53,148 nt of DNA, taken from positions 1-53,148 of IMG/VR virus record IMGVR_UViG_3300037755_000177. The stretch is one strand, 5' to 3'. The notes beneath the pieces were generated by a model. The model was not told the DNA's origin. It was given only the letters and a program-made list of their open reading frames with translations, and did not search any database. The position numbers and the translations under genes were made by a program. Origin of the DNA: a virus. Its lineage: Duplodnaviria > Caudoviricetes. Positions 1-53,148 of the stretch are shown here, in pieces; positions within the stretch are counted from its first letter, which is position 1; each line of letters starts with the position of its first letter.

Positions 1-144
1 TGGGTCGCGCCCCGCGCCACCCGGCTGCGTACAAGACATGGCTTGCAGCAATGGCGCAGGGCGGCGGTGCCGGTATCTATGGAGACTTCCTGTTCGGTGA
101 GGTTCGCAACAGATTTGGTGGGGGGCTCCTATCAACCCTTGCCG
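1..144. repeat. Terminal overlap, copy 1 (matches 53005-53148); indicates a circular/complete assembly
   Basis: 19-144 is identical to 53023-53148; 3 mismatches at positions 1, 11 and 18. Confidence 0.95.
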
Positions 145-410
145 GTCCCACGCTCGGAACAATCGAGGATTTGGCAGACTTGTGGGGACGCTTGCGCAAC
201 GGCGACGATACAGCGGCGGCATCGTTTCGGCTTGCTCTATCGAATACGCCGTTTCTGAATCTGTTCTACACGCGCATTGCTCTTGATTATCTAGTCCTGT
301 GGCAATTGCAGGAATGGCTCAATCCAGGAGCTATGCGACGGATGGAGCAGCGCATCGAGAAAGAAAACGCACAGACGTTTCTAATCAGGCCGTCGCAGGC
401 GGTTCGCTAA
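3..410 (+). CDS. C-terminal end of the large internal virion (ejection) protein that starts at 50922 and wraps across the join
   Basis: In frame with the 50922 ORF through the terminal overlap; ends ...NTPFLNLFYTRIALDYLVLWQLQEWLNPG..., typical of epsilon15/BPP-1-like internal proteins. Confidence 0.85.
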   Translation, partial: GRAPRHPAAYKTWLAAMAQGGGAGIYGDFLFGEVRNRFGGGLLSTLAGPTLGTIEDLADLWGRLRNGDDTAAASFRLALSNTPFLNLFYTRIALDYLVLWQLQEWLNPGAMRRMEQRIEKENAQTFLIRPSQAVR

Positions 411-582
411 TAAGCCAATAAAGCCCAATGCCAACCGCTGCGCCGAAGGCGGCCCACAATGCCCCGCCATGACGGAGCGGATTTTCTAGCCAGTATCCAA
501 ACGACACGCCCGTTGTTGAAACGGCGTATCCGGCAACGGTAGCGAGTGCCGCGCCGATAAGAGCGGCGACTAGATAGCGCAT
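385..582 (-). CDS. Small two-TM membrane protein, antisense to the late operon (moron-like)
   Basis: Two hydrophobic segments; GAGGA RBS upstream; convergent with the previous gene. Confidence 0.55.
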   Translation of the reverse strand: MRYLVAALIGAALATVAGYAVSTTGVSFGYWLENPLRHGGALWAAFGAAVGIGLYWLISEPPATA

Positions 583-621
583 TATAAAATCCTCCCCGCT
601 CGGGAGAGTGCCACGAAATTC

Positions 622-645
622 AGGCCCGCGAAAGCGGGCCTATTT
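622..645 (+). terminator. GC-rich hairpin, probable terminator
   Basis: AGGCCCGC-GAAA-GCGGGCCT followed by ATTTC. Confidence 0.6.
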
Positions 646-665
646 CATTGGAAAGAACAAGAAAA

Positions 666-1028
666 ATGGCCGCAACGTTATCCCTAGATTTTCACCTCGA
701 CGAGACCCTCGTCATAAACGCCGAGCTGACCGGCGCTGATGGCGAAGTCGCGAGCCTGTCCGGTCTTTCCAGCGCAAACATCCGGTGGGGAATTTCTGCC
801 GAGCGCGGCTCAACCTACATCGCCAGCGCGATCATCGGGGACGGGATTACGGTCACTGGCTCAACCTCGGGCGAGTGCCGGGTGAGTTTTCATTCCACGC
901 TTCAGGCCGATCTTTATCCGGGCCGGTTCTGGCATGAACTGCGTCTCGACCATTCGGATGGTGTTTCCATCCAGTTTGAAGGCCCCGTGCGTATTCGGGA
1001 ATCTATGTACGCATCCACGGCATCCTAA
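666..1028 (+). CDS. Tail/baseplate adaptor-like protein (BppU N-terminal-like)
   Basis: Beta-rich 120 aa with 'T..L.PG.F.HELRL' pattern; heads the tail-fibre cluster. Confidence 0.5.
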   Translation: MAATLSLDFHLDETLVINAELTGADGEVASLSGLSSANIRWGISAERGSTYIASAIIGDGITVTGSTSGECRVSFHSTLQADLYPGRFWHELRLDHSDGVSIQFEGPVRIRESMYASTAS

Positions 1029-1045
1029 CAACAAGGAAAAACAAA

Positions 1046-1405
1046 ATGCCATTCTTCGCTGAAGGAAAGAACCTGATGCTGAATTTTCAGGCTTCTGCCG
1101 CCGACTTCATGGCGCTGTTCTCGACCACGCCGACAACCGTTGCCGGTAACGAAATCTCGGGCGGCTCCTATGCCCGCGTGGCAATTACGTGGGGCGCGGC
1201 TGCATCTGGTCAAGCGTTCCTGTCGTCCAACGTGACATTCAACGTGCCGGGCGGCTCGACCGTTTCGCATGTGGGAATTCTCGCCTCGTCCACGGGCACG
1301 ACGATCTATGGCTACATGGACGTGACGGACGAAACGTTCGGTGGCGACGGAACCTACACCATCAATTCGACCGGGACGTATTTGCAGATCAGCGATACCG
1401 CCTGA
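1046..1405 (+). CDS. Small virion/tail-fibre-associated protein
   Basis: 'EISGGSYARVAITW...VTFNVP...TVSHVGI' is a common phage structural family; AAGGA RBS. Confidence 0.6.
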   Translation: MPFFAEGKNLMLNFQASAADFMALFSTTPTTVAGNEISGGSYARVAITWGAAASGQAFLSSNVTFNVPGGSTVSHVGILASSTGTTIYGYMDVTDETFGGDGTYTINSTGTYLQISDTA

Positions 1406-1419
1406 TTGGCGTCCGATGA

Positions 1420-2886
1420 ATGGCACAGTATTCCGTCTCCGGGCGCGGGGCAGTCCATGACGTTGAGGGCGAGATGGCGGTTCATACCGTCACTGGCTCG
1501 ATGGCGCGCTATGGCGTGGTCGGTTCCTGGACGGCTTACGATGTCGGCCTCGACCTGCTTGAGGCGGAGATACTTAATTTCACGCTTACCGGCATTGGGT
1601 TGTTTTCCGGTAGCGGATTCAAGACTGCAACCGTAACCGGGGATATTTCCGCGACCGCTTCGCTTTCCGGCGTTGGGAATATCGAGGCGATCATTGTCGG
1701 GTCTATTGTTGGCGAAGGTTCGCTTGAGACGGATGCTACAGGCGCACATACGGGCGTGGCGGGACTAGATAGCCTTGGCGATCCTCAATCCGAAGGGACC
1801 AGCACGCGCTCGGGCGAAGTTGATATAACCGGGATTGGTATCTTTACGCCGGATGGATCGAAGGCGTTTACCGACGACGGGCAGATTGAAGGCATTGGAA
1901 TTACCGTCGCGGACGTGTTCAAGACGGGCGTTGCCAATGCGATTATTGTTGGGGAAGGAATTGCACAGGGCGATGGATCAAGCGCCCGAACTGTCAATGC
2001 AGCGCTGGGTAGTGTTGGCGATCCTGCGGCGACGGGCGGGATCAATGCCACAGATGACGGAACGATTGTCGGCGTCGGCGTGCTGGCGAGCAATGTAATC
2101 AAGAACGCACTACAGTCAGGGACTATTGTTGGCGTTGGTTCATTGGCAGGGGACGGCAGTGCGGGCGGGTACACCGCCAACGCGGTCCACTTCGACGGCA
2201 CGAATGATTACCTGACACGCGGGGCGGACCTTACCGGCAATGCAGACGGCAAGGTTGGGCTGCTCTCGGTTTGGGTCAATCTGACGGGCGGCGACGGGGT
2301 TTTTAAAACTGTATGGGCATCGCGAATCGCTGGCGGTGCCGGGCCGCGCGTCACGCTTCAACGAACAGACGGAAACAAGTGGCAGATGCTCGGAGCCAAT
2401 GCGGCGGGCACCGTCATTCTGAACATGACTTCCACAACCAGCTATACGAGCGCGAGCGGCTGGCACAATGTCAGGGCGTCTTGGGATTTGCTTAACGGAG
2501 ACGGCTGGCTTTATGTCGGCGATACCGACGATCTGGCGGCGGGCGCAACGCTAACGAACGATACGCTGGATTACACGATTGCGCAGCATGTGGTCGGAGC
2601 GGTGTATGCGGGCTCGTTCCTTCAATTGCTAGATGGAGATTTGGCAGACCTTTATGTGAACTACGCGGAAGTTCAGGATCAAAGCGTAGAAGCAAACCGC
2701 AGGAAGTTTTTCTCAGCAACCGGCAAGCCAGTCAGTCTGGGCGCGGACGGCAGCACACCGACCGGCACAGCGCCGATTGTGTTCTTGTCGAACGCGACCG
2801 CGACATGGCAGACAAACCTTGGCGGGGGCGGCGGCTTCACCGAAGTTGGCGCGCTGACTGACGCGGCAAGCAGCCCGAGCGACTGA
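1420..2886 (+). CDS. Tail fibre/receptor-binding protein: Gly-rich repeat shaft plus LamG/ConA-like C-terminal domain
   Basis: About 17-aa G-x-G repeats, then 'AVHFDGTNDYL...GWHNV..SWD' lectin-like motif. Confidence 0.7.
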   Translation: MAQYSVSGRGAVHDVEGEMAVHTVTGSMARYGVVGSWTAYDVGLDLLEAEILNFTLTGIGLFSGSGFKTATVTGDISATASLSGVGNIEAIIVGSIVGEGSLETDATGAHTGVAGLDSLGDPQSEGTSTRSGEVDITGIGIFTPDGSKAFTDDGQIEGIGITVADVFKTGVANAIIVGEGIAQGDGSSARTVNAALGSVGDPAATGGINATDDGTIVGVGVLASNVIKNALQSGTIVGVGSLAGDGSAGGYTANAVHFDGTNDYLTRGADLTGNADGKVGLLSVWVNLTGGDGVFKTVWASRIAGGAGPRVTLQRTDGNKWQMLGANAAGTVILNMTSTTSYTSASGWHNVRASWDLLNGDGWLYVGDTDDLAAGATLTNDTLDYTIAQHVVGAVYAGSFLQLLDGDLADLYVNYAEVQDQSVEANRRKFFSATGKPVSLGADGSTPTGTAPIVFLSNATATWQTNLGGGGGFTEVGALTDAASSPSD

Positions 2887-2887
2887 C

Positions 2888-3202
2888 ATGGCAACACGCA
2901 ACGGCCAGCCGATAGATTTAATCTGGGTATTGTTCAATGTAGCCGGGCAGGCCATCGCGAATTTTACCAATGAGGCGAACGAAATAACGCAGGCAGACCC
3001 GAGGACTGAAAACTGTCAAGCCTCGGTCAATGTGAAAAAGCCGAACGGGCCGCAACAGGCGCTTGTGAAAGTAGTCGCTGACTCAGGATGGATTGAGACT
3101 TTGCCGGTCGGGTTGCAAAACCAGATTGATCGCGTCTTTACTGAGGACGATCATGACGAAGCGGTTGCAATTGTTACTTCAGCGGAATGGTTGCCGCTCT
3201 AA
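2888..3202 (+). CDS. Hypothetical protein (possible fibre chaperone)
   Basis: Tightly coupled to the fibre gene. Confidence 0.5.
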   Translation: MATRNGQPIDLIWVLFNVAGQAIANFTNEANEITQADPRTENCQASVNVKKPNGPQQALVKVVADSGWIETLPVGLQNQIDRVFTEDDHDEAVAIVTSAEWLPL

Positions 3203-3474
3203 TCGAAATCAGAAAGTTTTTCATCAAGCGCGCGCTGAATGTCCGGCTCAAGATTATAGCCAGCCAATTCGAGACAGCCTTGTTTCTGCACGCGCTCCAG
3301 GAATATGGAGAATGCCTCGAGCGACCCGCCAGTGCCGCCGTCGCGGCAGGGTTTAGATGGATTTCCGGGGTCAATATTTCGAAGCCCGCAGACCGGACAG
3401 ATTGCATCATTGGGTGATGCCATCACCGTTTCGACGGTCGGGCCAATACCATTGAATTCTCGAAAGGCATCCAT
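3199..3474 (-). CDS. Antisense hypothetical protein with CxxC
   Basis: Fills the gap between the fibre genes; its stop overlaps the stop of the convergent gene (CTAA). Confidence 0.4.
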   Translation of the reverse strand: MDAFREFNGIGPTVETVMASPNDAICPVCGLRNIDPGNPSKPCRDGGTGGSLEAFSIFLERVQKQGCLELAGYNLEPDIQRALDEKLSDFD

Positions 3475-3543
3475 GTTCCGATTCTAACGCCGATTGAGCC
3501 CCGCGCAACTAGAATAAAACCATACCCCGCAGAGGCTTAATGA

Positions 3544-4794
3544 ATGCCCCAAAACCACTATGCCATTGGCGGCACGATGGCGGTTTACAACGTCATTGGC
3601 CGGATGAAGGTCTATGAGGTTACAGGCAAGCCGTTCGGGAACGATTTTGTACCAAGGCACCGGGAGGGCTCGGGAAGCATATCCGGCGTAGGCTCGCTGA
3701 CGGCTGATTATATTTTTGGCGGAGTGGGCGGGATTGTCGGGGAGGGATCGCCCGCCGCATCCGCGATGTCAGTCAGGAGCGGTGATTCATCTGTCGTCGG
3801 AGCTGGGTCGCCGGTTGCCTATGGCGGGAAATCCAATTCGTTTGATGGGACAATTATTGGCGTTGGCGATCCACAAGCAAGCGGAACAGAGGGAGAGGCG
3901 TTCTATAGCGCGGAACTGGATAGCGTTGGTTCGCTTGCCGCGTCAGGAACCACGACAAGAAATTCCGTAGGGGCTACGGCGACAGGAGATGGAAGTCCTG
4001 TTGCTGAAGGGTCCGGCATTCTGAATTTCTACCAGATGATTCAGGCGATAGGCGCGGACGCAAATCTGGACTTTTGTCTCGATGCAGCTTCGATAGATTC
4101 TTATATTGGTTCCGGGCAATCATGGCTTGACCTTAGCGGCAACGGAAATAACTTCTATCGAGGTGCTACCGTTAACGCAGAAGCGAGCGACCCAACATTC
4201 AATGGTATTGCTGGCGATTTAAGTTCTGCCGAATATTTCGGTCTTGATGGTGGCGATCACTTCAATGAAACAGCGGCGCATACATTCGCGGAAACTTGGC
4301 ACAAAAACAATGGCGCGTTTACTATCGCCGGGATAGCACAAAAGCCTACAGGATCAACATTTTCGCCAATCTTTTCCAACAACAACGGATTCAATACAAA
4401 CGGCACCTATACGTCGCTCACTACGTCAGGGAGCAGCAATCTCACCCTGCAACTTTTTATTATATCGGGCGGGTTCAGCGCTTTGAATTTGACTCAATCG
4501 ATGGGCGACTTGGCCGGGTCGGTTGTCTTTTTCGCAATCTCTATTGACGAGTCGGTTGGCGCGAACGGCCTGACATTTCAGGCGAACGCGACACGGTTCA
4601 AGGCAACATCGACTTACGCATCTACTGGCACAAACGCTTCTGCCTACAGTTACAAGGTTGGCGGTACACAAGGCGCTTCCTCTGCTAACGGCACGCGGTT
4701 CTATTGCACGGCTGGCTGGTCGCGGCGTTTGTCCGATACCGAACTGGACGATCTCTACGAGAAACTAAAAGTTCGTTACACGACGCTTCCATAG
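3544..4794 (+). CDS. Second tail fibre/receptor-binding protein with LamG-like domain
   Basis: Gly-rich repeats, then 'LDAASIDSY.GSGQSWLDLSGNGN...WSRRLSDTE' LamG-type signature. Confidence 0.7.
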   Translation: MPQNHYAIGGTMAVYNVIGRMKVYEVTGKPFGNDFVPRHREGSGSISGVGSLTADYIFGGVGGIVGEGSPAASAMSVRSGDSSVVGAGSPVAYGGKSNSFDGTIIGVGDPQASGTEGEAFYSAELDSVGSLAASGTTTRNSVGATATGDGSPVAEGSGILNFYQMIQAIGADANLDFCLDAASIDSYIGSGQSWLDLSGNGNNFYRGATVNAEASDPTFNGIAGDLSSAEYFGLDGGDHFNETAAHTFAETWHKNNGAFTIAGIAQKPTGSTFSPIFSNNNGFNTNGTYTSLTTSGSSNLTLQLFIISGGFSALNLTQSMGDLAGSVVFFAISIDESVGANGLTFQANATRFKATSTYASTGTNASAYSYKVGGTQGASSANGTRFYCTAGWSRRLSDTELDDLYEKLKVRYTTLP

Positions 4795-4823
4795 AAATTC
4801 CCTAAACAGCAGGAGCTTCAACG

Positions 4824-5402
4824 ATGCGATTTATCCTCGCACCGCTCGCGACCCTATGTTTGCTATTCTCAACTCCCGTATTGGCCCAAGGCTCGGCTGA
4901 TTCAATCTATGTCCCCGGCAAGGGCTATGTAGAGCCCTATCAACTGACGGGCCATAAACAGGCCCGGCATTTCGGGGGCTATACCAAAAAGTACGTTGCA
5001 AAGAAGGCGAAGGCCTCCCGTGTAGCCAAAACCCGCACGGTGAAACATGCGGACCGGACGGTTTTCACCTATGCCCTGAATAAGCAGGGCGACGTGACGG
5101 GGTTTAATTCGGCTTCGGCTTCATGCCTTCCGCAATCGGTTAAGGCAAAACTGAGCGAGATCGAAAGACGTTTCGGCAAGGTCAAGATCATATCCGCGTT
5201 TCGCAAGGGCGCACGTATCGCGGGATCGGGCCACCCGTCTCATCACGCGGCCTGCCGGGCTGTGGATTTCAATGTCGCCCGCAATCAACCGGCGGCTGCC
5301 AGATGGCTCAAACAGACTCACAATGGCGGCGTCGGCACCTATAGCGGTAGATTCAATCATATCCATATCGATAATGGCCGTCGCGCCAGATGGCATAACT
5401 AA
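4824..5402 (+). CDS. Secreted peptidase M15-family (D-Ala-D-Ala metallopeptidase-like)
   Basis: Signal peptide; S-x-H..x-A-x-D ('SHHAACRAVDF') and 'HIHID' Zn motifs. Confidence 0.75.
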   Translation: MRFILAPLATLCLLFSTPVLAQGSADSIYVPGKGYVEPYQLTGHKQARHFGGYTKKYVAKKAKASRVAKTRTVKHADRTVFTYALNKQGDVTGFNSASASCLPQSVKAKLSEIERRFGKVKIISAFRKGARIAGSGHPSHHAACRAVDFNVARNQPAAARWLKQTHNGGVGTYSGRFNHIHIDNGRRARWHN

Positions 5403-5530
5403 TGCGCGGCGCACTCGCAATTTTCATCACGTTGTTTGTCATAGCGGCCCTAGGCGGCTGGCATACGGCGGCAAGATATTCGGTTGGTCCTCCGCCGGTC
5501 GAGATCGTCAAGGTTCGTGTCGTTCGATGA
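5402..5530 (+). CDS. 42-aa single-TM protein
   Basis: MRGALAIFITLFVIAALGG...; coupled by TAATG and ATGA overlaps (read manually). Confidence 0.5.
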   Translation: MRGALAIFITLFVIAALGGWHTAARYSVGPPPVEIVKVRVVR

Positions 5531-5952
5531 TCAACAACCCCGAACATCGCGACCGCAACTACGGATCGCGTATTGCCAAAGAACTGAAAACGCCACGCCG
5601 TTCGTTCGCCTCGTTCGCCTCGCTCGTCGGCAAGGCGTGCCTGATCTTGCTCGCCGTTTTATCCTTCGCGCTGATCGCGTTCATACTGGCCGCATTCATG
5701 GTGCCGAAGTCGGGGAGGGCACATGAGGCAATGTCTGGATGGGCCTACGATGCGAGTTGCTGCGGCGGACAAGACTGCTGGCAATTGCCAGAGGGTGCCG
5801 TGAGCGAAACGCTTGCGGGGTTCACGATCAAGGCTTCCGGCGAATTTGTTACCCGCGCCAAGGCAAAGCCGAGCGGCGATGAGTTCTTCCACCTGTGCCG
5901 TTTTCCGGGACCGGCTATCCGCTGTTTGTATTTTCCCAATCGCGGTTTCTGA
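5527..5952 (+). CDS. Membrane-anchored Cys-rich protein
   Basis: TM segment then 'AHE..SGW.Y...CC...DC...C....CLYFP'; ATG at 5527 preferred over the upstream track start. Confidence 0.6.
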   Translation: MINNPEHRDRNYGSRIAKELKTPRRSFASFASLVGKACLILLAVLSFALIAFILAAFMVPKSGRAHEAMSGWAYDASCCGGQDCWQLPEGAVSETLAGFTIKASGEFVTRAKAKPSGDEFFHLCRFPGPAIRCLYFPNRGF

Positions 5953-5975
5953 CTCACTAGACATCGGAGAGAGAT

Positions 5976-6761
5976 ATGGCTTGGCGAGGGGTAGTCGGGC
6001 GAGGATTCACTGTGCCACAGTTCGGGGAATATGTCGCTTCCCTGAAGTTCGGCGCGTGGCGTCCGTCGTTCGTGACGGTGCATAACACGGCAGCGCCAAC
6101 TATCGCCCAATGGCATTCGCATCCCGGCGCAGTCCGAATGCGCAATCTCGAACACTACTACAAGGTGACGCAGAAATGGTCTGCCGGTCCGCACCTGTTC
6201 ATTGCGGACGATCTGATCTGGGTATTCACGCCGCTCAATGCCCCTGGCGTTCATTCGCCGTCATGGAACGGAATGGCGCTCGGCTTTGAAATGGTCGGGG
6301 ACTATTCGCGTGAGAGCTTCACCGAAGGTAAGGGCAAGGACGTTCGCGACAATACGATTGCGGCGCTTGCCATCACTCACGCCAAGCTAGGCATTAGCCC
6401 CGACACGATCAAGCTGCACAAGGAAGACCCGAGAACCACGCACAACTGCCCCGGCAAGAACGTGGACAAGGTGCTGCTTATTCGTGGGGTGAAAGAATAC
6501 ATGGGCGAGGCGGGCGACCACGAAGCAGACGACACGTCGGAAGCCCCTAAGCCGGACGGAAAGCGGGTTGGCGTAGTCAATACAGACGGCCTGAACATGC
6601 GCGAGTTCGCAAGCGCTTCAAGCCGCGTGCTTGGAAAGCTGGCGGCTGGCGAGCGCGTCATCATTAATCGTGAAGCCCAGAACGGCTCAACGAAATGGCT
6701 TTCGATTATCGCGAACGGCCAATGGGCATGGGTGTCTGCCCGCTACATCGACACGGCCTGA
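5976..6761 (+). CDS. Endolysin: N-acetylmuramoyl-L-alanine amidase (Amidase_2) plus SH3b domain
   Basis: 'VHNTA', 'GPHLF', 'GFEMVG', 'HKE...CPG'; C-terminal 'LNMR...GWVSARY'-like SH3. Confidence 0.85.
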   Translation: MAWRGVVGRGFTVPQFGEYVASLKFGAWRPSFVTVHNTAAPTIAQWHSHPGAVRMRNLEHYYKVTQKWSAGPHLFIADDLIWVFTPLNAPGVHSPSWNGMALGFEMVGDYSRESFTEGKGKDVRDNTIAALAITHAKLGISPDTIKLHKEDPRTTHNCPGKNVDKVLLIRGVKEYMGEAGDHEADDTSEAPKPDGKRVGVVNTDGLNMREFASASSRVLGKLAAGERVIINREAQNGSTKWLSIIANGQWAWVSARYIDTA

Positions 6762-6785
6762 TTTAACAACCAACGGAGAACTACC

Positions 6786-7055
6786 ATGAACAAACTCGCA
6801 CTTGCGGGCGTGCTTGCGTTTGTACTCGGTGGCTGCGCCATCACCGATAAATTATTTTCAAGCGCCGAACAACTTTGCCGCTCGGAAGACAGATTGCACG
6901 CGGGCTACATGCTTCTTGTCGCCCCACGCCGTACGGAAGCACAGGTAGCCAAGGCCGTTTCGTTCCACGGCAAGGTGCAGAAGGTTTGCGCCGAAGGCGG
7001 AACGCTCGACCAGATCAAGGCTGCAATCGAAGCAGCAAGGGTTGCACGCGATTAA
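6786..7055 (+). CDS. Lipoprotein (spanin-like)
   Basis: Lipobox LGGC after a hydrophobic signal; follows the endolysin. Confidence 0.55.
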   Translation: MNKLALAGVLAFVLGGCAITDKLFSSAEQLCRSEDRLHAGYMLLVAPRRTEAQVAKAVSFHGKVQKVCAEGGTLDQIKAAIEAARVARD

Positions 7056-7096
7056 ACCGCGCTCGCCGGTCTGCGAGCATTCAAAGGAGAATTGAA

Positions 7097-7264
7097 ATGT
7101 TCACTGCAATCGACAAAGCTCTGGTCGCCGTCATCATGGGCGCGATCTATCTCGCCAATGAATTTCTCGGCATCAGCTTCGGACTTACCGAAGGTCAGGT
7201 GCAGACCGCCGTTGCGCTTATCACGCCGGTATTGGTCTGGATCATTCCGAACAAAACCGCATGA
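7097..7264 (+). CDS. Holin-like two-TM protein
   Basis: MFTAIDKALVAVIMG...LVWIIPNK; AAGGAG RBS. Confidence 0.6.
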   Translation: MFTAIDKALVAVIMGAIYLANEFLGISFGLTEGQVQTAVALITPVLVWIIPNKTA

Positions 7265-7455
7265 CCATCCTCGAAGCCCTCGCGCTCTACAAGAAGATAA
7301 AACCTTGGCTGGCGAAGCCGTGGGTCAAGTCGATCCTCGGCTTCCTCGCCAAGTTTTTCACTACGCCCCGTCCTGAGGAAAAGAAAGACGCCAAGGGCTG
7401 GACTGAAACCGGGCGCAAGACATTCGACAATCGCCTCGATCCAAAGGATCACTGA
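7261..7455 (+). CDS. Hypothetical lysis-region protein
   Basis: ATGA coupling; amphipathic N-terminus. Confidence 0.5.
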   Translation: MTILEALALYKKIKPWLAKPWVKSILGFLAKFFTTPRPEEKKDAKGWTETGRKTFDNRLDPKDH

Positions 7456-7456
7456 T

Positions 7457-7753
7457 ATGAAACGTGCGCTGATTATTCTGGCGTTTGCGATTGTCGTCGC
7501 GTCCTGCGCGGGCGGGCAAGCGCCGGTTACGAATATCGGTAACGACCTAGCTGGCGCGTGCATCGTGGACAAGGCTGAGTATGACGGCTATCGAGACTGT
7601 TGCGATATCCGCCGCACTTGTACGCAGCGGAAACAGGCGGACGATATTCGTGCGGTCACTCGGTCCGTCTGTGCGAGGGCTGACACTTCCGAAAATATCT
7701 CATTGGTCCGCGCCAACACAACAAAGATTGCAGCCTTGGAGTGCCGCAGATGA
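7457..7753 (+). CDS. Cys-rich lipoprotein
   Basis: Lipobox VASC; multiple Cys. Confidence 0.55.
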   Translation: MKRALIILAFAIVVASCAGGQAPVTNIGNDLAGACIVDKAEYDGYRDCCDIRRTCTQRKQADDIRAVTRSVCARADTSENISLVRANTTKIAALECRR

Positions 7754-8265
7754 GCTGTCACGTCTTCATTATGTCCGGTCTTGGCCATGAATTTTCGGAC
7801 GGAATTATCTATGGCCTTGCGAACCGGCTTATGCGGATGGAAGGCGTTTCCGTCCGCACTGGATCGTTCAGCGAATACGACCTCATGGCTGCTGAAGCCC
7901 GCGCGCTGCCGGAGCATGTCGATATTCTTCAGGTTGGACATTCTCTTGGGGCGTCCGTTGCCGCAGAGTGGGCGCGGCGTGTCAAGCGGATCATCGCCTG
8001 CATCTATGGCTTCGATCCGGCGAACAATCTTGCGGCTAACGCAGGACAATACAAACTAACTAAGGTGCCCGCGAACGTGCGTAAGGCCGTGGACTGGACA
8101 ATTCCCGGCTTCGGCTTGGGCGGCGGCGTTTATGAGGCAGAGAACACGAGCGCCACTGTCACCGAAAGCATCATCGTTCCCTACAGCCACACAAATCTCG
8201 AAGAATCCATCGAGGAACATCTTCGCATTGCCGCGCTGGCAAGACGGCTTGTAGCAGGTGCGTAG
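7750..8265 (+). CDS. Alpha/beta hydrolase (lipase/cutinase-like)
   Basis: GHSLG nucleophile elbow, DP acid motif, late His. Confidence 0.7.
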   Translation: MSCHVFIMSGLGHEFSDGIIYGLANRLMRMEGVSVRTGSFSEYDLMAAEARALPEHVDILQVGHSLGASVAAEWARRVKRIIACIYGFDPANNLAANAGQYKLTKVPANVRKAVDWTIPGFGLGGGVYEAENTSATVTESIIVPYSHTNLEESIEEHLRIAALARRLVAGA

Positions 8266-8346
8266 GAGCAGGGCAGACGATGCTTACGACATCGCCCGCC
8301 CCCGGACGGTATTAGCCGCCCGGCCAACACGAGGGATTAGCTCGCG

Positions 8347-8625
8347 ATGACGGACAATAATGGACACGAGGCGGATGCCCTGCCAACCGGGGAATTTCAG
8401 CCCCATGAAGTGCAGCTTTTACGCCGTATTATGCACGAATACAAAGTGAGCAGAAAGGAACTGCACGCCGTTATCGAGTTTGTTAAGGGCAAGGAACAAT
8501 GGGGCCGAGCCAGAAGAATGGTCTGGAAAGTGTTTGCCGGAGCTGCCGGAACGATTGGTATATTGGCAGCGTTGAGGAACGACCTCGTGGGGCTGATCGG
8601 CTGGATATTCCATAGAGGGCCATAG
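8347..8625 (+). CDS. Single-TM protein (holin/antiholin-like)
   Basis: Helical N-terminus and C-terminal TM segment. Confidence 0.5.
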   Translation: MTDNNGHEADALPTGEFQPHEVQLLRRIMHEYKVSRKELHAVIEFVKGKEQWGRARRMVWKVFAGAAGTIGILAALRNDLVGLIGWIFHRGP

Positions 8626-8627
8626 TT

Positions 8628-9128
8628 ATGCAACCGCTTGCAAGTTCCGCCGTTCGCCGTATCGCCATCGAACATGTGCTGCCGTGGGTGCTCGTTCCGC
8701 TGGCCGTGCTGTCGATCTATACGCTGATTACCGTTGATCGCGTTCCGGCAATCGATGTGGAAACTTTGAAGGGCCGCGCCGATCCGCACCGCGTCATGGA
8801 GGCTGGCGCGTTGACAATCCGCTGGTCCGCCGAGCGCCGTCATGTTTGCCCGGCGACGATCTCAAGAGAGATTGTGGATTCTGCCAATACGGTGTTTCGC
8901 CTTGATCGTGTGTCAGGCCCTACGAGCTTCACAACAGGTCGGGACGAATGGCGTTCGACGATAACCATTCCGCCCGCTGCGGCTTGGGGGCGGGCGATCT
9001 ATCGTTCGTCGATTCAGTACAGTTGCGGGTGGTCGCATTCCATGTTCCCGCTGATTATCCAAAGCCCGGAAGTCCCGTTCGAGATCGTGCCCCTGACGCA
9101 GAAGAAGATTGAGGAATTGAGGGGTTAG
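8628..9128 (+). CDS. Membrane-anchored periplasmic protein, last gene of the late operon
   Basis: N-terminal TM, Cys pair; convergent with the early arm. Confidence 0.55.
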   Translation: MQPLASSAVRRIAIEHVLPWVLVPLAVLSIYTLITVDRVPAIDVETLKGRADPHRVMEAGALTIRWSAERRHVCPATISREIVDSANTVFRLDRVSGPTSFTTGRDEWRSTITIPPAAAWGRAIYRSSIQYSCGWSHSMFPLIIQSPEVPFEIVPLTQKKIEELRG

Positions 9129-9341
9129 CTATTTTGCCTTTTTGCGTTTGCGCCTTTTGTGGCTGTAGTCAGGCAGGGTAACGCGAACGCGCAAATTGTC
9201 GGCGTCCCTGTATGAAAGATCAGTGTCTGCTAGGATGCAGGCGCGGGACAATGCCCTCGCGTGCCTCATAATGTCGTGGCGAAGCCCTGCCGGTATCTTA
9301 CAGTTCTTCGGCCACTCACCTTCGGGTGCAATACGCGGCAT
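9129..9341 (-). CDS. Basic hypothetical protein
   Basis: Strong GGAGAAGGA RBS before ATG 9341. Confidence 0.5.
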   Translation of the reverse strand: MPRIAPEGEWPKNCKIPAGLRHDIMRHARALSRACILADTDLSYRDADNLRVRVTLPDYSHKRRKRKKAK

Positions 9342-9396
9342 CTTTCCTTCTCCTTCTCTCCTAGCGCAAAGCCTTATGGGGTAAGGCGTTGGGGCC

Positions 9397-9627
9397 TTAT
9401 TCTCCAAATGAACGACGGCGGGTTTTGTTGTTCGAGTGCTGCTTACGGGCGTAAGCATGCGCCTCGGCCACGGCATCCTCCGACCAGCAACATTGGATGC
9501 CGCGCCCCTGTCCAGAAATTCCATGAGGGGCGTTCTTAAGAAGCCCGCGATACTTCCACTTGCGAAGCAGATCGACGGGGACATCAATTACCCGCGCTAC
9601 CTCTGCGGTGGTCAGTTCCCGAGTCAT
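9397..9627 (-). CDS. MerR-like HTH DNA-binding protein
   Basis: 'LTTAEVARVIDVPVDLLRKWKYRGLL'. Confidence 0.65.
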   Translation of the reverse strand: MTRELTTAEVARVIDVPVDLLRKWKYRGLLKNAPHGISGQGRGIQCCWSEDAVAEAHAYARKQHSNNKTRRRSFGE

Positions 9628-9641
9628 GGCGGCGTGATCCT

Positions 9642-9869
9642 TCAATGTTTCGGTGGCTCCGGGCACGGCTGCCAGTCCGTCGGATTAACGCAACCATCGT
9701 GCGCGTCGGTCCAGTGTGAGCCGGTTTCGTACCATCCCCACTCGCCTTCCTTTTCGTAAAAGCCCATGCAGACCCATTGATCTGGCAAGCTGCCGAGAAG
9801 CAGATTACGTCCATCCTTCGGCGCAGTTTCGATGGGCTGCCATATTTCTAGGTGGTATTCTTTCTCCAT
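9642..9869 (-). CDS. DUF551-family protein
   Basis: 'WQPIETAPKDG...PTDWQP.PEPP'. Confidence 0.8.
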   Translation of the reverse strand: MEKEYHLEIWQPIETAPKDGRNLLLGSLPDQWVCMGFYEKEGEWGWYETGSHWTDAHDGCVNPTDWQPCPEPPKH

Positions 9870-9895
9870 CTTCCTTCTCCATGCACTGAGTAAGA

Positions 9896-10150
9896 TTATT
9901 GGACTAGCAGCCCAGCGTCTGCTTTGTAGTCTTCCAGATACTCAGCCATATGCGCTCGCATTTCAGCGCATTCCGCGTAGTCATCGCGTTTGACGATCTT
10001 AAATCCGCCCTGCCAAAGAGTGGACATGAGTTCGTGGGAGTCGGCAGCAAGCCATTCAGGGTGTTCGCCCCTTGCATTGAGGAAGCAAGACAGCATGAAC
10101 ATTTCAATGATGCTCCTAGCCTCGACTTCGAGTTTGCCATCGTCGCTCAT
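9896..10150 (-). CDS. Hypothetical protein (cassette-like, between direct repeats)
   Basis: AAGGAG RBS adjacent to the repeat. Confidence 0.55.
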   Translation of the reverse strand: MSDDGKLEVEARSIIEMFMLSCFLNARGEHPEWLAADSHELMSTLWQGGFKIVKRDDYAECAEMRAHMAEYLEDYKADAGLLVQ

Positions 10151-10439
10151 TTAAATCTCCTTGGACTAGCAGCCCATTTATTCTGGCTTCGCGCCTTCAG
10201 TACTTGGGCTAGGTGCCGTGTTCTTTACCCATCCACAATCTGGCGACAGAAAAAACTTCAACGGTAGCGAGAAGCGAGTTGGTCGCTTCCATCGCTTGTG
10301 CCATCGCTCAAGCGTTATCTCCTTGCTTGTGCAACACAAGACGCGGGCGGTTAGCGGGCCTTCGCCATAGTTTGAAACGAAACGATCCTCTTGGCTCCAA
10401 TCAAACTGCACCTTGCTCTCTCCTTGGACTAGCAGCCCA
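9899..10439. repeat. Three direct 16-bp repeats TTGGACTAGCAGCCCA separating single genes
   Basis: Copies at 9899, 10161 and 10424; periods 262 and 263 bp. Confidence 0.9.
10178..10411 (-). CDS. Hypothetical protein (cassette-like, between direct repeats)
   Basis: GTG start in the GAGAGCAAGGTG motif. Confidence 0.5.
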   Translation of the reverse strand: MQFDWSQEDRFVSNYGEGPLTARVLCCTSKEITLERWHKRWKRPTRFSLPLKFFLSPDCGWVKNTAPSPSTEGAKPE

Positions 10440-10450
10440 CTTGGGCGTTG

Positions 10451-10527
10451 TGGTCAGGGCGGTTGGATTCGAACCAACGATTTCCGCATTCCAAGTGCGG
10501 CGGATTACCGGACTTTCCCACACCCTG
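10451..10527 (-). tRNA. tRNA-Pro(UGG) with encoded CCA
   Basis: CAGGGTG/CGCCCTG acceptor, CCGCA-CTTGGAA-TGCGG anticodon arm, GTTGG-TTCGAAT-CCAAC T arm, A73-CCA. Confidence 0.93.
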
Positions 10528-10531
10528 TAAC

Positions 10532-11878
10532 TCAATCCTTGAACGGGTCGAACTCGCCTTCTCCCGCCATTGCGACGGCAAAAGGGCGAAGCGTATGCAG
10601 CACTTTCACCGACCCCACGTGGTGAGCAAGAACTTCCGGCAAGCGGCGATAGGCCATCGGGCTTTCGTCCAAGTCTGCGCCGATCAATGTCACGCCACGC
10701 TCTTGAAGCCAAGCGTCCATCGTCGCGCGGTCAAATCGGCGCTTCGCTTCCTTGCGCCCGAATAATCGCCCCGCTCCGTGGATTGTCGAATATAGCGATG
10801 CCTTCGCCTCTGGGCTATCGACACCTTCGACAATCACCGCGTCGTCGCCCATTGATCCGCCGACGAACCCGCGCTGGCCGGGGAAGGCTGGTGTTGCGCC
10901 CTTGCGCACAACCCACAAATCGCGCCCGCCGTGGTTCTCACGCCATGCGTAGTTGTGATGGTTATGCACCATGTCTGTCACGGCCCCGCCGATGATCTTG
11001 CGCACCCGCTCAATCACCCACTCGCGGCCCGCATAGGAATAGCGCCCGGCCAATTCCATCGCGGCTATATAGCGACGGCCAAGCTCGGAATCCTCGTCGA
11101 TCACGGCGGGTGGCACGTTCATGCCGTCCTTGCCGCCAGCGGCTTTCAGGTAGCGCGTGGCGCTCGTATGCCCAAGCCCGCGCGAACCGAAGTGGACGCC
11201 AATCCAAGTAAAGCCATCCTCGTCGCGCATCAAATCGACGTAGTGATTGCCGGAGCCGACCGTGCCTAATTGGCTGACGGCCTTCTGACGATACTCGCCC
11301 ATATCGGATTCGAGCCAAGCGTCGGCATCGTCAAACAGTTCGTGTTCTACTCGTTCCTCGTTTGTGCGGCCAACGCCAAACGAAATAACCTTCGCAACGT
11401 CCTTGATGATAGGACCGATACGATCCTTGATTGCCTCGAAGGGCGTATCGAGGCGAACGGCCATGTTGCCGCAGCCAATATCAAAGCCGACGCCTGAAAT
11501 GCTGATTTGCTTTTCATAGGCGATCACGCCGCCTACCGGCTGCGCGTAGCCCAAGTGCCCATCAGCGCAGATCACGCCCGCCACGACATTGCCGACGCCC
11601 ATGCAGTTGCGCATTTGGGCAATCGTATTTTCGTCATGGTCCCCGAATATCTTGAGCGGGCTATTCTGAAACTCTGGCTCTTGCGGTTTGATAGCAATGT
11701 CGGCGGCTAACTGCGCCGCCTCTTTCGCAACGTGTTCTTTGCGCGCATCGTCGCGGAACGTGCACCACGCAGGCATCGTGCGATCACTGCCCGGCTTCTC
11801 AATGCGAGCATCGGGATCAAGCCCGGCAGCAATCGCCAGCTCGCGGCAGCGTTCATAATATGGATCAGGCTTTCGCAT
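10532..11878 (-). CDS. rtcB: RtcB-family RNA ligase with an N-terminal extension of about 70 aa
   Basis: DGHLGYAQPVGG, GFDIGCG, QLGTVGSGNHY, HFGSRG, HNHHN, RKGAT, HGAGR, DESPMAYR. Confidence 0.92.
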   Translation of the reverse strand: MRKPDPYYERCRELAIAAGLDPDARIEKPGSDRTMPAWCTFRDDARKEHVAKEAAQLAADIAIKPQEPEFQNSPLKIFGDHDENTIAQMRNCMGVGNVVAGVICADGHLGYAQPVGGVIAYEKQISISGVGFDIGCGNMAVRLDTPFEAIKDRIGPIIKDVAKVISFGVGRTNEERVEHELFDDADAWLESDMGEYRQKAVSQLGTVGSGNHYVDLMRDEDGFTWIGVHFGSRGLGHTSATRYLKAAGGKDGMNVPPAVIDEDSELGRRYIAAMELAGRYSYAGREWVIERVRKIIGGAVTDMVHNHHNYAWRENHGGRDLWVVRKGATPAFPGQRGFVGGSMGDDAVIVEGVDSPEAKASLYSTIHGAGRLFGRKEAKRRFDRATMDAWLQERGVTLIGADLDESPMAYRRLPEVLAHHVGSVKVLHTLRPFAVAMAGEGEFDPFKD

Positions 11879-11950
11879 AGTCTATAATCCTTCTCTCACA
11901 GGGCGGGCAGACGATGGGTGTAGGGTGTCCGAACAAATACGGGACAGAAC

Positions 11951-12135
11951 TGCAAACCGACTTGCAAACCGGCTGAGGGAAAATCGGGCTAAGTACTGGT
12001 CGGAGCGCCGAGATTTGAACTCGGGACCCCTAGTCCCCCAGACAGGGGCGGTTATTGGAATCCCTAGCGAAACTTTGCAAACCATCTGCGTTCGTCCGTA
12101 TTGAATCGTAAAGGGAATTTAGCCTATTGCAAACC
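11951..12135. repeat. Integrase arm-type sites TGCAAACC x4 flanking the attP core
   Basis: Copies at 11951, 11963, 12076 and 12128. Confidence 0.7.
11997..12043 (-). other. attP core: 3' half of host tRNA-Pro(GGG)
   Basis: GTCTGGGGGACTAGGGGTCCCGAGTTCAAATCTCGGCGCTCCGACCA; no 5' half or D arm; just downstream of the integrase. Confidence 0.85.
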
Positions 12136-13147
12136 GTCTTTCGAGCTTTGCGATGGCGTTCTCCGCGAGTATCCGCGTTCGCGAAAGATACTTGTCGAGG
12201 ATCGCGGCGATATTCCTGAGGCTGTGCCCGGTGATAGCGGCGATCTCCTGGGGCGTGCATCCGGCCTCCGAAAGCATGGTGATTGCCGTGCCCCTCAGAT
12301 CGTGGAAATGAAGCCCGCCAAGCCCTGCCTCGTCGCTCGCGGCCTTCCATGCCCGATTGAATCCCCGACGATCCCATGGCTTGCCGGTCGGGCTTAGGAG
12401 GATAAGCGCGGCCTTCCTCGGGGCTTTGTCGAGCGCGTCCTTGAGTGCCTTCGTGCAAGGCACTCGCACGCGGCGCTTGCGTTTGCTCTGGCGCAGCGTA
12501 ATGGCCTCCCCGTCATAGGCGGGCCATGTGAGCGCCCTAAGGTCCCCTTGGCGCTGACCGGTATGCAGGGCGAGCATCAAGGCCATTTGAAGCTCAGGCG
12601 ACGCCACTGCGCAAAACGCCTTGATATGCTCCGGTAGCCAGATCATGTCGCTACGGTCGGAGCTATAGACCCGCTTCCATCCCCTCAGCGGGTTTTCGTC
12701 GATCATCCCCCGTTCCTCGGCCCACGCCAGCACTTTCGCCAGATGGCCTAGCGTATTGTCGGCACCCCTCGGGTGCTTGACGGCCATGCGGTCGCGCCAC
12801 GCGAGAAAATCAGGCCGCACCTTCTTTCGTTCGGCCAATGCTGAAACCGGCAAAGTTCCATATTCAGCATCGATCTTGCGGAACAGATAGGCAGCTATCT
12901 TGCGGCTTTCGGCTTCCAATTTCAGGAAGTCCGGCGATTCCTCATAGGACCGCACAAGGCTTGCCAGCGTGCCGCGCACATAGTCATTCCGTGACGCCTT
13001 GGCGTTGGCGAGCGAGGCGAGAAATTCAGGCGATCCCGGCTGGCCGGTTAATTTGATCCGGGTCGCGCGGTGATAGAAATAGGTTCGGGACGTCCCGTCA
13101 GCGAGGCGTTTGGTCGCCGTGTTGATTCCTGGCAGGCGAACGCGCAC
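12119..13147 (-). CDS. int: Tyrosine integrase
   Basis: 'TGQRQGDL', 'HFHDLRGTA', 'ITGH', 'KY' catalytic set; probable GTG start at 13147. Confidence 0.92.
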   Translation of the reverse strand: MRVRLPGINTATKRLADGTSRTYFYHRATRIKLTGQPGSPEFLASLANAKASRNDYVRGTLASLVRSYEESPDFLKLEAESRKIAAYLFRKIDAEYGTLPVSALAERKKVRPDFLAWRDRMAVKHPRGADNTLGHLAKVLAWAEERGMIDENPLRGWKRVYSSDRSDMIWLPEHIKAFCAVASPELQMALMLALHTGQRQGDLRALTWPAYDGEAITLRQSKRKRRVRVPCTKALKDALDKAPRKAALILLSPTGKPWDRRGFNRAWKAASDEAGLGGLHFHDLRGTAITMLSEAGCTPQEIAAITGHSLRNIAAILDKYLSRTRILAENAIAKLERRFAIG

Positions 13148-13352
13148 GTTTCCACTCGTCAAAGACGGACCCGCCTTCATCGGAGGGCAAGCCGCTAGCG
13201 CGATCAAGGGCAAGGTCGAGCGCCTTTCGGTCCCACCTGTGCGTATTGGGGATAGGACCGGGCAGGATACCTTTTCTGCGCCAAGCATCGAAGCTCTCCA
13301 CTGATATTCCTATATGCTGTGCCGCCTCGTCGCGGGTCATACAGCGGCTCAT
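13098..13352 (-). CDS. xis: Excisionase-like HTH protein
   Basis: 'MTRDEAAQHIGIS...FDAW...LPGP...RWDRKALD', directly upstream of int. Confidence 0.75.
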   Translation of the reverse strand: MSRCMTRDEAAQHIGISVESFDAWRRKGILPGPIPNTHRWDRKALDLALDRASGLPSDEGGSVFDEWKRARSPARNQHGDQTPR

Positions 13353-13424
13353 TCTTTCTGCACCTTGCTCTCCCGTTCAATCACTTGCACTCGGGTTCAC
13401 ATTGTATGAGATAATAGTCCCATA

Positions 13425-14261
13425 TTACTTCCCCTCCACACCTGCCTTTAATGCGAGGGCGGTGTCGATTCGGGCTAGCGCGTCCGTGAACTGAGCGTAG
13501 GCATCGTTAAAATCTTCAATGCCGTCCGGCTGAAATTGCTCAGGGACGATTAGCGATGGGGGCTCTGTTTCAGCCGAGAACAAGGATGAAAATCGTAAGC
13601 CAGCCTTCTGCGCTTCCTCCAAAGCCTCGACCAAAGCGTCTGAGGCTGGCGGGGCGTGACGGGCGATGATGGCGTGAACTGCTGGAGAGGTCGCGACATT
13701 GGCGGCAATTTCGGTTGTCGTCTTGACGCCACGGTCAACCATGTCGTTCAAAACGTCATTTATCGCGCCAGCCAATTCTGTTTTTGCATCTTCGTTCCAG
13801 TCACCCGCTACGGGTGCGGGGGAGGCGGCTAGGACGGCATGACGAACTCGCAGATTTTGGTATTCGTCATAATCGACGATGTAGAAGTACGGCCCATATT
13901 CAGGGACAAGTTCAGGCGACCAAATACGAATATTGGCCGGTAATTTTAGGTCTAGAATCGCAACTGCGGCAGCCGCCGCGTGCATGTAAATTCCGGTCGC
14001 AACTTCGATTGTCTGCTCTGGGCCATCATTAACGCGCAGCATGAACCTTTGCCCCACCACCTCACCTGCGGGAGTGTCGTCGGGTGAATGTTTCATTGAG
14101 CGGGCCAAAATCTTGGCTTCGTCCATTAAGTCGGTAATGCGAATGGCAAGCTCTTTCTTCGGGTCGTCCGCTTGCAGCGCGTCGAAAAGCTGACACAGCC
14201 CCGCGTGGATTAACTCCACCTTCGCCGCCGCCTCTATCCCTAGTTTGAATCGGTCAGTCAT
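13425..14261 (-). CDS. Mosaic hypothetical protein
   Basis: Long ORF with patchwork composition typical of early-region fusion proteins. Confidence 0.55.
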   Translation of the reverse strand: MTDRFKLGIEAAAKVELIHAGLCQLFDALQADDPKKELAIRITDLMDEAKILARSMKHSPDDTPAGEVVGQRFMLRVNDGPEQTIEVATGIYMHAAAAAVAILDLKLPANIRIWSPELVPEYGPYFYIVDYDEYQNLRVRHAVLAASPAPVAGDWNEDAKTELAGAINDVLNDMVDRGVKTTTEIAANVATSPAVHAIIARHAPPASDALVEALEEAQKAGLRFSSLFSAETEPPSLIVPEQFQPDGIEDFNDAYAQFTDALARIDTALALKAGVEGK

Positions 14262-14296
14262 TGGGACTATTCCCTCATCATTTGTGCTGGCGTGAT

Positions 14297-14518
14297 TCAG
14301 TACGGTTCCGCCGTGAAGTGCGCTCGGTCACGACGCACGAAATAGGCTTCGACTTCGACATAGGCCATGTAGTACGGCCAGCCAGCCGCCATCATGTAAC
14401 GCGCAAAACTCCTATCGAGGTCTGACGGCCATGCCGCAAAGTAACCGGCAACATAAATTACTATGAGCGCTTGAGACGCATAATTGTTTGGCCTTTTGGG
14501 TTTTGTCTCCATCACCAT
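14297..14518 (-). CDS. Small membrane protein
   Basis: TM segment; stop codon lies in the TCAGTAC motif. Confidence 0.5.
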   Translation of the reverse strand: MVMETKPKRPNNYASQALIVIYVAGYFAAWPSDLDRSFARYMMAAGWPYYMAYVEVEAYFVRRDRAHFTAEPY

Positions 14519-14937
14519 CTCTCCACTTGTCCGCTAGTTCGTTTTATCTTCGTCCTGAACGCACTCAATGTAAGTTCAGCCGCCTCAATGTCTCCGGTAT
14601 TCGCCCAAAGAGCGGACGCGACTTGCAAAGGATCGATTCCAATTTCATTCCACCATTCACGCTCATTGTTTTCGTGCTGCTCAATGTGAACTTCCCTGTG
14701 CAATGGGACCGTCCATCTATCGTGCGGCTTCTGGCCTATTCCGGTATCGGGTTTTCCGTAGAACGGATCGCCGTACCTGATATGAGCCGGATCGACGCCG
14801 TACTTTCCTGTGATTAAACACGGCAGCTTGCGGACGAATTTCAAATGCGGTTCGCTCTTTTCTCTTGGCCGCTTTTTCGTGCTGGCCGATAGGGAATTGG
14901 AAAAGGCGGTCGCCGGTCGGACAATGCGCTGGGCCAT
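14512..14937 (-). CDS. DUF968/HNH-like recombination-associated nuclease
   Basis: 'HLKFVRKLPC...DPAHIR...KPHD.WTVPL.R..H.EQH'. Confidence 0.7.
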   Translation of the reverse strand: MAQRIVRPATAFSNSLSASTKKRPREKSEPHLKFVRKLPCLITGKYGVDPAHIRYGDPFYGKPDTGIGQKPHDRWTVPLHREVHIEQHENNEREWWNEIGIDPLQVASALWANTGDIEAAELTLSAFRTKIKRTSGQVERW

Positions 14938-15219
14938 CTATTCCGCCTCCGCTTCTTTAATGGCGGCGTCGATTGCAGCGCCCCAACACTTTTGCGCTGG
15001 CGTAACCGGATCGAGCAGACCTGAATGATTGTTGAGGCAGCCGAGAATCGCCTCATCGCCGTTGCAATACATTTCCTCAGTCGGCTCCCGCATAGCCTTC
15101 AATGCCGCGAGGGCAAGCCAGAGCCATGCGTTGCGTTCGGCTTCCGGGGCTTTTCCCCAAGCGCCAACCCATGTCTGCGCTTCACACATCGCTTGTGCCA
15201 TGTGGTCGATCATTTTCAT
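14938..15219 (-). CDS. Hypothetical protein
   Basis: 'AALKAMREPTEEM...AAIDAA' common phage family. Confidence 0.6.
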   Translation of the reverse strand: MKMIDHMAQAMCEAQTWVGAWGKAPEAERNAWLWLALAALKAMREPTEEMYCNGDEAILGCLNNHSGLLDPVTPAQKCWGAAIDAAIKEAEAE

Positions 15220-15725
15220 GACTGGCTCCAAAGCAAATATCTTGCGTGCAATTCATCCCAACGCTTGGCTGCTTCTGTGCCGGGGAGGATTTGGGAGCGC
15301 GAGCTAACGCCACAGTATTCTCGGACAAGTTCAATTGCTTTTTGCTCGGTCACTAAATCGTGGCCGCCCCAACCGTTTATTTCTTGCAAGAACCGCCAGA
15401 ACGCCGGTTCATTGCAAACCATCGCTACCCGTTGCGGTAAGGTGTAGACCTTTAGCTTCGCCCCCGCCGCCGTACTGTTACTGTCTCTCGACGGCGAGGG
15501 CTGGGCGTTATCGAGCCGGGGCGATAGTTTGGGTCGCTCGGTATTGGCATCACCCCCTTTCGGTTGCTCTAGTCGCGCGACTGCTACCCAAGCGCCATGC
15601 TCGGCTATCTCCGCAATGCGTGCGTGCTGTTCTATCGGGGCTTCAATCGTGATTGAAACAACGCCCCGAGTGGGAACGGTACGGAAGCCGTGAACGGTAG
15701 CTTGGAAAGCGGCGGCGTCTGTCAT
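15216..15725 (-). CDS. Hypothetical protein (recombination module)
   Basis: 'C.EPAFWRFL...VREYCGVSSRS.I' conserved phage pattern. Confidence 0.6.
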   Translation of the reverse strand: MTDAAAFQATVHGFRTVPTRGVVSITIEAPIEQHARIAEIAEHGAWVAVARLEQPKGGDANTERPKLSPRLDNAQPSPSRDSNSTAAGAKLKVYTLPQRVAMVCNEPAFWRFLQEINGWGGHDLVTEQKAIELVREYCGVSSRSQILPGTEAAKRWDELHARYLLWSQS

Positions 15726-15734
15726 GGTTGATCC

Positions 15735-16136
15735 TCAGAACGGTATGGAGTCGTCTGGCATTTCGTTGCTCGGCGGCGCGTCGTCGAAGCCAACCGCAGC
15801 CGCTACCGACTGCCGTTGTGGGGCAGCCTGTGCGGGCTTCCTTGCCTTGACGCGAATGGCTTCAACCGTGCTGCCCTGAAAATCCACGAGGTCTGTGTAG
15901 AGCGTGATTTCCTTGCCAATCCAGTTGTCCGTGTTCGTGCCGTAGGCAAAGGCGATGCGGTTTGCATTTGTCTTGTTCGCCACCAATGTTTTCTTCTTTC
16001 CCTGAAAGCCGATAACGAGCTTGTTGCCGTTGTCGAATTTCTTCATTTCAACGGAAGCAATAGTCACGGTCGGTTCGGCACCTTTCAGGTCCGCTGCTTT
16101 CAGTGTGTCGCCGCTGTAAACGTCAGAGATTTCCAT
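15735..16136 (-). CDS. Putative ssDNA-binding protein
   Basis: 'LKAADL...NKTN' family; acidic tail ending DDSIPF. Confidence 0.65.
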   Translation of the reverse strand: MEISDVYSGDTLKAADLKGAEPTVTIASVEMKKFDNGNKLVIGFQGKKKTLVANKTNANRIAFAYGTNTDNWIGKEITLYTDLVDFQGSTVEAIRVKARKPAQAAPQRQSVAAAVGFDDAPPSNEMPDDSIPF

Positions 16137-16157
16137 GTCATTTCCTTTCGGGTTGGG

Positions 16158-16658
16158 TTAGGAAGTGCGTACAGTTAGGGTAGGTGTTGTGTTGCTCAGG
16201 CACGCGCCGGGGACTTCGCCCCCCTCATCGAGCAGCGCAATTCGTATTGCGGTCTTGTCCGGCTCGCGCTTGATCCGCACGAAATTATCGGGCAACAAAG
16301 TCTCGTCGGTGATAACTACAGACTCGCGTCCCGGCGCGAGCGTGGCCGTAAAGTCCGGCGCGGCCAGCTTCTTAATCCCGGTTTCCGACATGACTTGCTT
16401 GACGCTATCGCGCAGCCTGTCGGCTCCGGCTGTCAGGCGTGAAGCGCGGTCGGTTAGTTCCTTGGCGTATTGCTTGCACGCAGAGGCGTCGGCCTCGCGT
16501 CCACGCGCGGCACGGATCATCCAACGCATCGCGTCTTGAAGGCCGTCCATGCCGTCGATTGTATCGAGCAGGGCAGGGTGATCGTCCTGAAGATCAGGAT
16601 ATTCCAACAGAAGCGCCTCGCGCATCCGATAGAATTGCTGGATGAGGGCGGGGTTCAT
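16158..16658 (-). CDS. Gp157-family (Mu Gam-like) protein
   Basis: Coiled coil then 'VVITDE..LP..F...K.EPDK.AI...VPGA.L'. Confidence 0.8.
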   Translation of the reverse strand: MNPALIQQFYRMREALLLEYPDLQDDHPALLDTIDGMDGLQDAMRWMIRAARGREADASACKQYAKELTDRASRLTAGADRLRDSVKQVMSETGIKKLAAPDFTATLAPGRESVVITDETLLPDNFVRIKREPDKTAIRIALLDEGGEVPGACLSNTTPTLTVRTS

Positions 16659-16867
16659 TCTGCTGCTTCCATGTGCGCTTGATCCCTTGCGAACTGCACG
16701 ACTCGGAACAATTCCGAATAGGCAAGTTCAAGATCGGGATATTCCCGCAACAAACATTCCCTTGTGATCGGGTCTTTCATCATTCTTGAGACAGTGCAGA
16801 TCGACTGGAATAGTTCGTGCAGGGCTACTTCGCTTTGTGCCTGGGGATCGTGGTCTAGGGGGTTCAT
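16655..16867 (-). CDS. Hypothetical protein
   Basis: Coupled ORF; RBS lies inside the neighbouring GGACTA element. Confidence 0.5.
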   Translation of the reverse strand: MNPLDHDPQAQSEVALHELFQSICTVSRMMKDPITRECLLREYPDLELAYSELFRVVQFARDQAHMEAAE

Positions 16868-16868
16868 G

Positions 16869-17298
16869 GGACTATAATCTCCTTAGATCGCTCACGCGTC
16901 TTCAGTACGTTGGCGTTGTGCTAGGTGCTTCGTTAGACCAACTAGATTTGTTGGTGTCTTTGTGTGTGGTGTAGATCGCGAAACAGGCATCAAAGCCATC
17001 GTTAACTGCCCCTTCGTATTGTTCGCGCCAGTCGCCGTTGAGAATGTAGAACTTGCCATTCTTAACGAGCGCAGTTTCTGCGCCGCCGTCATCGCCATCG
17101 AACATGCCAATCACGCTGCGGGTACAGGCAACAAAAGAGATATAGAAGCCGTCACCGTCGAGAACTTGATTGCCGCTAGCGTTCATTAAGTTCGGGACAC
17201 TGCGCCACACTTTCTTTTCCATCTTTTCTCTCCATCAAACTTGTTCGGTGTCCGAGTAATTTCTAAAGAGGCTCGGGTTATCTAGGTGCTGCTAGTCC
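16869..17298. mobile_element. Candidate gene cassette bounded by inverted GGACTA sites
   Basis: GGACTAT at 16869, GCTGCTAGTCC ending 17298; holds one gene. Confidence 0.45.
16902..17222 (-). CDS. Hypothetical protein (cassette cargo)
   Basis: GGAGAG RBS; stop in the TCAGTAC motif. Confidence 0.6.
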   Translation of the reverse strand: MEKKVWRSVPNLMNASGNQVLDGDGFYISFVACTRSVIGMFDGDDGGAETALVKNGKFYILNGDWREQYEGAVNDGFDACFAIYTTHKDTNKSSWSNEAPSTTPTY

Positions 17299-17299
17299 A

Positions 17300-17635
17300 T
17301 TATTTCATCGCTTCACGAGCGCGTAGTGACTGGTTCATGTCGCTACTCTTGGAATCAAAAATTGCGCGAAGGATCGCTAGCGGCGCTGTAGGCCCATCGG
17401 CTAGTCCTCCATCGACTTCGGCTTGGCATCCGCCATATTCAAACTCGATTAGCGAGTACCCGGTGCTTTCTTTCAGCGACAGGGCGGCGTCTATGGAGGC
17501 GGTGTAGCGTGGTATCTCTTGGCGCATCCCGTCGCAGAAGTTTTCTGTACCGGGCGAAAGTTCATGACAAAGCAACCGGTCAAGAACCCGATCCGGCCCC
17601 GTCGCCTTTTCCAAACGTGCAATGAGTTCTTTCAT
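17300..17635 (-). CDS. Hypothetical protein (phage ABA-sandwich-like)
   Basis: 'LIARLEKATGPDR.LD...PRYTASIDAALSL'. Confidence 0.6.
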   Translation of the reverse strand: MKELIARLEKATGPDRVLDRLLCHELSPGTENFCDGMRQEIPRYTASIDAALSLKESTGYSLIEFEYGGCQAEVDGGLADGPTAPLAILRAIFDSKSSDMNQSLRAREAMK

Positions 17636-17850
17636 CACCCCGCCCCCACAAGTTCTAGCTGGCCTTCCGGTGTTATTGCCGCATAATCTTTGTGAGCCAT
17701 ATTGTGCGGAGAAAAGAGACGGACGAGGCCCATGCGTTCCAGTTTCCGAAATCGCTTCGGTGCCAAGTCCCAATGAACGCCGGGATACATGCCGCCCGTT
17801 GATGCGGCGAGGCGCAGCCATTTGAGGTCCTTGTCCGTCAGCGCCATCAC
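17635..17850 (-). CDS. Small winged-helix-like protein
   Basis: 'LT......L...KLERMGLV...ITPEG'. Confidence 0.5.
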   Translation of the reverse strand: MMALTDKDLKWLRLAASTGGMYPGVHWDLAPKRFRKLERMGLVRLFSPHNMAHKDYAAITPEGQLELVGAG

Positions 17851-18185
17851 TCCGCTCCAATAAGTTCACGCCATGCAGGTTCATTGTTCACTGAAAGCTC
17901 AAGCCAGTTATCGAGCCAGCGCGCCAAATCGCGGTTCACCGAGTACCCCTGACTTTCAATGAGCGCATGGACAGCGCGTGCGATTGTCAGCGTTACGTCC
18001 GCCATCGTTCCGTCGCGCGGGGATAGTTCGTAAATTGCTTCGATGCCCCAGATGTGCCCGTAGAGGATATTCCGCACGATCTGTTCGGGCGTGCCGACGA
18101 CCGGATCACCCTCGCCAAGCGCAAGCAGGAACGGACCTGGACCGGGTAATTCAGTAGGAAGGGGGAGGCTTGCGGGAGCGGTCAT
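17847..18185 (-). CDS. Hypothetical protein
   Basis: GGAGG RBS, ATGA coupling. Confidence 0.5.
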   Translation of the reverse strand: MTAPASLPLPTELPGPGPFLLALGEGDPVVGTPEQIVRNILYGHIWGIEAIYELSPRDGTMADVTLTIARAVHALIESQGYSVNRDLARWLDNWLELSVNNEPAWRELIGAE

Positions 18186-18367
18186 TTCAAATCCTCCAGC
18201 AAAGCTCGCCATGCGTCGTAGTGGCCAAATGAAATGCACAATTCGCGCGGCTTGTTATCGACGACGCTCCAGCCGTCACCCGTCTTGAATTCATACAATT
18301 CCTCATACCGGGCCATGTTGGATTCGAGTAGTTGGCGCAGAGATTTCTTGCTGAACCGAACGGTCAT
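18182..18367 (-). CDS. Hypothetical protein
   Basis: Coupled ORF in the early arm. Confidence 0.45.
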   Translation of the reverse strand: MTVRFSKKSLRQLLESNMARYEELYEFKTGDGWSVVDNKPRELCISFGHYDAWRALLEDLK

Positions 18368-18418
18368 GGCGGGCACCTTACTAGGCAGCGGGAGCGTTGC
18401 TATGCGGGTCGTCATCAC

Positions 18419-18814
18419 TCACTCCTGTTCCGAATACGAATAGCCTTGAGCGACGAGGGCAGCGCGGAGTTCTTTGCGTTCATCTTCCCAGCTTGGGCCT
18501 ACATACGGTCGGCCTCGAATATGCATTTCCGCAAAGAGGCTTTTTGTGGCGTCGTCAATCGCATCCAGAATTGCATCGAGCGCCACTGCCGCCTCTGCTG
18601 TTCGCTTACTGCCAGCGAGGAAGCGTGCGTTGGCGTTAATCTGTTTCTGTGTCCGTGTCTCAGACGGTATTGGCATCCGGGCCACGTCAATGCCGGTTAT
18701 GCCGCCGCTTGGCCCGTTCACGCGCGAGACGATGGAAATTGCGTCGTTATCTTCATCGACGTAAGCGCCCCAATCCCCGTCAGTAGTTTTCGGCGCTATC
18801 AATCTCTTTGTCAT
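18419..18814 (-). CDS. Hypothetical protein
   Basis: 'NANARFLA' phage early-protein pattern. Confidence 0.55.
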   Translation of the reverse strand: MTKRLIAPKTTDGDWGAYVDEDNDAISIVSRVNGPSGGITGIDVARMPIPSETRTQKQINANARFLAGSKRTAEAAVALDAILDAIDDATKSLFAEMHIRGRPYVGPSWEDERKELRAALVAQGYSYSEQE

Positions 18815-18883
18815 TGTCTGTCACTCTCAGGGTGTAGAAGTAGGTTGGGACTATTTTCTCTCAGACTGTAGGAACGGCCTTCA

Positions 18884-19087
18884 TTATTTTTCCGCCGTGC
18901 CGGGAGCTTTTGTCGGCTTGGGCGGGAGTTCAATTTCTGGACACGGCTCGTCGTGGCATGCGTCCCATTCCGCTCGCGCGTTATTCCGTTCGATCAGCCG
19001 GTCATTGCAGTCGCGGCAGTTGTCCGACTCCCAATCGTCGATCACTTCGACATCGCGCTTCCGACAAATTCGACAGAGCGTGCTCAT
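18884..19087 (-). CDS. Zn-finger-like small protein
   Basis: CxxC...CxxC. Confidence 0.55.
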   Translation of the reverse strand: MSTLCRICRKRDVEVIDDWESDNCRDCNDRLIERNNARAEWDACHDEPCPEIELPPKPTKAPGTAEK

Positions 19088-19307
19088 GGCTGGCTCCATC
19101 GAGCAAAGCGTGTTGGTGTCGCGCGGTGCGTTAGAATGATGTCTCGGCGCTCACGAACCGTCTGCATGATTGCGGCGTCACCGTCATTCGGAGTGGCGGT
19201 CGTGGCAAAATCCCAAACGAGGTCCATCAGCGCCGCCTTGCTCATTTTCTCGACTTCGCTCCGGTATTCTCCGGGACGAAAATCGGAGGCTGATTTTTCA
19301 AGTTCAT
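19084..19307 (-). pseudogene. Probably frameshifted small gene
   Basis: RBS and ATG at 19307 give a 21-aa ORF; another frame (GEYRSEVEKMSKAALMDLVWDF...) continues to an ATGA junction at 19084. Confidence 0.35.
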
Positions 19308-19427
19308 CGCTCTCTCCAAAACTTGTTCTGCGCTTAAGTAATTTCTCAGGCCGTTCGGGTTATTGAAGCGCTGCTAGTCCACTATCTTCTCCCCACGATA
19401 CAGACGCCCCGTATGGCTCTTGGGTGA

Positions 19428-19889
19428 TTAGGCGGGCATTGCTTTTCCAGCGACGAAATCACGAATGCGCTTGGCGACGGCAAGTTCGCCAACACGTCCA
19501 CTTTGTTTGCGTCTGGGATACTTTGCGGCCACGAACAAGAAATTGAATTCTTCCGAACTCAAATCGCCGTCCTCGTCAGGCTCGCCCAGCCCGAAGAATC
19601 GATTGACTGCTTCTTCGCCGGTAAATTCACCGAACGATGGAACGAAATGGTTGCCGTCGTAATTGCCCGTGATATAGGTCAGACCCGAGCGCTTGAATTC
19701 ACCGGAGATACAGGCGAGGCCGACTGCGCACGCCATGGTGCCGCAGTTAACTGGAATCGCTTCCGGAAAATCTTCGGGCGAGGCTACCAACTTTCCCCAA
19801 AGCTTGAGATTGAACTTGATCCCTTTCGGATTGTTCGCGTCCGCTTCGAGCAGATCGGCCAGTTTCAAAAGTCTGCGTTTGTTCATCAT
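19428..19889 (-). CDS. Hypothetical protein
   Basis: 'RLLKLADLLE...FNL..W...CGTMACAVG' widespread phage family. Confidence 0.6.
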   Translation of the reverse strand: MMNKRRLLKLADLLEADANNPKGIKFNLKLWGKLVASPEDFPEAIPVNCGTMACAVGLACISGEFKRSGLTYITGNYDGNHFVPSFGEFTGEEAVNRFFGLGEPDEDGDLSSEEFNFLFVAAKYPRRKQSGRVGELAVAKRIRDFVAGKAMPA

Positions 19890-19911
19890 CCCACCCTTCC
19901 ATTGTCTGTGA

Positions 19912-19933
19912 GAGAGCCCCGTAGGGCTCCCTC
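19912..19933 (-). terminator. Hairpin downstream of the ParB-like pair
   Basis: GAGGGAGCCC-TACG-GGGCTCTC on the minus strand; weak U tract. Confidence 0.4.
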
Positions 19934-19940
19934 GGTGAAT

Positions 19941-20765
19941 TTATTTCACGCTCAAGTCAGGAAACATTTCTCGCTTCTCGCCTTGATGCTTCCAGTTCAG
20001 GACTTGGATTTTCTGCCCGCGATGCGCGGCGTTTGTCGCCTTAATCATGTTGGCGATGCTAACGATGGGCTCCTTGCGCTTGTGATGATCGCTCAGAAAA
20101 TACGCACGCAATCGAAAGAATGGGTCTGTCACGGCAACGCCAGCCGGGTTTTCCAGCGTGGTCATCATGCGCTCGGCAAGATCGGGGTTACGGTTTGTCA
20201 GGACGTAGTAGAAAAATCCGATGATGCTCGGGTTGCCGACATTGCGGACTTGATGCGCGCGTTCGACGGCACGGATGATGCCAGGGTGAGCGGCATAGGC
20301 CGCTTCAATGTCAGAGTTTTCGACGCGAAACTGCGGGGCTTTGTAATCCTCGATGGCGTTGCGCTGCCAACGAACAAGCCATTGCAGGGCGGCGGCTGCG
20401 GTCGCGCGATAGTGCGTAGCGCCATTGAGAGCGAGAACGTCCGAGCCGGAGCGCGGCTTCCGTAGCGTGTCAATCGTGGCGAAGGCTTCGCGCTCGATGT
20501 TGCGAACCAGAATTGTATCGACCGGCTTCTTGGCTTCGATGACGGCCCACAAACGATGCTGACCGTCGAGAACGTCGCCGGTTTCGGCAACCTTAATCGT
20601 GTCGCCGTTAAAGCGCCACTTGCCGTCAAGAATTTGCTTCGCGATTCGTTCGACGTGCGGCTGGCTCAAGGGGCGGTTGAGCGTGTTATGCTCAAGCAAT
20701 TCCGCCGCAAGCGTCGGCGTGAGCGTAATAATTTCAGGACGCTTCTGCTTCATTGGTCCATGCAT
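19941..20765 (-). CDS. ParB/Srx-fold protein with DGQHR motif
   Basis: 'NRPL...V...LDGQHRLWA'. Confidence 0.7.
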   Translation of the reverse strand: MHGPMKQKRPEIITLTPTLAAELLEHNTLNRPLSQPHVERIAKQILDGKWRFNGDTIKVAETGDVLDGQHRLWAVIEAKKPVDTILVRNIEREAFATIDTLRKPRSGSDVLALNGATHYRATAAAALQWLVRWQRNAIEDYKAPQFRVENSDIEAAYAAHPGIIRAVERAHQVRNVGNPSIIGFFYYVLTNRNPDLAERMMTTLENPAGVAVTDPFFRLRAYFLSDHHKRKEPIVSIANMIKATNAAHRGQKIQVLNWKHQGEKREMFPDLSVK

Positions 20766-21522
20766 CTGAAAAATCCTTTAGCCATTGGATGGAACGCGCG
20801 AGCTTGTCATCGACCAGACCAGTACGGTCTGCGGCTCGCGCGATAGCGACGACTTCGGAGGGAAGGGGAAGGCTTGTCAGGTGACAGAGTGCTTCGCGGA
20901 CGTGGCCCCAGATTTCCGCGTTGATTTGTCGGCGTTGAATTCGTTCGGGGTTCTTCCCGGCATCACGAATTGACTCTCGTTTGGGGGGTTTTGGTTTCTT
21001 GGCAATAATTTTTCGTGCAGTTGTGCTGACAGCGGCTACGCCGCCTTCAACTGCTTTGATTTCTTCTGGGGAGCCCTCGCGATAAACCGCTTTTGCGGCT
21101 ATAACTGTTGACTCGCCTACGTTAAGTAGTTCTGCCGCTTCGCGGTTTGTGGTGGATAGTTTAATCTGTTGATCGAGGGTCGATGGGTAGGCCCCACCCG
21201 GTCGCAAACTATCCTCGCGCTTACGTGTTGCCAGCTTCGCCGCGATCATCGCCCGCTGACTTTCGTTCAGGTGACGGCGATGCAAGTTCTTGGAGACGAC
21301 ATAGGCTTGCGCCGTGCCGTCTTGGTCCCAATCTTCGGTAGTCGGCTCGCGACCGGCTTCCATGCAGGCGCGGTAGCGGTTTCGACCGTCGAGGATTTTC
21401 CCCTCGTGAAGAACAACCGGCTCGCGCTGGCCATGTTCGCGAATGTCGGCCACGAGCGCATCGAACTCCGCGCCGTTCATGAGCGGAAAAAGGTCTGCTA
21501 GAGGGTGAAATTCGAGGTTCAA
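20734..21522 (-). CDS. ParB N-terminal-domain protein with HTH
   Basis: 'HPLADLFPLM...L..DI..HG.REP...ILDGRNRYRAC...SKNLHRRHL...REAAELLNV'. Confidence 0.75.
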   Translation of the reverse strand: MNLEFHPLADLFPLMNGAEFDALVADIREHGQREPVVLHEGKILDGRNRYRACMEAGREPTTEDWDQDGTAQAYVVSKNLHRRHLNESQRAMIAAKLATRKREDSLRPGGAYPSTLDQQIKLSTTNREAAELLNVGESTVIAAKAVYREGSPEEIKAVEGGVAAVSTTARKIIAKKPKPPKRESIRDAGKNPERIQRRQINAEIWGHVREALCHLTSLPLPSEVVAIARAADRTGLVDDKLARSIQWLKDFSDAWTNEAEAS

Positions 21523-21549
21523 AGCATCCTCCTTTAGAAGATGCCTATC

Positions 21550-21600
21550 GTTGCCATAACGGCAACACAGTCGTCAAGCGAAAAGTGCCAAGTTGGCAAC
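21550..21600 (-). promoter_or_regulatory. Left operator/promoter (OL/PL-like)
   Basis: GTTGCC-N5-GGCAAC at 21550-21566, near-copy at 21584-21600; CTTGAC -35 on the minus strand. Confidence 0.75.
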
Positions 21601-21664
21601 AATTTTTATATGCGTGTTACCGCAATGGCTTATGGTGGCGTTAAACGTGAAACCTAGATTCGGG

Positions 21665-21991
21665 CTAGGAGGCGCGCTTTTTCAGGCGCTCGGCAAATTC
21701 CACAACATCGCCGTGGATATCGTCCGGCAGGTCTTTGGTGATGGCGTCGATGCTGCGCCGGGAAGGGGGCCTATAGAAGTCCTGGGGCTCCAATTCGAGC
21801 ACAGAGGCCAGTAGAGCGACTTTTTCGGGGTTGAGGCGGCTTTGATAGGTGTACCACTTCCAAACCGTCTCACGGGCCACGCCAGCGCGATTGGCGACCT
21901 GTTCATCCGACAGGCCCTTCGCCTCGATCCATTCCTTGACGTAAAGGTGGGCCTTCCGTCGCCGCCCGATCCCGACAGGTCTTGTTGCCAT
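21665..21991 (-). CDS. CI-like repressor (XRE HTH, no peptidase domain)
   Basis: 'KGLSDEQVANRAGVARETVWKW'; divergent from cro; flanked by operators. Confidence 0.8.
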   Translation of the reverse strand: MATRPVGIGRRRKAHLYVKEWIEAKGLSDEQVANRAGVARETVWKWYTYQSRLNPEKVALLASVLELEPQDFYRPPSRRSIDAITKDLPDDIHGDVVEFAERLKKRAS

Positions 21992-22077
21992 GCTGGTACT
22001 ATAGCCGCAGCGCAACATTAAATCTCTTGCCAATACGGCAACAAGGCCCTTGACAGCACCGTTGCCGATATGGCAAC
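21984..22077 (+). promoter_or_regulatory. Right operator/promoter (OR/PR-like)
   Basis: Palindromes at 22061-22077 (perfect), 22026-22042 and 21984-22000; TTGACA at 22050. Confidence 0.75.
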
Positions 22078-22086
22078 AGAAAAGGC

Positions 22087-22317
22087 ATGGCAACTGTCCA
22101 TCCCTTAACCGAATTTCGGCTCGCGCAGGACCCGCCTTGGTCGCGCGCCAAACTGGCCGAAGCTCTCAATGTGTCGCGGCCCGCTGTATTTCGCTGGGAA
22201 AAGGGCGACCGTAAGATTGACGCTGAATTGGTTCCTACGATCAGCGAGATAACCGGCATCCCCGCGCGCGTGCTTCGCCCCGATCTCGTTGAACTTCTTG
22301 GCGAGGCCGCGCAATGA
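22087..22317 (+). CDS. Cro-like HTH protein
   Basis: 'SRAKLAEALNVSRPAVFRWE...LRPDL'. Confidence 0.85.
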   Translation: MATVHPLTEFRLAQDPPWSRAKLAEALNVSRPAVFRWEKGDRKIDAELVPTISEITGIPARVLRPDLVELLGEAAQ

Positions 22318-22319
22318 CC

Positions 22320-22577
22320 TCACACCAGCCGCAAGCCTTCCGCTGCATTGATCGCCCGCGTAAATTCCGCGCGGATGCGTTCGGTAGCCGTGACGGGACG
22401 TGCGAACCGGCAAATACCGATACGCTCGAAAAGCCCGGTGGCCGGATTCTTGCGGTACTCGACCGCGACGGCGCGCAAGATATTTCCGATCACAGCGGCA
22501 TTCACGATGTCGTCGTAAAACACCGTTTGCAGGCTGGTGTCGTCGATAAACAGTTCCGGGTGAATCGCTCGGTGCAT
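22320..22577 (-). CDS. Antisense hypothetical protein after cro
   Basis: Protein-like composition; convergent with cro. Confidence 0.4.
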   Translation of the reverse strand: MHRAIHPELFIDDTSLQTVFYDDIVNAAVIGNILRAVAVEYRKNPATGLFERIGICRFARPVTATERIRAEFTRAINAAEGLRLV

Positions 22578-22848
22578 GAGTACAACCCCCTAGGAGTCTC
22601 CCCAGTCCTAGAGTTGTACGCCTTACGAACTCGCGCGGCGATAGATCGAATTGGTTACGCCCGTAAGTCACCTCAAGCACGCCTTCGTGATTTTGCTTAC
22701 GTAGAAACACGTACTGAACGACAGCAATCATTACATATCGAACGCGCGGCTTCTGTCCTCCCCAGGCTGGCCGCGTCAGCGGCGCTCCCGTTTCCTCGCA
22801 CGGTTGAGCGCCGCGCAAATTCCAAGCCCACCAACCAAGGAGAAGACA

Positions 22849-23142
22849 ATGGCAGACTATTCTGGCGGACTGCAAGGCGGGATGAATGCTGCCGTGGCAG
22901 TGAAGGAAAGTTCGCTCATGGAAACGAGCGGCTCGCTTTCGGCTCAAGCAAACGATTTGCTGAACGCGCTTCAACATGTCGAAGATCATTTGAGCGGCGG
23001 GAAGCCGCACGATGTTTCGGGCAAACTTGCAGGCGGGCCACAACCCACGCCCGTACTGGCGGCACAGCTTCGCGACACGTCCTATGTCCTGCGGCAGGCA
23101 TTCGAGACTGTGCAGCGGATCAAGAACGGCATCGGCATTTAA
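22849..23142 (+). CDS. Hypothetical protein
   Basis: AAGGAG RBS before ATG 22849. Confidence 0.55.
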   Translation: MADYSGGLQGGMNAAVAVKESSLMETSGSLSAQANDLLNALQHVEDHLSGGKPHDVSGKLAGGPQPTPVLAAQLRDTSYVLRQAFETVQRIKNGIGI

Positions 23143-23446
23143 CCAATTCAATTCACGCCTTCGGGCGTGGAGTCTCGCGGCGGCGTGGAAAGCAGACACG
23201 CACGGTATGCGGCCAGCCGAGCAACGCATTAGGTTGCGAAACTCGCGAAATGGCGAGTGCACCGCCGACGGAAGCTGGAGCCGGATTAGCGCCCGGCCCG
23301 CGAGACAATTCATTCCGGCGCGTCCTCGGCTGGCCCAATTCTGACCAACAATTCCAATCCCGCAATCGCGGACGCAAAACCAGCCGCGAAGGCGAGGAAT
23401 ATAATCAGAATAATCCAGCCGTACATTTTCAAACCTTGGTGGCGTC

Positions 23447-23866
23447 ATGACAATTTCCATGCGCAACCATGCCAATGCTACAGCCGGGATGGCAAATACA
23501 GGCCACGAAATAAATTGCGACGACAACCGCAATAAGTTGCGGACGATTGATTCGGTTATGCGCGTGGCGCGTAGCTTGTGGCCGCGCAAGACAGCGACGG
23601 AATTGTCAATCAAATCGGGTGCTTCTCAACGTGCCTGCGAATACTGGCTGGCCCGCAAGTTCGACATGAACGCCGACGCGCTGGCTGCACTTTTGCAGAG
23701 CGATGACGGCTTTCATTTTCTCGAAGCGATCATGGGCGAGGCACGTCCTGTCTGGTGGCGCATGTTCAAGCGCCGGATGCAGCGCGCCCAGACCCGCAAG
23801 GATTTTCTGGCGTTGCAGAAACGGCAAATGGAGTTGGATTTAGAAGACGCGGCGGACACCGAGTAG
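23447..23866 (+). CDS. CII-like HTH regulator
   Basis: 'WPRKTATELS..SGAS.RACEYWL'; position after cro. Confidence 0.55.
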   Translation: MTISMRNHANATAGMANTGHEINCDDNRNKLRTIDSVMRVARSLWPRKTATELSIKSGASQRACEYWLARKFDMNADALAALLQSDDGFHFLEAIMGEARPVWWRMFKRRMQRAQTRKDFLALQKRQMELDLEDAADTE

Positions 23867-24148
23867 TTCCAATAGTGCGGCGGCGTGCGCTTCACGCCAT
23901 CGGGTTAACAGGCCAGAGCCCGATTATGCGGCAGTTTTTAGCTGACAGAGCGGAATGGATCGCGAACGCTCACATGCGTTGCGCGGCGACGTGGTTTGCC
24001 ATTTCCGATTGGATCGAAGGCGACGGCTCACTACCAGCCATTGCGAAAGCATGGAGGGGGCGATGACGCTCACCCTAATTCTCATCTGGTTAGAAATCTC
24101 AATTCTACTCGGCCTGTATTTAGGTCCTGTCATGGGGAGGGCGGGGAG

Positions 24149-24403
24149 ATGAGTACCGTCTGTGAACAGGTGATTATTTCCATCGTGTCGGACATTCACG
24201 CCAAGGACGGAACGATAGCAGCCGTTCAAGCCATCGACGACATGATGGACGGTTTGATCCGCTACCGGCGAATGCTGACGGGATTCCGCGAGACGGCGGA
24301 GCATCTTGATTGGCGCGCGCATTGCGACGCTTCGGTCATGGCGGAAGCGATCTCGCGACAAACTAAATACGGCTGGTACGAAGAACCAAAGCGGAGTGCG
24401 TAA
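24149..24403 (+). CDS. Hypothetical protein
   Basis: Coupled ORF. Confidence 0.45.
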   Translation: MSTVCEQVIISIVSDIHAKDGTIAAVQAIDDMMDGLIRYRRMLTGFRETAEHLDWRAHCDASVMAEAISRQTKYGWYEEPKRSA

Positions 24404-24916
24404 ATGAGTTGGGAAAATCTAGCTCGCGTTGAAGCCGTCGAATGCCGGACTGCGAACGGCGTCCGCGCTCTGGCTAGGCGTTATACAAGGTTACCCACAG
24501 TCCCGATTGTCAGGTTCAAGCGGCCCGAACCTGAAATTCCGGTCCCGCGAATTGTCATTCCCGCGCCTTGCAGCGAGCCCTTCTGTCACCGCGCTATCGC
24601 CAAAATGTGGGTAAGGCCCGGACCTATGGCCGTCACGATACCGGCGATCAACCGGGCCGTCTGCAAGCATTACAACGTGACCCTGACTGACCTGCATTTG
24701 CATTCAAGGACCGTGCGGCTGGTTCGTCCCCGGCAGGTCGCCATGTTTCTCGCGCGCACGTACACGAAAAATTCGTTCCCGGAAATCGGCAGACGAATGG
24801 GTGGCAAGGATCACACGTCCGTTTTCTACGCAGTCAGGAAGATATCAGAATTATCCATGATCGACCCTGTTCTTTCCCGCGATCTGGACGAACTGCGGGG
24901 AGTGCTTGGGGTATGA
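24404..24916 (+). CDS. DnaA C-terminal-HTH-domain protein
   Basis: 'RPRQVAMFLAR..T..SFPEIGR..GGKDHTSV.YAVRKI'. Confidence 0.85.
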   Translation: MSWENLARVEAVECRTANGVRALARRYTRLPTVPIVRFKRPEPEIPVPRIVIPAPCSEPFCHRAIAKMWVRPGPMAVTIPAINRAVCKHYNVTLTDLHLHSRTVRLVRPRQVAMFLARTYTKNSFPEIGRRMGGKDHTSVFYAVRKISELSMIDPVLSRDLDELRGVLGV

Positions 24917-25122
24917 GCCGTTCACGCTGCGCATGGTGCGGCAATCGCATTTCGCAATTCGAAATTGCCGAACACCAGCCTGAATGCCGTTGGAGGCGTC
25001 TGGGACGCATAACAAATTGGGCGCGCGCCGCTTCTGAAAGCCGGGAGCGCAGCGGCATTCCTAGTTTTGCTGATCCTCCCTTCGCAGTCGCACCAGACAA
25101 GCCGCAAGGAAGCGTAGTGTGA
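24913..25122 (+). CDS. Small Cys/His protein
   Basis: CxxC...H..C; ATGA coupling. Confidence 0.45.
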   Translation: MSRSRCAWCGNRISQFEIAEHQPECRWRRLGRITNWARAASESRERSGIPSFADPPFAVAPDKPQGSVV

Positions 25123-25796
25123 CTATGGCTGAACTGATCCGACGAATGACTGATCTTGGGGCAACGCCGCCTCTGATCTCGTTCGTCGTTGAAGCAGTCG
25201 AGGAAATGTCCGGGACAAGTCCGGGACAGGTCCGGGACATCATCAGAAAATATGAGCGGGACCGCAGACTAAAATCACGCAAGAAAGCCAACAAAACCAA
25301 GGGGAGCGCGGAAGCAAACGATGCCGCGCCAGCGCCCGAAAATGTCCCGGACATTCGGCCCAACAGCCGAATTGCGTCTTGTGACCTTTCTTCCCTTCCT
25401 TCCTTACTTCCTGAAGAAGCTACCGAGAAAGTAAGAAAGAAAAGTAGAGGGGATACGCGCGCGCGAGGCACGCGGCTGCCAGCCGATTGGCAACCGAGTG
25501 AAGCTGATCGCCAGTACGCGATTGACCGAGGCGTAAACCCGGACGAACTCCGCGACGAATTTGTTGATTATTGGACAGGCGTACCCGGCCAACGCGGGTT
25601 CAAGCTGAATTGGCCGGGCACATGGCGCAACCGCGTTCGCGATGTTGCTGGAAAAGGAAAACAGCATGTCTACCGAAATGGTTCGGCCCCCCGAACAGAC
25701 CTCCAACGTGCTCTCGATAAGGCCCGCGAATACGCTCGAACTGGCGATCAGGAACACACTTCCATTCCCGAAGACGAGCCTGCCAACCGCCACTGA
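25119..25796 (+). CDS. Replication initiator (O/DnaT-like)
   Basis: 'RGTRLPADWQPS...EFVDYW...W..TWRN'; internal iterons. Confidence 0.7.
   Translation: MTMAELIRRMTDLGATPPLISFVVEAVEEMSGTSPGQVRDIIRKYERDRRLKSRKKANKTKGSAEANDAAPAPENVPDIRPNSRIASCDLSSLPSLLPEEATEKVRKKSRGDTRARGTRLPADWQPSEADRQYAIDRGVNPDELRDEFVDYWTGVPGQRGFKLNWPGTWRNRVRDVAGKGKQHVYRNGSAPRTDLQRALDKAREYARTGDQEHTSIPEDEPANRH
25208..25352. repeat. Iterons of the replication origin
   Basis: GTCCGGGACA at 25208, 25219 and 25230 (11-bp period); inverted copy at 25343. Confidence 0.75.
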
Positions 25797-26277
25797 GGCG
25801 GTGACGAGGATTATCGGCTGTTACCCGAACGGGAAGCCATCGGATTCGGAAACCTATATTTCCGCGCTGGTCGCGGTGCTTGCCGGTTATCCGCCTGAGA
25901 TTGTAGCGCGGGTATCTGATCCGGTTCGCGGTGTCGTGAGTAAGTCGAAGTTCCTGCCGACCGTTGCGGAATTAACCGACGCTTGCGAGGCCGATATGGA
26001 TCCGCTTCGCCGTCGATGGCGGGAAATAAAGGAACAGCGCGAGTCGGAGGAAAAGCGCCGGTTGGTTGTCACGGACGAGGGGGCAAAGAAGCGTGTCGCG
26101 GAGTCGATGGAAAAGCTATCGGTCGAATTGAAAGCCGCGCCCGATCCTGTGCCGCCCAAGCGCGACGGCACGGCCCCGGTTGGCACGTCTGCGGGCGGTG
26201 CGGTTGCCAAGGTCATTGCCGAGATAGCGGCCAAGAAGGCAAGCCGTACAGACCTTGAGGGTGTTGGTAATGGATAG
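25666..26277 (+). CDS. Helicase-loader/P-like replication protein
   Basis: 'Y...L...L..YP...FLPTVAEL...C' after the initiator. Confidence 0.55.
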   Translation: MSTEMVRPPEQTSNVLSIRPANTLELAIRNTLPFPKTSLPTATEAVTRIIGCYPNGKPSDSETYISALVAVLAGYPPEIVARVSDPVRGVVSKSKFLPTVAELTDACEADMDPLRRRWREIKEQRESEEKRRLVVTDEGAKKRVAESMEKLSVELKAAPDPVPPKRDGTAPVGTSAGGAVAKVIAEIAAKKASRTDLEGVGNG

Positions 26278-26288
26278 AAATGATTTTG

Positions 26289-26914
26289 GGACTATGACCG
26301 ATCATCGAACCGATAGCGCCATCAGTACGCCAATTGGAGAGCAAGGTGCGAGTATTACGCACGATGGACTCGCTTCTATGCTCGCGAAGCGGCTTAACTC
26401 TGGTTCGTTCTGTCATCGGGTGACGTGGGAAAATTTGGAGTTTAGCAATTGGAGCGAGCCAGAGACAGGTTTTCGTTGTCGCCCAGACGTGTTTTCTATT
26501 TTTCCTACTCTCGACGTAACGAAATGCCGTCCGTGGGCGCACGAAATTAAAATCAGCCGGGCCGACTTTCTGAGAGATGTTCGTAGTGGAAAATGGAAAA
26601 GCTATACGCGGTTTTCGTCGCGCGTTTTCTTTGCAGCGCCTATTGGCTTGATTCAGCCATCGGAAGTTCCTGATGGTGCGGGCCTATGGGAATTTGATGC
26701 AAGTAAACCTGATTTGTCTCTCCAATGGGAGATGAGGAAGCCTGCAAAATACTGCAAAGGATGGACGCTTCCCCCGCGCCATCTAATGAAACTGATTTTA
26801 GGGCGTTGGGGCACATATCAGGGTCAGTTGCCCGCACCGACGAGCGAAGCACGGACTAACGGCACGGGGCTAACGTACTGAAGAAAGATAAACAGCCAAG
26901 CACGCTGCTAGTCC
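26289..26914. mobile_element. Candidate gene cassette with inverted GGACTA(T/G)-N26-TCAGTAC ends
   Basis: Same motif with identical spacing at both ends, inverted. Confidence 0.5.
26294..26881 (+). CDS. MmcB-like PD-(D/E)XK nuclease
   Basis: 'RPDV...HEIKISRADFLRD...KW..Y...FAAP'. Confidence 0.7.
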   Translation: MTDHRTDSAISTPIGEQGASITHDGLASMLAKRLNSGSFCHRVTWENLEFSNWSEPETGFRCRPDVFSIFPTLDVTKCRPWAHEIKISRADFLRDVRSGKWKSYTRFSSRVFFAAPIGLIQPSEVPDGAGLWEFDASKPDLSLQWEMRKPAKYCKGWTLPPRHLMKLILGRWGTYQGQLPAPTSEARTNGTGLTY

Positions 26915-26947
26915 CCAACTCCAATCTCAATACGAGGCAGAAAGAGA

Positions 26948-27487
26948 ATGGCAAAAGCCGGTAGAAAGCGAAAGCAGGAAGATCGGGCCTGCAACGATGA
27001 TGTTTGCACCATCATGGTTGACGATCCCGGAGAGCTTATCGGCGGTGATCGGGTCTATCCCAATCCCGGCCAGAAGGTTGTGGCGCTTAAATCCCTACGA
27101 GACGACCCGCTTGGCAGGCTTCACCATCACAGGCAAATAGACGACGCCAAGTACCAAGCTGGTCGCACCATGCAGGGATTCTATGAGAGGGCTGAGATCG
27201 GCGGCTTGAAGGCCATGGACACAACGAAGGAGCCTGTGGATGGTGGTGGATTAGGCCCCGAGGCCATGAAGGACACGCAATTCAGGGCTATCAAGGAGAT
27301 TATTCGATTGGAGAAATCCCTTGGCATGGAGGGCGCGGCCTTAACGAGGCAGGTTCTGGCGAACCGAATGTTTATCGACCAGATCGCGGAGCAGCGCGGC
27401 ATGTGCGATCAGTTGGGCAAGAAGTATCTCGGGAGGCGGTTTCGGGAATGTCTGGAAACATTGGCGAAGGAGTTGCATTATGCCTGA
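26948..27487 (+). CDS. Late-gene regulator (Q-like position)
   Basis: 'DDPLGRL....ID...Y.AG...LETLA' family typical of alphaproteobacterial prophages; precedes the late operon. Confidence 0.5.
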   Translation: MAKAGRKRKQEDRACNDDVCTIMVDDPGELIGGDRVYPNPGQKVVALKSLRDDPLGRLHHHRQIDDAKYQAGRTMQGFYERAEIGGLKAMDTTKEPVDGGGLGPEAMKDTQFRAIKEIIRLEKSLGMEGAALTRQVLANRMFIDQIAEQRGMCDQLGKKYLGRRFRECLETLAKELHYA

Positions 27488-27710
27488 TTGGCAGCCGATT
27501 GAAAGCGCGCCGAGGGATGGGACGCGCATCCTTGTGTGGGGGAAAATTTTTCCAGAACACGCGGTTGCCTGTTGGCGGCCTAAAGGTGTTTTGATGGAGG
27601 GCTGGGAAAGTCACCCATATAGCGAGTGTGACATTGTTTCTCCAACCCACTGGATGCCACTACCCGACCCACCACATCTTGACACGGTACAGCAAGAGGG
27701 CCACAAATAG
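27480..27710 (+). CDS. DUF551-family protein
   Basis: 'WQPIESAPRDGT...PTHWMPLPDPP'. Confidence 0.8.
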   Translation: MPDWQPIESAPRDGTRILVWGKIFPEHAVACWRPKGVLMEGWESHPYSECDIVSPTHWMPLPDPPHLDTVQQEGHK

Positions 27711-27788
27711 GCATCCTCGCAAGTGATTTGGTCTTACCCGCCCCGGAAGGGGAAAAGGATTCGAGATGGACGATCAACAACGCCACGG

Positions 27789-27862
27789 CCCCGCTTCGTT
27801 CAACGGCAGGACACCTGATTTTGAATCAGGAGATCGTGGTTCGAATCCATGCGCGGGAGCCA
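27789..27862 (+). tRNA. tRNA-Gln(UUG) with encoded CCA; imperfect acceptor stem
   Basis: GTTC/GGAC D stem, CCTGA-TTTTGAA-TCAGG anticodon arm, CGTGG-TTCGAAT-CCATG T arm, G73-CCA. Confidence 0.85.
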
Positions 27863-28111
27863 ACGCTCGCTAGACAAGTTTTCAGAGATTCCGCAGAGGG
27901 GGCAGAGGCGTCTCACACTGCTGAGTATGCGGACAAACGCCGGAATCTGGTTTGGCTTTGGGCTATCTTACCCCGGCGCGCGTCATTGGTGAGCGGGTTT
28001 AGGCTTCGGCCTAAGCGAGACACCCGTATATCGGTGCCGTGACTTCGGTTGCCCCGAATTAAAAGACAGAACTGTTCCCCGCCCCGGAAGGGTGCGGGAA
28101 GGATTCGTGCG

Positions 28112-28255
28112 ATGAGCTGGCTAATCATTCCGGTGCCGCTATTCGGCCAGATCAATTTAAAATGGTCGCGCGATTCCCTGTTCTCTGAACGAAATGGATT
28201 TGTGCCGACTTTCTCAATCTTCGGCGTGCGCGTTACTTGGCGTTCCAAACGCTAA
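28112..28255 (+). CDS. Small hypothetical protein
   Basis: AAGGA RBS; 'LFSERNG' pattern. Confidence 0.4.
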   Translation: MSWLIIPVPLFGQINLKWSRDSLFSERNGFVPTFSIFGVRVTWRSKR

Positions 28256-28291
28256 TACGTGCGCCTCATAAGGGCGTAGAGAGGATTCGCC

Positions 28292-28519
28292 GTGAAGGTT
28301 ATCCGCGCATATGGCGGCAAGGTATTTCTGTCGTGCTATGGCGGCGGCTGGGGGTTTGAGTACCAGCGCAATCGTGTTTTCAATCCGCCTCGCCGCACAG
28401 CCTTAACAACGGCAGACGGAAAAGCCATTTACAATTTCAGGGACGGCCAGCACGGCTATGGAACGGCTGAGACATTGCGTGAAGCGCGCCGTCATGGCGT
28501 GAACGCATTGAAAAACTAG
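28292..28519 (+). CDS. Hypothetical protein flanked by 13-bp direct repeats
   Basis: GTAGAGAGGATTC at 28276 and 28528. Confidence 0.5.
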   Translation: MKVIRAYGGKVFLSCYGGGWGFEYQRNRVFNPPRRTALTTADGKAIYNFRDGQHGYGTAETLREARRHGVNALKN

Positions 28520-28548
28520 ATCGTTTTGTAGAGAGGATTCATTGGACT

Positions 28549-28779
28549 ATGCCCACTTCAACTCGTGATAGCGCCATCAGTACTCGGGCCGGAGAGCAAG
28601 GTGCTGTTCCGCGTTGTCGTGACTTCGACGAAGATTGCGCGGACATTGGCGACGGAAACGGCTTCGACTCGCATTTAGATTGCTGGCTGTACGATCCAGC
28701 GAAAGGCCACTGCCCGTTTCTTCGCGCCGTAAGCGCCGATTGGATTTGGCCTTCCCACCCCCCATCATCGAGACGATAG
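28549..28779 (+). CDS. Small Cys-containing protein; N-terminus encoded by a GGACTA element
   Basis: DSAIST..GEQGA shared with the 26294 protein. Confidence 0.45.
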   Translation: MPTSTRDSAISTRAGEQGAVPRCRDFDEDCADIGDGNGFDSHLDCWLYDPAKGHCPFLRAVSADWIWPSHPPSSRR

Positions 28780-28788
28780 GGCTTAGAC

Positions 28789-28989
28789 ATGGCAAAGCCA
28801 ATTGGTGGAGAAATGCTTTCATACGAAAGGCGAACTCTGACTGCCCGTGAACTCAAGCAGGAATTTGGTATTCCTAGTCCACCTGAAAGCGATTGGGTTT
28901 TCCCGAAGTGCGGGAAGGACATGACGCCTCGGCCTGGGGCTGTTCTGACTTGTGATGCTGATAAATGTGTGTTTTGGCGGATGACGTGA
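28789..28989 (+). CDS. Small Cys-containing protein
   Basis: TGATG coupling to terS. Confidence 0.45.
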
Positions 28990-29504
28990 TGGCTGCTCCT
29001 AAAGGAAATCAGTTCTGGAAAGCCAGAAGTTCGCACGGTCGAAATCCCATATTCGATACACCCGAGAGGCTCTGGGAATCCTGTTGCGAGTATTTCGATT
29101 GGGTCGAGCAAAACCCACTTCTGGAGGATAAGGCGTTTGCCTATCAGGGCTCAGTAACTCATGAGCCGATTTCCAAGATGAGGGCAATGACTATCGCGGG
29201 GCTCTGTATCTTCCTCGACATCAGCCAGCAAGCCTGGGGCGAGTACAGGACGCGCGAAGGTTTTGGTGAAGTCACTAGCCGCGTGGACAGTATTATCCGA
29301 ACGCAGAAGTTCGCCGGGGCAGCGGCTGATCTACTCAACCCAAATATCATTGCTCGCGATCTTGGGCTTGTCGAGCGTAACGAACTAACCGGCAAGGACG
29401 GCGGGCCGATTGAGACTGTCGCATTGAACGACACCGAAGCCGCACGGGAAGTTTCGTTCCTGCTGGCCCGCGCCGTCAAGCAAAAGCAAGAGACTGCACA
29501 TTGA
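28989..29504 (+). CDS. terS: Terminase small subunit (P22 gp3-like)
   Basis: [22 protein letters not shown]...[22 protein letters not shown]. Confidence 0.92.
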
Positions 29505-30340
29505 TAGACGGCCAATCGATCCTCATAACGGGGGGGTCGGGAAGTTTCGGAAGCGCCTTTGTCCGCCACCTGCTGAAAGAACACAGTCCAAAGCGCGTTA
29601 TCGTGTTCTCGCGGGACGAGCACAAGCAAGCCCGGATGGGCGAAGAAATACAGGACAGCAGGCTCCGGCTATTTATCGGAGACGTGCGGGACCGCGACAG
29701 GTTGCGCAGGGCGTTCGAGGATGTCGAGATTGTTGTCCACGCGGCTGCACTGAAGCGGATCGAGGTCGGGGCCTATAATCCAGGAGAGATGGTCAAGACC
29801 AATATTCTCGGGGCGGTGAACGTGATTGAAGCATCTCAGGATGCGGGTGTTCATAGGGTGGTCGCGCTCTCGACCGACAAGGCATACCAGCCGGTAAGTC
29901 CTTATGGACAGACCAAGGCATTGGCAGAAAGCCTGTTCCTGAACGCCAACAATACGCGAGGCAAAACCGGGCCGATATTCTCGGTCACTCGCTATGGCAA
30001 TGTAGCCGGGTCCGCCGGTTCGGTCATTCCGAAATGGCGCGGGATGAACGGTGTGGTGCCGGTGACCGATCCTGAATGCACGCGGTTCTGGATGACGATG
30101 GATGAGGCGGTCGCTCTGGTGGTTCGGACTATCGAGACGATGCGCGGGGGTGAATTGAATATCCCCGAGTTGCCAGCTTATCGGCTGGCCGATTTGGCTG
30201 AGGCGATGCGCGCCAGAATGAATGTTATTGGATTGCCAGATTATGAAAAGCTGCATGAGAGCATGGCGGACGGTAATTCGAGCAACACGGCACGGCGCAT
30301 GAACGTTGATGAATTGCGAGAGGCGCTGGTTACGGTATGA
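29501..30340 (+). CDS. UDP-GlcNAc 4,6-dehydratase (PseB/FlaA1/FnlA-like)
   Basis: [45 protein letters not shown]. Confidence 0.9.
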
Positions 30341-31113
30341 GTTTTGCCGACAGGGGCTTCACCCATATCAAGCGCTTCTTCGATCTGGGCGACCTGACTG
30401 AATTCGAGCAATCGGTCACAAGGCTCTATTCGCTCCAGGCCCACAAGATAGCCGACTACGGCGATTTGCCGGACGATCTACCGGCGATCTGCGAGGCGAT
30501 GGAAGGCAAGGACAAGGAAGCGCTCTATCAGGTTCAGAAGATGTTGCCGCGTTCCCCGAGGGTGCGGGATTTGTTCGGCAGCCAATTCAGGCAGACATGC
30601 GCGGGCTTGCTTCGTTGTAATGAGGCACGCTTGTTGATCGATGGGCCGGGCCTGCTTATCAATCGTCCGAACACGACACGGCTGCTTTATAAATGGCATA
30701 GCGAAGCGCACTACTATCCCAAGCGCAGACGCTTCCTGAACATCTGGTTTCCGGTCTTTGCCGACAAGACCAAGGACAATGGGGTTATGAGCGTGAAGCT
30801 CGGGAGCCATAAGCGCGACTGGCCGTTTGCGGAATATAGCGAAGGCCAGAACGCTTTTCGTCAATTCGAGGTCCCGGAGAATTTCGTGACTGAATTCCCT
30901 GAGCATGTTTGCGAGAGCAAGCGCGGGGACTTGATTATCTTTGATCGCAATTTGATTCATCGTTCCAATCCGAACACATCGGACGGCTATAGCTTCGCGT
31001 GCGTTACGCGGGTGTGGACGCCTGAGGATGATCTGACATTGAGCGGGGATTTTGATGTTCAGCCTTATGTTGGGCGCGATTGCGGGCGGGCTAATCTGGT
31101 GGTGAAGCCGTGA
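30337..31113 (+). CDS. PhyH-family Fe(II)/2OG dioxygenase
   Basis: 'WHSE..Y', 'NIWFP', 'GSH', 'GD.IIF...LIHRS..N'. Confidence 0.8.
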   Translation: MSFADRGFTHIKRFFDLGDLTEFEQSVTRLYSLQAHKIADYGDLPDDLPAICEAMEGKDKEALYQVQKMLPRSPRVRDLFGSQFRQTCAGLLRCNEARLLIDGPGLLINRPNTTRLLYKWHSEAHYYPKRRRFLNIWFPVFADKTKDNGVMSVKLGSHKRDWPFAEYSEGQNAFRQFEVPENFVTEFPEHVCESKRGDLIIFDRNLIHRSNPNTSDGYSFACVTRVWTPEDDLTLSGDFDVQPYVGRDCGRANLVVKP

Positions 31114-31316
31114 GAAAGCTAGGACGAAGGCAATTCAATCTCCGTATTCATGGTGATCTTAGGAATAGGCTGAAGAAAGCCGCCAAAGAAAACGGCGTTT
31201 CAATAAATGCAGAGACGACAAAGCGGTTGGAGCTTTCATTTGAGCCGGAAAGCGAAAGGCTTGGGCGCATCGCTGACATGGTGGCTGAGCGTATCGTTGG
31301 TAGGCTAGGTGGTTAA
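31110..31316 (+). CDS. Arc-family ribbon-helix-helix protein
   Basis: 'QFNLRI...LR..LK.AAKENG.SINAE...RLE.SF'. Confidence 0.85.
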   Translation: MRKLGRRQFNLRIHGDLRNRLKKAAKENGVSINAETTKRLELSFEPESERLGRIADMVAERIVGRLGG

Positions 31317-31319
31317 GCC

Positions 31320-31598
31320 GTGAGGAAAAAGCGAACGCCGGGGCAGGTAGCAATTACCGCAAAGCCTGAGCGAGCCAAGCCTAACCAATATACACAATGG
31401 CTTACACCTACAGACGAATCCAACCATCCGATTGGATGTTGCGACTGCGGTCTTATCCACGTTTTCCAATTTGGAAGGCTGCCTGATGGGCGGCTGGCCT
31501 ACAGAGCGAAGCGCGCAGTAGCCTTAACCAAGGCGAGGCGTAAGCACATGCAGCGGAAGCACCCTCCATGGCTGGAATATACGCACTCGTGGCGGTAG
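31320..31598 (+). CDS. Small CCDCGL.H protein
   Basis: Zn-ribbon-like motif. Confidence 0.55.
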   Translation: MRKKRTPGQVAITAKPERAKPNQYTQWLTPTDESNHPIGCCDCGLIHVFQFGRLPDGRLAYRAKRAVALTKARRKHMQRKHPPWLEYTHSWR

Positions 31599-31599
31599 C

Positions 31600-32295
31600 G
31601 TGGTTCGGAACATTTGTTTGCATATTCTTGGTGGCGCGCCAAGTCGGCGTGGCGCTTCAGTGAGAACCACCGCCGAGATTGAACAGTCCTACGACCTTCA
31701 AGCCGGAACCTACGTAGCTGCATTAGCCAATCAGACCTATGCCGATCAAAAGACCGAAATAGGCAAGAAGCTGGCCAGCGTCATTGAGCAATACGAGCCG
31801 GTCAATCTATTGGACGCAGGCACAGGCGAGGCGACAACGCTTGTACCGCTTCTGCTGGCAATGAAGGTCAAACCCAGACGGGTTCTAGGATTCGACATAT
31901 CGCTTCCAAGGCTCGACATCGCCCGCAAGCACATGCGGGACAATGGCCTGACTGGAATGTTTATTCAGTCGCCATTGGATGCAATCCCGTTGGGTAGCAA
32001 GTCGTTCGACGTGGTTACGACCTATCACGCGATAGAACCGAATCGTGGACGCGAGATGGAAATACTGACGGAGTTATTGCGGGTGACGCGCAAGGCTCTT
32101 GTCATGGTGGAGCCGTCTTATGAAATTGCACATAAGAGTGCTCGCGCTCGGATGGATAGTCTTTGCTATGTGCGTGGTTTGCCTAGCGTGGTTTCAGGCC
32201 TTGGCTACGAGGCTAAGTGCGAGGCTTGGGGCTTGGATGCGAACCCGGAGAACCCGGCGGCTTTGATCGTGGTGGAGAAGAATTCTGGCGTCTGA
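31600..32295 (+). CDS. Class I SAM-dependent methyltransferase
   Basis: LLDAGTGEATTL, GFDIS..RL, 'IPL...SFDVV.TYHAIEPN.GRE'; start may be GTG 31660. Confidence 0.85.
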   Translation: MVRNICLHILGGAPSRRGASVRTTAEIEQSYDLQAGTYVAALANQTYADQKTEIGKKLASVIEQYEPVNLLDAGTGEATTLVPLLLAMKVKPRRVLGFDISLPRLDIARKHMRDNGLTGMFIQSPLDAIPLGSKSFDVVTTYHAIEPNRGREMEILTELLRVTRKALVMVEPSYEIAHKSARARMDSLCYVRGLPSVVSGLGYEAKCEAWGLDANPENPAALIVVEKNSGV

Positions 32296-32427
32296 TGGAA
32301 ATGCTTAATCAGCGCCTCGGTTGGAAGGTTCATTACGCACCCTAGCTCAACGTCTGTGATGGACGTTGGTCAGCAACGGGGGGTTGGTTGCCTAGGCTAA
32401 ACCCTTAAACGGAGCCAACCACGCCAG

Positions 32428-33129
32428 ATGCTCAAAACCCGCATAATCCCCGTCATCTTCCTGATGGACGGGCGGATCGTCAGAAGTGAGCGGTGCAAAG
32501 AATTCAAGGTAATCGGCAATCCGTTCGACGAGCTGGCTCGTTACGACGAATGGCAGGCCGACGAGGTTTGCTACATCGACATAACGAGGAACGGCCCCGG
32601 TATCGGGGATGAATTGCTCAGGGCGATTGCAGACCGTGCATTCATGCCGCTCACCGTGGGCGGGAATGTCAGGACATTGGACGACGCGGCTAGATTAATC
32701 AGGAACGGTGCGGACAAGGTATTGATCGGCAGGGGTGCGAAAATGCCCGGCCTGATCGAGAGCATCGTGGGCAAGTTCGGCTCACAGGCGGTTGTGGTTT
32801 CCATAGATGACGGCTCGCAGGAAAGCGCTCAACAAGCGGAGAGTCGTGGGGCGGGGGAAATCTTCCTTCATTTCACCGAACGAGATGGAAGCGGTCTTGG
32901 CTATGACTGCGATGCGATTCGATCCGTTACGAAGGCAGTGGGTATTCCCGTCATCGCCTCTGGTGGTGTCGGAGAACTACGTCATTTTGCAGATGGATTG
33001 CGCTCTGGCGCGGATGCAGTAGCTGCCGGAAACTTCTTTCACTTCACGGAGAACGCCTACCGACGCGCCAAGCAATATCTAATCAAAGAGGGGTTTAGAA
33101 TCCGGTATCCGTATGCACGCGCCGCTTGA
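32428..33129 (+). CDS. HisF-like TIM barrel (WbuZ-type, glycan-associated)
   Basis: MLKTRIIP, ADE...IDI, PLTVGG, GADKV, FGSQAVVVSID, RDGSG.GYD, IPVIASGG. Confidence 0.88.
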   Translation: MLKTRIIPVIFLMDGRIVRSERCKEFKVIGNPFDELARYDEWQADEVCYIDITRNGPGIGDELLRAIADRAFMPLTVGGNVRTLDDAARLIRNGADKVLIGRGAKMPGLIESIVGKFGSQAVVVSIDDGSQESAQQAESRGAGEIFLHFTERDGSGLGYDCDAIRSVTKAVGIPVIASGGVGELRHFADGLRSGADAVAAGNFFHFTENAYRRAKQYLIKEGFRIRYPYARAA

Positions 33130-34264
33130 AGCCCGCGTTCACCCTCCGGTGATGCAGTATTGCACAAGATGCTGCTACCCGATGATCGCGGCGGCACCTG
33201 TCCATTTGGACGAGGAACAGGTCTGCTCCGGTTGCCGGACGAAAGACGAGCAGAAAAGCATCGACTGGCAATCCAGGAAGAAGCTGTTTCAGGCATTGTG
33301 CGACGAATACCGCAGGCCGGACACTTACGATTGCTTGATCCCGGTAAGCGGAGGCAAGGATTCGTTCTGGCAGATTCACACCGTCAAGCAATACGGCATG
33401 AACCCACTACTCGTCACCTACAATGAGAACAACGAGACGGAGGTCGGCAAGCGCAATATCCAGCGGATGAAGGACAAGTTCGGCTGTGATTATTTCAATT
33501 TCACACCGAGCGTCCGCGTCCTGAAATCCATGAACCGTGTCGGCCTCAGGAAGATGGGCGATTGCGACATGCACGCTCATATGGGGATTAATTCAGTCCC
33601 GGTGCAACTCGCGGTCAAATACAAAATCCCGCTGGTCTTCTGGGGTGAGCATGGATTTATGGACTTGGGGGGCATGTATTCCTTCAAGGACATGATCGAA
33701 TACACCAACCGTTGCCGGAAAGAGCATTTGCTGCATGGTTGCGATTGGGAAGATTTTATTGGCGAGGAAGGGCTGACCGGGAAAGACCTGCAATGGGCGA
33801 AATACCCGAGCGACGATGAAATCGAGGAAGTCGGCGTTCGTGGAATTTATATCTCCAATTACTTCGGCTGGAACCAGAATAGTCAAGTCGAGGAAATGCG
33901 TTCCTTGTACGGGTTCGAGGTTAATCCATCACCGATGGACCGGACCTATAAACGGGATTCAAATTTGAACAATATGCACGATGGCGTGCACGACTATCTG
34001 AAATACATCAAGTTCGGTTATGGGCGCTGCACCGATCATGTGTGCCGGGATATTCGTGCCGGTAAGATGACGCGCGACCGTGGCATCGATTTAATCCGCC
34101 AGTACGATCATGTTGTCCCGAGCGATCTTGTGCGTTGGCTGGATTATGTCGGCTTGACCAGAACCGAGTTTGAGGAAACGGCGGATCAATTCCGCGACCC
34201 GCGCGTGTGGGCAAAGAACGGTGACGGGCAATGGACGAAAGATGCAATTTGGAATCACAATTGA
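33113..34264 (+). CDS. N-acetyl sugar amidotransferase (WbuX/PseA-like)
   Basis: CxxC...CxxC, PP-loop YDCLIPVSGGKDS, 'YLKYIKFGYGR'; start may be 33152. Confidence 0.88.
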   Translation: MHAPLEARVHPPVMQYCTRCCYPMIAAAPVHLDEEQVCSGCRTKDEQKSIDWQSRKKLFQALCDEYRRPDTYDCLIPVSGGKDSFWQIHTVKQYGMNPLLVTYNENNETEVGKRNIQRMKDKFGCDYFNFTPSVRVLKSMNRVGLRKMGDCDMHAHMGINSVPVQLAVKYKIPLVFWGEHGFMDLGGMYSFKDMIEYTNRCRKEHLLHGCDWEDFIGEEGLTGKDLQWAKYPSDDEIEEVGVRGIYISNYFGWNQNSQVEEMRSLYGFEVNPSPMDRTYKRDSNLNNMHDGVHDYLKYIKFGYGRCTDHVCRDIRAGKMTRDRGIDLIRQYDHVVPSDLVRWLDYVGLTRTEFEETADQFRDPRVWAKNGDGQWTKDAIWNHN

Positions 34265-34361
34265 CCGCGCGAGTGGTGAAATTCGTCGTGAGCGGTTCCA
34301 AAGGAGCCGCAGGGCATGGGTCGTTTATCGTGAAGACTGACGGCCCCAAGGAGAAAAAATA

Positions 34362-34748
34362 ATGGCTATCGTCTATCCGACTCAACAGGTCCCAAGCCTG
34401 AAGCAGTCAGTATCGCTTGCAATATCCACGGCGGCGGACGGGCTTGGCGACGTGCTCGACACCAAGGGCCTGACCCTTACGGGGGTTGCACTCTCGTCCG
34501 TTTGGACGAGCGCGTATCTCTCGTTCAAGGTCGGCAATTCCACAGCGGCAATGTACACCCTGATGAATTCGACAAACTCGCAATTCATCGTCACCGCCAC
34601 GTCAAGCCAGGTTCATTACATCAGCCCGGATATATTCGCGGGCTTTCAGTACATCCAGCCGGTTTCGGACGGTTCGACCGGAGCGGTGGCACAAACCACG
34701 GCCACGTCGCTTACGGCGTTCCTCGCTCCGATCCATACATTCCTATAA
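34362..34748 (+). CDS. Ser/Thr-rich probable virion protein
   Basis: AAGGAG RBS; beta-rich, S/T-rich. Confidence 0.55.
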   Translation: MAIVYPTQQVPSLKQSVSLAISTAADGLGDVLDTKGLTLTGVALSSVWTSAYLSFKVGNSTAAMYTLMNSTNSQFIVTATSSQVHYISPDIFAGFQYIQPVSDGSTGAVAQTTATSLTAFLAPIHTFL

Positions 34749-34845
34749 GCCGCACCGCGCGGGCGGTTTTGTAAGACAAACGCGCATGGCCATCCCGGCC
34801 CATCAATAAGCACGACTCAATAAGCAAAAACAGGGAACAACAACA

Positions 34846-35283
34846 ATGGCTTACCATTCCATCTATGGCCGTATGTTCGGGTATGACCCGGCAACCGGCG
34901 CAATCAAGGTTCACGATCCCGTCAACGATGCTCTGCTCGATACGAACATCGCGGGCTGGAGCGAGAATACGACTTTCACGACCACGACCGACACGCTGAA
35001 GGACTACGGCCTCAATCTGATCGCGGCAGCGAGCGCAGCGACCTACACGCTTCCAACGCCGAGCGGTTCGGGCCGCAGAGTTCGCATTGTCGCAAACAGC
35101 GCGTCAACCCAACAGACCGTCACGATCTCGTCCGCCAACGGCTCAATCACGAGCACGGCTGGCTCGTCGATGCTCAATATCCTGTTCACGGCGGCGGGTG
35201 CTGGTGTGGAATTGCAGGACATCAGCACGATCTGGCTCGTGATCAACCATCACGGCTCGTCCGCCGCAGTCATCTCATCGTAA
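34846..35283 (+). CDS. Ser/Thr-rich probable virion protein (fibre/decoration-like)
   Basis: 'TYTLPTP..G.R..I' beta-repeat pattern. Confidence 0.55.
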   Translation: MAYHSIYGRMFGYDPATGAIKVHDPVNDALLDTNIAGWSENTTFTTTTDTLKDYGLNLIAAASAATYTLPTPSGSGRRVRIVANSASTQQTVTISSANGSITSTAGSSMLNILFTAAGAGVELQDISTIWLVINHHGSSAAVISS

Positions 35284-35292
35284 CGAGGATCG

Positions 35293-36123
35293 ATGTCAAA
35301 GAAGATCGCACTTCTGGGAAGCGCCCCATCGTCAATTCGCTTGGCCCCGCATGATGACCCGGCGTATCAGCTTTGGGGTTGCTCTCCCGGATGCGCTACG
35401 GCAATAGCCGGAAAGCGCGTCGATGTCTGGTTTGAACTTCACCGGGTCACGGAAGACTTCCCGTGGTTCAAAAAGTCCGATCCTTATTGGAAATTCCTGA
35501 CCGAATTCAAAGGGCCGGTCTGGATGATTGAACCTCATCCCGAGATTCCAAACTCCAGGCGCTACCCGATTGAAAAGATGCTCGACAAGTACGGGCCGTT
35601 CTTCTGGCAAAGCTCGCTCAGTTACATGGCGGCGCTGGCCCTTGAGGAAGAAGGGTTAAGCGTCCTTGGCTGGCGCGGTGTCGATATGGCGGCAACCGAG
35701 GAATACGAACGACAGAAGCCAGCCTGTCAGTTTTTCATCTGGGAAGCGATGAAGCGCGGCATCTTCATCGATATCCCGCCCGAGTCAGACCTGTTCTACC
35801 CGCAACAGATGTACGGGTATTCGGAACATAACCCGCACCGGATCAAGCTCGACAAGCGTAAGGAAGAACTGGCGCAACGTCTCTCGGCGGCGGCGGCAAA
35901 CAAGGAAGCCGCCCATAACGAGTGGATGTTTATCAAGGGCGCGTTCGACGACAACACCTATCACGCCAACACCTATGTCCAGCATCCTTATGCCGTAGGC
36001 GTCTTGGGAAGAATGCAGGAGCAGAATGCAGCTAGAGGAAGTTCTACAGGCGTTGAACGCCCTGCCGGTGAAGGAGAAGGAAGCGGCAATCCAGGCGGCG
36101 GTGAAGGCGAACGCCCGGTATAA
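35293..36123 (+). CDS. Putative sialyltransferase/Maf-like glycosyltransferase
   Basis: 'KIALLGSAPS', 'SS..YMAALA', 'GVDM' resemble GT29/GT42/Maf motif order; inference. Confidence 0.45.
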   Translation: MSKKIALLGSAPSSIRLAPHDDPAYQLWGCSPGCATAIAGKRVDVWFELHRVTEDFPWFKKSDPYWKFLTEFKGPVWMIEPHPEIPNSRRYPIEKMLDKYGPFFWQSSLSYMAALALEEEGLSVLGWRGVDMAATEEYERQKPACQFFIWEAMKRGIFIDIPPESDLFYPQQMYGYSEHNPHRIKLDKRKEELAQRLSAAAANKEAAHNEWMFIKGAFDDNTYHANTYVQHPYAVGVLGRMQEQNAARGSSTGVERPAGEGEGSGNPGGGEGERPV

Positions 36124-37597
36124 GTGGAAGCCGAAATGGGAAGAACAGATTGACGGCTTCCTGTGCAATGCCGACGAATTGTTTTATGGCGGGCAGGCAG
36201 GCGGCGGCAAGACGGACCTGATTATAGGTCTATCGCTCACGGAACATAGCCGCTCATTGGTACTTCGCCGGACAAACAAGGAAGCAACAAAGCTCGTTGA
36301 ACGATACGCAGAAATTCTGGAAGGCCGCGACGGCTGGAACGGTCAGGACAATGTGTGGCGTATCGATAGCCGGATTATCGATATATCCGGTTGCCAGCAC
36401 GAAGACGACAAGCAGAAATTCAAGGGCACGCCGCACGACTTCATCGGATTCGATGAGGTTTCCGACTTCACCGAGTCGCAATACCGCTTCATCATCGCGT
36501 GGAACCGCTCGTCGGAACCGAGCCAGCGTTGCCGGGTAGTAGCGGCTGGCAACCCTCCGACGAGGCCGGAGGGCTTGTGGGTTCTGAAATATTGGGCACC
36601 GTGGATCGATCCCAATCATCCGAACCCGGCCAAGGCGGGCGAGTTGCGTTGGTTCACGATGGTCAATGGCGAGGATACCGAAGTCGATGGTCCGGGTCCG
36701 CACCTGATCGACGGAGAACAGATTATCGCAAGGTCGAGGACCTTCATCCCGGCCAAGCTGGAAAGCAATCCGTATTTGTCCGATACGAATTACTCGGCGG
36801 TTCTTGCGGCACTGCCGCCTGAACTAAGAGCGGCTTACAAGGACGGACGGTTCGACGCGAGCCTGAAAGACGATGTGTTTCAGGTCATTCCTACGGCATG
36901 GGTTATGGCGGCTCAGTCTCGGTGGAGATCGGACGGCTACCTGAAGTGCAATATGACTTCGATGGCGCTCGATCCTGCCGGAGGGGGCAACGACGCGGAA
37001 GAATTGATCTGGCGGCATCAGGGCTGGTTTGCCGAACCACAGACAGCCAAGGGCGACGAGACGGCGGACGGGTCAAGGGCGGCGGGGAAGATCGTTCAAT
37101 ACCGCAGGCACAATGCCCCGGTCATTGTCGATGTCGGCGGGGGGTATGGCGGGGCGGTCACGCTTCGATTGAAAGATAACGAGATCGATCATCACGCCTT
37201 TAATGGTGCGGCTACATCAATCTCAAAGACCAAGGACGGCAAGCTATCGTTTGTGAACAAGCGCGCGGAAGCATGGTGGCGAATGCGCGAGGAACTGGAC
37301 CCGGATCAAGAGGGCGGGTCTGTCATTGCATTGCCGCCCGGCGCGGAAATCAGGGCGGACCTTGCCACGCCGCATTGGAAACTGACGACACGCGGCATCC
37401 AGATCGAGAGCAAGGAAGAAATCAGAAAGCGCATTGGCCGCTCGCCCGGCAAGGGTGATGCGATGGTGATGTGCCTCAGCGAGGGACAAGAGGTCCTGAC
37501 AAGAGAACTGCACAAGGCATCGTCTCAGTTCCGGCATCCAAAGCAGCAATTCGCCAACGTTGGTTATTCAAAATCAAAAACAAGAAGAAGGAGATAA
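36026..37597 (+). CDS. terL: Terminase large subunit
   Basis: Walker A 'YGGQAGGGKT', Walker B 'IGFDE', 'AAGNP', nuclease 'LDPAGGGND', 'SPGKGDA'. Confidence 0.92.
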   Translation: MQLEEVLQALNALPVKEKEAAIQAAVKANARYKWKPKWEEQIDGFLCNADELFYGGQAGGGKTDLIIGLSLTEHSRSLVLRRTNKEATKLVERYAEILEGRDGWNGQDNVWRIDSRIIDISGCQHEDDKQKFKGTPHDFIGFDEVSDFTESQYRFIIAWNRSSEPSQRCRVVAAGNPPTRPEGLWVLKYWAPWIDPNHPNPAKAGELRWFTMVNGEDTEVDGPGPHLIDGEQIIARSRTFIPAKLESNPYLSDTNYSAVLAALPPELRAAYKDGRFDASLKDDVFQVIPTAWVMAAQSRWRSDGYLKCNMTSMALDPAGGGNDAEELIWRHQGWFAEPQTAKGDETADGSRAAGKIVQYRRHNAPVIVDVGGGYGGAVTLRLKDNEIDHHAFNGAATSISKTKDGKLSFVNKRAEAWWRMREELDPDQEGGSVIALPPGAEIRADLATPHWKLTTRGIQIESKEEIRKRIGRSPGKGDAMVMCLSEGQEVLTRELHKASSQFRHPKQQFANVGYSKSKTRRRR

Positions 37598-37599
37598 CA

Positions 37600-37800
37600 A
37601 TGGCTGCAATCACCAAGCTATTGGGCGGCGGGCGTCAGCCTCAAGCCCAGAAATCAATGTCCATGCCCGACCCGGACGACCCCGAGATTCAGGAGCGCCG
37701 TAGACGCCGTATGTTGCAGTCGCAGGCAAGGGGAGGCCGTCAATCCACGATCCTCTCCGGCGAAGCGCCGCAGTATTCCGGCACGTCGTTGGGAACATGA
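37600..37800 (+). CDS. Small conserved pre-portal protein
   Basis: 'GRQSTILS...LG' family typical before podovirus portals. Confidence 0.65.
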   Translation: MAAITKLLGGGRQPQAQKSMSMPDPDDPEIQERRRRRMLQSQARGGRQSTILSGEAPQYSGTSLGT

Positions 37801-37803
37801 TCC

Positions 37804-39462
37804 TTGGACAATAACGCCAAGGAAATTCTCGAACGTTCGGGGAGACTGTTTTCGACCAAGGCGGACCTGGATTCGTTGTGTCAGGAGCTGGCCGAGAACT
37901 TCTACCCGGAACGCGCGGATTTCACGACCCCGTTAGAGCTAGGTGATGAGTTCGCCTCGCATCTGTTCGACTCGTTTCCCGTGCTGGCAAGGCGGGAATT
38001 GGGCGACGCACAGGCGGCCATGCTTCGTCCACGGGACAAGCAATGGTTTCTGCATACGGTGGATGACGAGGAAATTGCAAACAATACCGAAAGTCAAAGG
38101 TTTCTGGAATACACGACGAAAGTCCACAGGCGCGCGCTCTATGACCGGAGGGCGAAGTTCGTCCGCTCAACGAAGCGCGCCGATCACGACTATGTATCGT
38201 TCGGCAACGCCATATTGATGCTGGATGAGCTTCCTACGAAGGATGGAATGTCGTGGAGCGTGTTTCATTTTCGCGATTGCGCGTGGATGGAGAACTACGA
38301 GGGCAAGGTTGACCTGATTTATCGCAAGGCGAAGGTGACCGCGCGTAAATTGAAGCAGCGTTTTACCGAAGCAAAGTTGCATCAGGACATCAAGACGGCC
38401 TGCGAGAAAGAGCCGGATCGCGAGTTCAAGATTATTCATTGTGTGATGCCAGCCGAGGATTACGACTATATCGGCAAGAAGACGAATTCCAAGCGATTGC
38501 CGTTTGTGTCGATATTCGTGGACGTGGATCACGCGGAAATTATAGCTCACGAGCCGCTGGATTCGTTCCGCTACGTTGTGCCCCGGTGGGAAACGTTCGG
38601 AATGTCTCCTTACGGGTTTTCCCCGGCTGCGATGGTATCGCTTCCCGACGCACGGCAGATTCAGTCCATGGCTAGGGTATTGATCGAGGCGGGCGAGAAG
38701 CGTGTTGATCCGCCACTGATCGCCACGGAAGAAACGCTGAAAAGCGAGATTAATTTATATTCCGGCGGTGTGACTTATATCGATAGGGAATATGACGAGA
38801 AACTAGGCGCTGCAATCAGGCCGCTCGACCTTGGAAAGGACGTGGGGCTTGGCCTTGAAATGGTCATGCGGACGCAATCCTTGATTGCCAAGGCTTGGTT
38901 CACGAATAAATTGGGCCTGCCGGAACAGGGTGACAAAACCGCCTACGAGACTTCCATCCTCTACGAGCAATTCATCCGCGAGATCACGCCGTTATTCGAA
39001 CCATCAGAACAGGATTACAACGGCGGGCTATTGGACGAGAGTTTCGGGTTTCTTATGCGGCGTGGGGCGTTTGGAAGCGTCGATGATATTCCTGAGCCGC
39101 TTCGCGGAAAGGAAATCATTTACCAGTTCAACAATCCGCTTCAGGACTCTATCGAGCGCGCCAAGGTCCATACCTACATGGCCAATCTGGAAATAGTCGG
39201 CAAGGCATCGCTGATTTACAAGAGCGCGCCGGATCATTTCAATAATGACGCGGCATTGCCGGACGCGATCAAGGGTTCCGGCTCGCCGTCGAAATGGGTT
39301 CATTCGGAAGACGAAGTTGGCGAAAACCGTGCCGCAAGGGAAGAACAGGAATCCGCAGCCCAGGCATTGGCTGAAGGGCAGGCGGCGGGTGAGTCCATCG
39401 GCTCTCTTGCCGAGGCTTCCAAGTCCGTAACCGAGGCCATGAATCCGCAGATGGCGGCATGA
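37804..39462 (+). CDS. Portal (head-tail connector)
   Basis: 'DY..FGN', 'YVVPRW.....PYG.SP', 'KTA.E' T7/BPP-1-like connector motifs. Confidence 0.88.
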   Translation: MDNNAKEILERSGRLFSTKADLDSLCQELAENFYPERADFTTPLELGDEFASHLFDSFPVLARRELGDAQAAMLRPRDKQWFLHTVDDEEIANNTESQRFLEYTTKVHRRALYDRRAKFVRSTKRADHDYVSFGNAILMLDELPTKDGMSWSVFHFRDCAWMENYEGKVDLIYRKAKVTARKLKQRFTEAKLHQDIKTACEKEPDREFKIIHCVMPAEDYDYIGKKTNSKRLPFVSIFVDVDHAEIIAHEPLDSFRYVVPRWETFGMSPYGFSPAAMVSLPDARQIQSMARVLIEAGEKRVDPPLIATEETLKSEINLYSGGVTYIDREYDEKLGAAIRPLDLGKDVGLGLEMVMRTQSLIAKAWFTNKLGLPEQGDKTAYETSILYEQFIREITPLFEPSEQDYNGGLLDESFGFLMRRGAFGSVDDIPEPLRGKEIIYQFNNPLQDSIERAKVHTYMANLEIVGKASLIYKSAPDHFNNDAALPDAIKGSGSPSKWVHSEDEVGENRAAREEQESAAQALAEGQAAGESIGSLAEASKSVTEAMNPQMAA

Positions 39463-39902
39463 AGATCGATATTACCGGGCGTGCGTTCGCGCCCGTTGAA
39501 CTGGAAAACCACGAGATATTTGCAATTCGCAATATCGCCCGTGGCGAAGCAAGCCCCGATCAACAGAAGAAAGCATTTCAATTGATTGTCGAGCGGTTTT
39601 GCTCGGCGGACGACCTGTCCTATCGGCCTGACGAATTGGGCGGGCAGCGGGACACGGACTTTCACGAGGGCCGGAGATTCCCCGGCCTGCAATTGCGCAA
39701 GATCGCATTCGCCCCGGCGGATCGCGTGTTGAATCCAGAAACGACACCAAAGGAAAACCCGAAATGGCGGACGAACAGGCCAACGGAACAGCCACAGCCA
39801 CAGCAGCAGACGGCCAATCTCAGCAGCAGCCCGGTCAAACGCAAGGGCGGGTGGCCGAAGGGCAAGAAGCGGGGGCCGCGCAAGCCAAGATCGACACCAT
39901 AG
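39459..39902 (+). CDS. Bbp19-like protein
   Basis: 'T.FHEGRR..GL.L' directly after the portal. Confidence 0.65.
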   Translation: MKIDITGRAFAPVELENHEIFAIRNIARGEASPDQQKKAFQLIVERFCSADDLSYRPDELGGQRDTDFHEGRRFPGLQLRKIAFAPADRVLNPETTPKENPKWRTNRPTEQPQPQQQTANLSSSPVKRKGGWPKGKKRGPRKPRSTP

Positions 39903-40756
39903 TCGCGGGCGACGGCAAGAAGGTCGAGGACTCCGGCCAACAGCAGCCGCAAGCCACGGCCAAGTGGCCGGATAATTGGCGTGAAGAATTGTCTGGTGGC
40001 GATGCCAAAGTCTTTGAGCATCTGAAACGTTTCACCAGCCCGGATGGGATTGTTAAGTCATGGCTTGAGCGCAATCGTCAGATTGAGTCTGGCGTTTACA
40101 AGAAATCGCTTTCGGAAAATCCGACGCCCGAGGAGTTGTCAGCGTATCGCAAGGAAATTGGCATCCCCGAGAAGGCCGAGGAATATCCAGTCGAGCCTCC
40201 GAAGGGAGTCACGGTTTCGGAAGCCGACAAACCGGTACTCGACGCCTTCAAGAAGTTCGCGCATGAAAACGCAATTGAACCGAAGGTCGCGCAGAACCTG
40301 GCCAATTGGTATTTCGCCAATCGCGAACTTGAATTGCAGGACTTGCACGAGAGCGCGGATCAGGCGTTACAGGATCGAATTGTCGAGCTTCGCACCGAAT
40401 GGCCGGGTAACGAATACACGCAGAACGTCACGCTCGGAAATAACTTCATTGCCGAAGTCATGGGCGAGAAGGGACCGGAGCTAGCGGGCGTCATGCTCGC
40501 GGACGGAACGAAACTTGGTTCTCATCCTCTGTTCGTGAGGCTCGCCGCACAGGCAGCGCGCACCTATTCAGCCGGATCACTTGATCTGGGTGGCGGTGGC
40601 GATGCGGCAGGTGGCGAAGCGCGCATTGCCGAGCTGCAAAAGCTCATGAGGGATGATCGAAGCGATTACTGGAAAGGGCCTACAGCGGCCAAGTTTCAGG
40701 AAGAATACCGCACGCTTATTGCACGACGCGACAGAACAAAATCGCGCGCTGCGTAA
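39764..40756 (+). CDS. Capsid scaffolding protein
   Basis: Low-complexity N-terminus, 'G.PEKAEEY', 'L..EW', 'LG.HP'. Confidence 0.75.
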   Translation: MADEQANGTATATAADGQSQQQPGQTQGRVAEGQEAGAAQAKIDTIVAGDGKKVEDSGQQQPQATAKWPDNWREELSGGDAKVFEHLKRFTSPDGIVKSWLERNRQIESGVYKKSLSENPTPEELSAYRKEIGIPEKAEEYPVEPPKGVTVSEADKPVLDAFKKFAHENAIEPKVAQNLANWYFANRELELQDLHESADQALQDRIVELRTEWPGNEYTQNVTLGNNFIAEVMGEKGPELAGVMLADGTKLGSHPLFVRLAAQAARTYSAGSLDLGGGGDAAGGEARIAELQKLMRDDRSDYWKGPTAAKFQEEYRTLIARRDRTKSRAA

Positions 40757-40942
40757 GTTTGCGTGACCGGCAGTCAACCCGAGCAATCGGCGCTGCCACC
40801 AAGACAAACCGCAGAAGCCTAGCCCCGCCCGGCAACGGGAGGCGTGGCCAGCCGCAAGGCTCGCCGCCAACCCTCTCTCTATGCCTCGTGGGAAACCGAA
40901 GCAGACGCACCGGAGAAAAACAATGAACAATCAGGTGCAGAA

Positions 40943-41779
40943 ATGCCAGATACTGCGTTTCAAACCCAATATCGGGATGAAGTCGTCAACGCCTTTGAAG
41001 AACGCCAGTCGTGGCTGCGCAATTGCGTAACCACGGAAGCGGTCATCAAGGGTAACACGGCAACGTTCCTTGTGGCGGGTTCCGGCGGCTCGGTCGCCGT
41101 TACCCGTGGCGTGAGCGGTCTTATTGCCGCTCGCTCCGACGATCTGACGCAAACCAGTGCCACTCTCGCGGAATGGCACGATCTGGTTCGCAAGACCAAC
41201 TTCAACATCTTTGCGAGCCAGGGCGACCAGCGACGTATCATGCAGATGAGCACGATGGCGGTAATCAATCGCAAGATTGACGCCGACATCATTGCCCAGC
41301 TGGATACGGCGTCGATCAACGACACCGCCGGAACCGCGACGGTTGCGAAGGTGATGACCGCATTGGCAACGCTCGGTAATGCCGAAGTGCCGATTCAGGA
41401 AGAAGACAACATGTTCGGCATTATCACGCCGAGCTTCCTTGGCTATCTGATGCAGGTCACGGAATTCGCCTCGGCGGATTACGTGGATGTCAAGGCGTTC
41501 AGTGGTCCCGTCCGCCGCATGAAGCGCTGGGCCGGTATCAACTGGATCGTCCATCCGAACCTTACCGGCGTCGGTACGTCTTCGGAAAAGACGTACCTGT
41601 TCCATCGCGCGTCCCTTGGTCATGCGGTGGACACGTCGGGACTCGACATCGCTGTCGGGTACGACACGGAGCAGGCTTATTCATTTGCTCGCGTTTCCGG
41701 GCATTTCGGAAGCAAGCTCCTGCAAAACACCGGCGTTGTGCAGATGCTGCATGACGGCTCCAACACTGCGCTCTCGTAA
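40943..41779 (+). CDS. Major capsid protein
   Basis: 'AFQTQY..E....FE...S.LR..V', 'A..RKID..II..LD'; follows the scaffold. Confidence 0.85.
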   Translation: MPDTAFQTQYRDEVVNAFEERQSWLRNCVTTEAVIKGNTATFLVAGSGGSVAVTRGVSGLIAARSDDLTQTSATLAEWHDLVRKTNFNIFASQGDQRRIMQMSTMAVINRKIDADIIAQLDTASINDTAGTATVAKVMTALATLGNAEVPIQEEDNMFGIITPSFLGYLMQVTEFASADYVDVKAFSGPVRRMKRWAGINWIVHPNLTGVGTSSEKTYLFHRASLGHAVDTSGLDIAVGYDTEQAYSFARVSGHFGSKLLQNTGVVQMLHDGSNTALS

Positions 41780-41792
41780 GGAGGATTGAACA

Positions 41793-42065
41793 ATGGCTTA
41801 TTCTTCCACGAATCCTCCTGAACTGCTCGTTGGCGGTCTTGCTGGCGATGGTCGGCAGCTCTGGAGCTACAACTCGACGCATACGGCTGGCGAAGCTGCG
41901 GCGGCTGGTTTCATTTCGAACGGATATGCGCTCGGCATGAAAACGCACGACGCAGTTCTCGTTGCGGAAACCACGTCTCCGCTCACCGGAAGTCTGTGGA
42001 TGTTTGTCAGTGTTGTCACTGCTTCTTCGGCGGCGACACTCACGAGCGTTACCACGTCTACCTAA
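41793..42065 (+). CDS. Capsid decoration/cement-like protein
   Basis: Small S/T/A-rich protein after MCP, strong RBS. Confidence 0.55.
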   Translation: MAYSSTNPPELLVGGLAGDGRQLWSYNSTHTAGEAAAAGFISNGYALGMKTHDAVLVAETTSPLTGSLWMFVSVVTASSAATLTSVTTST

Positions 42066-42073
42066 GACAATCA

Positions 42074-42097
42074 GGGCGGGGGTTTCGGCTCCCGCCC
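42074..42097 (+). terminator. Hairpin after the capsid genes
   Basis: GGGCGGGGGT-TTCG-GCTCCCGCCC. Confidence 0.6.
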
Positions 42098-42125
42098 ATT
42101 TCCATTCAACAACGATAGGTGATTC

Positions 42126-42623
42126 ATGGCTGAGCCTGCAAAGGCTGAGACGGCTAAACCCGTCAATTTCTCGCCTCCCCCGCGCCCGAAGACACTGCAA
42201 ATCGGTTCGCTTCAGCTTGCCACGCAAAGGCGCAACGCCTGGGTAGGCGAAGCGGATTCCGACGTTTCGCTTGAGGACATGCTCAAGCCGGAATTCTGGG
42301 TTCACGACGCACGCAAGTATACCGTGCGCGATGAAGTCGAGGTCTGGGCCAAGGACGGCACATGGCTGGAAGTTTTCATCGTTCGCTCCGTGCTCTTGCC
42401 GGAAGTTGGCCGCCCAGTCGTTAAGGTTGTCCGCAAGGACGATATCCCCCGCTCCGACGACAAGCAGCCGGCAGCGACCATGGTTGGTGGCCTGTCGGTG
42501 AAATGGCGCGCGGGTGGCAAATGGGCCGTAATCCGCGAGAGCGACAAGGAGGTCATCAAGGACAAATTCGAGGTTCGGGAAGACGCGGAAGCGTACCTGA
42601 ACGAGTTTGCCAGGAAGTCCTGA
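42126..42623 (+). CDS. Hypothetical protein
   Basis: ORF between capsid and tail tubular genes. Confidence 0.6.
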   Translation: MAEPAKAETAKPVNFSPPPRPKTLQIGSLQLATQRRNAWVGEADSDVSLEDMLKPEFWVHDARKYTVRDEVEVWAKDGTWLEVFIVRSVLLPEVGRPVVKVVRKDDIPRSDDKQPAATMVGGLSVKWRAGGKWAVIRESDKEVIKDKFEVREDAEAYLNEFARKS

Positions 42624-42626
42624 TAA

Positions 42627-43253
42627 ATGGGCACGACTCGCCTGGAGGTCTGGAACGGAAGCCTGCTTCTTCTCGGTGAGACGAAGCTTGCGACCGAGAC
42701 GGAAACAAGAGAGGCGCGTTATGTCTGCGAAGACAATTACGAGCGCGCCGTTCAATTTGTCCTTGAGCGGGCTTATTGGAATTTCGCACTCAAGCGCGCG
42801 GAAGTCACCGGCACGACGGCCAATGCGGCTACGGGTTTCACCTATGGGTATGCAAAGCCCGCCGATTGGGTGAAGACGTTTCTGCTTTCTGAAAATCTTG
42901 AATCCACCCATCCGGCTCCGATGCGTTATGCGGACGAGGGTGGGTTCTGGCAGACGGACGTTGCGACGTTCCAGATTGTCTATGTCTCGTCTGACATTGG
43001 GACTGACGAAACAATCTGGCCGTCCAGTTTTCAGTTCGCGGTGGAAGCAGAGCTTGCGTTCCGCATGGCTCCTAAGCTGGCTGCTGCGCGTGTCGATGAG
43101 TTCAAGAAGCTATCCAAAGACGCGCTGAGAGACGCGAAGTCTCAGGACGCGCTGGACGAGGGGGTGAAGTCGGCACCGGAAGGCCGGTGGGTTCGGGCAA
43201 GACGCGGGACTTCCAATCGTGACGGTGGAAGCCGGAGCACGTTAATTGGCTAG
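42627..43253 (+). CDS. Tail tubular protein A (adaptor)
   Basis: 'N.SL..LG', 'WNFA.KR', 'Y..PAD', 'F..A....LA'. Confidence 0.8.
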   Translation: MGTTRLEVWNGSLLLLGETKLATETETREARYVCEDNYERAVQFVLERAYWNFALKRAEVTGTTANAATGFTYGYAKPADWVKTFLLSENLESTHPAPMRYADEGGFWQTDVATFQIVYVSSDIGTDETIWPSSFQFAVEAELAFRMAPKLAAARVDEFKKLSKDALRDAKSQDALDEGVKSAPEGRWVRARRGTSNRDGGSRSTLIG

Positions 43254-45960
43254 ACAAAATGTTTTGCTGTTCGCGGTCAACGCCGGGGAAGTAAGCGATA
43301 GGGCGCTCGCTCGCATCGATCTTACCAAGCTGCGCCTGGCTGCGGAAGTTCAGAAGAATATCATTCCTCGTGCAATCGGCTACGGGACGTTCCGGCCAGG
43401 CACGAAATACATTACGGGCACAGCATCCAATTCCGAGCCTCAGTTAATCCCGTTCGTCTTCAATACGGAAACCAAGGCGCTTATTGAATTAACTCCGTCC
43501 TTGATGCGCGTGCTTGTGGACGATGTTCCGATTACGCGGGTGTCTGTCACTACGGCAATCACCAATGGAACATTCACCAGCGACGTGGCGAGCTGGACCG
43601 ATACGGACGATGCTGGCGGAACGTCGGAATGGGTGACAGGCGGTTATCTTGGTCTGACCGGGAACGGGTTTTCATTCGCCATAAGAAAACAGGAAGTGAC
43701 GGTCGCGGCAGGCGATCAAAATGACGAGCACGCTTTACGAATAATCATTGAACGTGGCCCCGTCATTCTCAGGGTTGGTTCGACCGAGGGAGGCGACGAA
43801 TATATCAATGAGACGACGCTGCAAACCGGCACTCACTCTCTCGCCTTTACACCGACCGGCAACTTCTGGATTCAGTTTCAATCGAATTTAAGACGGCAGG
43901 TTCGTGTCGATAGCGTTGCGGTAGAATCTTCCGGCGTTATGACGCTGCCGACGCCTTGGGGCGCTGACGAAATAGGAGATATCCATTACGTTCAGTCCGG
44001 CGATGTTATTTTCTGTGCGCAGGACCTGGCAAGACAGCGCAGAATTGAACGCAGGGCTGCGCGTTCATGGTCGGTCGTTGAATATCTGGCAAACAAGGGC
44101 CCCTTTCGCTCGCCAGCCGATAATAGAGTCAAGATCACGCCGAGCGCCCGAACCGGAAACATAACGCTTACTGCGTCGAAGCCGTTGTTTCGGTCATCGC
44201 ATGTAGGAGCGCTATTTCGTCTGACGCAGGCTGAACAGCTTTCAGCACATACATTCACCGCAGCCGACCAATATACGGATACGATCCGCGTTACTGGCGC
44301 TGGGTCTGACGATCATTTTTTCTTTGAATTTAGTAGTCTCACAGGAACGGGAACCACTGTAACGCTGCAAATGTCGAGGGACGAACCGGGGGATTGGATC
44401 GACATAAACACTTATACGTCTAATCAGACAGTAACCTTTGGGCCATCATCCGATTACGCGAACCTGATTCGTTTTTACCGCCTTATTGTCAAGAGCGGCG
44501 ACTATTCGACCGGCTCGCCATTGGGCACGATTTGGACCGGTAATGGAGTGTCAGTTGGGATTGTCAGGATAACGGCCTTTTCGTCGAGTACATCGGTATC
44601 TGCGGAAGTATTGGAATCGCTCGGCTCAATTGAGGCGACATTCGATTGGGACGAGGGAGCATGGTCGGATTTTCGTGGCTGGCCTGAAACTGTAACCCTG
44701 CACGATGGACGTTTGTGGTGGGGCGGCAAGGATTTTGTCTATGGGTCCGTGTCGGACGAGTTCAGTAATTTTGACGATACGACCGAAGGTGATTCAGGCC
44801 CGATAGTTCGCTCATTATCCTTGGGGCCAATTGAAGGCGTGATTTGGCTGCTGTCCATGCAGCGCCTTTTGGGCGGAACCGCCAGCCAGATTGTTTCCAT
44901 GCGGGCGTCGTCTCTCGACGAGCCCATGACGCCGACGAATTTTGGTGTGCGGGAAATATCGAACCGAGGAACGTCGCATCTTCAGGCGATCAAGGTGGAC
45001 ACCACGGGAATTTATGTCCAGCGCAACCGAACGCGGGTGCGTGAAATTGTCTTCGGGGTCGAGAACAACGATTATGTCACCGACGACCTGACCAAGTTCA
45101 AACCGGAAATGTGCGATGCCGGGATTGTTTCCACTGCAATCCAGAACCAGCCCGACACCCGGATTTGGTGTGTGCTCGATGACGGTTCGGTCGCCATGTG
45201 CTGCTACGACCGCGCCGAGGAAATGGTGTGCTGGATCGATGTTGACTTCGGGGACGGGCTGGCGGTAGCGGTCACGGTATTGCCGGGTGAGGAAGAAGAC
45301 GACGTTTATCTCGCGATCAACCGGACCATCAACGGGTCCGATGTTTGCTACATCGAGAAAATGGCGCTGGAAAGCGAGTGTGTCGGCGGTTCTCTGAACA
45401 AGAATATGGATAGCCATTACGTTTATTCCGGCGCGTCCACGGCAACGATTACCGGGCTTGATCATCTTGAAGGGGAAAGCGTTGTCGTGTGGGGGAATTC
45501 TAAGGCCCTGCACGACCAGACCGATATGGAAACCGTCACGTCGGGCTCGATAACGATTTCGGAATCGGTAACAAGCGCGGTGGTCGGACTTCCTTATGAC
45601 GGACGGTTCAAGCCCGCGAAACTTGCCTATGGTGCTCAGTTGGGAACCGCAATCGGACAGAAGAAAAAGATCAGCCATCTTTTAATTCTGCTAGCCGACA
45701 CGGTTCACAAGGGAATTACCTACGGTCGGCATTTCGACGACGATTCAGATGCACCGGCAAACTACGTCATGAACAGTCTTCCCCGTGTCTATAAGGGCGC
45801 GGTGGTTTCCGAAGACAATCTCTATGACACTTTCGAAGCCGAGCCTTATTCCTTTGATGGAACATGGGATACCGACGCGCGGTTTTGCGTGAAGGCCATG
45901 AGTCCTTACCCGGCACATATTCTCGGGTTTGTGGCGGTGATGGATACGAATGAAAAATGA
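43246..45960 (+). CDS. Tail tubular protein B (nozzle)
   Basis: 'N.GE.S', 'RPGT.Y', 'QSGDV', 'GWP..V..H.GRL'. Confidence 0.8.
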   Translation: MARQNVLLFAVNAGEVSDRALARIDLTKLRLAAEVQKNIIPRAIGYGTFRPGTKYITGTASNSEPQLIPFVFNTETKALIELTPSLMRVLVDDVPITRVSVTTAITNGTFTSDVASWTDTDDAGGTSEWVTGGYLGLTGNGFSFAIRKQEVTVAAGDQNDEHALRIIIERGPVILRVGSTEGGDEYINETTLQTGTHSLAFTPTGNFWIQFQSNLRRQVRVDSVAVESSGVMTLPTPWGADEIGDIHYVQSGDVIFCAQDLARQRRIERRAARSWSVVEYLANKGPFRSPADNRVKITPSARTGNITLTASKPLFRSSHVGALFRLTQAEQLSAHTFTAADQYTDTIRVTGAGSDDHFFFEFSSLTGTGTTVTLQMSRDEPGDWIDINTYTSNQTVTFGPSSDYANLIRFYRLIVKSGDYSTGSPLGTIWTGNGVSVGIVRITAFSSSTSVSAEVLESLGSIEATFDWDEGAWSDFRGWPETVTLHDGRLWWGGKDFVYGSVSDEFSNFDDTTEGDSGPIVRSLSLGPIEGVIWLLSMQRLLGGTASQIVSMRASSLDEPMTPTNFGVREISNRGTSHLQAIKVDTTGIYVQRNRTRVREIVFGVENNDYVTDDLTKFKPEMCDAGIVSTAIQNQPDTRIWCVLDDGSVAMCCYDRAEEMVCWIDVDFGDGLAVAVTVLPGEEEDDVYLAINRTINGSDVCYIEKMALESECVGGSLNKNMDSHYVYSGASTATITGLDHLEGESVVVWGNSKALHDQTDMETVTSGSITISESVTSAVVGLPYDGRFKPAKLAYGAQLGTAIGQKKKISHLLILLADTVHKGITYGRHFDDDSDAPANYVMNSLPRVYKGAVVSEDNLYDTFEAEPYSFDGTWDTDARFCVKAMSPYPAHILGFVAVMDTNEK

Positions 45961-46339
45961 GGTCGAGATTCGTCCGGCTGTACGGGCTGATTTCGTTCGC
46001 TTTGTCGGCAGGCCTCCCCCGGAACGCTGGGGCGGCATGGCGGCAAATATCGGGAAGCTTGTCGTTGGAGTCGGCGGTGTTTGTCTATGGGAAGACGGGC
46101 GCTGGTGGGCGTTTCTCGACGCCGCTCCGGTAGCGCGGACTCCGGCCCGGTTTCACCGGACGGCGCTCAGGTATCTTCGCTCACTGGATATCGAGGAATT
46201 GTTTGTCGCCTGTGACGAGCGTTTCGACAAGGCGAGTGCATGGCTAGAACGTCTCGGTTTCAAAGAGACGAACGAAGAAATGAACGGCTGCAAAGTCTGG
46301 ATAAGAAAAACAAATGGCCGGATTCGCAACACTTCTTAG
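45950..46339 (+). CDS. GNAT-like virion assembly protein (T7 gp13-like position)
   Basis: 'WLERLGF' motif after the nozzle gene. Confidence 0.6.
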   Translation: MKNEVEIRPAVRADFVRFVGRPPPERWGGMAANIGKLVVGVGGVCLWEDGRWWAFLDAAPVARTPARFHRTALRYLRSLDIEELFVACDERFDKASAWLERLGFKETNEEMNGCKVWIRKTNGRIRNTS

Positions 46340-46943
46340 CGCCGCTTCTGCCAGTGCGGCACTTCCCACAGCGTCATCGTTTGCCCTATTCGAGGCGTTG
46401 GGGGCCGGAACTGCGGCTGGCTTCAATGCGGCGTCTGCTGCGGGTGCGACTGCCGCTGGTGCAGCAGGTATCGGTACAGCGCTCAATCTGTTGGGTACGG
46501 GCGTTTCGGCGGGCGGGCAAATCATCTCAGGCCAACAGGCGAAGCGCGCATCGAAGGCGGAAGCGGCAGAGTTGGAACGAATGGCTGGCGAGGAAAAAGC
46601 CGCCGCGCAAAGGAAGGCTTCCGAAAAGCGCCGTCAGATGAATCTATTGCTCTCACGCTCTCAAGCTGTATCCGCTGCTTCGGGAGCCGGGGCTACTGAT
46701 CCGACTGTCCTTGCGACGGAGGGCGGGATTGTCGAGGAAGGCGAATATCAGGCGGGGGTGGAGACGTATCTGGGCGAGACGCGAGCCAGGGGCTATCAGG
46801 GCAAGGCTGCGCTCGCGCGTGCGGAAGGCGATGATGCAGCCAGATCGAGCTTTATTAATGCAGGCGGCACGATCCTGTCCGGTATCGGGTCCTATTATGA
46901 CAGGTACGGTCGGCGTGGCGGTACGGCATTGAGGTACGGCTGA
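46314..46943 (+). CDS. Small internal virion (ejection) protein
   Basis: A/G-rich hydrophobic N-terminus, 'AASGAG', helical. Confidence 0.7.
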   Translation: MAGFATLLSAASASAALPTASSFALFEALGAGTAAGFNAASAAGATAAGAAGIGTALNLLGTGVSAGGQIISGQQAKRASKAEAAELERMAGEEKAAAQRKASEKRRQMNLLLSRSQAVSAASGAGATDPTVLATEGGIVEEGEYQAGVETYLGETRARGYQGKAALARAEGDDAARSSFINAGGTILSGIGSYYDRYGRRGGTALRYG

Positions 46944-49510
46944 TGCCGCGACTGCCAAGCAGGGACGATCTGGGCCAGGCTTCATCGTTGCGCCCCACGG
47001 GGCCGATGGTTGGCGGGTTTCGCTCGAATATCGGCAATGCGGTTCAGTCCGCAGCCAAGGGCGTCAATTCGCTCGCGATAGCGTTTGACAATGAAGACAA
47101 ATTTAACGCCGAGCGAAAGTTTACCGAGTTCGCCTATGAACAGGAACAGTCTTATTCTGAAACCTTGAAGAACGCCCAGCCCGGCGCTGCCGGTTTACGG
47201 GATGGTGTGGTCGGTGGCTATCAGGATTCGGCCAAGAAGTTTCTCAAGAACATTCCCGATCATCTAAAGGGTGAATATGACGGGAAGTTGCTGGATTATG
47301 AAACTCGACTATCGCGGTCGTCCGATGCTTTCGAGACGAAGGAGCGCGAGCGGTTTTCGATTGAAGGCGTAACGGACGCCCATAACAAACTCGCCCTGCT
47401 GGTGGAGGCGGACCCTACGAAATACAAAGAAGCCGCGGAATCCAGCAGGGTGCTTCTTGAAACGGTGCCCACGGATAACATCACGCGCGAGACGCTGCGC
47501 AAGAAATTCAGCGGCGTTGTGGCGAAAGCCGGTGTCGAGGGCATACTGAAGGCGGGCGGGACGGAAGCGGACGTAAGGGCTTTCATCAAAGGTTCTGGCC
47601 CGGCTAAATCCGTTCCTCAGTCCGGCATACAGGGCCAGATCGCCAATAACGTTTCTAATGCGCCTTATGCCTTGGCCGTTGCGGAACGCGAGTCGTCGTT
47701 CAAGCACGATGCGAAAGCATCGAAGACAATACGCGGCCTGTTTCAGATGGACGCGGCCACAAGGGCCAAATACGGGATAACCGAGAACGCCACTCCCGAG
47801 GAACAGGCCAAAGCCTTCGACCGTATGACGGCGGACAGGACCAATGAACTAGGCTCGGTCATCGGTCGCAAGCCTAGTTTGAAGGAAACCTATCTCGCGC
47901 ATCATTTCGGCGTTCAGGGTGCGGCGGAATTGCTCAATGCCGATCCAGACGAGTCAACGAAGGATTGGGTATTCCGAACCTTTGGCAATAAGGCCCGCGC
48001 GGTCTGGGACCAGAACAAGCATATTCGTGACGCAAAGACGGTCGGAAACCTGATTCAATCGACAGGTGCCGACATTGAAAAGCGTGTCGCCAAATATGGT
48101 GGCGATGCGAACGCGGAATATGGTGCCGGTGCATCGGCAGGGGTCGGTAGCGATATAGAGGCGTTCGCTGAGGTTCGTATTCGTGCTTACAGAAAGAATT
48201 TCCAGCAAGCGTATATGAAGAAGGCAGAGGATTACGAAGCATATCTGCGCTCAGGAAACACACAGACTGGTGCATTTTCTACAGATGAACTAGCCGCCAA
48301 TCTTGACGCTGACACCGCGATAAAAATGCGCGACCGATTGGACAATGCCCAGTCATTTGGGCGGGATGTTGCGTCGGTAAAATTTGCATCGCCGGATGAA
48401 GTTGACCGGCTGGTAAAAAGGGCCCGCAAAGGTTTGGAAAGCCCAGACGACTTTGAACGCAAGGCAAAGGAATACAACCAACTCGCACAGGTTATTGAAC
48501 AGCGAAACAAGGCGCTTCTAGACGACTCAGCAAAATACGTATTGCAAAACCCAGCCGTTGCCGATTCGTATGCAAAGGCGTTTGACCAATCAACCCCGCA
48601 AGAACAGCGCGGGGAGGCAATGGATCAATACGTTTCGGACGTTCTTGCGGAGCAGAAGCGCCTCGGTCTTCCAATAGATGCGCAGCGTGTATTACCGAAG
48701 CAGGTAGCGCAGGACATCGCGCGGCAGTTCAACCAGAAGGCCAATGGCAGCCAAGGCGCTGTTGCCGCAATGAACCAATTGCAATCACAATGGGGAAAAC
48801 ATTTCCCGCGCGTCATGGGAGAGATTGGAAAGGACATTCCAGCCCGCGCCCGAGTTGTCGCGTCAATGAACCGTCTAGAGCAAAGGGTTTCCGCCGAACG
48901 GCTTGCGGAACTGGCTGTACGCGGCGAAAAGGCGATTGATGAATCGCTCGACACAACGCAGAAGCGGGATATTGGTGACGCCGTTCGCACTGCATCCGCG
49001 CCGCTTCTCGCTACGTTACAGGGCGTGCCTGGCGGTACGGCAGAATTCGAGACATACCGATCATCGGTTGAATTGCTTGCCAAGGATTATGTGCTTGGCG
49101 GGATGAGCGCGTCGGGCGCGGCGACAAAGGCATTCAACGATATTGTCGGAAGCAAGTACGAATTCATCGGTACAATGCGCGTGCCCGTTGAGGTTGGCGT
49201 AAGTACCGTTCGCCGTGGCGCATCGACCGCGCTTGCCAATATCGGCAATTTCGATCTGAAAATCCCCGAGGCATTGGCACCGGGACTCGACAAGAAATCA
49301 ATCAAGGAAAGTTACATCGCTTCACTGCAATCGTTTGGGCAATGGTACGCGGCCCCGGATGAAAGCGGATTGATCCTGTACGGGCCGGATCGCCGCGCGG
49401 TTACTCTTTCCAATGGCGATCTATTGGTTATTCCGTGGGACAACCTGCCTGAGATTGCCAAGGGCGGTCGCGGGTATGGCGCAGCATCGCAATGGACCGC
49501 ACAGCCATGA
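46943..49510 (+). CDS. Internal virion protein with lytic transglycosylase domain
   Basis: 'AERESSF...RGLFQM...YLAHHFG'. Confidence 0.75.
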   Translation: MPRLPSRDDLGQASSLRPTGPMVGGFRSNIGNAVQSAAKGVNSLAIAFDNEDKFNAERKFTEFAYEQEQSYSETLKNAQPGAAGLRDGVVGGYQDSAKKFLKNIPDHLKGEYDGKLLDYETRLSRSSDAFETKERERFSIEGVTDAHNKLALLVEADPTKYKEAAESSRVLLETVPTDNITRETLRKKFSGVVAKAGVEGILKAGGTEADVRAFIKGSGPAKSVPQSGIQGQIANNVSNAPYALAVAERESSFKHDAKASKTIRGLFQMDAATRAKYGITENATPEEQAKAFDRMTADRTNELGSVIGRKPSLKETYLAHHFGVQGAAELLNADPDESTKDWVFRTFGNKARAVWDQNKHIRDAKTVGNLIQSTGADIEKRVAKYGGDANAEYGAGASAGVGSDIEAFAEVRIRAYRKNFQQAYMKKAEDYEAYLRSGNTQTGAFSTDELAANLDADTAIKMRDRLDNAQSFGRDVASVKFASPDEVDRLVKRARKGLESPDDFERKAKEYNQLAQVIEQRNKALLDDSAKYVLQNPAVADSYAKAFDQSTPQEQRGEAMDQYVSDVLAEQKRLGLPIDAQRVLPKQVAQDIARQFNQKANGSQGAVAAMNQLQSQWGKHFPRVMGEIGKDIPARARVVASMNRLEQRVSAERLAELAVRGEKAIDESLDTTQKRDIGDAVRTASAPLLATLQGVPGGTAEFETYRSSVELLAKDYVLGGMSASGAATKAFNDIVGSKYEFIGTMRVPVEVGVSTVRRGASTALANIGNFDLKIPEALAPGLDKKSIKESYIASLQSFGQWYAAPDESGLILYGPDRRAVTLSNGDLLVIPWDNLPEIAKGGRGYGAASQWTAQP

Positions 49511-50925
49511 CAATCTACACACAGGTTCGCACGGGGCATTCTGTCCTTGAGGAATTTCCCGCAACCTTTGGTCAGTCGCTTGGTGTAGCGGCTGAAGAAG
49601 CAATTACATTCAGCCCGTCCGATTCCATTCGTCGGATGCTTGAATTGCGTCAGGCGGAAGATGGGGAGCCAATCAGCCTCGGGACCGATACAGGAGAAGA
49701 ACCGTGGCGTGCGCCGCCAACGCCAATGGTTCCGGCGGAGTCCGCTCGGCAGAAAATCAAGGATGCGGGACTGGATTTGACAGTTCCAGATACTGGCATA
49801 CGCGAGGGCGTTCTTGAAATTCTGATGGAGCGCAAACGGGACGAGAGACGCAGACAGGATATTATGAACCGCGCCCCGTCCGGGGTATTGCCAACGGCTG
49901 GAAGGTTTGGCGTAGCGATTGCTGCTTCAATGCTCGATCCGCTGAATGTTGCGAGCGCATTCATTCCTGTTGTCAGCGCGGCTCGTTATACGGCAGCTCT
50001 TGGCAGAGCTACATCTGCACTAGGACGAGCGGGAACTCGTGCGCGAGTTGGCGCAGTTGAGGGCGCGGTCGGTGCCGCTGTTGTCGAGCCGATTGTAATT
50101 GCTGCTGCATCACAGGAACAGGCCGATTATGACCTGTTCGATAGCTTGCTGAACATCGGGCTTGGCACTGCATTAGGTGGAGGTCTGCATGTGGGATTTG
50201 GTGCCGCATCCGATGCTCTATCGCGCGGGCAGCATTGGTCACAGGCTAGGGCAAGTGAACCATTGCCGCAGATTCTTGAGCGGGCTGAACCGGAAGTTCG
50301 CGAGGCTGCGTTAAGAACGGCAGTTGCGCAGACGATGGAGGGGCGCGCGGTTAATGTTGAGCCGATTGTTCAGGAGCGCATTGCTGGCGCTGCCGTCAAA
50401 TACGAGGACCAAGTTTTTACTGGCATCAATCACGGCGAAGCATATGAGAATGCGGTTCGCAGTCTCGGCTTCGATCCGTTCGAGGCGGGGTCTGGTGCGC
50501 GCGGGGCTAATATAGCCGAACGCCGCGACCTAAACGGATTCGTGACTAATACTGGACGCTTTGTTGACAGAATAGATGCGATGCGAATCGCGCGCGATGC
50601 GGAGCAGGCGACCACTCAAAAAGTCTTTAGCAATGTCCTTATGTCTCACCAACTAAAGCCAGAAGAAGCAATCCGCACCGCAGACTTTGAGGCATCGCGC
50701 GTTGCCGACGAGCGCATCAAAGAAATACCGGACGACGAAGACTTGCCAGAACTCACCATGAAAGAGGCGGTCGAGGACGCCGAGACACTAGCCAAGTCTT
50801 TCGGTGACAACGAGCTGGTAACGCGCGAACTTGCTGACTTTGACGAATTATCCAAGACAGCCGACGCCTACGGCAAGGCAGTACGCGCCGCTGGGGCGTG
50901 TCAACTTCGGCGCGGTGCCGCATGA
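49507..50925 (+). CDS. Internal virion protein
   Basis: 'DPLN....F', G/A-rich hydrophobic helices, ends 'A..C.LR'. Confidence 0.7.
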   Translation: MTIYTQVRTGHSVLEEFPATFGQSLGVAAEEAITFSPSDSIRRMLELRQAEDGEPISLGTDTGEEPWRAPPTPMVPAESARQKIKDAGLDLTVPDTGIREGVLEILMERKRDERRRQDIMNRAPSGVLPTAGRFGVAIAASMLDPLNVASAFIPVVSAARYTAALGRATSALGRAGTRARVGAVEGAVGAAVVEPIVIAAASQEQADYDLFDSLLNIGLGTALGGGLHVGFGAASDALSRGQHWSQARASEPLPQILERAEPEVREAALRTAVAQTMEGRAVNVEPIVQERIAGAAVKYEDQVFTGINHGEAYENAVRSLGFDPFEAGSGARGANIAERRDLNGFVTNTGRFVDRIDAMRIARDAEQATTQKVFSNVLMSHQLKPEEAIRTADFEASRVADERIKEIPDDEDLPELTMKEAVEDAETLAKSFGDNELVTRELADFDELSKTADAYGKAVRAAGACQLRRGAA

Positions 50926-53148
50926 GTTACGAGGAATGCGTTGCTGAAATCATCGCGGCGGCAGGCAGGCCGCTTAATGACGACGAACTAAGCGACCTTC
51001 TGGAAGAACTACAGCGGCGCATTCGTCAAGAACAGCAGATGCGCGCGGGCGACGATCTGGATTCAATCGTCCGGGACGCGGCCGATTCCTACGCGCAGGA
51101 CATGGCCGCCGCCGCAACAATCGAAAAGCGCAATGCGGCTATCAACCTGAAGCGCAAACTAGAGGCCATCGACTTTGTAAAAACTCGGTTTGCGGACAAC
51201 CAGGCAGAGGGTGTTGAGGCCTATCTGGTCGGCATCAACCGGCCAGTTAAGGGCGCACGCAACAGCGCGGCAGCAGAGCAAAACTCACTAAAGGATAGAT
51301 ACCTTGGCGGGTTCATTGCCGATGTGGAAAAGCGCGGGCTCTGGAAGGTGTTTGTTCGCGGCGACATGGATCAAGACGTTGCGCGGGCTTTATGGGCGCG
51401 CAACCGCGAGCAGCCCATGCCCGTCGATGTCCCGCGCGAGGCGGACGAAATCGCTGAAGTCATTGCCAAGTGGCAGGACATAGTTCGGCAGGACGCTAAC
51501 GGAGCCGGGGCGTGGATCAAGAAAATGCCCGGCTACATCGTGCGGCAATCGCACGACATGATAAAGATTCGTCAGGCCGGGTATGAGGCGTGGCGCGATT
51601 GGATACTACCGAGACTCGATGGCAACCGTACTTTTGAGGGTGCCGACCCCGAGAAGTTTCTAAGGGGCGTCTATGACGGCCTAGCCTCTGGCGTCCATCT
51701 GAAAAGCGGTGCGCAGCCAGCGTTCAAGGGGCCGCGCAATATCGCCAAGAAAGCCTCGGCGGAACGGGTACTGCATTTCCGCGATGCCGATGCGTGGTTT
51801 GAGTATAACCAGCAATTCGGCACGGGAAGTCTGCGCGAGGCGTTGCTTCGCGGGTTTGAAATTAACGCGCAGACAACCGGCCTCATGCGCCGTCTTGGGA
51901 CCAACCCGGAGGCAAACCTTAACAGCATTATTGACACGCTAACCAAGGGCATTGCCGACCCTGAAAAGAGGGCCGCATTCGTTCAGGCGTCACGCGGGAA
52001 ACTGCGCAACCAATATCTTGAACTGGACGGATCAACGCGGACTCCCGTTAATCATATGGGCGCTCGTATTGGTTCTGGCGTCCGCATTACGCAGCGCATG
52101 GCAAAGTTGGGAGCATCGCTGCTGTCCCAATTTGGGGATATCCCATTGTACGCATCCGAGATGCGTTATCAGGGCGGCACGATGTTGGGCGGGATTGGGG
52201 AATCAATCGGCAATTTGTTCCGGGGGCGCGGGTCTGCCGAGAAGCGTGAAATCGGTGGAATGCTTGGCGTCGTTTCGGATGTCATGTCCGGTGAGGTAAC
52301 GGCGCGGTTTTCGATTGCCGACGATGATGTTCCTGGCATGATGACGCGCCTGCAACAAAAGTTCTTCAAGTGGAACGGCATGAGTTGGTGGACAGACGCG
52401 CAACGGCGCGGTGCCATCTTTGCAATGTCGCATCGCCTCGCACTTAATATAGATAAACAGTGGGCGCAAATCGACCCCGACTTGCAACGCACGCTGCGTC
52501 TGTTCGCAATAGACGAACCGGAATGGAGCATCATCCGCACGGCGTCCACGAAAGAAGCGGACGGGCGGGCGTATGTCGTGCCCGAGACAATTCTGGAATT
52601 GCCGGACGGGCCATTTAGTGCGTTGCTGACGCGACAGGGTGTTAACCCGACGCCACGCCGCATTAAAGATTTGAAGAATGAGCTTGCCGATAAGGTGCGT
52701 AATTACTTCATTGATCGCGCAGGTTACGCGACAATCATGCCCGATCAGCGCACTCGCGCCCTTATGCAGCGCGGCACAAGGCCGGGAACCGTAGAGGGGG
52801 AATTTCTCCGGTCGATTGGCGAACTGAAGGCGTTTCCGGTTTCTGTTCTACAAAAGTCGGTTGGTCGTGAATTATACGGGCGCGGAGCAAATACGCTTGG
52901 GGAAGCTCTGCGCAACGGCAACGGTGAAATGCTTGGAATGGCGCAGTTGATTTTATGGACGACTGCGTTTGGTTACATATCAATGTCGGCAAAGGACTTG
53001 GTGAAGGGTCGCGCACCGCGCGACCCGGCTGCGTACAAGACATGGCTTGCAGCAATGGCGCAGGGCGGCGGTGCCGGTATCTATGGAGACTTCCTGTTCG
53101 GTGAGGTTCGCAACAGATTTGGTGGGGGGCTCCTATCAACCCTTGCCG
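50922..53148 (+). CDS. Large internal virion (ejection) protein, about 830 aa when joined to 3-410
   Basis: ATGA coupling at 50922; MSYEECVAEI...; absent from the ORF track because the frame runs off the end; in frame with 51-410. Confidence 0.8.
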   Translation, partial: MSYEECVAEIIAAAGRPLNDDELSDLLEELQRRIRQEQQMRAGDDLDSIVRDAADSYAQDMAAAATIEKRNAAINLKRKLEAIDFVKTRFADNQAEGVEAYLVGINRPVKGARNSAAAEQNSLKDRYLGGFIADVEKRGLWKVFVRGDMDQDVARALWARNREQPMPVDVPREADEIAEVIAKWQDIVRQDANGAGAWIKKMPGYIVRQSHDMIKIRQAGYEAWRDWILPRLDGNRTFEGADPEKFLRGVYDGLASGVHLKSGAQPAFKGPRNIAKKASAERVLHFRDADAWFEYNQQFGTGSLREALLRGFEINAQTTGLMRRLGTNPEANLNSIIDTLTKGIADPEKRAAFVQASRGKLRNQYLELDGSTRTPVNHMGARIGSGVRITQRMAKLGASLLSQFGDIPLYASEMRYQGGTMLGGIGESIGNLFRGRGSAEKREIGGMLGVVSDVMSGEVTARFSIADDDVPGMMTRLQQKFFKWNGMSWWTDAQRRGAIFAMSHRLALNIDKQWAQIDPDLQRTLRLFAIDEPEWSIIRTASTKEADGRAYVVPETILELPDGPFSALLTRQGVNPTPRRIKDLKNELADKVRNYFIDRAGYATIMPDQRTRALMQRGTRPGTVEGEFLRSIGELKAFPVSVLQKSVGRELYGRGANTLGEALRNGNGEMLGMAQLILWTTAFGYISMSAKDLVKGRAPRDPAAYKTWLAAMAQGGGAGIYGDFLFGEVRNRFGGGLLSTLA
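53005..53148. repeat. Terminal overlap, copy 2
   Basis: Matches 1-144. Confidence 0.95.

What the first reader, a model, noticed from the sequence alone, without database searches (positions are those of the whole stretch)
9899..28604. Family of fixed-spacing GGACTA junction elements bracketing accessory genes: candidate phage gene-cassette system
Seen: about 12 related sites lie at gene boundaries. Pointing right: 9901, 10163, 10426, 14264, 16869, 18848, 26289, 28544. Pointing left: 13420, 17298, 19380, 26914. The hexamer alone would be common by chance; the internal geometry is not. GGACTA(T/G)-N26-TCAGTAC holds exactly at 14264, 16869, 26289, 26914 and 28544 (TCATTAT at 18848; N27 at 10163). 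GGACTAT-N40-GGAGAGCAAGGTGC holds exactly at 13420(-), 26289 and 28544. GGACTAGCAGC occurs six times. The sites often supply the cargo gene's stop (GTAC-TGA at 14297, 16902, 26881) or its RBS and start, so unrelated proteins share DSAIST..GEQGA. They form inverted pairs around 1-2 genes, one pair around the whole xis-int-attP-rtcB-tRNA block (10426-13420), and a tandem array. No target duplication is visible. Inference: standardised ends for gene capture or exchange, functionally reminiscent of integron attC sites or T4 PeSL elements but matching neither.
Basis: partly seen in the sequence, partly recalled or inferred. Interest (0 to 1): 0.88.

Follow-up and report, generated by a model that had tools for sequence, protein, structure and literature searches.

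The report
Shared junction linkers between swapped phage genes
In the early region of this temperate phage, short sequences at gene boundaries, a third of them a repeated GGACTA element, are nearly identical to one related phage while the genes between them differ, which fits gene swapping by recombination at shared linkers.

Summary
All 12 sites, the fixed spacings and the six exact GGACTAGCAGC copies are present and far above shuffled expectation. They hug my ORF-based gene ends.

The window is a whole 53-kb temperate-phage record. One relative was found, G001. Its early region is collinear, but similarity is confined to short junction islands of 25-128 nt at 81-100% identity. 22 of 30 islands span a gene end and 11 of 12 sites lie in or against one. 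The DNA between islands is no more alike than shuffled sequence, and 8 of 37 ORFs have body-level protein similarity.

Genes are present or absent exactly at repeated linkers, with direct repeats of 16, 13, 7 and 4 nt. The same brackets hold different cargo, and one cargo gene sits at a different junction. A sediment run holds a further variant lacking one gene at the 14264 element.

I found no hairpin, promoter, terminator, Rfam match or shared recombinase.

Best reading: portable homology linkers, like lambdoid boundary sequences and like T4 PeSLs in role but not anatomy. It is not an integron-like site-specific system.

The parts
9901..9914 (+). G-type site. On the sense (minus) strand it reads TGGGCTGCTAGTCC. 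It is the downstream copy of the direct repeat flanking gene 9896-10150 and encodes that gene's last codons (..GLLVQ*).
10163..10222 (+). Core element, G-type, N27 to TCAGTAC. It is the upstream copy of the 16-nt direct repeat. A Shine-Dalgarno sequence (AAGGAGA) and the ATG of gene 9896-10150 follow it on the minus strand.
10408..10436 (+). G-type 11-mer (10426-10436) abutting AGAGAGCAAGGTGC (10408-10421, minus strand). The GTG in that block opens ORF 10178-10411. It lies just downstream of tRNA-Pro. This is the only site of the 12 without a G001 counterpart.
13360..13420 (-). T-type element in the sense orientation: GGACTAT-N40-GGAGAGCAAGGTGC upstream of the integrase. Its first 27 nt are shared with G001 (island 13394-13436, 97.7%).
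14264..14325 (+). Core T-type element. On the sense strand it gives the last codons and TGA of ORF 14297-14518, then a Shine-Dalgarno sequence (GAGGGA), TAGTCC, and the ATG of 13425-14261. Island at 88%.
16869..16929 (+). Core T-type element. It gives the last 9 codons and TGA of ORF 16902-17222, then a Shine-Dalgarno sequence (AAGGAG), TAGTCC, and the ATG of 16655-16867. Island 16835-16929 at 88.8%.
17222..17298 (-). G-type leader of about 76 nt: stop of the upstream gene, GGACTAGCAGC, about 30 variable nt, a conserved block ending GAACAAGTTTGATGGAGAG, then the ATG of ORF 16902-17222. It is 74% identical to the 19380 copy.
   Evidence: (family D2)
18848..18907 (+). Core T-type element with TCATTAT in place of TCAGTAC. 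It supplies the last codons and stop of ORF 18884-19099. Island 18792-18904 at 92.9%.
19307..19380 (-). G-type leader. Homology with G001 stops exactly at the end of GGACTAGCAGC (island 19370-19448, 97.5%). The ATG at 19307 opens only 20 codons.
26289..26349 (+). T-type element in the sense orientation. It is read as the first 19 codons (MTDHRTDSAISTPIGEQGA) of the 195-aa ORF 26294-26881, which resembles a DNA-repair protein.
26857..26914 (-). G-type core element at the 3' end of ORF 26294-26881, supplying ..LTY and TGA. Island 26914-26978 (100%) begins at its outer edge.
28544..28604 (+). T-type element in the sense orientation. It gives the first 19 codons (MPTSTRDSAISTRAGEQGA) of ORF 28549-28779. 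It is 95% identical to G001, where a different 116-aa ORF follows.
9915..10157 (-). Cassette present in the window and absent from G001 (gene 9896-10150, 84 aa), lying between two copies of TGGGCTGCTAGTCCAA.
28289..28527 (+). Cassette present in the window and absent from G001 (gene 28292-28519, 75 aa), lying between two copies of GTAGAGAGGATTC.
14316..14548 (-). Stretch replaced by 11 other letters in a contig of run X1 (depth 9.25). The stretch covers most of ORF 14297-14518 and the last codons of the HNH gene. That variant therefore joins the HNH gene directly to the 14264 element.
   Evidence: tables 5 and 5c
14935..14967 (-). Example of a junction island without GGACTA: 33 nt, 100% identical to G001. 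The upstream ORFs are unrelated, and the downstream HNH genes belong to different PHROG families (phrog_96 and phrog_333).
17587..17655 (-). Junction island without GGACTA: 69 nt, 100% identical. It covers a stop/start overlap and the first 16 codons (MKELIARLEKATGPDR). The rest of the protein is 32% identical.
19887..19936 (-). Junction island without GGACTA: 50 nt, 100% identical, holding a GC-rich hairpin, a Shine-Dalgarno sequence and a start codon.
26914..26978 (+). Junction island: 65 nt, 100% identical, upstream of and into the start of ORF 26948-27487.
11876..11937 (-). Junction island at 88.9% ending in (T)GACTATG. That is the RtcB start in the window, and in G001 it is the start of an 87-aa ORF that opens with a T-type element.

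Best explanation
The GGACTA sites are the repeated subset of a set of about 30 short junction (linker) sequences at gene boundaries in the early, non-structural region of a temperate phage.

Each junction carries the last codons and stop of one ORF, a Shine-Dalgarno sequence, and the start (often the first codons) of the next ORF. These linkers are shared, nearly identical, by a pool of related phages whose ORF bodies differ. They therefore act as patches of portable homology. A crossover inside a linker inserts, deletes or replaces an ORF in frame and with its expression signals intact.

Shown here: the linkers are conserved where the cargo is not; present/absent polymorphisms lie at repeated linkers; different cargo sits in the same slots; one cargo gene sits in a different slot; a further haplotype exists in a natural sample.

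Inferred: exchange is by homology-driven recombination (host RecA or phage functions; the phage has a Mu Gam-like protein) rather than by a dedicated site-specific enzyme.

Also inferred: the within-genome family GGACTA(T/G)-N26-TCAGTAC..GGTGC arose by copying of linkers along with cassettes. Its conserved blocks may in addition carry a cis-acting function, as PeSLs do.
For: (1) One relative, G001, was found by a motif scan and fetched whole. blastn gave 38 HSPs in 9000-29500. I kept 34 and dropped 4 that were second-place matches overlapping kept ones. 30 of the 34 are 130 nt or shorter (1844 nt in all), at 81-100% identity with abrupt edges.
(2) 22 of 30 short islands span a called gene end; random placement gives a mean of 5.9 and a maximum of 15 in 5000 trials. 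11 of 12 sites lie in or abut an island.
(3) In 27 of 27 inter-island intervals with sequence in both genomes, global identity (0.12-0.62) exceeds a shuffled control by at most 0.05. Only 8 of 37 sense-strand early ORFs have body-level blastp similarity to G001 (32-85% aa), one more matches only over the 20 element-encoded residues, and 28 have none.
(4) Exact shared runs of up to 77 nt (for example 69, 65 and 52 nt) sit in a background where the best shared genes are 73-89% identical. The islands therefore share a more recent ancestor than the genes do.
(5) There are four filled/empty sites with direct repeats of 16, 13, 7 and 4 nt.
(6) At the same slots G001 carries a different integrase and an HNH gene of a different family.
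(7) Cargo gene 18884-19099 is 85% aa identical to a G001 gene that sits at another junction.
(8) In run X1 the window's own contigs end at islands, 69 of 128 laid contigs fit only partly, and one contig joins 14315 to 14549 with 11 other letters between.
(9) The family is absent from 8 loci of more distant relatives and from 80 loci (1.05 Mb) of terminase-small-subunit relatives. It is therefore lineage-specific and not a general signal.
Against: Only one relative genome was found, so there are few independent events. Both records are metagenome assemblies, and shared islands are exactly where assemblers can switch strains. Some long-range linkage in the window may therefore be chimeric, although 10 of the 12 sites lie inside error-free Logan contigs (table 8).

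Two of the four indels have only 4-7 nt of repeat, which fits microhomology or illegitimate joining as well as homologous exchange.

Paralogous copies keep GGACTA, TCAGTAC and GGTGC at nearly fixed spacing while the rest has drifted to 64% mean column identity. That suggests a sequence-specific function beyond neutral homology.

At 5 of 5 testable G-type sites a homology breakpoint lies within about 5 nt of the 11-mer's end (my reading). That is more site-like than plain homologous exchange predicts.

No recombinase or single-strand annealing protein was identified. No recombination product such as a circle or an inversion was seen directly.
Confidence: 0.6

Rival explanations
1. The sites are primarily cis-regulatory: operators, stoperator-like sites or start-associated translation signals bound by a phage or host factor. 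The blocks GGACTA, TCAGTAC and GGTGC, spaced about 33 and about 21 nt apart start to start, would be contacts for a DNA-binding protein. Conservation would reflect that function, and recombination at the sites would be a by-product.
For: The blocks are invariant or nearly so at near-fixed spacing in 16 copies that are otherwise 64% alike. The hexamer sits between the Shine-Dalgarno sequence and the start codon in both orientations: TAGTCC(C/CA)ATG and GGACTATG. The family is restricted to the early region, as SAS sites are in cluster K mycobacteriophages (PMC3203893, passages read). It is absent from the late region and from 88 loci of other phages.
Against: The sites occur in both orientations relative to transcription. 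No sigma-70-like promoter or intrinsic terminator coincides with a site, and neither class is enriched: 7 promoter-like sites against 10.1 expected, 30 terminator-like against 24.9. There is no consensus RNA structure on either strand and no Rfam family. 100% identity runs on through flanking codons, including synonymous positions, and 19 of 30 islands have no GGACTA yet behave alike. A regulatory role would not by itself explain unrelated DNA on both sides of each island. This rival is not exclusive of the best explanation.
Confidence: 0.22
2. It is a dedicated site-specific cassette system, integron-like or nuclease-driven. An enzyme would recognise GGACTA(GCAGC) and cut or join there, mobilising single ORFs bracketed by inward-facing GGACTA ends.
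For: Eight inward-facing pairs exist: 4 in the window and 4 in G001. Six of them bracket one ORF each; in the window one brackets two small ORFs and one brackets the integrase-to-tRNA block. All four window pairs combine one G-type and one T-type end. Breakpoints lie within about 5 nt of the 11-mer's end at 5 of 5 testable G-type sites. A tandem array of three G-type sites bounds two unrelated small genes. An HNH endonuclease gene lies next to the 14264-type element in both phages and in the X1 variant.
Against: Islands straddle the hexamer by 5 to about 56 nt at T-type sites, so homology does not end at a fixed point. Cargo was replaced inside the brackets while the brackets stayed, and the translocated cargo moved without them. 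Flanking repeats vary from 4 to 16 nt, and two of the four do not involve GGACTA. There is no hairpin of the attC kind. The integrases and the HNH genes of the two phages show no similarity, so no candidate enzyme is shared. The ParB-like proteins have no G001 homologue either.
Confidence: 0.07
3. It is an artefact or chance: assembly chimeras, or a small MITE-like selfish element scattered in intergenic DNA, with no role in gene exchange.
For: Both genomes are metagenome assemblies, and Logan contigs break at the islands. The element is short, occurs in both orientations and has a 6-nt inverted terminus.
Against: The motif statistics exclude chance. The same islands occur in two separate IMG/VR records and in Logan contigs. 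Ten of the 12 sites lie inside error-free contigs (table 8). There is no target-site duplication, and terminal inverted similarity barely exceeds the hexamer (my reading). Elements overlap stop and start codons in register, which random insertion would not give.
Confidence: 0.03

Closest known systems
PeSLs (promoter-early stem-loop cassettes) of T4-type phages: Arbiol et al. 2010, PMC2839356 (abstract and section 14 read); Comeau et al. 2014, PMC4122927 (search listing only)
   Same: They are repeated intergenic motifs concentrated in the plastic, non-essential early region. They run from the stop codon of the upstream gene to the Shine-Dalgarno sequence and start codon of the downstream gene. 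Insertions, deletions and replacements between related phages lie between copies, and recombination between copies is the proposed mechanism.
   Different: PeSLs are defined by a strong sigma-70-like promoter plus a stem-loop terminator. Neither is detectable here. These elements extend into coding sequence and supply N- and C-terminal codons. They occur in both orientations relative to transcription. The host phage is temperate, not T4-like. Mini-circles have not been shown.
Short conserved boundary (linker) sequences of lambdoid phages: Susskind and Botstein 1978; Clark et al. 2001 (both known to me only as cited in PMC3029335, passages read)
   Same: They are short conserved sequences at module boundaries, flanked by unrelated DNA and proposed as sites of homologous recombination that reassort modules. 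This is the concept that best fits all 30 islands.
   Different: [quoted passage not shown] Here they mark most junctions of a 20-kb region at single-gene resolution, and a third belong to one repeated family with near-fixed internal geometry.
Start-associated sequences (SAS and ESAS) of cluster K mycobacteriophages: Pope et al. 2011, PMC3203893 (passages read)
   Same: They are a short repeated motif a few nt upstream of start codons. They are restricted to the non-structural half of the genome, are associated with genes of different families, and have unknown function.
   Different: The SAS is a 13-nt motif containing the Shine-Dalgarno core, present in essentially one orientation and with a different sequence. 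The present elements are about 60 nt, occur in both orientations, and also carry the upstream gene's stop.
Integron attC sites (features as I recall them from general knowledge, not from a call)
   Same: They are standardised sites at the ends of single-gene cassettes arranged in arrays.
   Different: There is no imperfect inverted repeat or hairpin, no GTTRRRY-type core, no shared integron-type recombinase, and no fixed crossover point.

Membership tests
T4-type PeSL | sigma-70-like -35/-10 early promoter inside the motif | tested here: not met
   The consensus scan of 9500-29400 found 7 promoter-like sites (10.1 expected), none at a GGACTA site. This is a simple consensus scan only, and other promoter types are not covered.
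T4-type PeSL | stable stem-loop acting as terminator or attenuator | tested here: not met
   RNAalifold gives 0 pairs on either strand for 16 copies. Single-copy z-scores are mostly within +/-2. No terminator-like hit is centred on a T-type site.
T4-type PeSL | lies between the upstream stop codon and the downstream Shine-Dalgarno sequence and start; repeated in the plastic region; indels and replacements between relatives lie between copies | tested here: met
T4-type PeSL | mini-circles formed by recombination between neighbouring copies | tested here: inconclusive
   Only Logan contigs were available, and they drop rare forms. All 12 listed joints are 'skips'.
Lambdoid boundary (linker) sequences | short conserved sequence at a gene or module boundary, flanked on both sides by non-homologous DNA in related phages | tested here: met
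   22 of 30 short islands span a gene end. Inter-island DNA is at shuffled-level identity in 27 of 27 intervals.
Integron attC | imperfect inverted repeats that fold into a hairpin | tested here: not met
Integron attC | conserved core at which all cassettes are joined (fixed crossover point) | tested here: not met
   Island edges lie 0 to about 56 nt from the hexamer. Flanking repeats are 16, 13, 7 and 4 nt. The conserved columns are GGACTA, TCAGTA and one G only.
Integron attC | dedicated recombinase shared by genomes that carry the sites | tested here: not met
   The window's integrase (389 aa) and G001's (343 aa) give no blastp hit at E<=1e-4.
Cluster K SAS | 13-nt motif GGGATAGGAGCCC, 3-7 nt upstream of starts, in one orientation | tested here: not met
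   The sequence differs and both orientations occur. Only the positional feature, close to start codons and confined to the early region, is shared.
MITE or IS-like mobile element | terminal inverted repeats and target-site duplication | tested here: not met
   Inverted similarity barely exceeds the 6-nt hexamer, and no flanking duplication is present other than the linker itself.
Known RNA families (Rfam 15) | match to a covariance model | tested here: not met
   Only the two tRNAs pass. The two other rows are far below their gathering scores.

The most novel reading that the evidence does not exclude
GGACTAGCAGC, with the T-type GGACTAT end, is the target of an as yet unidentified phage or host enzyme, a nuclease or recombinase acting as a hotspot. 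That enzyme would actively initiate exchange at cassette edges. Single ORFs bracketed by inward-facing GGACTA ends would then be a phage-borne, expression-ready gene-cassette system distinct from integrons and PeSLs. The evidence not excluded: breakpoints within about 5 nt of the 11-mer at 5 of 5 testable sites; window pairs that always combine one G-type and one T-type end; and blocks held at near-fixed spacing in diverged copies.
Probability: 0.1. Interest if true: 0.9.

Novelty: new variant of a known kind. Interest (0 to 1): 0.62.

Why it matters
The modular theory of phage evolution predicted conserved linkers between exchangeable genes. In most phages such linkers cannot be found, which is why illegitimate recombination became the favoured model (PMC3029335).

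Here almost every junction of a 20-kb early region is such a linker. Resolution is at the single-gene level, with filled and empty sites, allelic replacement of the integrase and HNH genes, and a further haplotype in a natural sample.

If confirmed, this is an unusually clean natural case in which linker-mediated shuffling of accessory genes can be measured. The linkers supply stop, ribosome-binding site, start and even terminal codons, so they show how new ORFs can be plugged into an operon ready for expression.

The repeated, fixed-geometry GGACTA family adds an open question: does a factor recognise these sites?

Tried and rejected
RNA element: RNAalifold gave no pairs for 16 core copies on either strand. 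It gave only a weak 6-pair helix (-3.5 kcal/mol) for 6 leader copies. Rfam returned only the two tRNAs.

Promoter/terminator cassette: not enriched and not at the sites.

Tandem paralogy: the neighbouring small genes in the 9901/10163/10426 array, and at 28292/28549, are unrelated.

Peptide-level selection on the sense-oriented element: I counted differences by eye between the two G001 copies using the sequences. They were 6/4/7 at codon positions 1/2/3, so there is no third-position excess. I dropped the 'conserved N-terminal tag' idea. In G001 one copy is a free reading frame that stops right after GEQGA.

Pairing of the hexamer with the 16S rRNA 3' end: considered by eye only. It is not contiguous with the Shine-Dalgarno pairing, so I did not pursue it.

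Shared binding protein or recombinase: Pfam and PHROGs on 50 window ORFs and 10 G001 ORFs gave RtcB, integrase, HNH, Gam-like, ParB-like, repressor-like, a DnaA_C helix-turn-helix protein, replication initiator, DNA-repair-like protein, terminase small subunit and an epimerase-like protein. There was no annealing protein or second recombinase.

Searches for more relatives that found nothing:
- GenBank phages, near and distant modes.
- Viral contigs with GCTGCTAGTCCAAGGAG.
- Genome contigs, two patterns.
- Metagenome contigs, one pattern and one protein.

Searches that found only G001. The DnaA_C-gene search gave 9 loci (G001 plus 8 others at 31-45% aa), and the HMM found no element in those 8. 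The terminase-small-subunit search gave 80 loci, with no element, no composite motif and no 11-mer in any.

Circles and inversions: one search lists 12 joints, all of kind 'skips'. Contigs cannot show rare forms, so this says nothing either way. Parts of the window without a listed contig piece are not evidence, because 145 pieces were not shown.

Host identification was not achieved. The genome search does not draw relatives for a virus record.

Supplementary files of the PeSL and SAS papers were not opened. They hold further motif alignments that could refine the comparison.

Full report
1. What the window is.
The window is a whole IMG/VR virus record of 53,148 nt. It has a 143-nt direct repeat at its two ends, 2-144 and 53006-53148, so it is probably a complete circularly assembled genome.

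It is a temperate phage. On the minus strand it carries:
- RtcB at 10532-11878, followed by tRNA-Pro at 10451-10527
- a tyrosine integrase at 12119-13288
- HNH at 14512-14937
- a Mu Gam-like protein at 16158-16658
- two ParB-like proteins at 19941-21522
- a repressor-like helix-turn-helix protein at 21665-22093

On the plus strand, a rightward early operon from 24404 carries a DnaA_C helix-turn-helix protein, a replication-initiator-like protein, a DNA-repair-like protein and tRNA-Gln. The terminase small subunit follows at 28965-29504.

All 12 sites lie in this early region. Gene ends used below are my own ORF-based calls, so start codons are uncertain.

- GGACTA: 22 against 9.9 expected.
- GGACTAK-N26-TCAGTAC: 5 exact plus 18848 with 2 mismatches, against 0.14 expected.
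- GGAGAGCAAGGTGC: 3 exact plus one with 1 mismatch, against 0.37 expected.
- GGACTAGCAGC: 6 exact copies.
- TCAGTAC: 9 against 1.9 expected.

The hexamer is within 5 nt of a called gene end at 7 of 12 sites (5.4% for random positions) and within 50 nt at 12 of 12 (28% for random positions).

Read in the sense of the genes, there are two arrangements.
- Reverse arrangement (14264, 16869, 18848, 10163, 26914): last codons, then GTAC-TGA, then 26 nt holding a Shine-Dalgarno sequence, then (A/C)TAGTCC, then (C/CA)ATG.
- Sense arrangement, leader form: stop of the upstream gene, GGACTA, a leader of about 75 nt, a Shine-Dalgarno sequence, ATG (17298, 19380, 13420).
- Sense arrangement, coding form: GGACT-ATG, read on as M..DSAIST..GEQGA (26289, 28544).

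The same DNA family is thus used on opposite strands relative to transcription. An alignment of 16 copies from two phages keeps GGACTA, TCAGTA(C) and a G in ..GGTGC, at 64% mean column identity, and 4 of the 16 copies show a +/-1 nt spacing change.

A scan of viral contigs for TCAGTAC-N7-GGAGAGCAAGGTGC found one other record, G001 (48,833 nt). G001 has its own set of the elements: 7 matches to the composite pattern at up to 2 mismatches, against 0 for the reversed control pattern.

The two phages share no detectable virion genes. No blastp hit was found for window ORFs beyond 29 kb. They do share a module at 4.8-9.1 kb at 78-89% nt identity.

The early regions are collinear but inverted, and similarity there is confined to islands. 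There are 38 blastn HSPs in 9000-29500. I kept 34 after dropping 4 overlapping second-place matches. Of those, 30 are 130 nt or shorter and 81-100% identical, and their edges fall abruptly to unrelated sequence.

- 22 of 30 short islands span a called gene end; random placement gives a mean of 5.9 and a maximum of 15 in 5000 trials.
- 11 of the 12 sites lie in or abut an island; the exception is 10426.
- In 27 of 27 intervals with DNA in both genomes, global identity is within 0.05 of a shuffled control.
- At the protein level 8 of 37 sense-strand early ORFs have body-level similarity (32-85%), one matches only over the 20 element-encoded residues, and 28 have none.

The islands include exact runs of 77, 69, 65 and 52 nt. 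The best shared genes are only 73-89% identical. The islands are therefore younger, or more often homogenised, than the genes around them.

4. Cassette-level events.
(a) Gene 9896-10150 (84 aa) is absent from G001. In the window it lies between two copies of TGGGCTGCTAGTCCAA, and G001 has one copy joining the same outer flanks.
(b) Gene 28292-28519 is absent from G001. It lies between two copies of GTAGAGAGGATTC.
(c) G001 has 414 nt (two ORFs) where the window has none, at ..GGGAAGT.
(d) G001 has 516 nt (two ORFs) where the window has 1 nt, with only ATGA repeated.
(e) The brackets 16869/17298, 18848/19380 and 26289/26914 are conserved in G001 but hold unrelated ORFs.
(f) Between the linkers at 13394-13436 and 11876-11937 the window has its integrase, a tRNA-like attP fragment and then RtcB. 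G001 has an extra bracketed ORF and a different integrase. Downstream of the 100%-identical island 14935-14967 the two phages have HNH genes of different PHROG families.
(g) ORF 18884-19099 is 85% identical to G001 40121-40324, which lies at a different junction. Homology covers the ORF body only. In the window its last codons and stop come from the 18848 element.
(h) G001 ORF 42430-42693 takes both its N-terminus (MTMTASNREPAFSTLAPEQGA) and its C-terminus (..PKY*) from elements. In another G001 copy the element's frame stops right after GEQGA.

5. A natural population.
One public run, X1 (a sediment metagenome by its record, kept as Logan contigs), holds 97% of the sampled words of 9800-19700. 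It may be the sample the window came from, so it is not independent support for the window's own sequence.

I laid it on 9001-29000.
- The window's own error-free contigs end at islands: 10161, 11905, 12014, 13433, 17317, 18825, 19912/19927, 22800, 23361, 24889/24918, 26973.
- 69 of 128 laid contigs fit only partly.
- One contig (depth 9.25) joins 14315 to 14549 with 11 other letters between, the first 8 of which match G001's version of the element.

That haplotype lacks ORF 14297-14518 and joins the HNH gene straight to the 14264 element. Ten of the 12 sites (all but 9901 and 14264) lie inside the 8 listed error-free pieces, which supports the local arrangement.

6. What it is not.
- Not a structured RNA: no consensus structure on either strand and no Rfam family.
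- Not a promoter/terminator cassette: no sigma-70-like promoter or intrinsic terminator at the sites and no enrichment.
- Not tandem duplication: adjacent small genes are unrelated.
- Not a general signal: the HMM finds nothing in 8 loci of more distant relatives or in 80 loci (1.05 Mb) of phages with a related terminase small subunit.
- No candidate enzyme is shared: the integrases, HNH genes and ParB-like genes of the two phages are not detectably homologous.

7. Mechanism.
The pattern is conserved junctions with exchangeable bodies. Illegitimate recombination plus selection would need two independent breaks within 30-110 nt at some 30 places. Recombination within shared linkers explains the pattern directly.

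The linkers carry stop, Shine-Dalgarno sequence, start and terminal codons. Any crossover within them therefore yields an in-frame, expressed gene.

I take homology-driven exchange as most likely (0.6). Three things keep other readings open:
- The 4-7-nt repeats at two of the four indels.
- The block conservation at near-fixed spacing.
- Breakpoints coinciding with the ends of GGACTAGCAGC at 5 of 5 testable G-type sites (9901, 10163, 17298, 19380, 26914; my reading).

These leave a cis-acting function (0.22, not exclusive of the best explanation) and a site-directed enzyme (0.07).

8. Comparison with known systems.
In role, this is closest to lambdoid boundary sequences and to T4-type PeSLs. 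In anatomy it is not a PeSL, because it has no promoter and no stem-loop. It is not an attC site, because it has no hairpin, no fixed core and no shared recombinase. It is not an SAS, because the motif differs and both orientations occur.

I file it as a new variant of a known kind: linker-mediated modular shuffling, here at single-gene resolution in a temperate phage, with a repeated fixed-geometry linker family.

9. Limits.
- Only one relative genome was found.
- Both records are metagenome assemblies.
- Gene calls are ORF-based.
- The host is unknown.
- There are no raw reads and no direct recombination product.

Noticed in passing
window 2-144 and 53006-53148: A 143-nt direct repeat at the two ends of the record (99% identical). 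The contig is probably a circularly assembled, complete genome, although the record is classed as linear and 85% complete.
   Followed up: no
window 11990-12045 (minus strand): A tRNA 3'-end-like fragment (T-arm and ..CCGACCA) lies between the integrase and RtcB. It is a likely attP core for integration into a tRNA gene. One of the unlisted GGACTA hexamers (12036) is inside this fragment.
   Followed up: partly
window 10451-11878: RtcB RNA ligase followed by tRNA-Pro forms a window-specific insert. G001 has 234 nt in place of 1658 nt. A second tRNA (Gln) lies at 27789-27862. This could be a tRNA-repair or counter-defence module.
   Followed up: no
window 22771-22847: The longest exact run shared with G001 (77 nt). 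On the plus strand it holds a GC-rich hairpin and AAGGAGAAG, followed by the ATG of an ORF (MADYSGG..). The 502-aa minus-strand ORF 22105-23613 is therefore probably spurious, and the rightward early operon may begin near 22.8 kb.
   Followed up: partly
window 13616-13833; G001 39386-39954: The 278-aa protein 13425-14261 and its 315-aa G001 counterpart share only short repeated DNA blocks, for example a 25-nt block found once in the window and at two places in G001. Run X1 shows several 'skip' joints inside this gene. It looks like a repeat-containing, length-variable protein.
   Followed up: no
G001 (L014-L016) about 1-3850 and 44990-48833: Identical contexts lie 44,987 nt apart (GGACTA hits at 3165 and 48152, and duplicate blastn matches). 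The G001 record therefore seems to carry about 3.8 kb of terminal redundancy.
   Followed up: no
window 1457-1513 and 3560-3616: A 57-nt direct repeat (72% identical) sits at the 5' ends of two large plus-strand ORFs (1420-2886 and 3544-4794). They may be paralogous genes with a shared N-terminal module.
   Followed up: no
window 29501-30340: A nucleotide-sugar-epimerase-like gene (phrog_540, E 1.8e-32) lies directly after the terminase small subunit, an unusual position for an auxiliary metabolic gene.
   Followed up: no
window 13363-13423 (minus strand): Two very short reading frames lie in the leader upstream of the integrase: ATG..TGA of 8 codons overlapping the upstream stop (TAATATG), and GTG CAG AAA GAA TGA overlapping the next ATG. 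This may be translational coupling. The 8-codon frame is conserved in G001.
   Followed up: no

Follow-up and report, generated by a model that had tools for sequence, protein, structure and literature searches.

What would a temperate phage gain from an RNA ligase gene and a proline tRNA gene placed directly beyond its attachment site, and from which promoter would they be read? The question is raised by a 53,148-nt viral sequence (the window, in what follows) whose minus strand carries, in order, a tyrosine integrase gene, a 47-nt copy of the 3' part of a tRNA-Pro(GGG) gene, 118 nt of spacer, rtcB, another 4 nt, and a gene for tRNA-Pro(UGG). Using the ORF list, ARAGORN, Rfam, and Pfam, we recovered every element and coordinate of this order as given in a preliminary description of the sequence, including an array of small genes beyond the tRNA. 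The array consists of four minus-strand ORFs that close the leftward block between 10411 and 9397 (10411..10178; 10150..9896; 9869..9642, DUF551-like; and 9666..9397, MerR-like), all with weak Pfam or PHROG matches. The record is a circularly closed map of a free phage, not of a prophage, and its two ends share a 143-nt overlap (98.6% identity) that falls within a single virion gene. The phage is a temperate T7-like podovirus that probably infects a member of the Xanthobacteraceae (as defined by GTDB). In the PHROG annotation, genes for ParB-like, Gam, HNH, HTH/Xis-like, and integrase proteins, followed by attP and rtcB, form a leftward operon entirely on the minus strand, with the attP region at the far end of this integrase operon.

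The integrase was assigned to the longest ORF (positions 12119 to 13288, minus strand; Pfam Phage_integrase, 1.4e-17; PHROG phrog_1 integrase, 1.9e-40), although its true start may be further downstream because relatives align only from residue ~41 to 48. A small HTH protein encoded on the same strand (positions 13098 to 13352) is a candidate excisionase (PHROG phrog_66 excisionase/regulator, 2e-06), and its weak Pfam HTH_17 match (E = 0.0015) lies under the family cut-off. Next to the integrase gene lies phage DNA that duplicates the 3' portion of a host tRNA gene. Located 75 nt from the integrase end, the attP core (positions 11997 to 12043, minus strand) runs from the anticodon loop to the CCA and is 100% identical over its 47 nt to a 78-nt full tRNA-Pro(GGG) gene in a bacterial genome (G026:C135), which confirms the attP assignment of the preliminary description. 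ARAGORN and Rfam gave no tRNA call for the fragment, as would be expected of an incomplete tRNA. In a set of 401 genomes from a single bacterial family, 98 contained the core when up to 2 mismatches were allowed, compared to 0 for a reversed-pattern control; judged by these counts, its match to the host tRNA is not due to chance. Other elements also occupy tRNA-Pro(GGG) in host genomes and leave fragments of matching extent. In one such genome (G111), they left 46- and 48-nt copies covering the same part of the gene.

The first gene beyond attP encodes a 448-aa predicted 3'-phosphate/5'-hydroxyl RNA ligase (positions 10532 to 11878, minus strand; Pfam RtcB, 4e-64; PHROG tRNA splicing ligase, 8.1e-73). 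Members of the RtcB family carry out the GTP/Mn-dependent joining of 3'-phosphate or 2',3'-cyclic-phosphate ends to 5'-OH ends. The protein matched the Pfam RtcB profile (PF01139) over its full length, scoring 217.9 bits (cut-off, 27). In a phmmer alignment to the enzyme of P. horikoshii (1uc2/4dwr), residues D95, C98, N202/H203, H234, H329, and H404 were all kept; we take D95, C98, H203, H234, H329, and H404 to be the metal-binding residues and the GMP-carrying histidine. Residues D133, C136, H212, H229, H308, and H367 of the window protein were invariant in 32 relatives, and judged by its residues the enzyme appears to be catalytically intact. It would be expected to use GTP and metal to reseal RNA breaks with 2',3'-cyclic or 3'-phosphate ends and 5'-OH ends, most likely in tRNAs that anticodon nucleases or toxins have cleaved.

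In E. coli and Salmonella, genes of the same enzyme family are found in an RtcR-controlled rtcBA operon and in the arrangement rsr-Y RNA-rtcBA. Unlike those loci, the window has no rtcA, rtcR, or rsr gene, and its RtcB has an N-terminal extension of ~75 aa that is conserved in the clade and for which a feature search gave no usable match. The protein scored below the cut-offs of both the E. coli-type NCBIfam model PRK09588 (NF007153; 112.9 versus 407) and the PrfH-linked model release_rtcB (TIGR03073; 87.8 versus 271.8). Thus, it appears to be a member of the RtcB family that belongs to neither subtype.

To place the phage gene among its relatives, we assembled 110 rtcB loci, consisting of the window and 109 related loci (80 genome loci kept and 29 viral contigs). 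RtcB from the window is 74 to 89% identical to the copies at the 80 genome loci, which come from Bradyrhizobium, Xanthobacteraceae, Hyphomicrobium, and Acetobacteraceae and in which ordinary chromosomal genes flank rtcB. On this protein likeness, the phage rtcB is a host-type gene. Some relatives lie directly behind Ro60/TROVE genes (L038, L059, and L079), and others lie behind pheS (L065, L067, L071, and L078). The substrates of RtcB need not be tRNAs alone. It could instead mend rRNA or Y-RNA/Ro-associated substrates, with the neighboring tRNA genes serving only as landmarks for recombination or processing, and the accessible text of one report describes repair of damaged ribosomes by RtcB paired with PrfH (PMC9304027). 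We consider this very unlikely for the window, given the low release_rtcB score, the lack of a prfH or Ro gene in the window, and the far stronger enrichment of rtcB beside tRNA genes and arrays (21 of 110 loci).

In those 21 loci, a same-strand tRNA gene or fragment ended no more than 300 nt upstream of rtcB. The element was a fragment instead of a full gene in the window, L090, and L101; the full genes lay 19 to 187 nt from rtcB (16 genome and 2 viral loci). In 10 loci, rtcB followed a same-strand tRNA array, with 5 to 33 tRNAs in the 4 kb upstream that was examined (e.g., 33 in L043, 33 in L045, and 21 in L036). These three relatives have the at least 10 tandem co-directional tRNAs by rtcB that define an L-array, and the window does not. 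Solitary tRNAs beside chromosomal rtcB were head-to-tail with it in 5 to 6 loci and tail-to-tail in 7 (L043, L057, L064, L074, L077, L080, and L082). Nearness of rtcB to tRNA genes is thus general, but the co-directional layout is not. In one genome (G405), a lone rtcB lies 157 nt behind a tRNA-Glu gene. Of 30 related loci, 21 have this tRNA gene next to recJ, and only 1 of the 30 has rtcB. If an element decayed but kept its first gene, the remnant would be expected to look like this.

Across the comparison set, DNA likeness to the window was confined to rtcB itself (11878..10532). In the spacer it ended within about 20 nt for any of the 109 loci, and on the other side it extended through tRNA-Pro only in L085, L086, L087, L091, L092, and L098. 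The join of rtcB to tRNA-Pro was as in the window in L085, L086, L087, L092, and L076, and in 6 of the 110 loci the gap between rtcB and a following same-strand tRNA-Pro(UGG) was about 20 nt or less. Any match to the 59 other window proteins was seen in only 3 of the 80 genome loci, and relatives of the four small ORFs were found next to rtcB in none of the 109 loci. By these boundaries, rtcB, alone or with tRNA-Pro, is a shuffled mobile cassette with sharp edges, and the four small ORFs are outside it. The linkage of rtcB to an attachment site, for which the preliminary description had proposed a survey, recurs in 2 of the 29 other viral contigs (L090 and L101). Both have a Pfam-confirmed integrase, a tRNA 3' fragment uncalled by ARAGORN, and rtcB in this order on the same strand, with integrases and tRNA targets that differ.

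The second component of the cassette, the tRNA-Pro(UGG) gene (positions 10451 to 10527, minus strand), starts 4 nt (10531..10528) past the rtcB stop codon and was identified by ARAGORN and by Rfam (64.7 bits versus a gathering score of 29). Bacterial tRNA-Pro is recognized by its cloverleaf, an NGG anticodon, C1-G72, and A73, and its G37 is the site of m1G37, which is made by TrmD. The phage tRNA has all of these features and an encoded CCA, except that its anticodon loop, CUUGGAA, carries A37 and not G37. We found A37 in 18 of 23 rtcB-linked tRNA-Pro genes and G37 in 29 of 29 rows of chromosomal tRNA-Pro(GGG) and (CGG), many of which are identical. For host tRNA-Pro(UGG), a degenerate pattern gave 0 matches, and BLAST with tRNA-Pro(GGG) returned GGG and CGG genes only. 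In the accessible part of one source, m1G37 is linked to proline codons (PMC8643618), and the A37 variant bears on why this modification matters in proline decoding. With its altered loop, the attached tRNA may serve as a spare. The loops of tRNA-Pro can be cut after GG by VapC-mt11, leaving 5'-OH ends (PMC6459853). Since VapC products carry such ends, we dropped the idea that RtcB cannot seal VapC cuts.

Both tRNAs of the phage, this one and a tRNA-Gln(UUG) found by ARAGORN at positions 27789 to 27862 on the plus strand, read A-ending codons, and both species occur together at one related locus (L076), where tRNA-Pro(tgg) follows rtcB at +20 and tRNA-Gln(ttg) at +99. They could therefore be a plain supply for A-ending codons, with rtcB as a passenger host gene that has no role in conflict. 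The G+C content of the window is 55.9% compared to 60 to 66% in stretches of a host genome (G026), and the phage uses slightly more CCA (17.1% versus 13.5%) and CAA (36% versus 32%) than a host sample of 15 crude ORFs. These small differences therefore leave room for codon supply. However, the rtcB-tRNA join is kept across unrelated phage backgrounds, and plain supplementation does not predict the A37 loop in 18 of 23 genes. We regard codon supply as an unlikely explanation of the cassette.

How the cassette is transcribed depends on the 118-nt spacer (positions 11879 to 11996, minus strand), presumably the P' arm of attP. It contains a 9-nt direct repeat, CGGTTTGCA, at 11971-11963 and 11959-11951, as well as a Shine-Dalgarno-like AGAAGGA ahead of the rtcB start, and its fold was no better than that of shuffles (z = 0.66). 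A scan with the sigma-70 consensus, which is of little value in alphaproteobacteria, found 2 sites versus 1.8 expected, and the only promoter-like match near the spacer overlaps the rtcB start. Because the scan is of little value, the spacer may have a promoter of its own. The earlier remark that no terminator is evident in the spacer holds within limits. There were no terminator-like sites on the minus strand between 9500 and 13500. Such sites occurred in 2 of 21 tRNA-to-rtcB spacers and in 12 of 100 control stretches downstream of rtcB, so the scan discriminates poorly in these genomes and the absence of a site says little.

We favor, with a probability of roughly 55%, the reading that the host-type rtcB and tRNA-Pro(UGG) form a mobile tRNA-repair cassette that is the first cargo beyond attP and is expressed by read-through from the integrase operon. 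As the spacer has no recognizable promoter, such read-through would be the most likely source of transcripts in the free phage, during infection or induction. Integration would cut the cassette off from the integrase operon and set it behind the rebuilt host tRNA. Based on the coordinates and the attP identity, the elements would then run host tRNA-Pro(GGG), 118 nt, rtcB, 4 nt, and tRNA-Pro(UGG), all in one direction, as had been predicted. Read-through from the host tRNA promoter would then be physically possible.

The preliminary description went further and proposed that host tRNA transcription could drive rtcB. In a fuller version of this idea, the cassette has no promoter, and integration connects it to that of host tRNA-Pro(GGG), which is strong. 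In this form of lysogenic conversion, lysogens would constantly make RtcB and the spare tRNA, and the mRNA would be freed by tRNA processing at both flanks. A natural model is the E. coli operon thrU-tyrU-glyT-thrT-tufB, a proven chromosomal case in which a protein gene is transcribed from a tRNA promoter and freed by tRNA processing. By analogy, a lysogen might have an operon of tRNA-Pro(GGG), rtcB, and tRNA-Pro(UGG), although here the host tRNA would be joined only through site-specific recombination. The shared direction, the short spacer, and its lack of a terminator-like or credible promoter-like site are consistent with this idea, as are the habitual position of the rtcB clade behind same-strand tRNA genes or fragments, the two additional integrase-attP-rtcB phages, and the resemblance of the lone rtcB behind tRNA-Glu to a remnant of a decayed element. 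The accessible text of one earlier report also suggests that integrated elements may be transcriptionally coupled to tRNA genes (PMC2951348).

Against such wiring, we did not find a lysogen in which tRNA-Pro(GGG) precedes rtcB. RtcB was not seen near the att pattern in five genomes (G026, G111, G128, G028, and G118). Integrase relatives, at no more than 55% identity, occurred in 46 of the 401 family genomes, in none of them next to an att-pattern site. The exact 29-nt junction of tRNA end and P' had 0 matches in metagenome and viral contigs, with the window's own record excluded, and tRNA-Pro(GGG) was upstream of rtcB in 0 of the 80 genome loci kept. At 7 other occupied tRNA-Pro(GGG) sites (L138 to L144), no ORF of rtcB length lay directly behind the tRNA, and the ORF layouts differed from that of the window. 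Likewise, there was no rtcB at occupied sites in the three genomes covered (G111, G128, and G028), and no match was obtained in G118. Overall, an integrated form with attL and attR was absent from the genomes and contigs searched. In addition, no att repeats were seen around chromosomal tRNA-rtcB pairs (L013, L020, L031, and L033), solitary tRNAs were tail-to-tail with rtcB at least as often as head-to-tail, and the terminator scan could not separate these spacers from controls. Cargo genes commonly gather near att sites anyway. We therefore treat capture of the tRNA promoter as possible, at well below even odds.

A broader proposal joins several of these observations. Several unrelated temperate phages would set a promoter-less rtcB, accompanied by a tRNA or not, behind attP, integration would build an operon of host tRNA, ligase, and spare tRNA, lone chromosomal rtcB genes right behind housekeeping tRNA genes would be first genes left over from decayed elements of this type, and the A37 tRNA-Pro would be a TrmD-independent or nuclease-escaping variant. 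We find this combination doubtful. If it were true, integration would move rtcB from phage early control to a growth-rate-controlled host tRNA promoter.

The repair role in our favored reading has precedents. Cleavage of tRNA is a common antiviral and inter-bacterial weapon, to which phage tRNAs and ligases are known answers. In phage T4, Pnk and Rnl1 were experimentally shown to heal and reseal anticodon loops whose broken ends carry a cyclic phosphate and a 5'-OH. The window differs in enzyme family and chemistry, since RtcB would seal directly with GMP and there is no kinase or phosphatase. The tRNA-Lys of phage T5 reportedly escapes PARIS, and a phage tRNA-Tyr is said to act against Retron-Eco7. 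We know of no nuclease that acts on tRNA-Pro in the host of the window. PADLOC recognized no tRNA nuclease or relevant defense or toxin partner in the window; it matched an HTH_3 protein weakly to capH (E = 0.0006) and a methyltransferase to mad2, neither of which is a nuclease. The accessible text of one source mentions repair of PrrC-cut tRNA-Lys by T4 Pnk and Rnl1 and describes phage tRNA anticodon-loop variants as an escape from tRNA-targeting defenses, with neither tRNA-Pro nor RtcB mentioned in that text (PMC10264068). The phage tRNA-Pro may be similar to such escaping tRNAs, in that its loop differs from the host form (A37 versus G37 in the host tRNA-Pro genes seen).

Modules for tRNA repair had been associated in the preliminary description with large lytic phages. 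This is wrong: temperate cluster K1 mycobacteriophages carry RtcB and tRNA (e.g., Anaya, with RtcB as gp88 and one tRNA), and in 2011 Pope et al. proposed that they protect from host tRNA cleavage (PMC3203893, in the portion available). RtcB with tRNA in temperate phages of 50 to 60 kb, together with its protective reading, was therefore already published. The K1 phages resemble the window in life cycle, genome size, and the presence of both genes. They differ in being actinobacterial siphoviruses, and the same portion does not describe rtcB as abutting a tRNA or attP; function was speculated there too. An association of RtcB with tRNA arrays was likewise published, in 2021, when Santamaria-Gomez et al. 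reported for the Anabaena trn operon that rtcB is near and co-induced with an additional, long tRNA operon and proposed repair plus replenishment (PMC8421152, in the portion available). The window clade shares this rtcB-tRNA linkage, and its relatives follow arrays of their own. In the window itself, however, rtcB has one adjoining tRNA and lies at a phage att site and not in a chromosomal or plasmid stress operon.

If integration does not wire rtcB to the host tRNA promoter, the locus is another case of a temperate phage with RtcB and a tRNA, of the kind proposed in 2011. If it does, the arrangement would be a simple new control switch for prophages, operated by recombination alone. Either way, in soil alphaproteobacteria one host-type rtcB travels between chromosomes, arrays of tRNA genes, and temperate phages, with tRNA genes and att sites as recurrent landing places.

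All of the elements listed in the preliminary description were found on the minus strand of the window and in the order that it gave. An integrase gene (13288..12119; Pfam, 1.4e-17) is followed after 75 nt by the 3' part of a tRNA (12043..11997, 47 nt; tRNA match), a 118-nt spacer, rtcB (11878..10532; Pfam, 4e-64), a 4-nt gap, tRNA-Pro(UGG) (10527..10451; found by tRNA scan), and four small genes from the ORF list. The integrase belongs to a long leftward block (minus strand, ~24361 down to 9397) that also encodes an HTH_3 regulator and ParB-like, Gam, HNH, and HTH/Xis-like proteins. On the plus strand, a T7-like structural block encodes the small and large terminases, a head-tail adaptor, the major head protein, tail proteins, internal virion proteins, and an endolysin. 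The interval between the two terminase genes (29501-34264, plus strand) holds consecutive genes for sugar or modification enzymes, namely a Polysacc_synt_2 epimerase/dehydratase, a PhyH-type dioxygenase, a methyltransferase, and a HisF-like protein, with a 383-aa ORF without assignment. The record of 53,148 bases is classed as "linear" and 85% complete. Because its ends (1-144 and 53006-53148) share a 143-nt overlap with 98.6% identity and the virion gene phrog_684 spans its end and start, it is in effect a closed circle, the free phage form and not a prophage.

The identification of the tRNA part as an attP core derived from tRNA-Pro(GGG) was borne out: its 47 nt are 100% identical to a complete gene in one bacterial genome (G026), from the anticodon loop to CCA. 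Allowing up to two mismatches, 98 of the 401 genomes sampled from one family contained a 45-nt core, with 0 matches for a reversed-pattern control; the exact core occurred at one place only, in G026. Since the family sample takes in a member of the Xanthobacteraceae (G005), the phage host is probably Xanthobacteraceae in the GTDB sense. Several family genomes had the core two or three times on one strand. The full tRNA-Pro(GGG) of G111 is followed by 46-nt and 48-nt fragments 48 and 68 kb away. Tandem elements occupy this site (G111:C1 2180397-2248887, comprising L146, L151, and L148; G128:C6 363311-384514), where a full tRNA precedes two more 3' fragments in the same direction. These repeated copies show that this tRNA part is often used as an att site, and the 47 nt found in the window are of the extent expected for one. 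Behind the occupied tRNA-Pro(GGG) genes, the ORFs at the places examined had a layout unlike the window's. The common host form (L111-L130) departs from the window core (11997-12043) at a single position of the anticodon stem, on its 3' strand. Depending on the strand-exchange point, integration into such a host could leave a mismatch in this stem of the hybrid tRNA.

After integration, the host 5' part of tRNA-Pro(GGG) would be completed by the 3' part from the phage, with 118 nt, rtcB, 4 nt, and tRNA-Pro(UGG) behind it and the integrase at the opposite end of the prophage. The phage also supplies another tRNA-Pro besides the hybrid. The preliminary description had proposed that host tRNA transcription could then drive rtcB, and Panis et al. 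2010 (PMC2951348) refer to a previous proposal of possible transcriptional coupling between integrated elements and tRNA genes. The geometry after integration fits, with the same direction and a short spacer. Scanning from the integrase to the small ORFs yielded no terminator-like site on the minus strand, and the spacer, described earlier as lacking an obvious terminator, folded no better than shuffled sequences (z = 0.66; 145 of 200 shuffles folded at least as well). The only promoter-like match overlaps the rtcB start codon, and such matches are no commoner than in shuffles. However, terminator-like sites turned up in just 12 of 100 control stretches located downstream of rtcB, and a site-free spacer therefore says little. 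Moreover, no lysogen was found among the family genomes, 80 rtcB loci, and metagenome and viral contigs searched, and solitary tRNAs adjoining rtcB were tail-to-tail at 7 loci versus head-to-tail at 5 to 6. What recurs is proximity to tRNA genes and att sites rather than a shared direction. Expression of rtcB from the host tRNA promoter in lysogens is conceivable but less likely than not. The cassette (rtcB with its abutting tRNA-Pro) is located at the end of the leftward integrase block of the free phage, and read-through at infection or induction would explain its place without any lysogen role.

The layout itself is not unique to the window. Across 30 viral contigs, it recurs in L090 and L101, where a T-arm/acceptor/CCA fragment uncalled by ARAGORN comes after a Pfam-confirmed integrase and precedes rtcB on the same strand (by 103 nt in L090 and 228 nt in L101). 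The parts differ. The L090 fragment resembles tRNA-Arg(CCG), and tblastn gave no match between the window integrase and L090; the L101 integrase matched the window's at 32% identity, and the L101 RtcB is only 51% identical. Such layouts built of different parts thus number 3 of 30 contigs, window included, as a raw count. The window spacer contains a 9-nt direct repeat, CGGTTTGCA, twice (11971-11963 and 11959-11951), and the L090 spacer a 10-nt direct repeat, GTTTCACGCG, twice (about 5925-5950). These repeats may be arm-type integrase sites.

The predicted RtcB keeps every aligned metal-binding and nucleophile position of Pyrococcus horikoshii RtcB, and 32 aligned relatives show no variation at these positions. 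Neither the E. coli-type nor the PrfH-linked NCBIfam model gives it a score that reaches the curated cut-off. An N-terminal extension of ~75 aa (11654-11878, residues 1-75; motif DPYQxRARELA...PAWCxFRD...) is conserved in its alphaproteobacterial clade and absent in four more distant viral relatives (L094, L101, L102, and L105); searches with it gave no Pfam match and no Atlas lead. Scanning one genome per species returned 188 stretches encoding RtcB relatives, of which 80 were kept. Because these relatives (74-89% identical; Bradyrhizobium, other Xanthobacteraceae, Hyphomicrobium, and Acetobacteraceae) are flanked by ordinary chromosomal genes, the phage rtcB is considered to be of host type. 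Three Acetobacteraceae relatives lie directly behind Ro60/TROVE genes (L038 8353-9933, L059 8820-9932, and L079 8356-9939), with no Y RNA family found there by Rfam, and four in Hyphomicrobium lie directly behind pheS (L065 8653-9726, L067, L071, and L078).

Comparing the window with 109 related loci (80 genomic, 29 viral; 110 with the window), we found DNA likeness bounded by the rtcB start and stop codons, running on through tRNA-Pro only in L085, L086, L087, L091, L092, and L098. Other window proteins had no relatives beside rtcB elsewhere, except weak matches at three genome loci. These sharp limits mark it as a mobile cassette, and one that is tied to tRNA genes. At 21 of the 110 loci, rtcB has a tRNA gene or tRNA fragment on its own strand that ends no more than 300 nt upstream. 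At ten genome loci (L043, about 6050-9890; L045, L036, L042, L047, L048, L050, L057, L023, and L025), all in Xanthobacteraceae-type genomes, rtcB closes a same-strand array of 5 to 33 tRNAs, within the 4 kb examined upstream, that ends 31-185 nt before it. Just past rtcB, L043 has an aminoacyl-tRNA editing-domain gene and an opposite-strand tRNA-Gly. The distance from the rtcB stop codon to the start of tRNA-Pro(UGG) is 0-16 nt for the window, L085, L086, L092, and L076; in L087 this tRNA starts at the aligned rtcB end, with uncertain spacing. In G405, a lone rtcB sits 157 nt behind tRNA-Glu. Because that tRNA adjoins recJ in 21 of 30 related loci but only 1 of the 30 has rtcB, this rtcB must have been inserted immediately after a housekeeping tRNA gene; flanking att repeats were not seen. 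In Bradyrhizobium, pairs of tRNA-like genes (Rfam tRNA, 35-56 bits) lie 2.3-3.4 kb downstream of rtcB (L004 14737-14877, L019 13905-14045, L027 13892-14034, and L056 8167-8307), some labeled tRNA-??? with a two-letter anticodon by ARAGORN.

The phage tRNA-Pro(UGG) has C1-G72, A73, an encoded CCA, and the anticodon loop CUUGGAA, which places A at position 37. Among 23 rtcB-linked tRNA-Pro genes, 18 have A37 and five G37, and some also have C33. These observations cover the window (10451-10527), L023, L036, L042, L045, L047, L057, L072, L077, L082, L085-L087, L091, L092, L098-L100, and L184 (2501-2659). No host tRNA-Pro(UGG) was found when looked for; the chromosomal comparison, of GGG and CGG genes, gave G37 in 29 of 29 rows, many of them identical sequences. 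In Rhodococcus phage NiceHouse, an A37 tRNA-Pro(UGG) gene and a G37 one stand next to each other. Bacterial tRNA-Pro carries m1G37. Published abstracts link m1G37 to proline codons, and a literature search short of a full review found no account of A37 tRNA-Pro in phages. A nuclease is described that in vitro cleaves each of the three tRNA-Pro species of Mycobacterium tuberculosis behind GG and generates 5'-OH ends (PMC6459853). A37 might make the tRNA independent of TrmD or let it escape a nuclease. Codon supply by the phage tRNA is a possible, weakly supported alternative.

Pope et al. 2011 (PMC3203893) found a tRNA together with RtcB only in the temperate K1 mycobacteriophages and suggested that the pair protects against cleavage of tRNAs. 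Santamaria-Gomez et al. 2021 (PMC8421152) tie rtcB to long tRNA operons by neighborhood and co-regulation. The module is of an already known kind. Three features set it apart: rtcB abuts an A37 tRNA-Pro, the cassette is the first cargo beyond attP, and the layout recurs in two other phage lineages.
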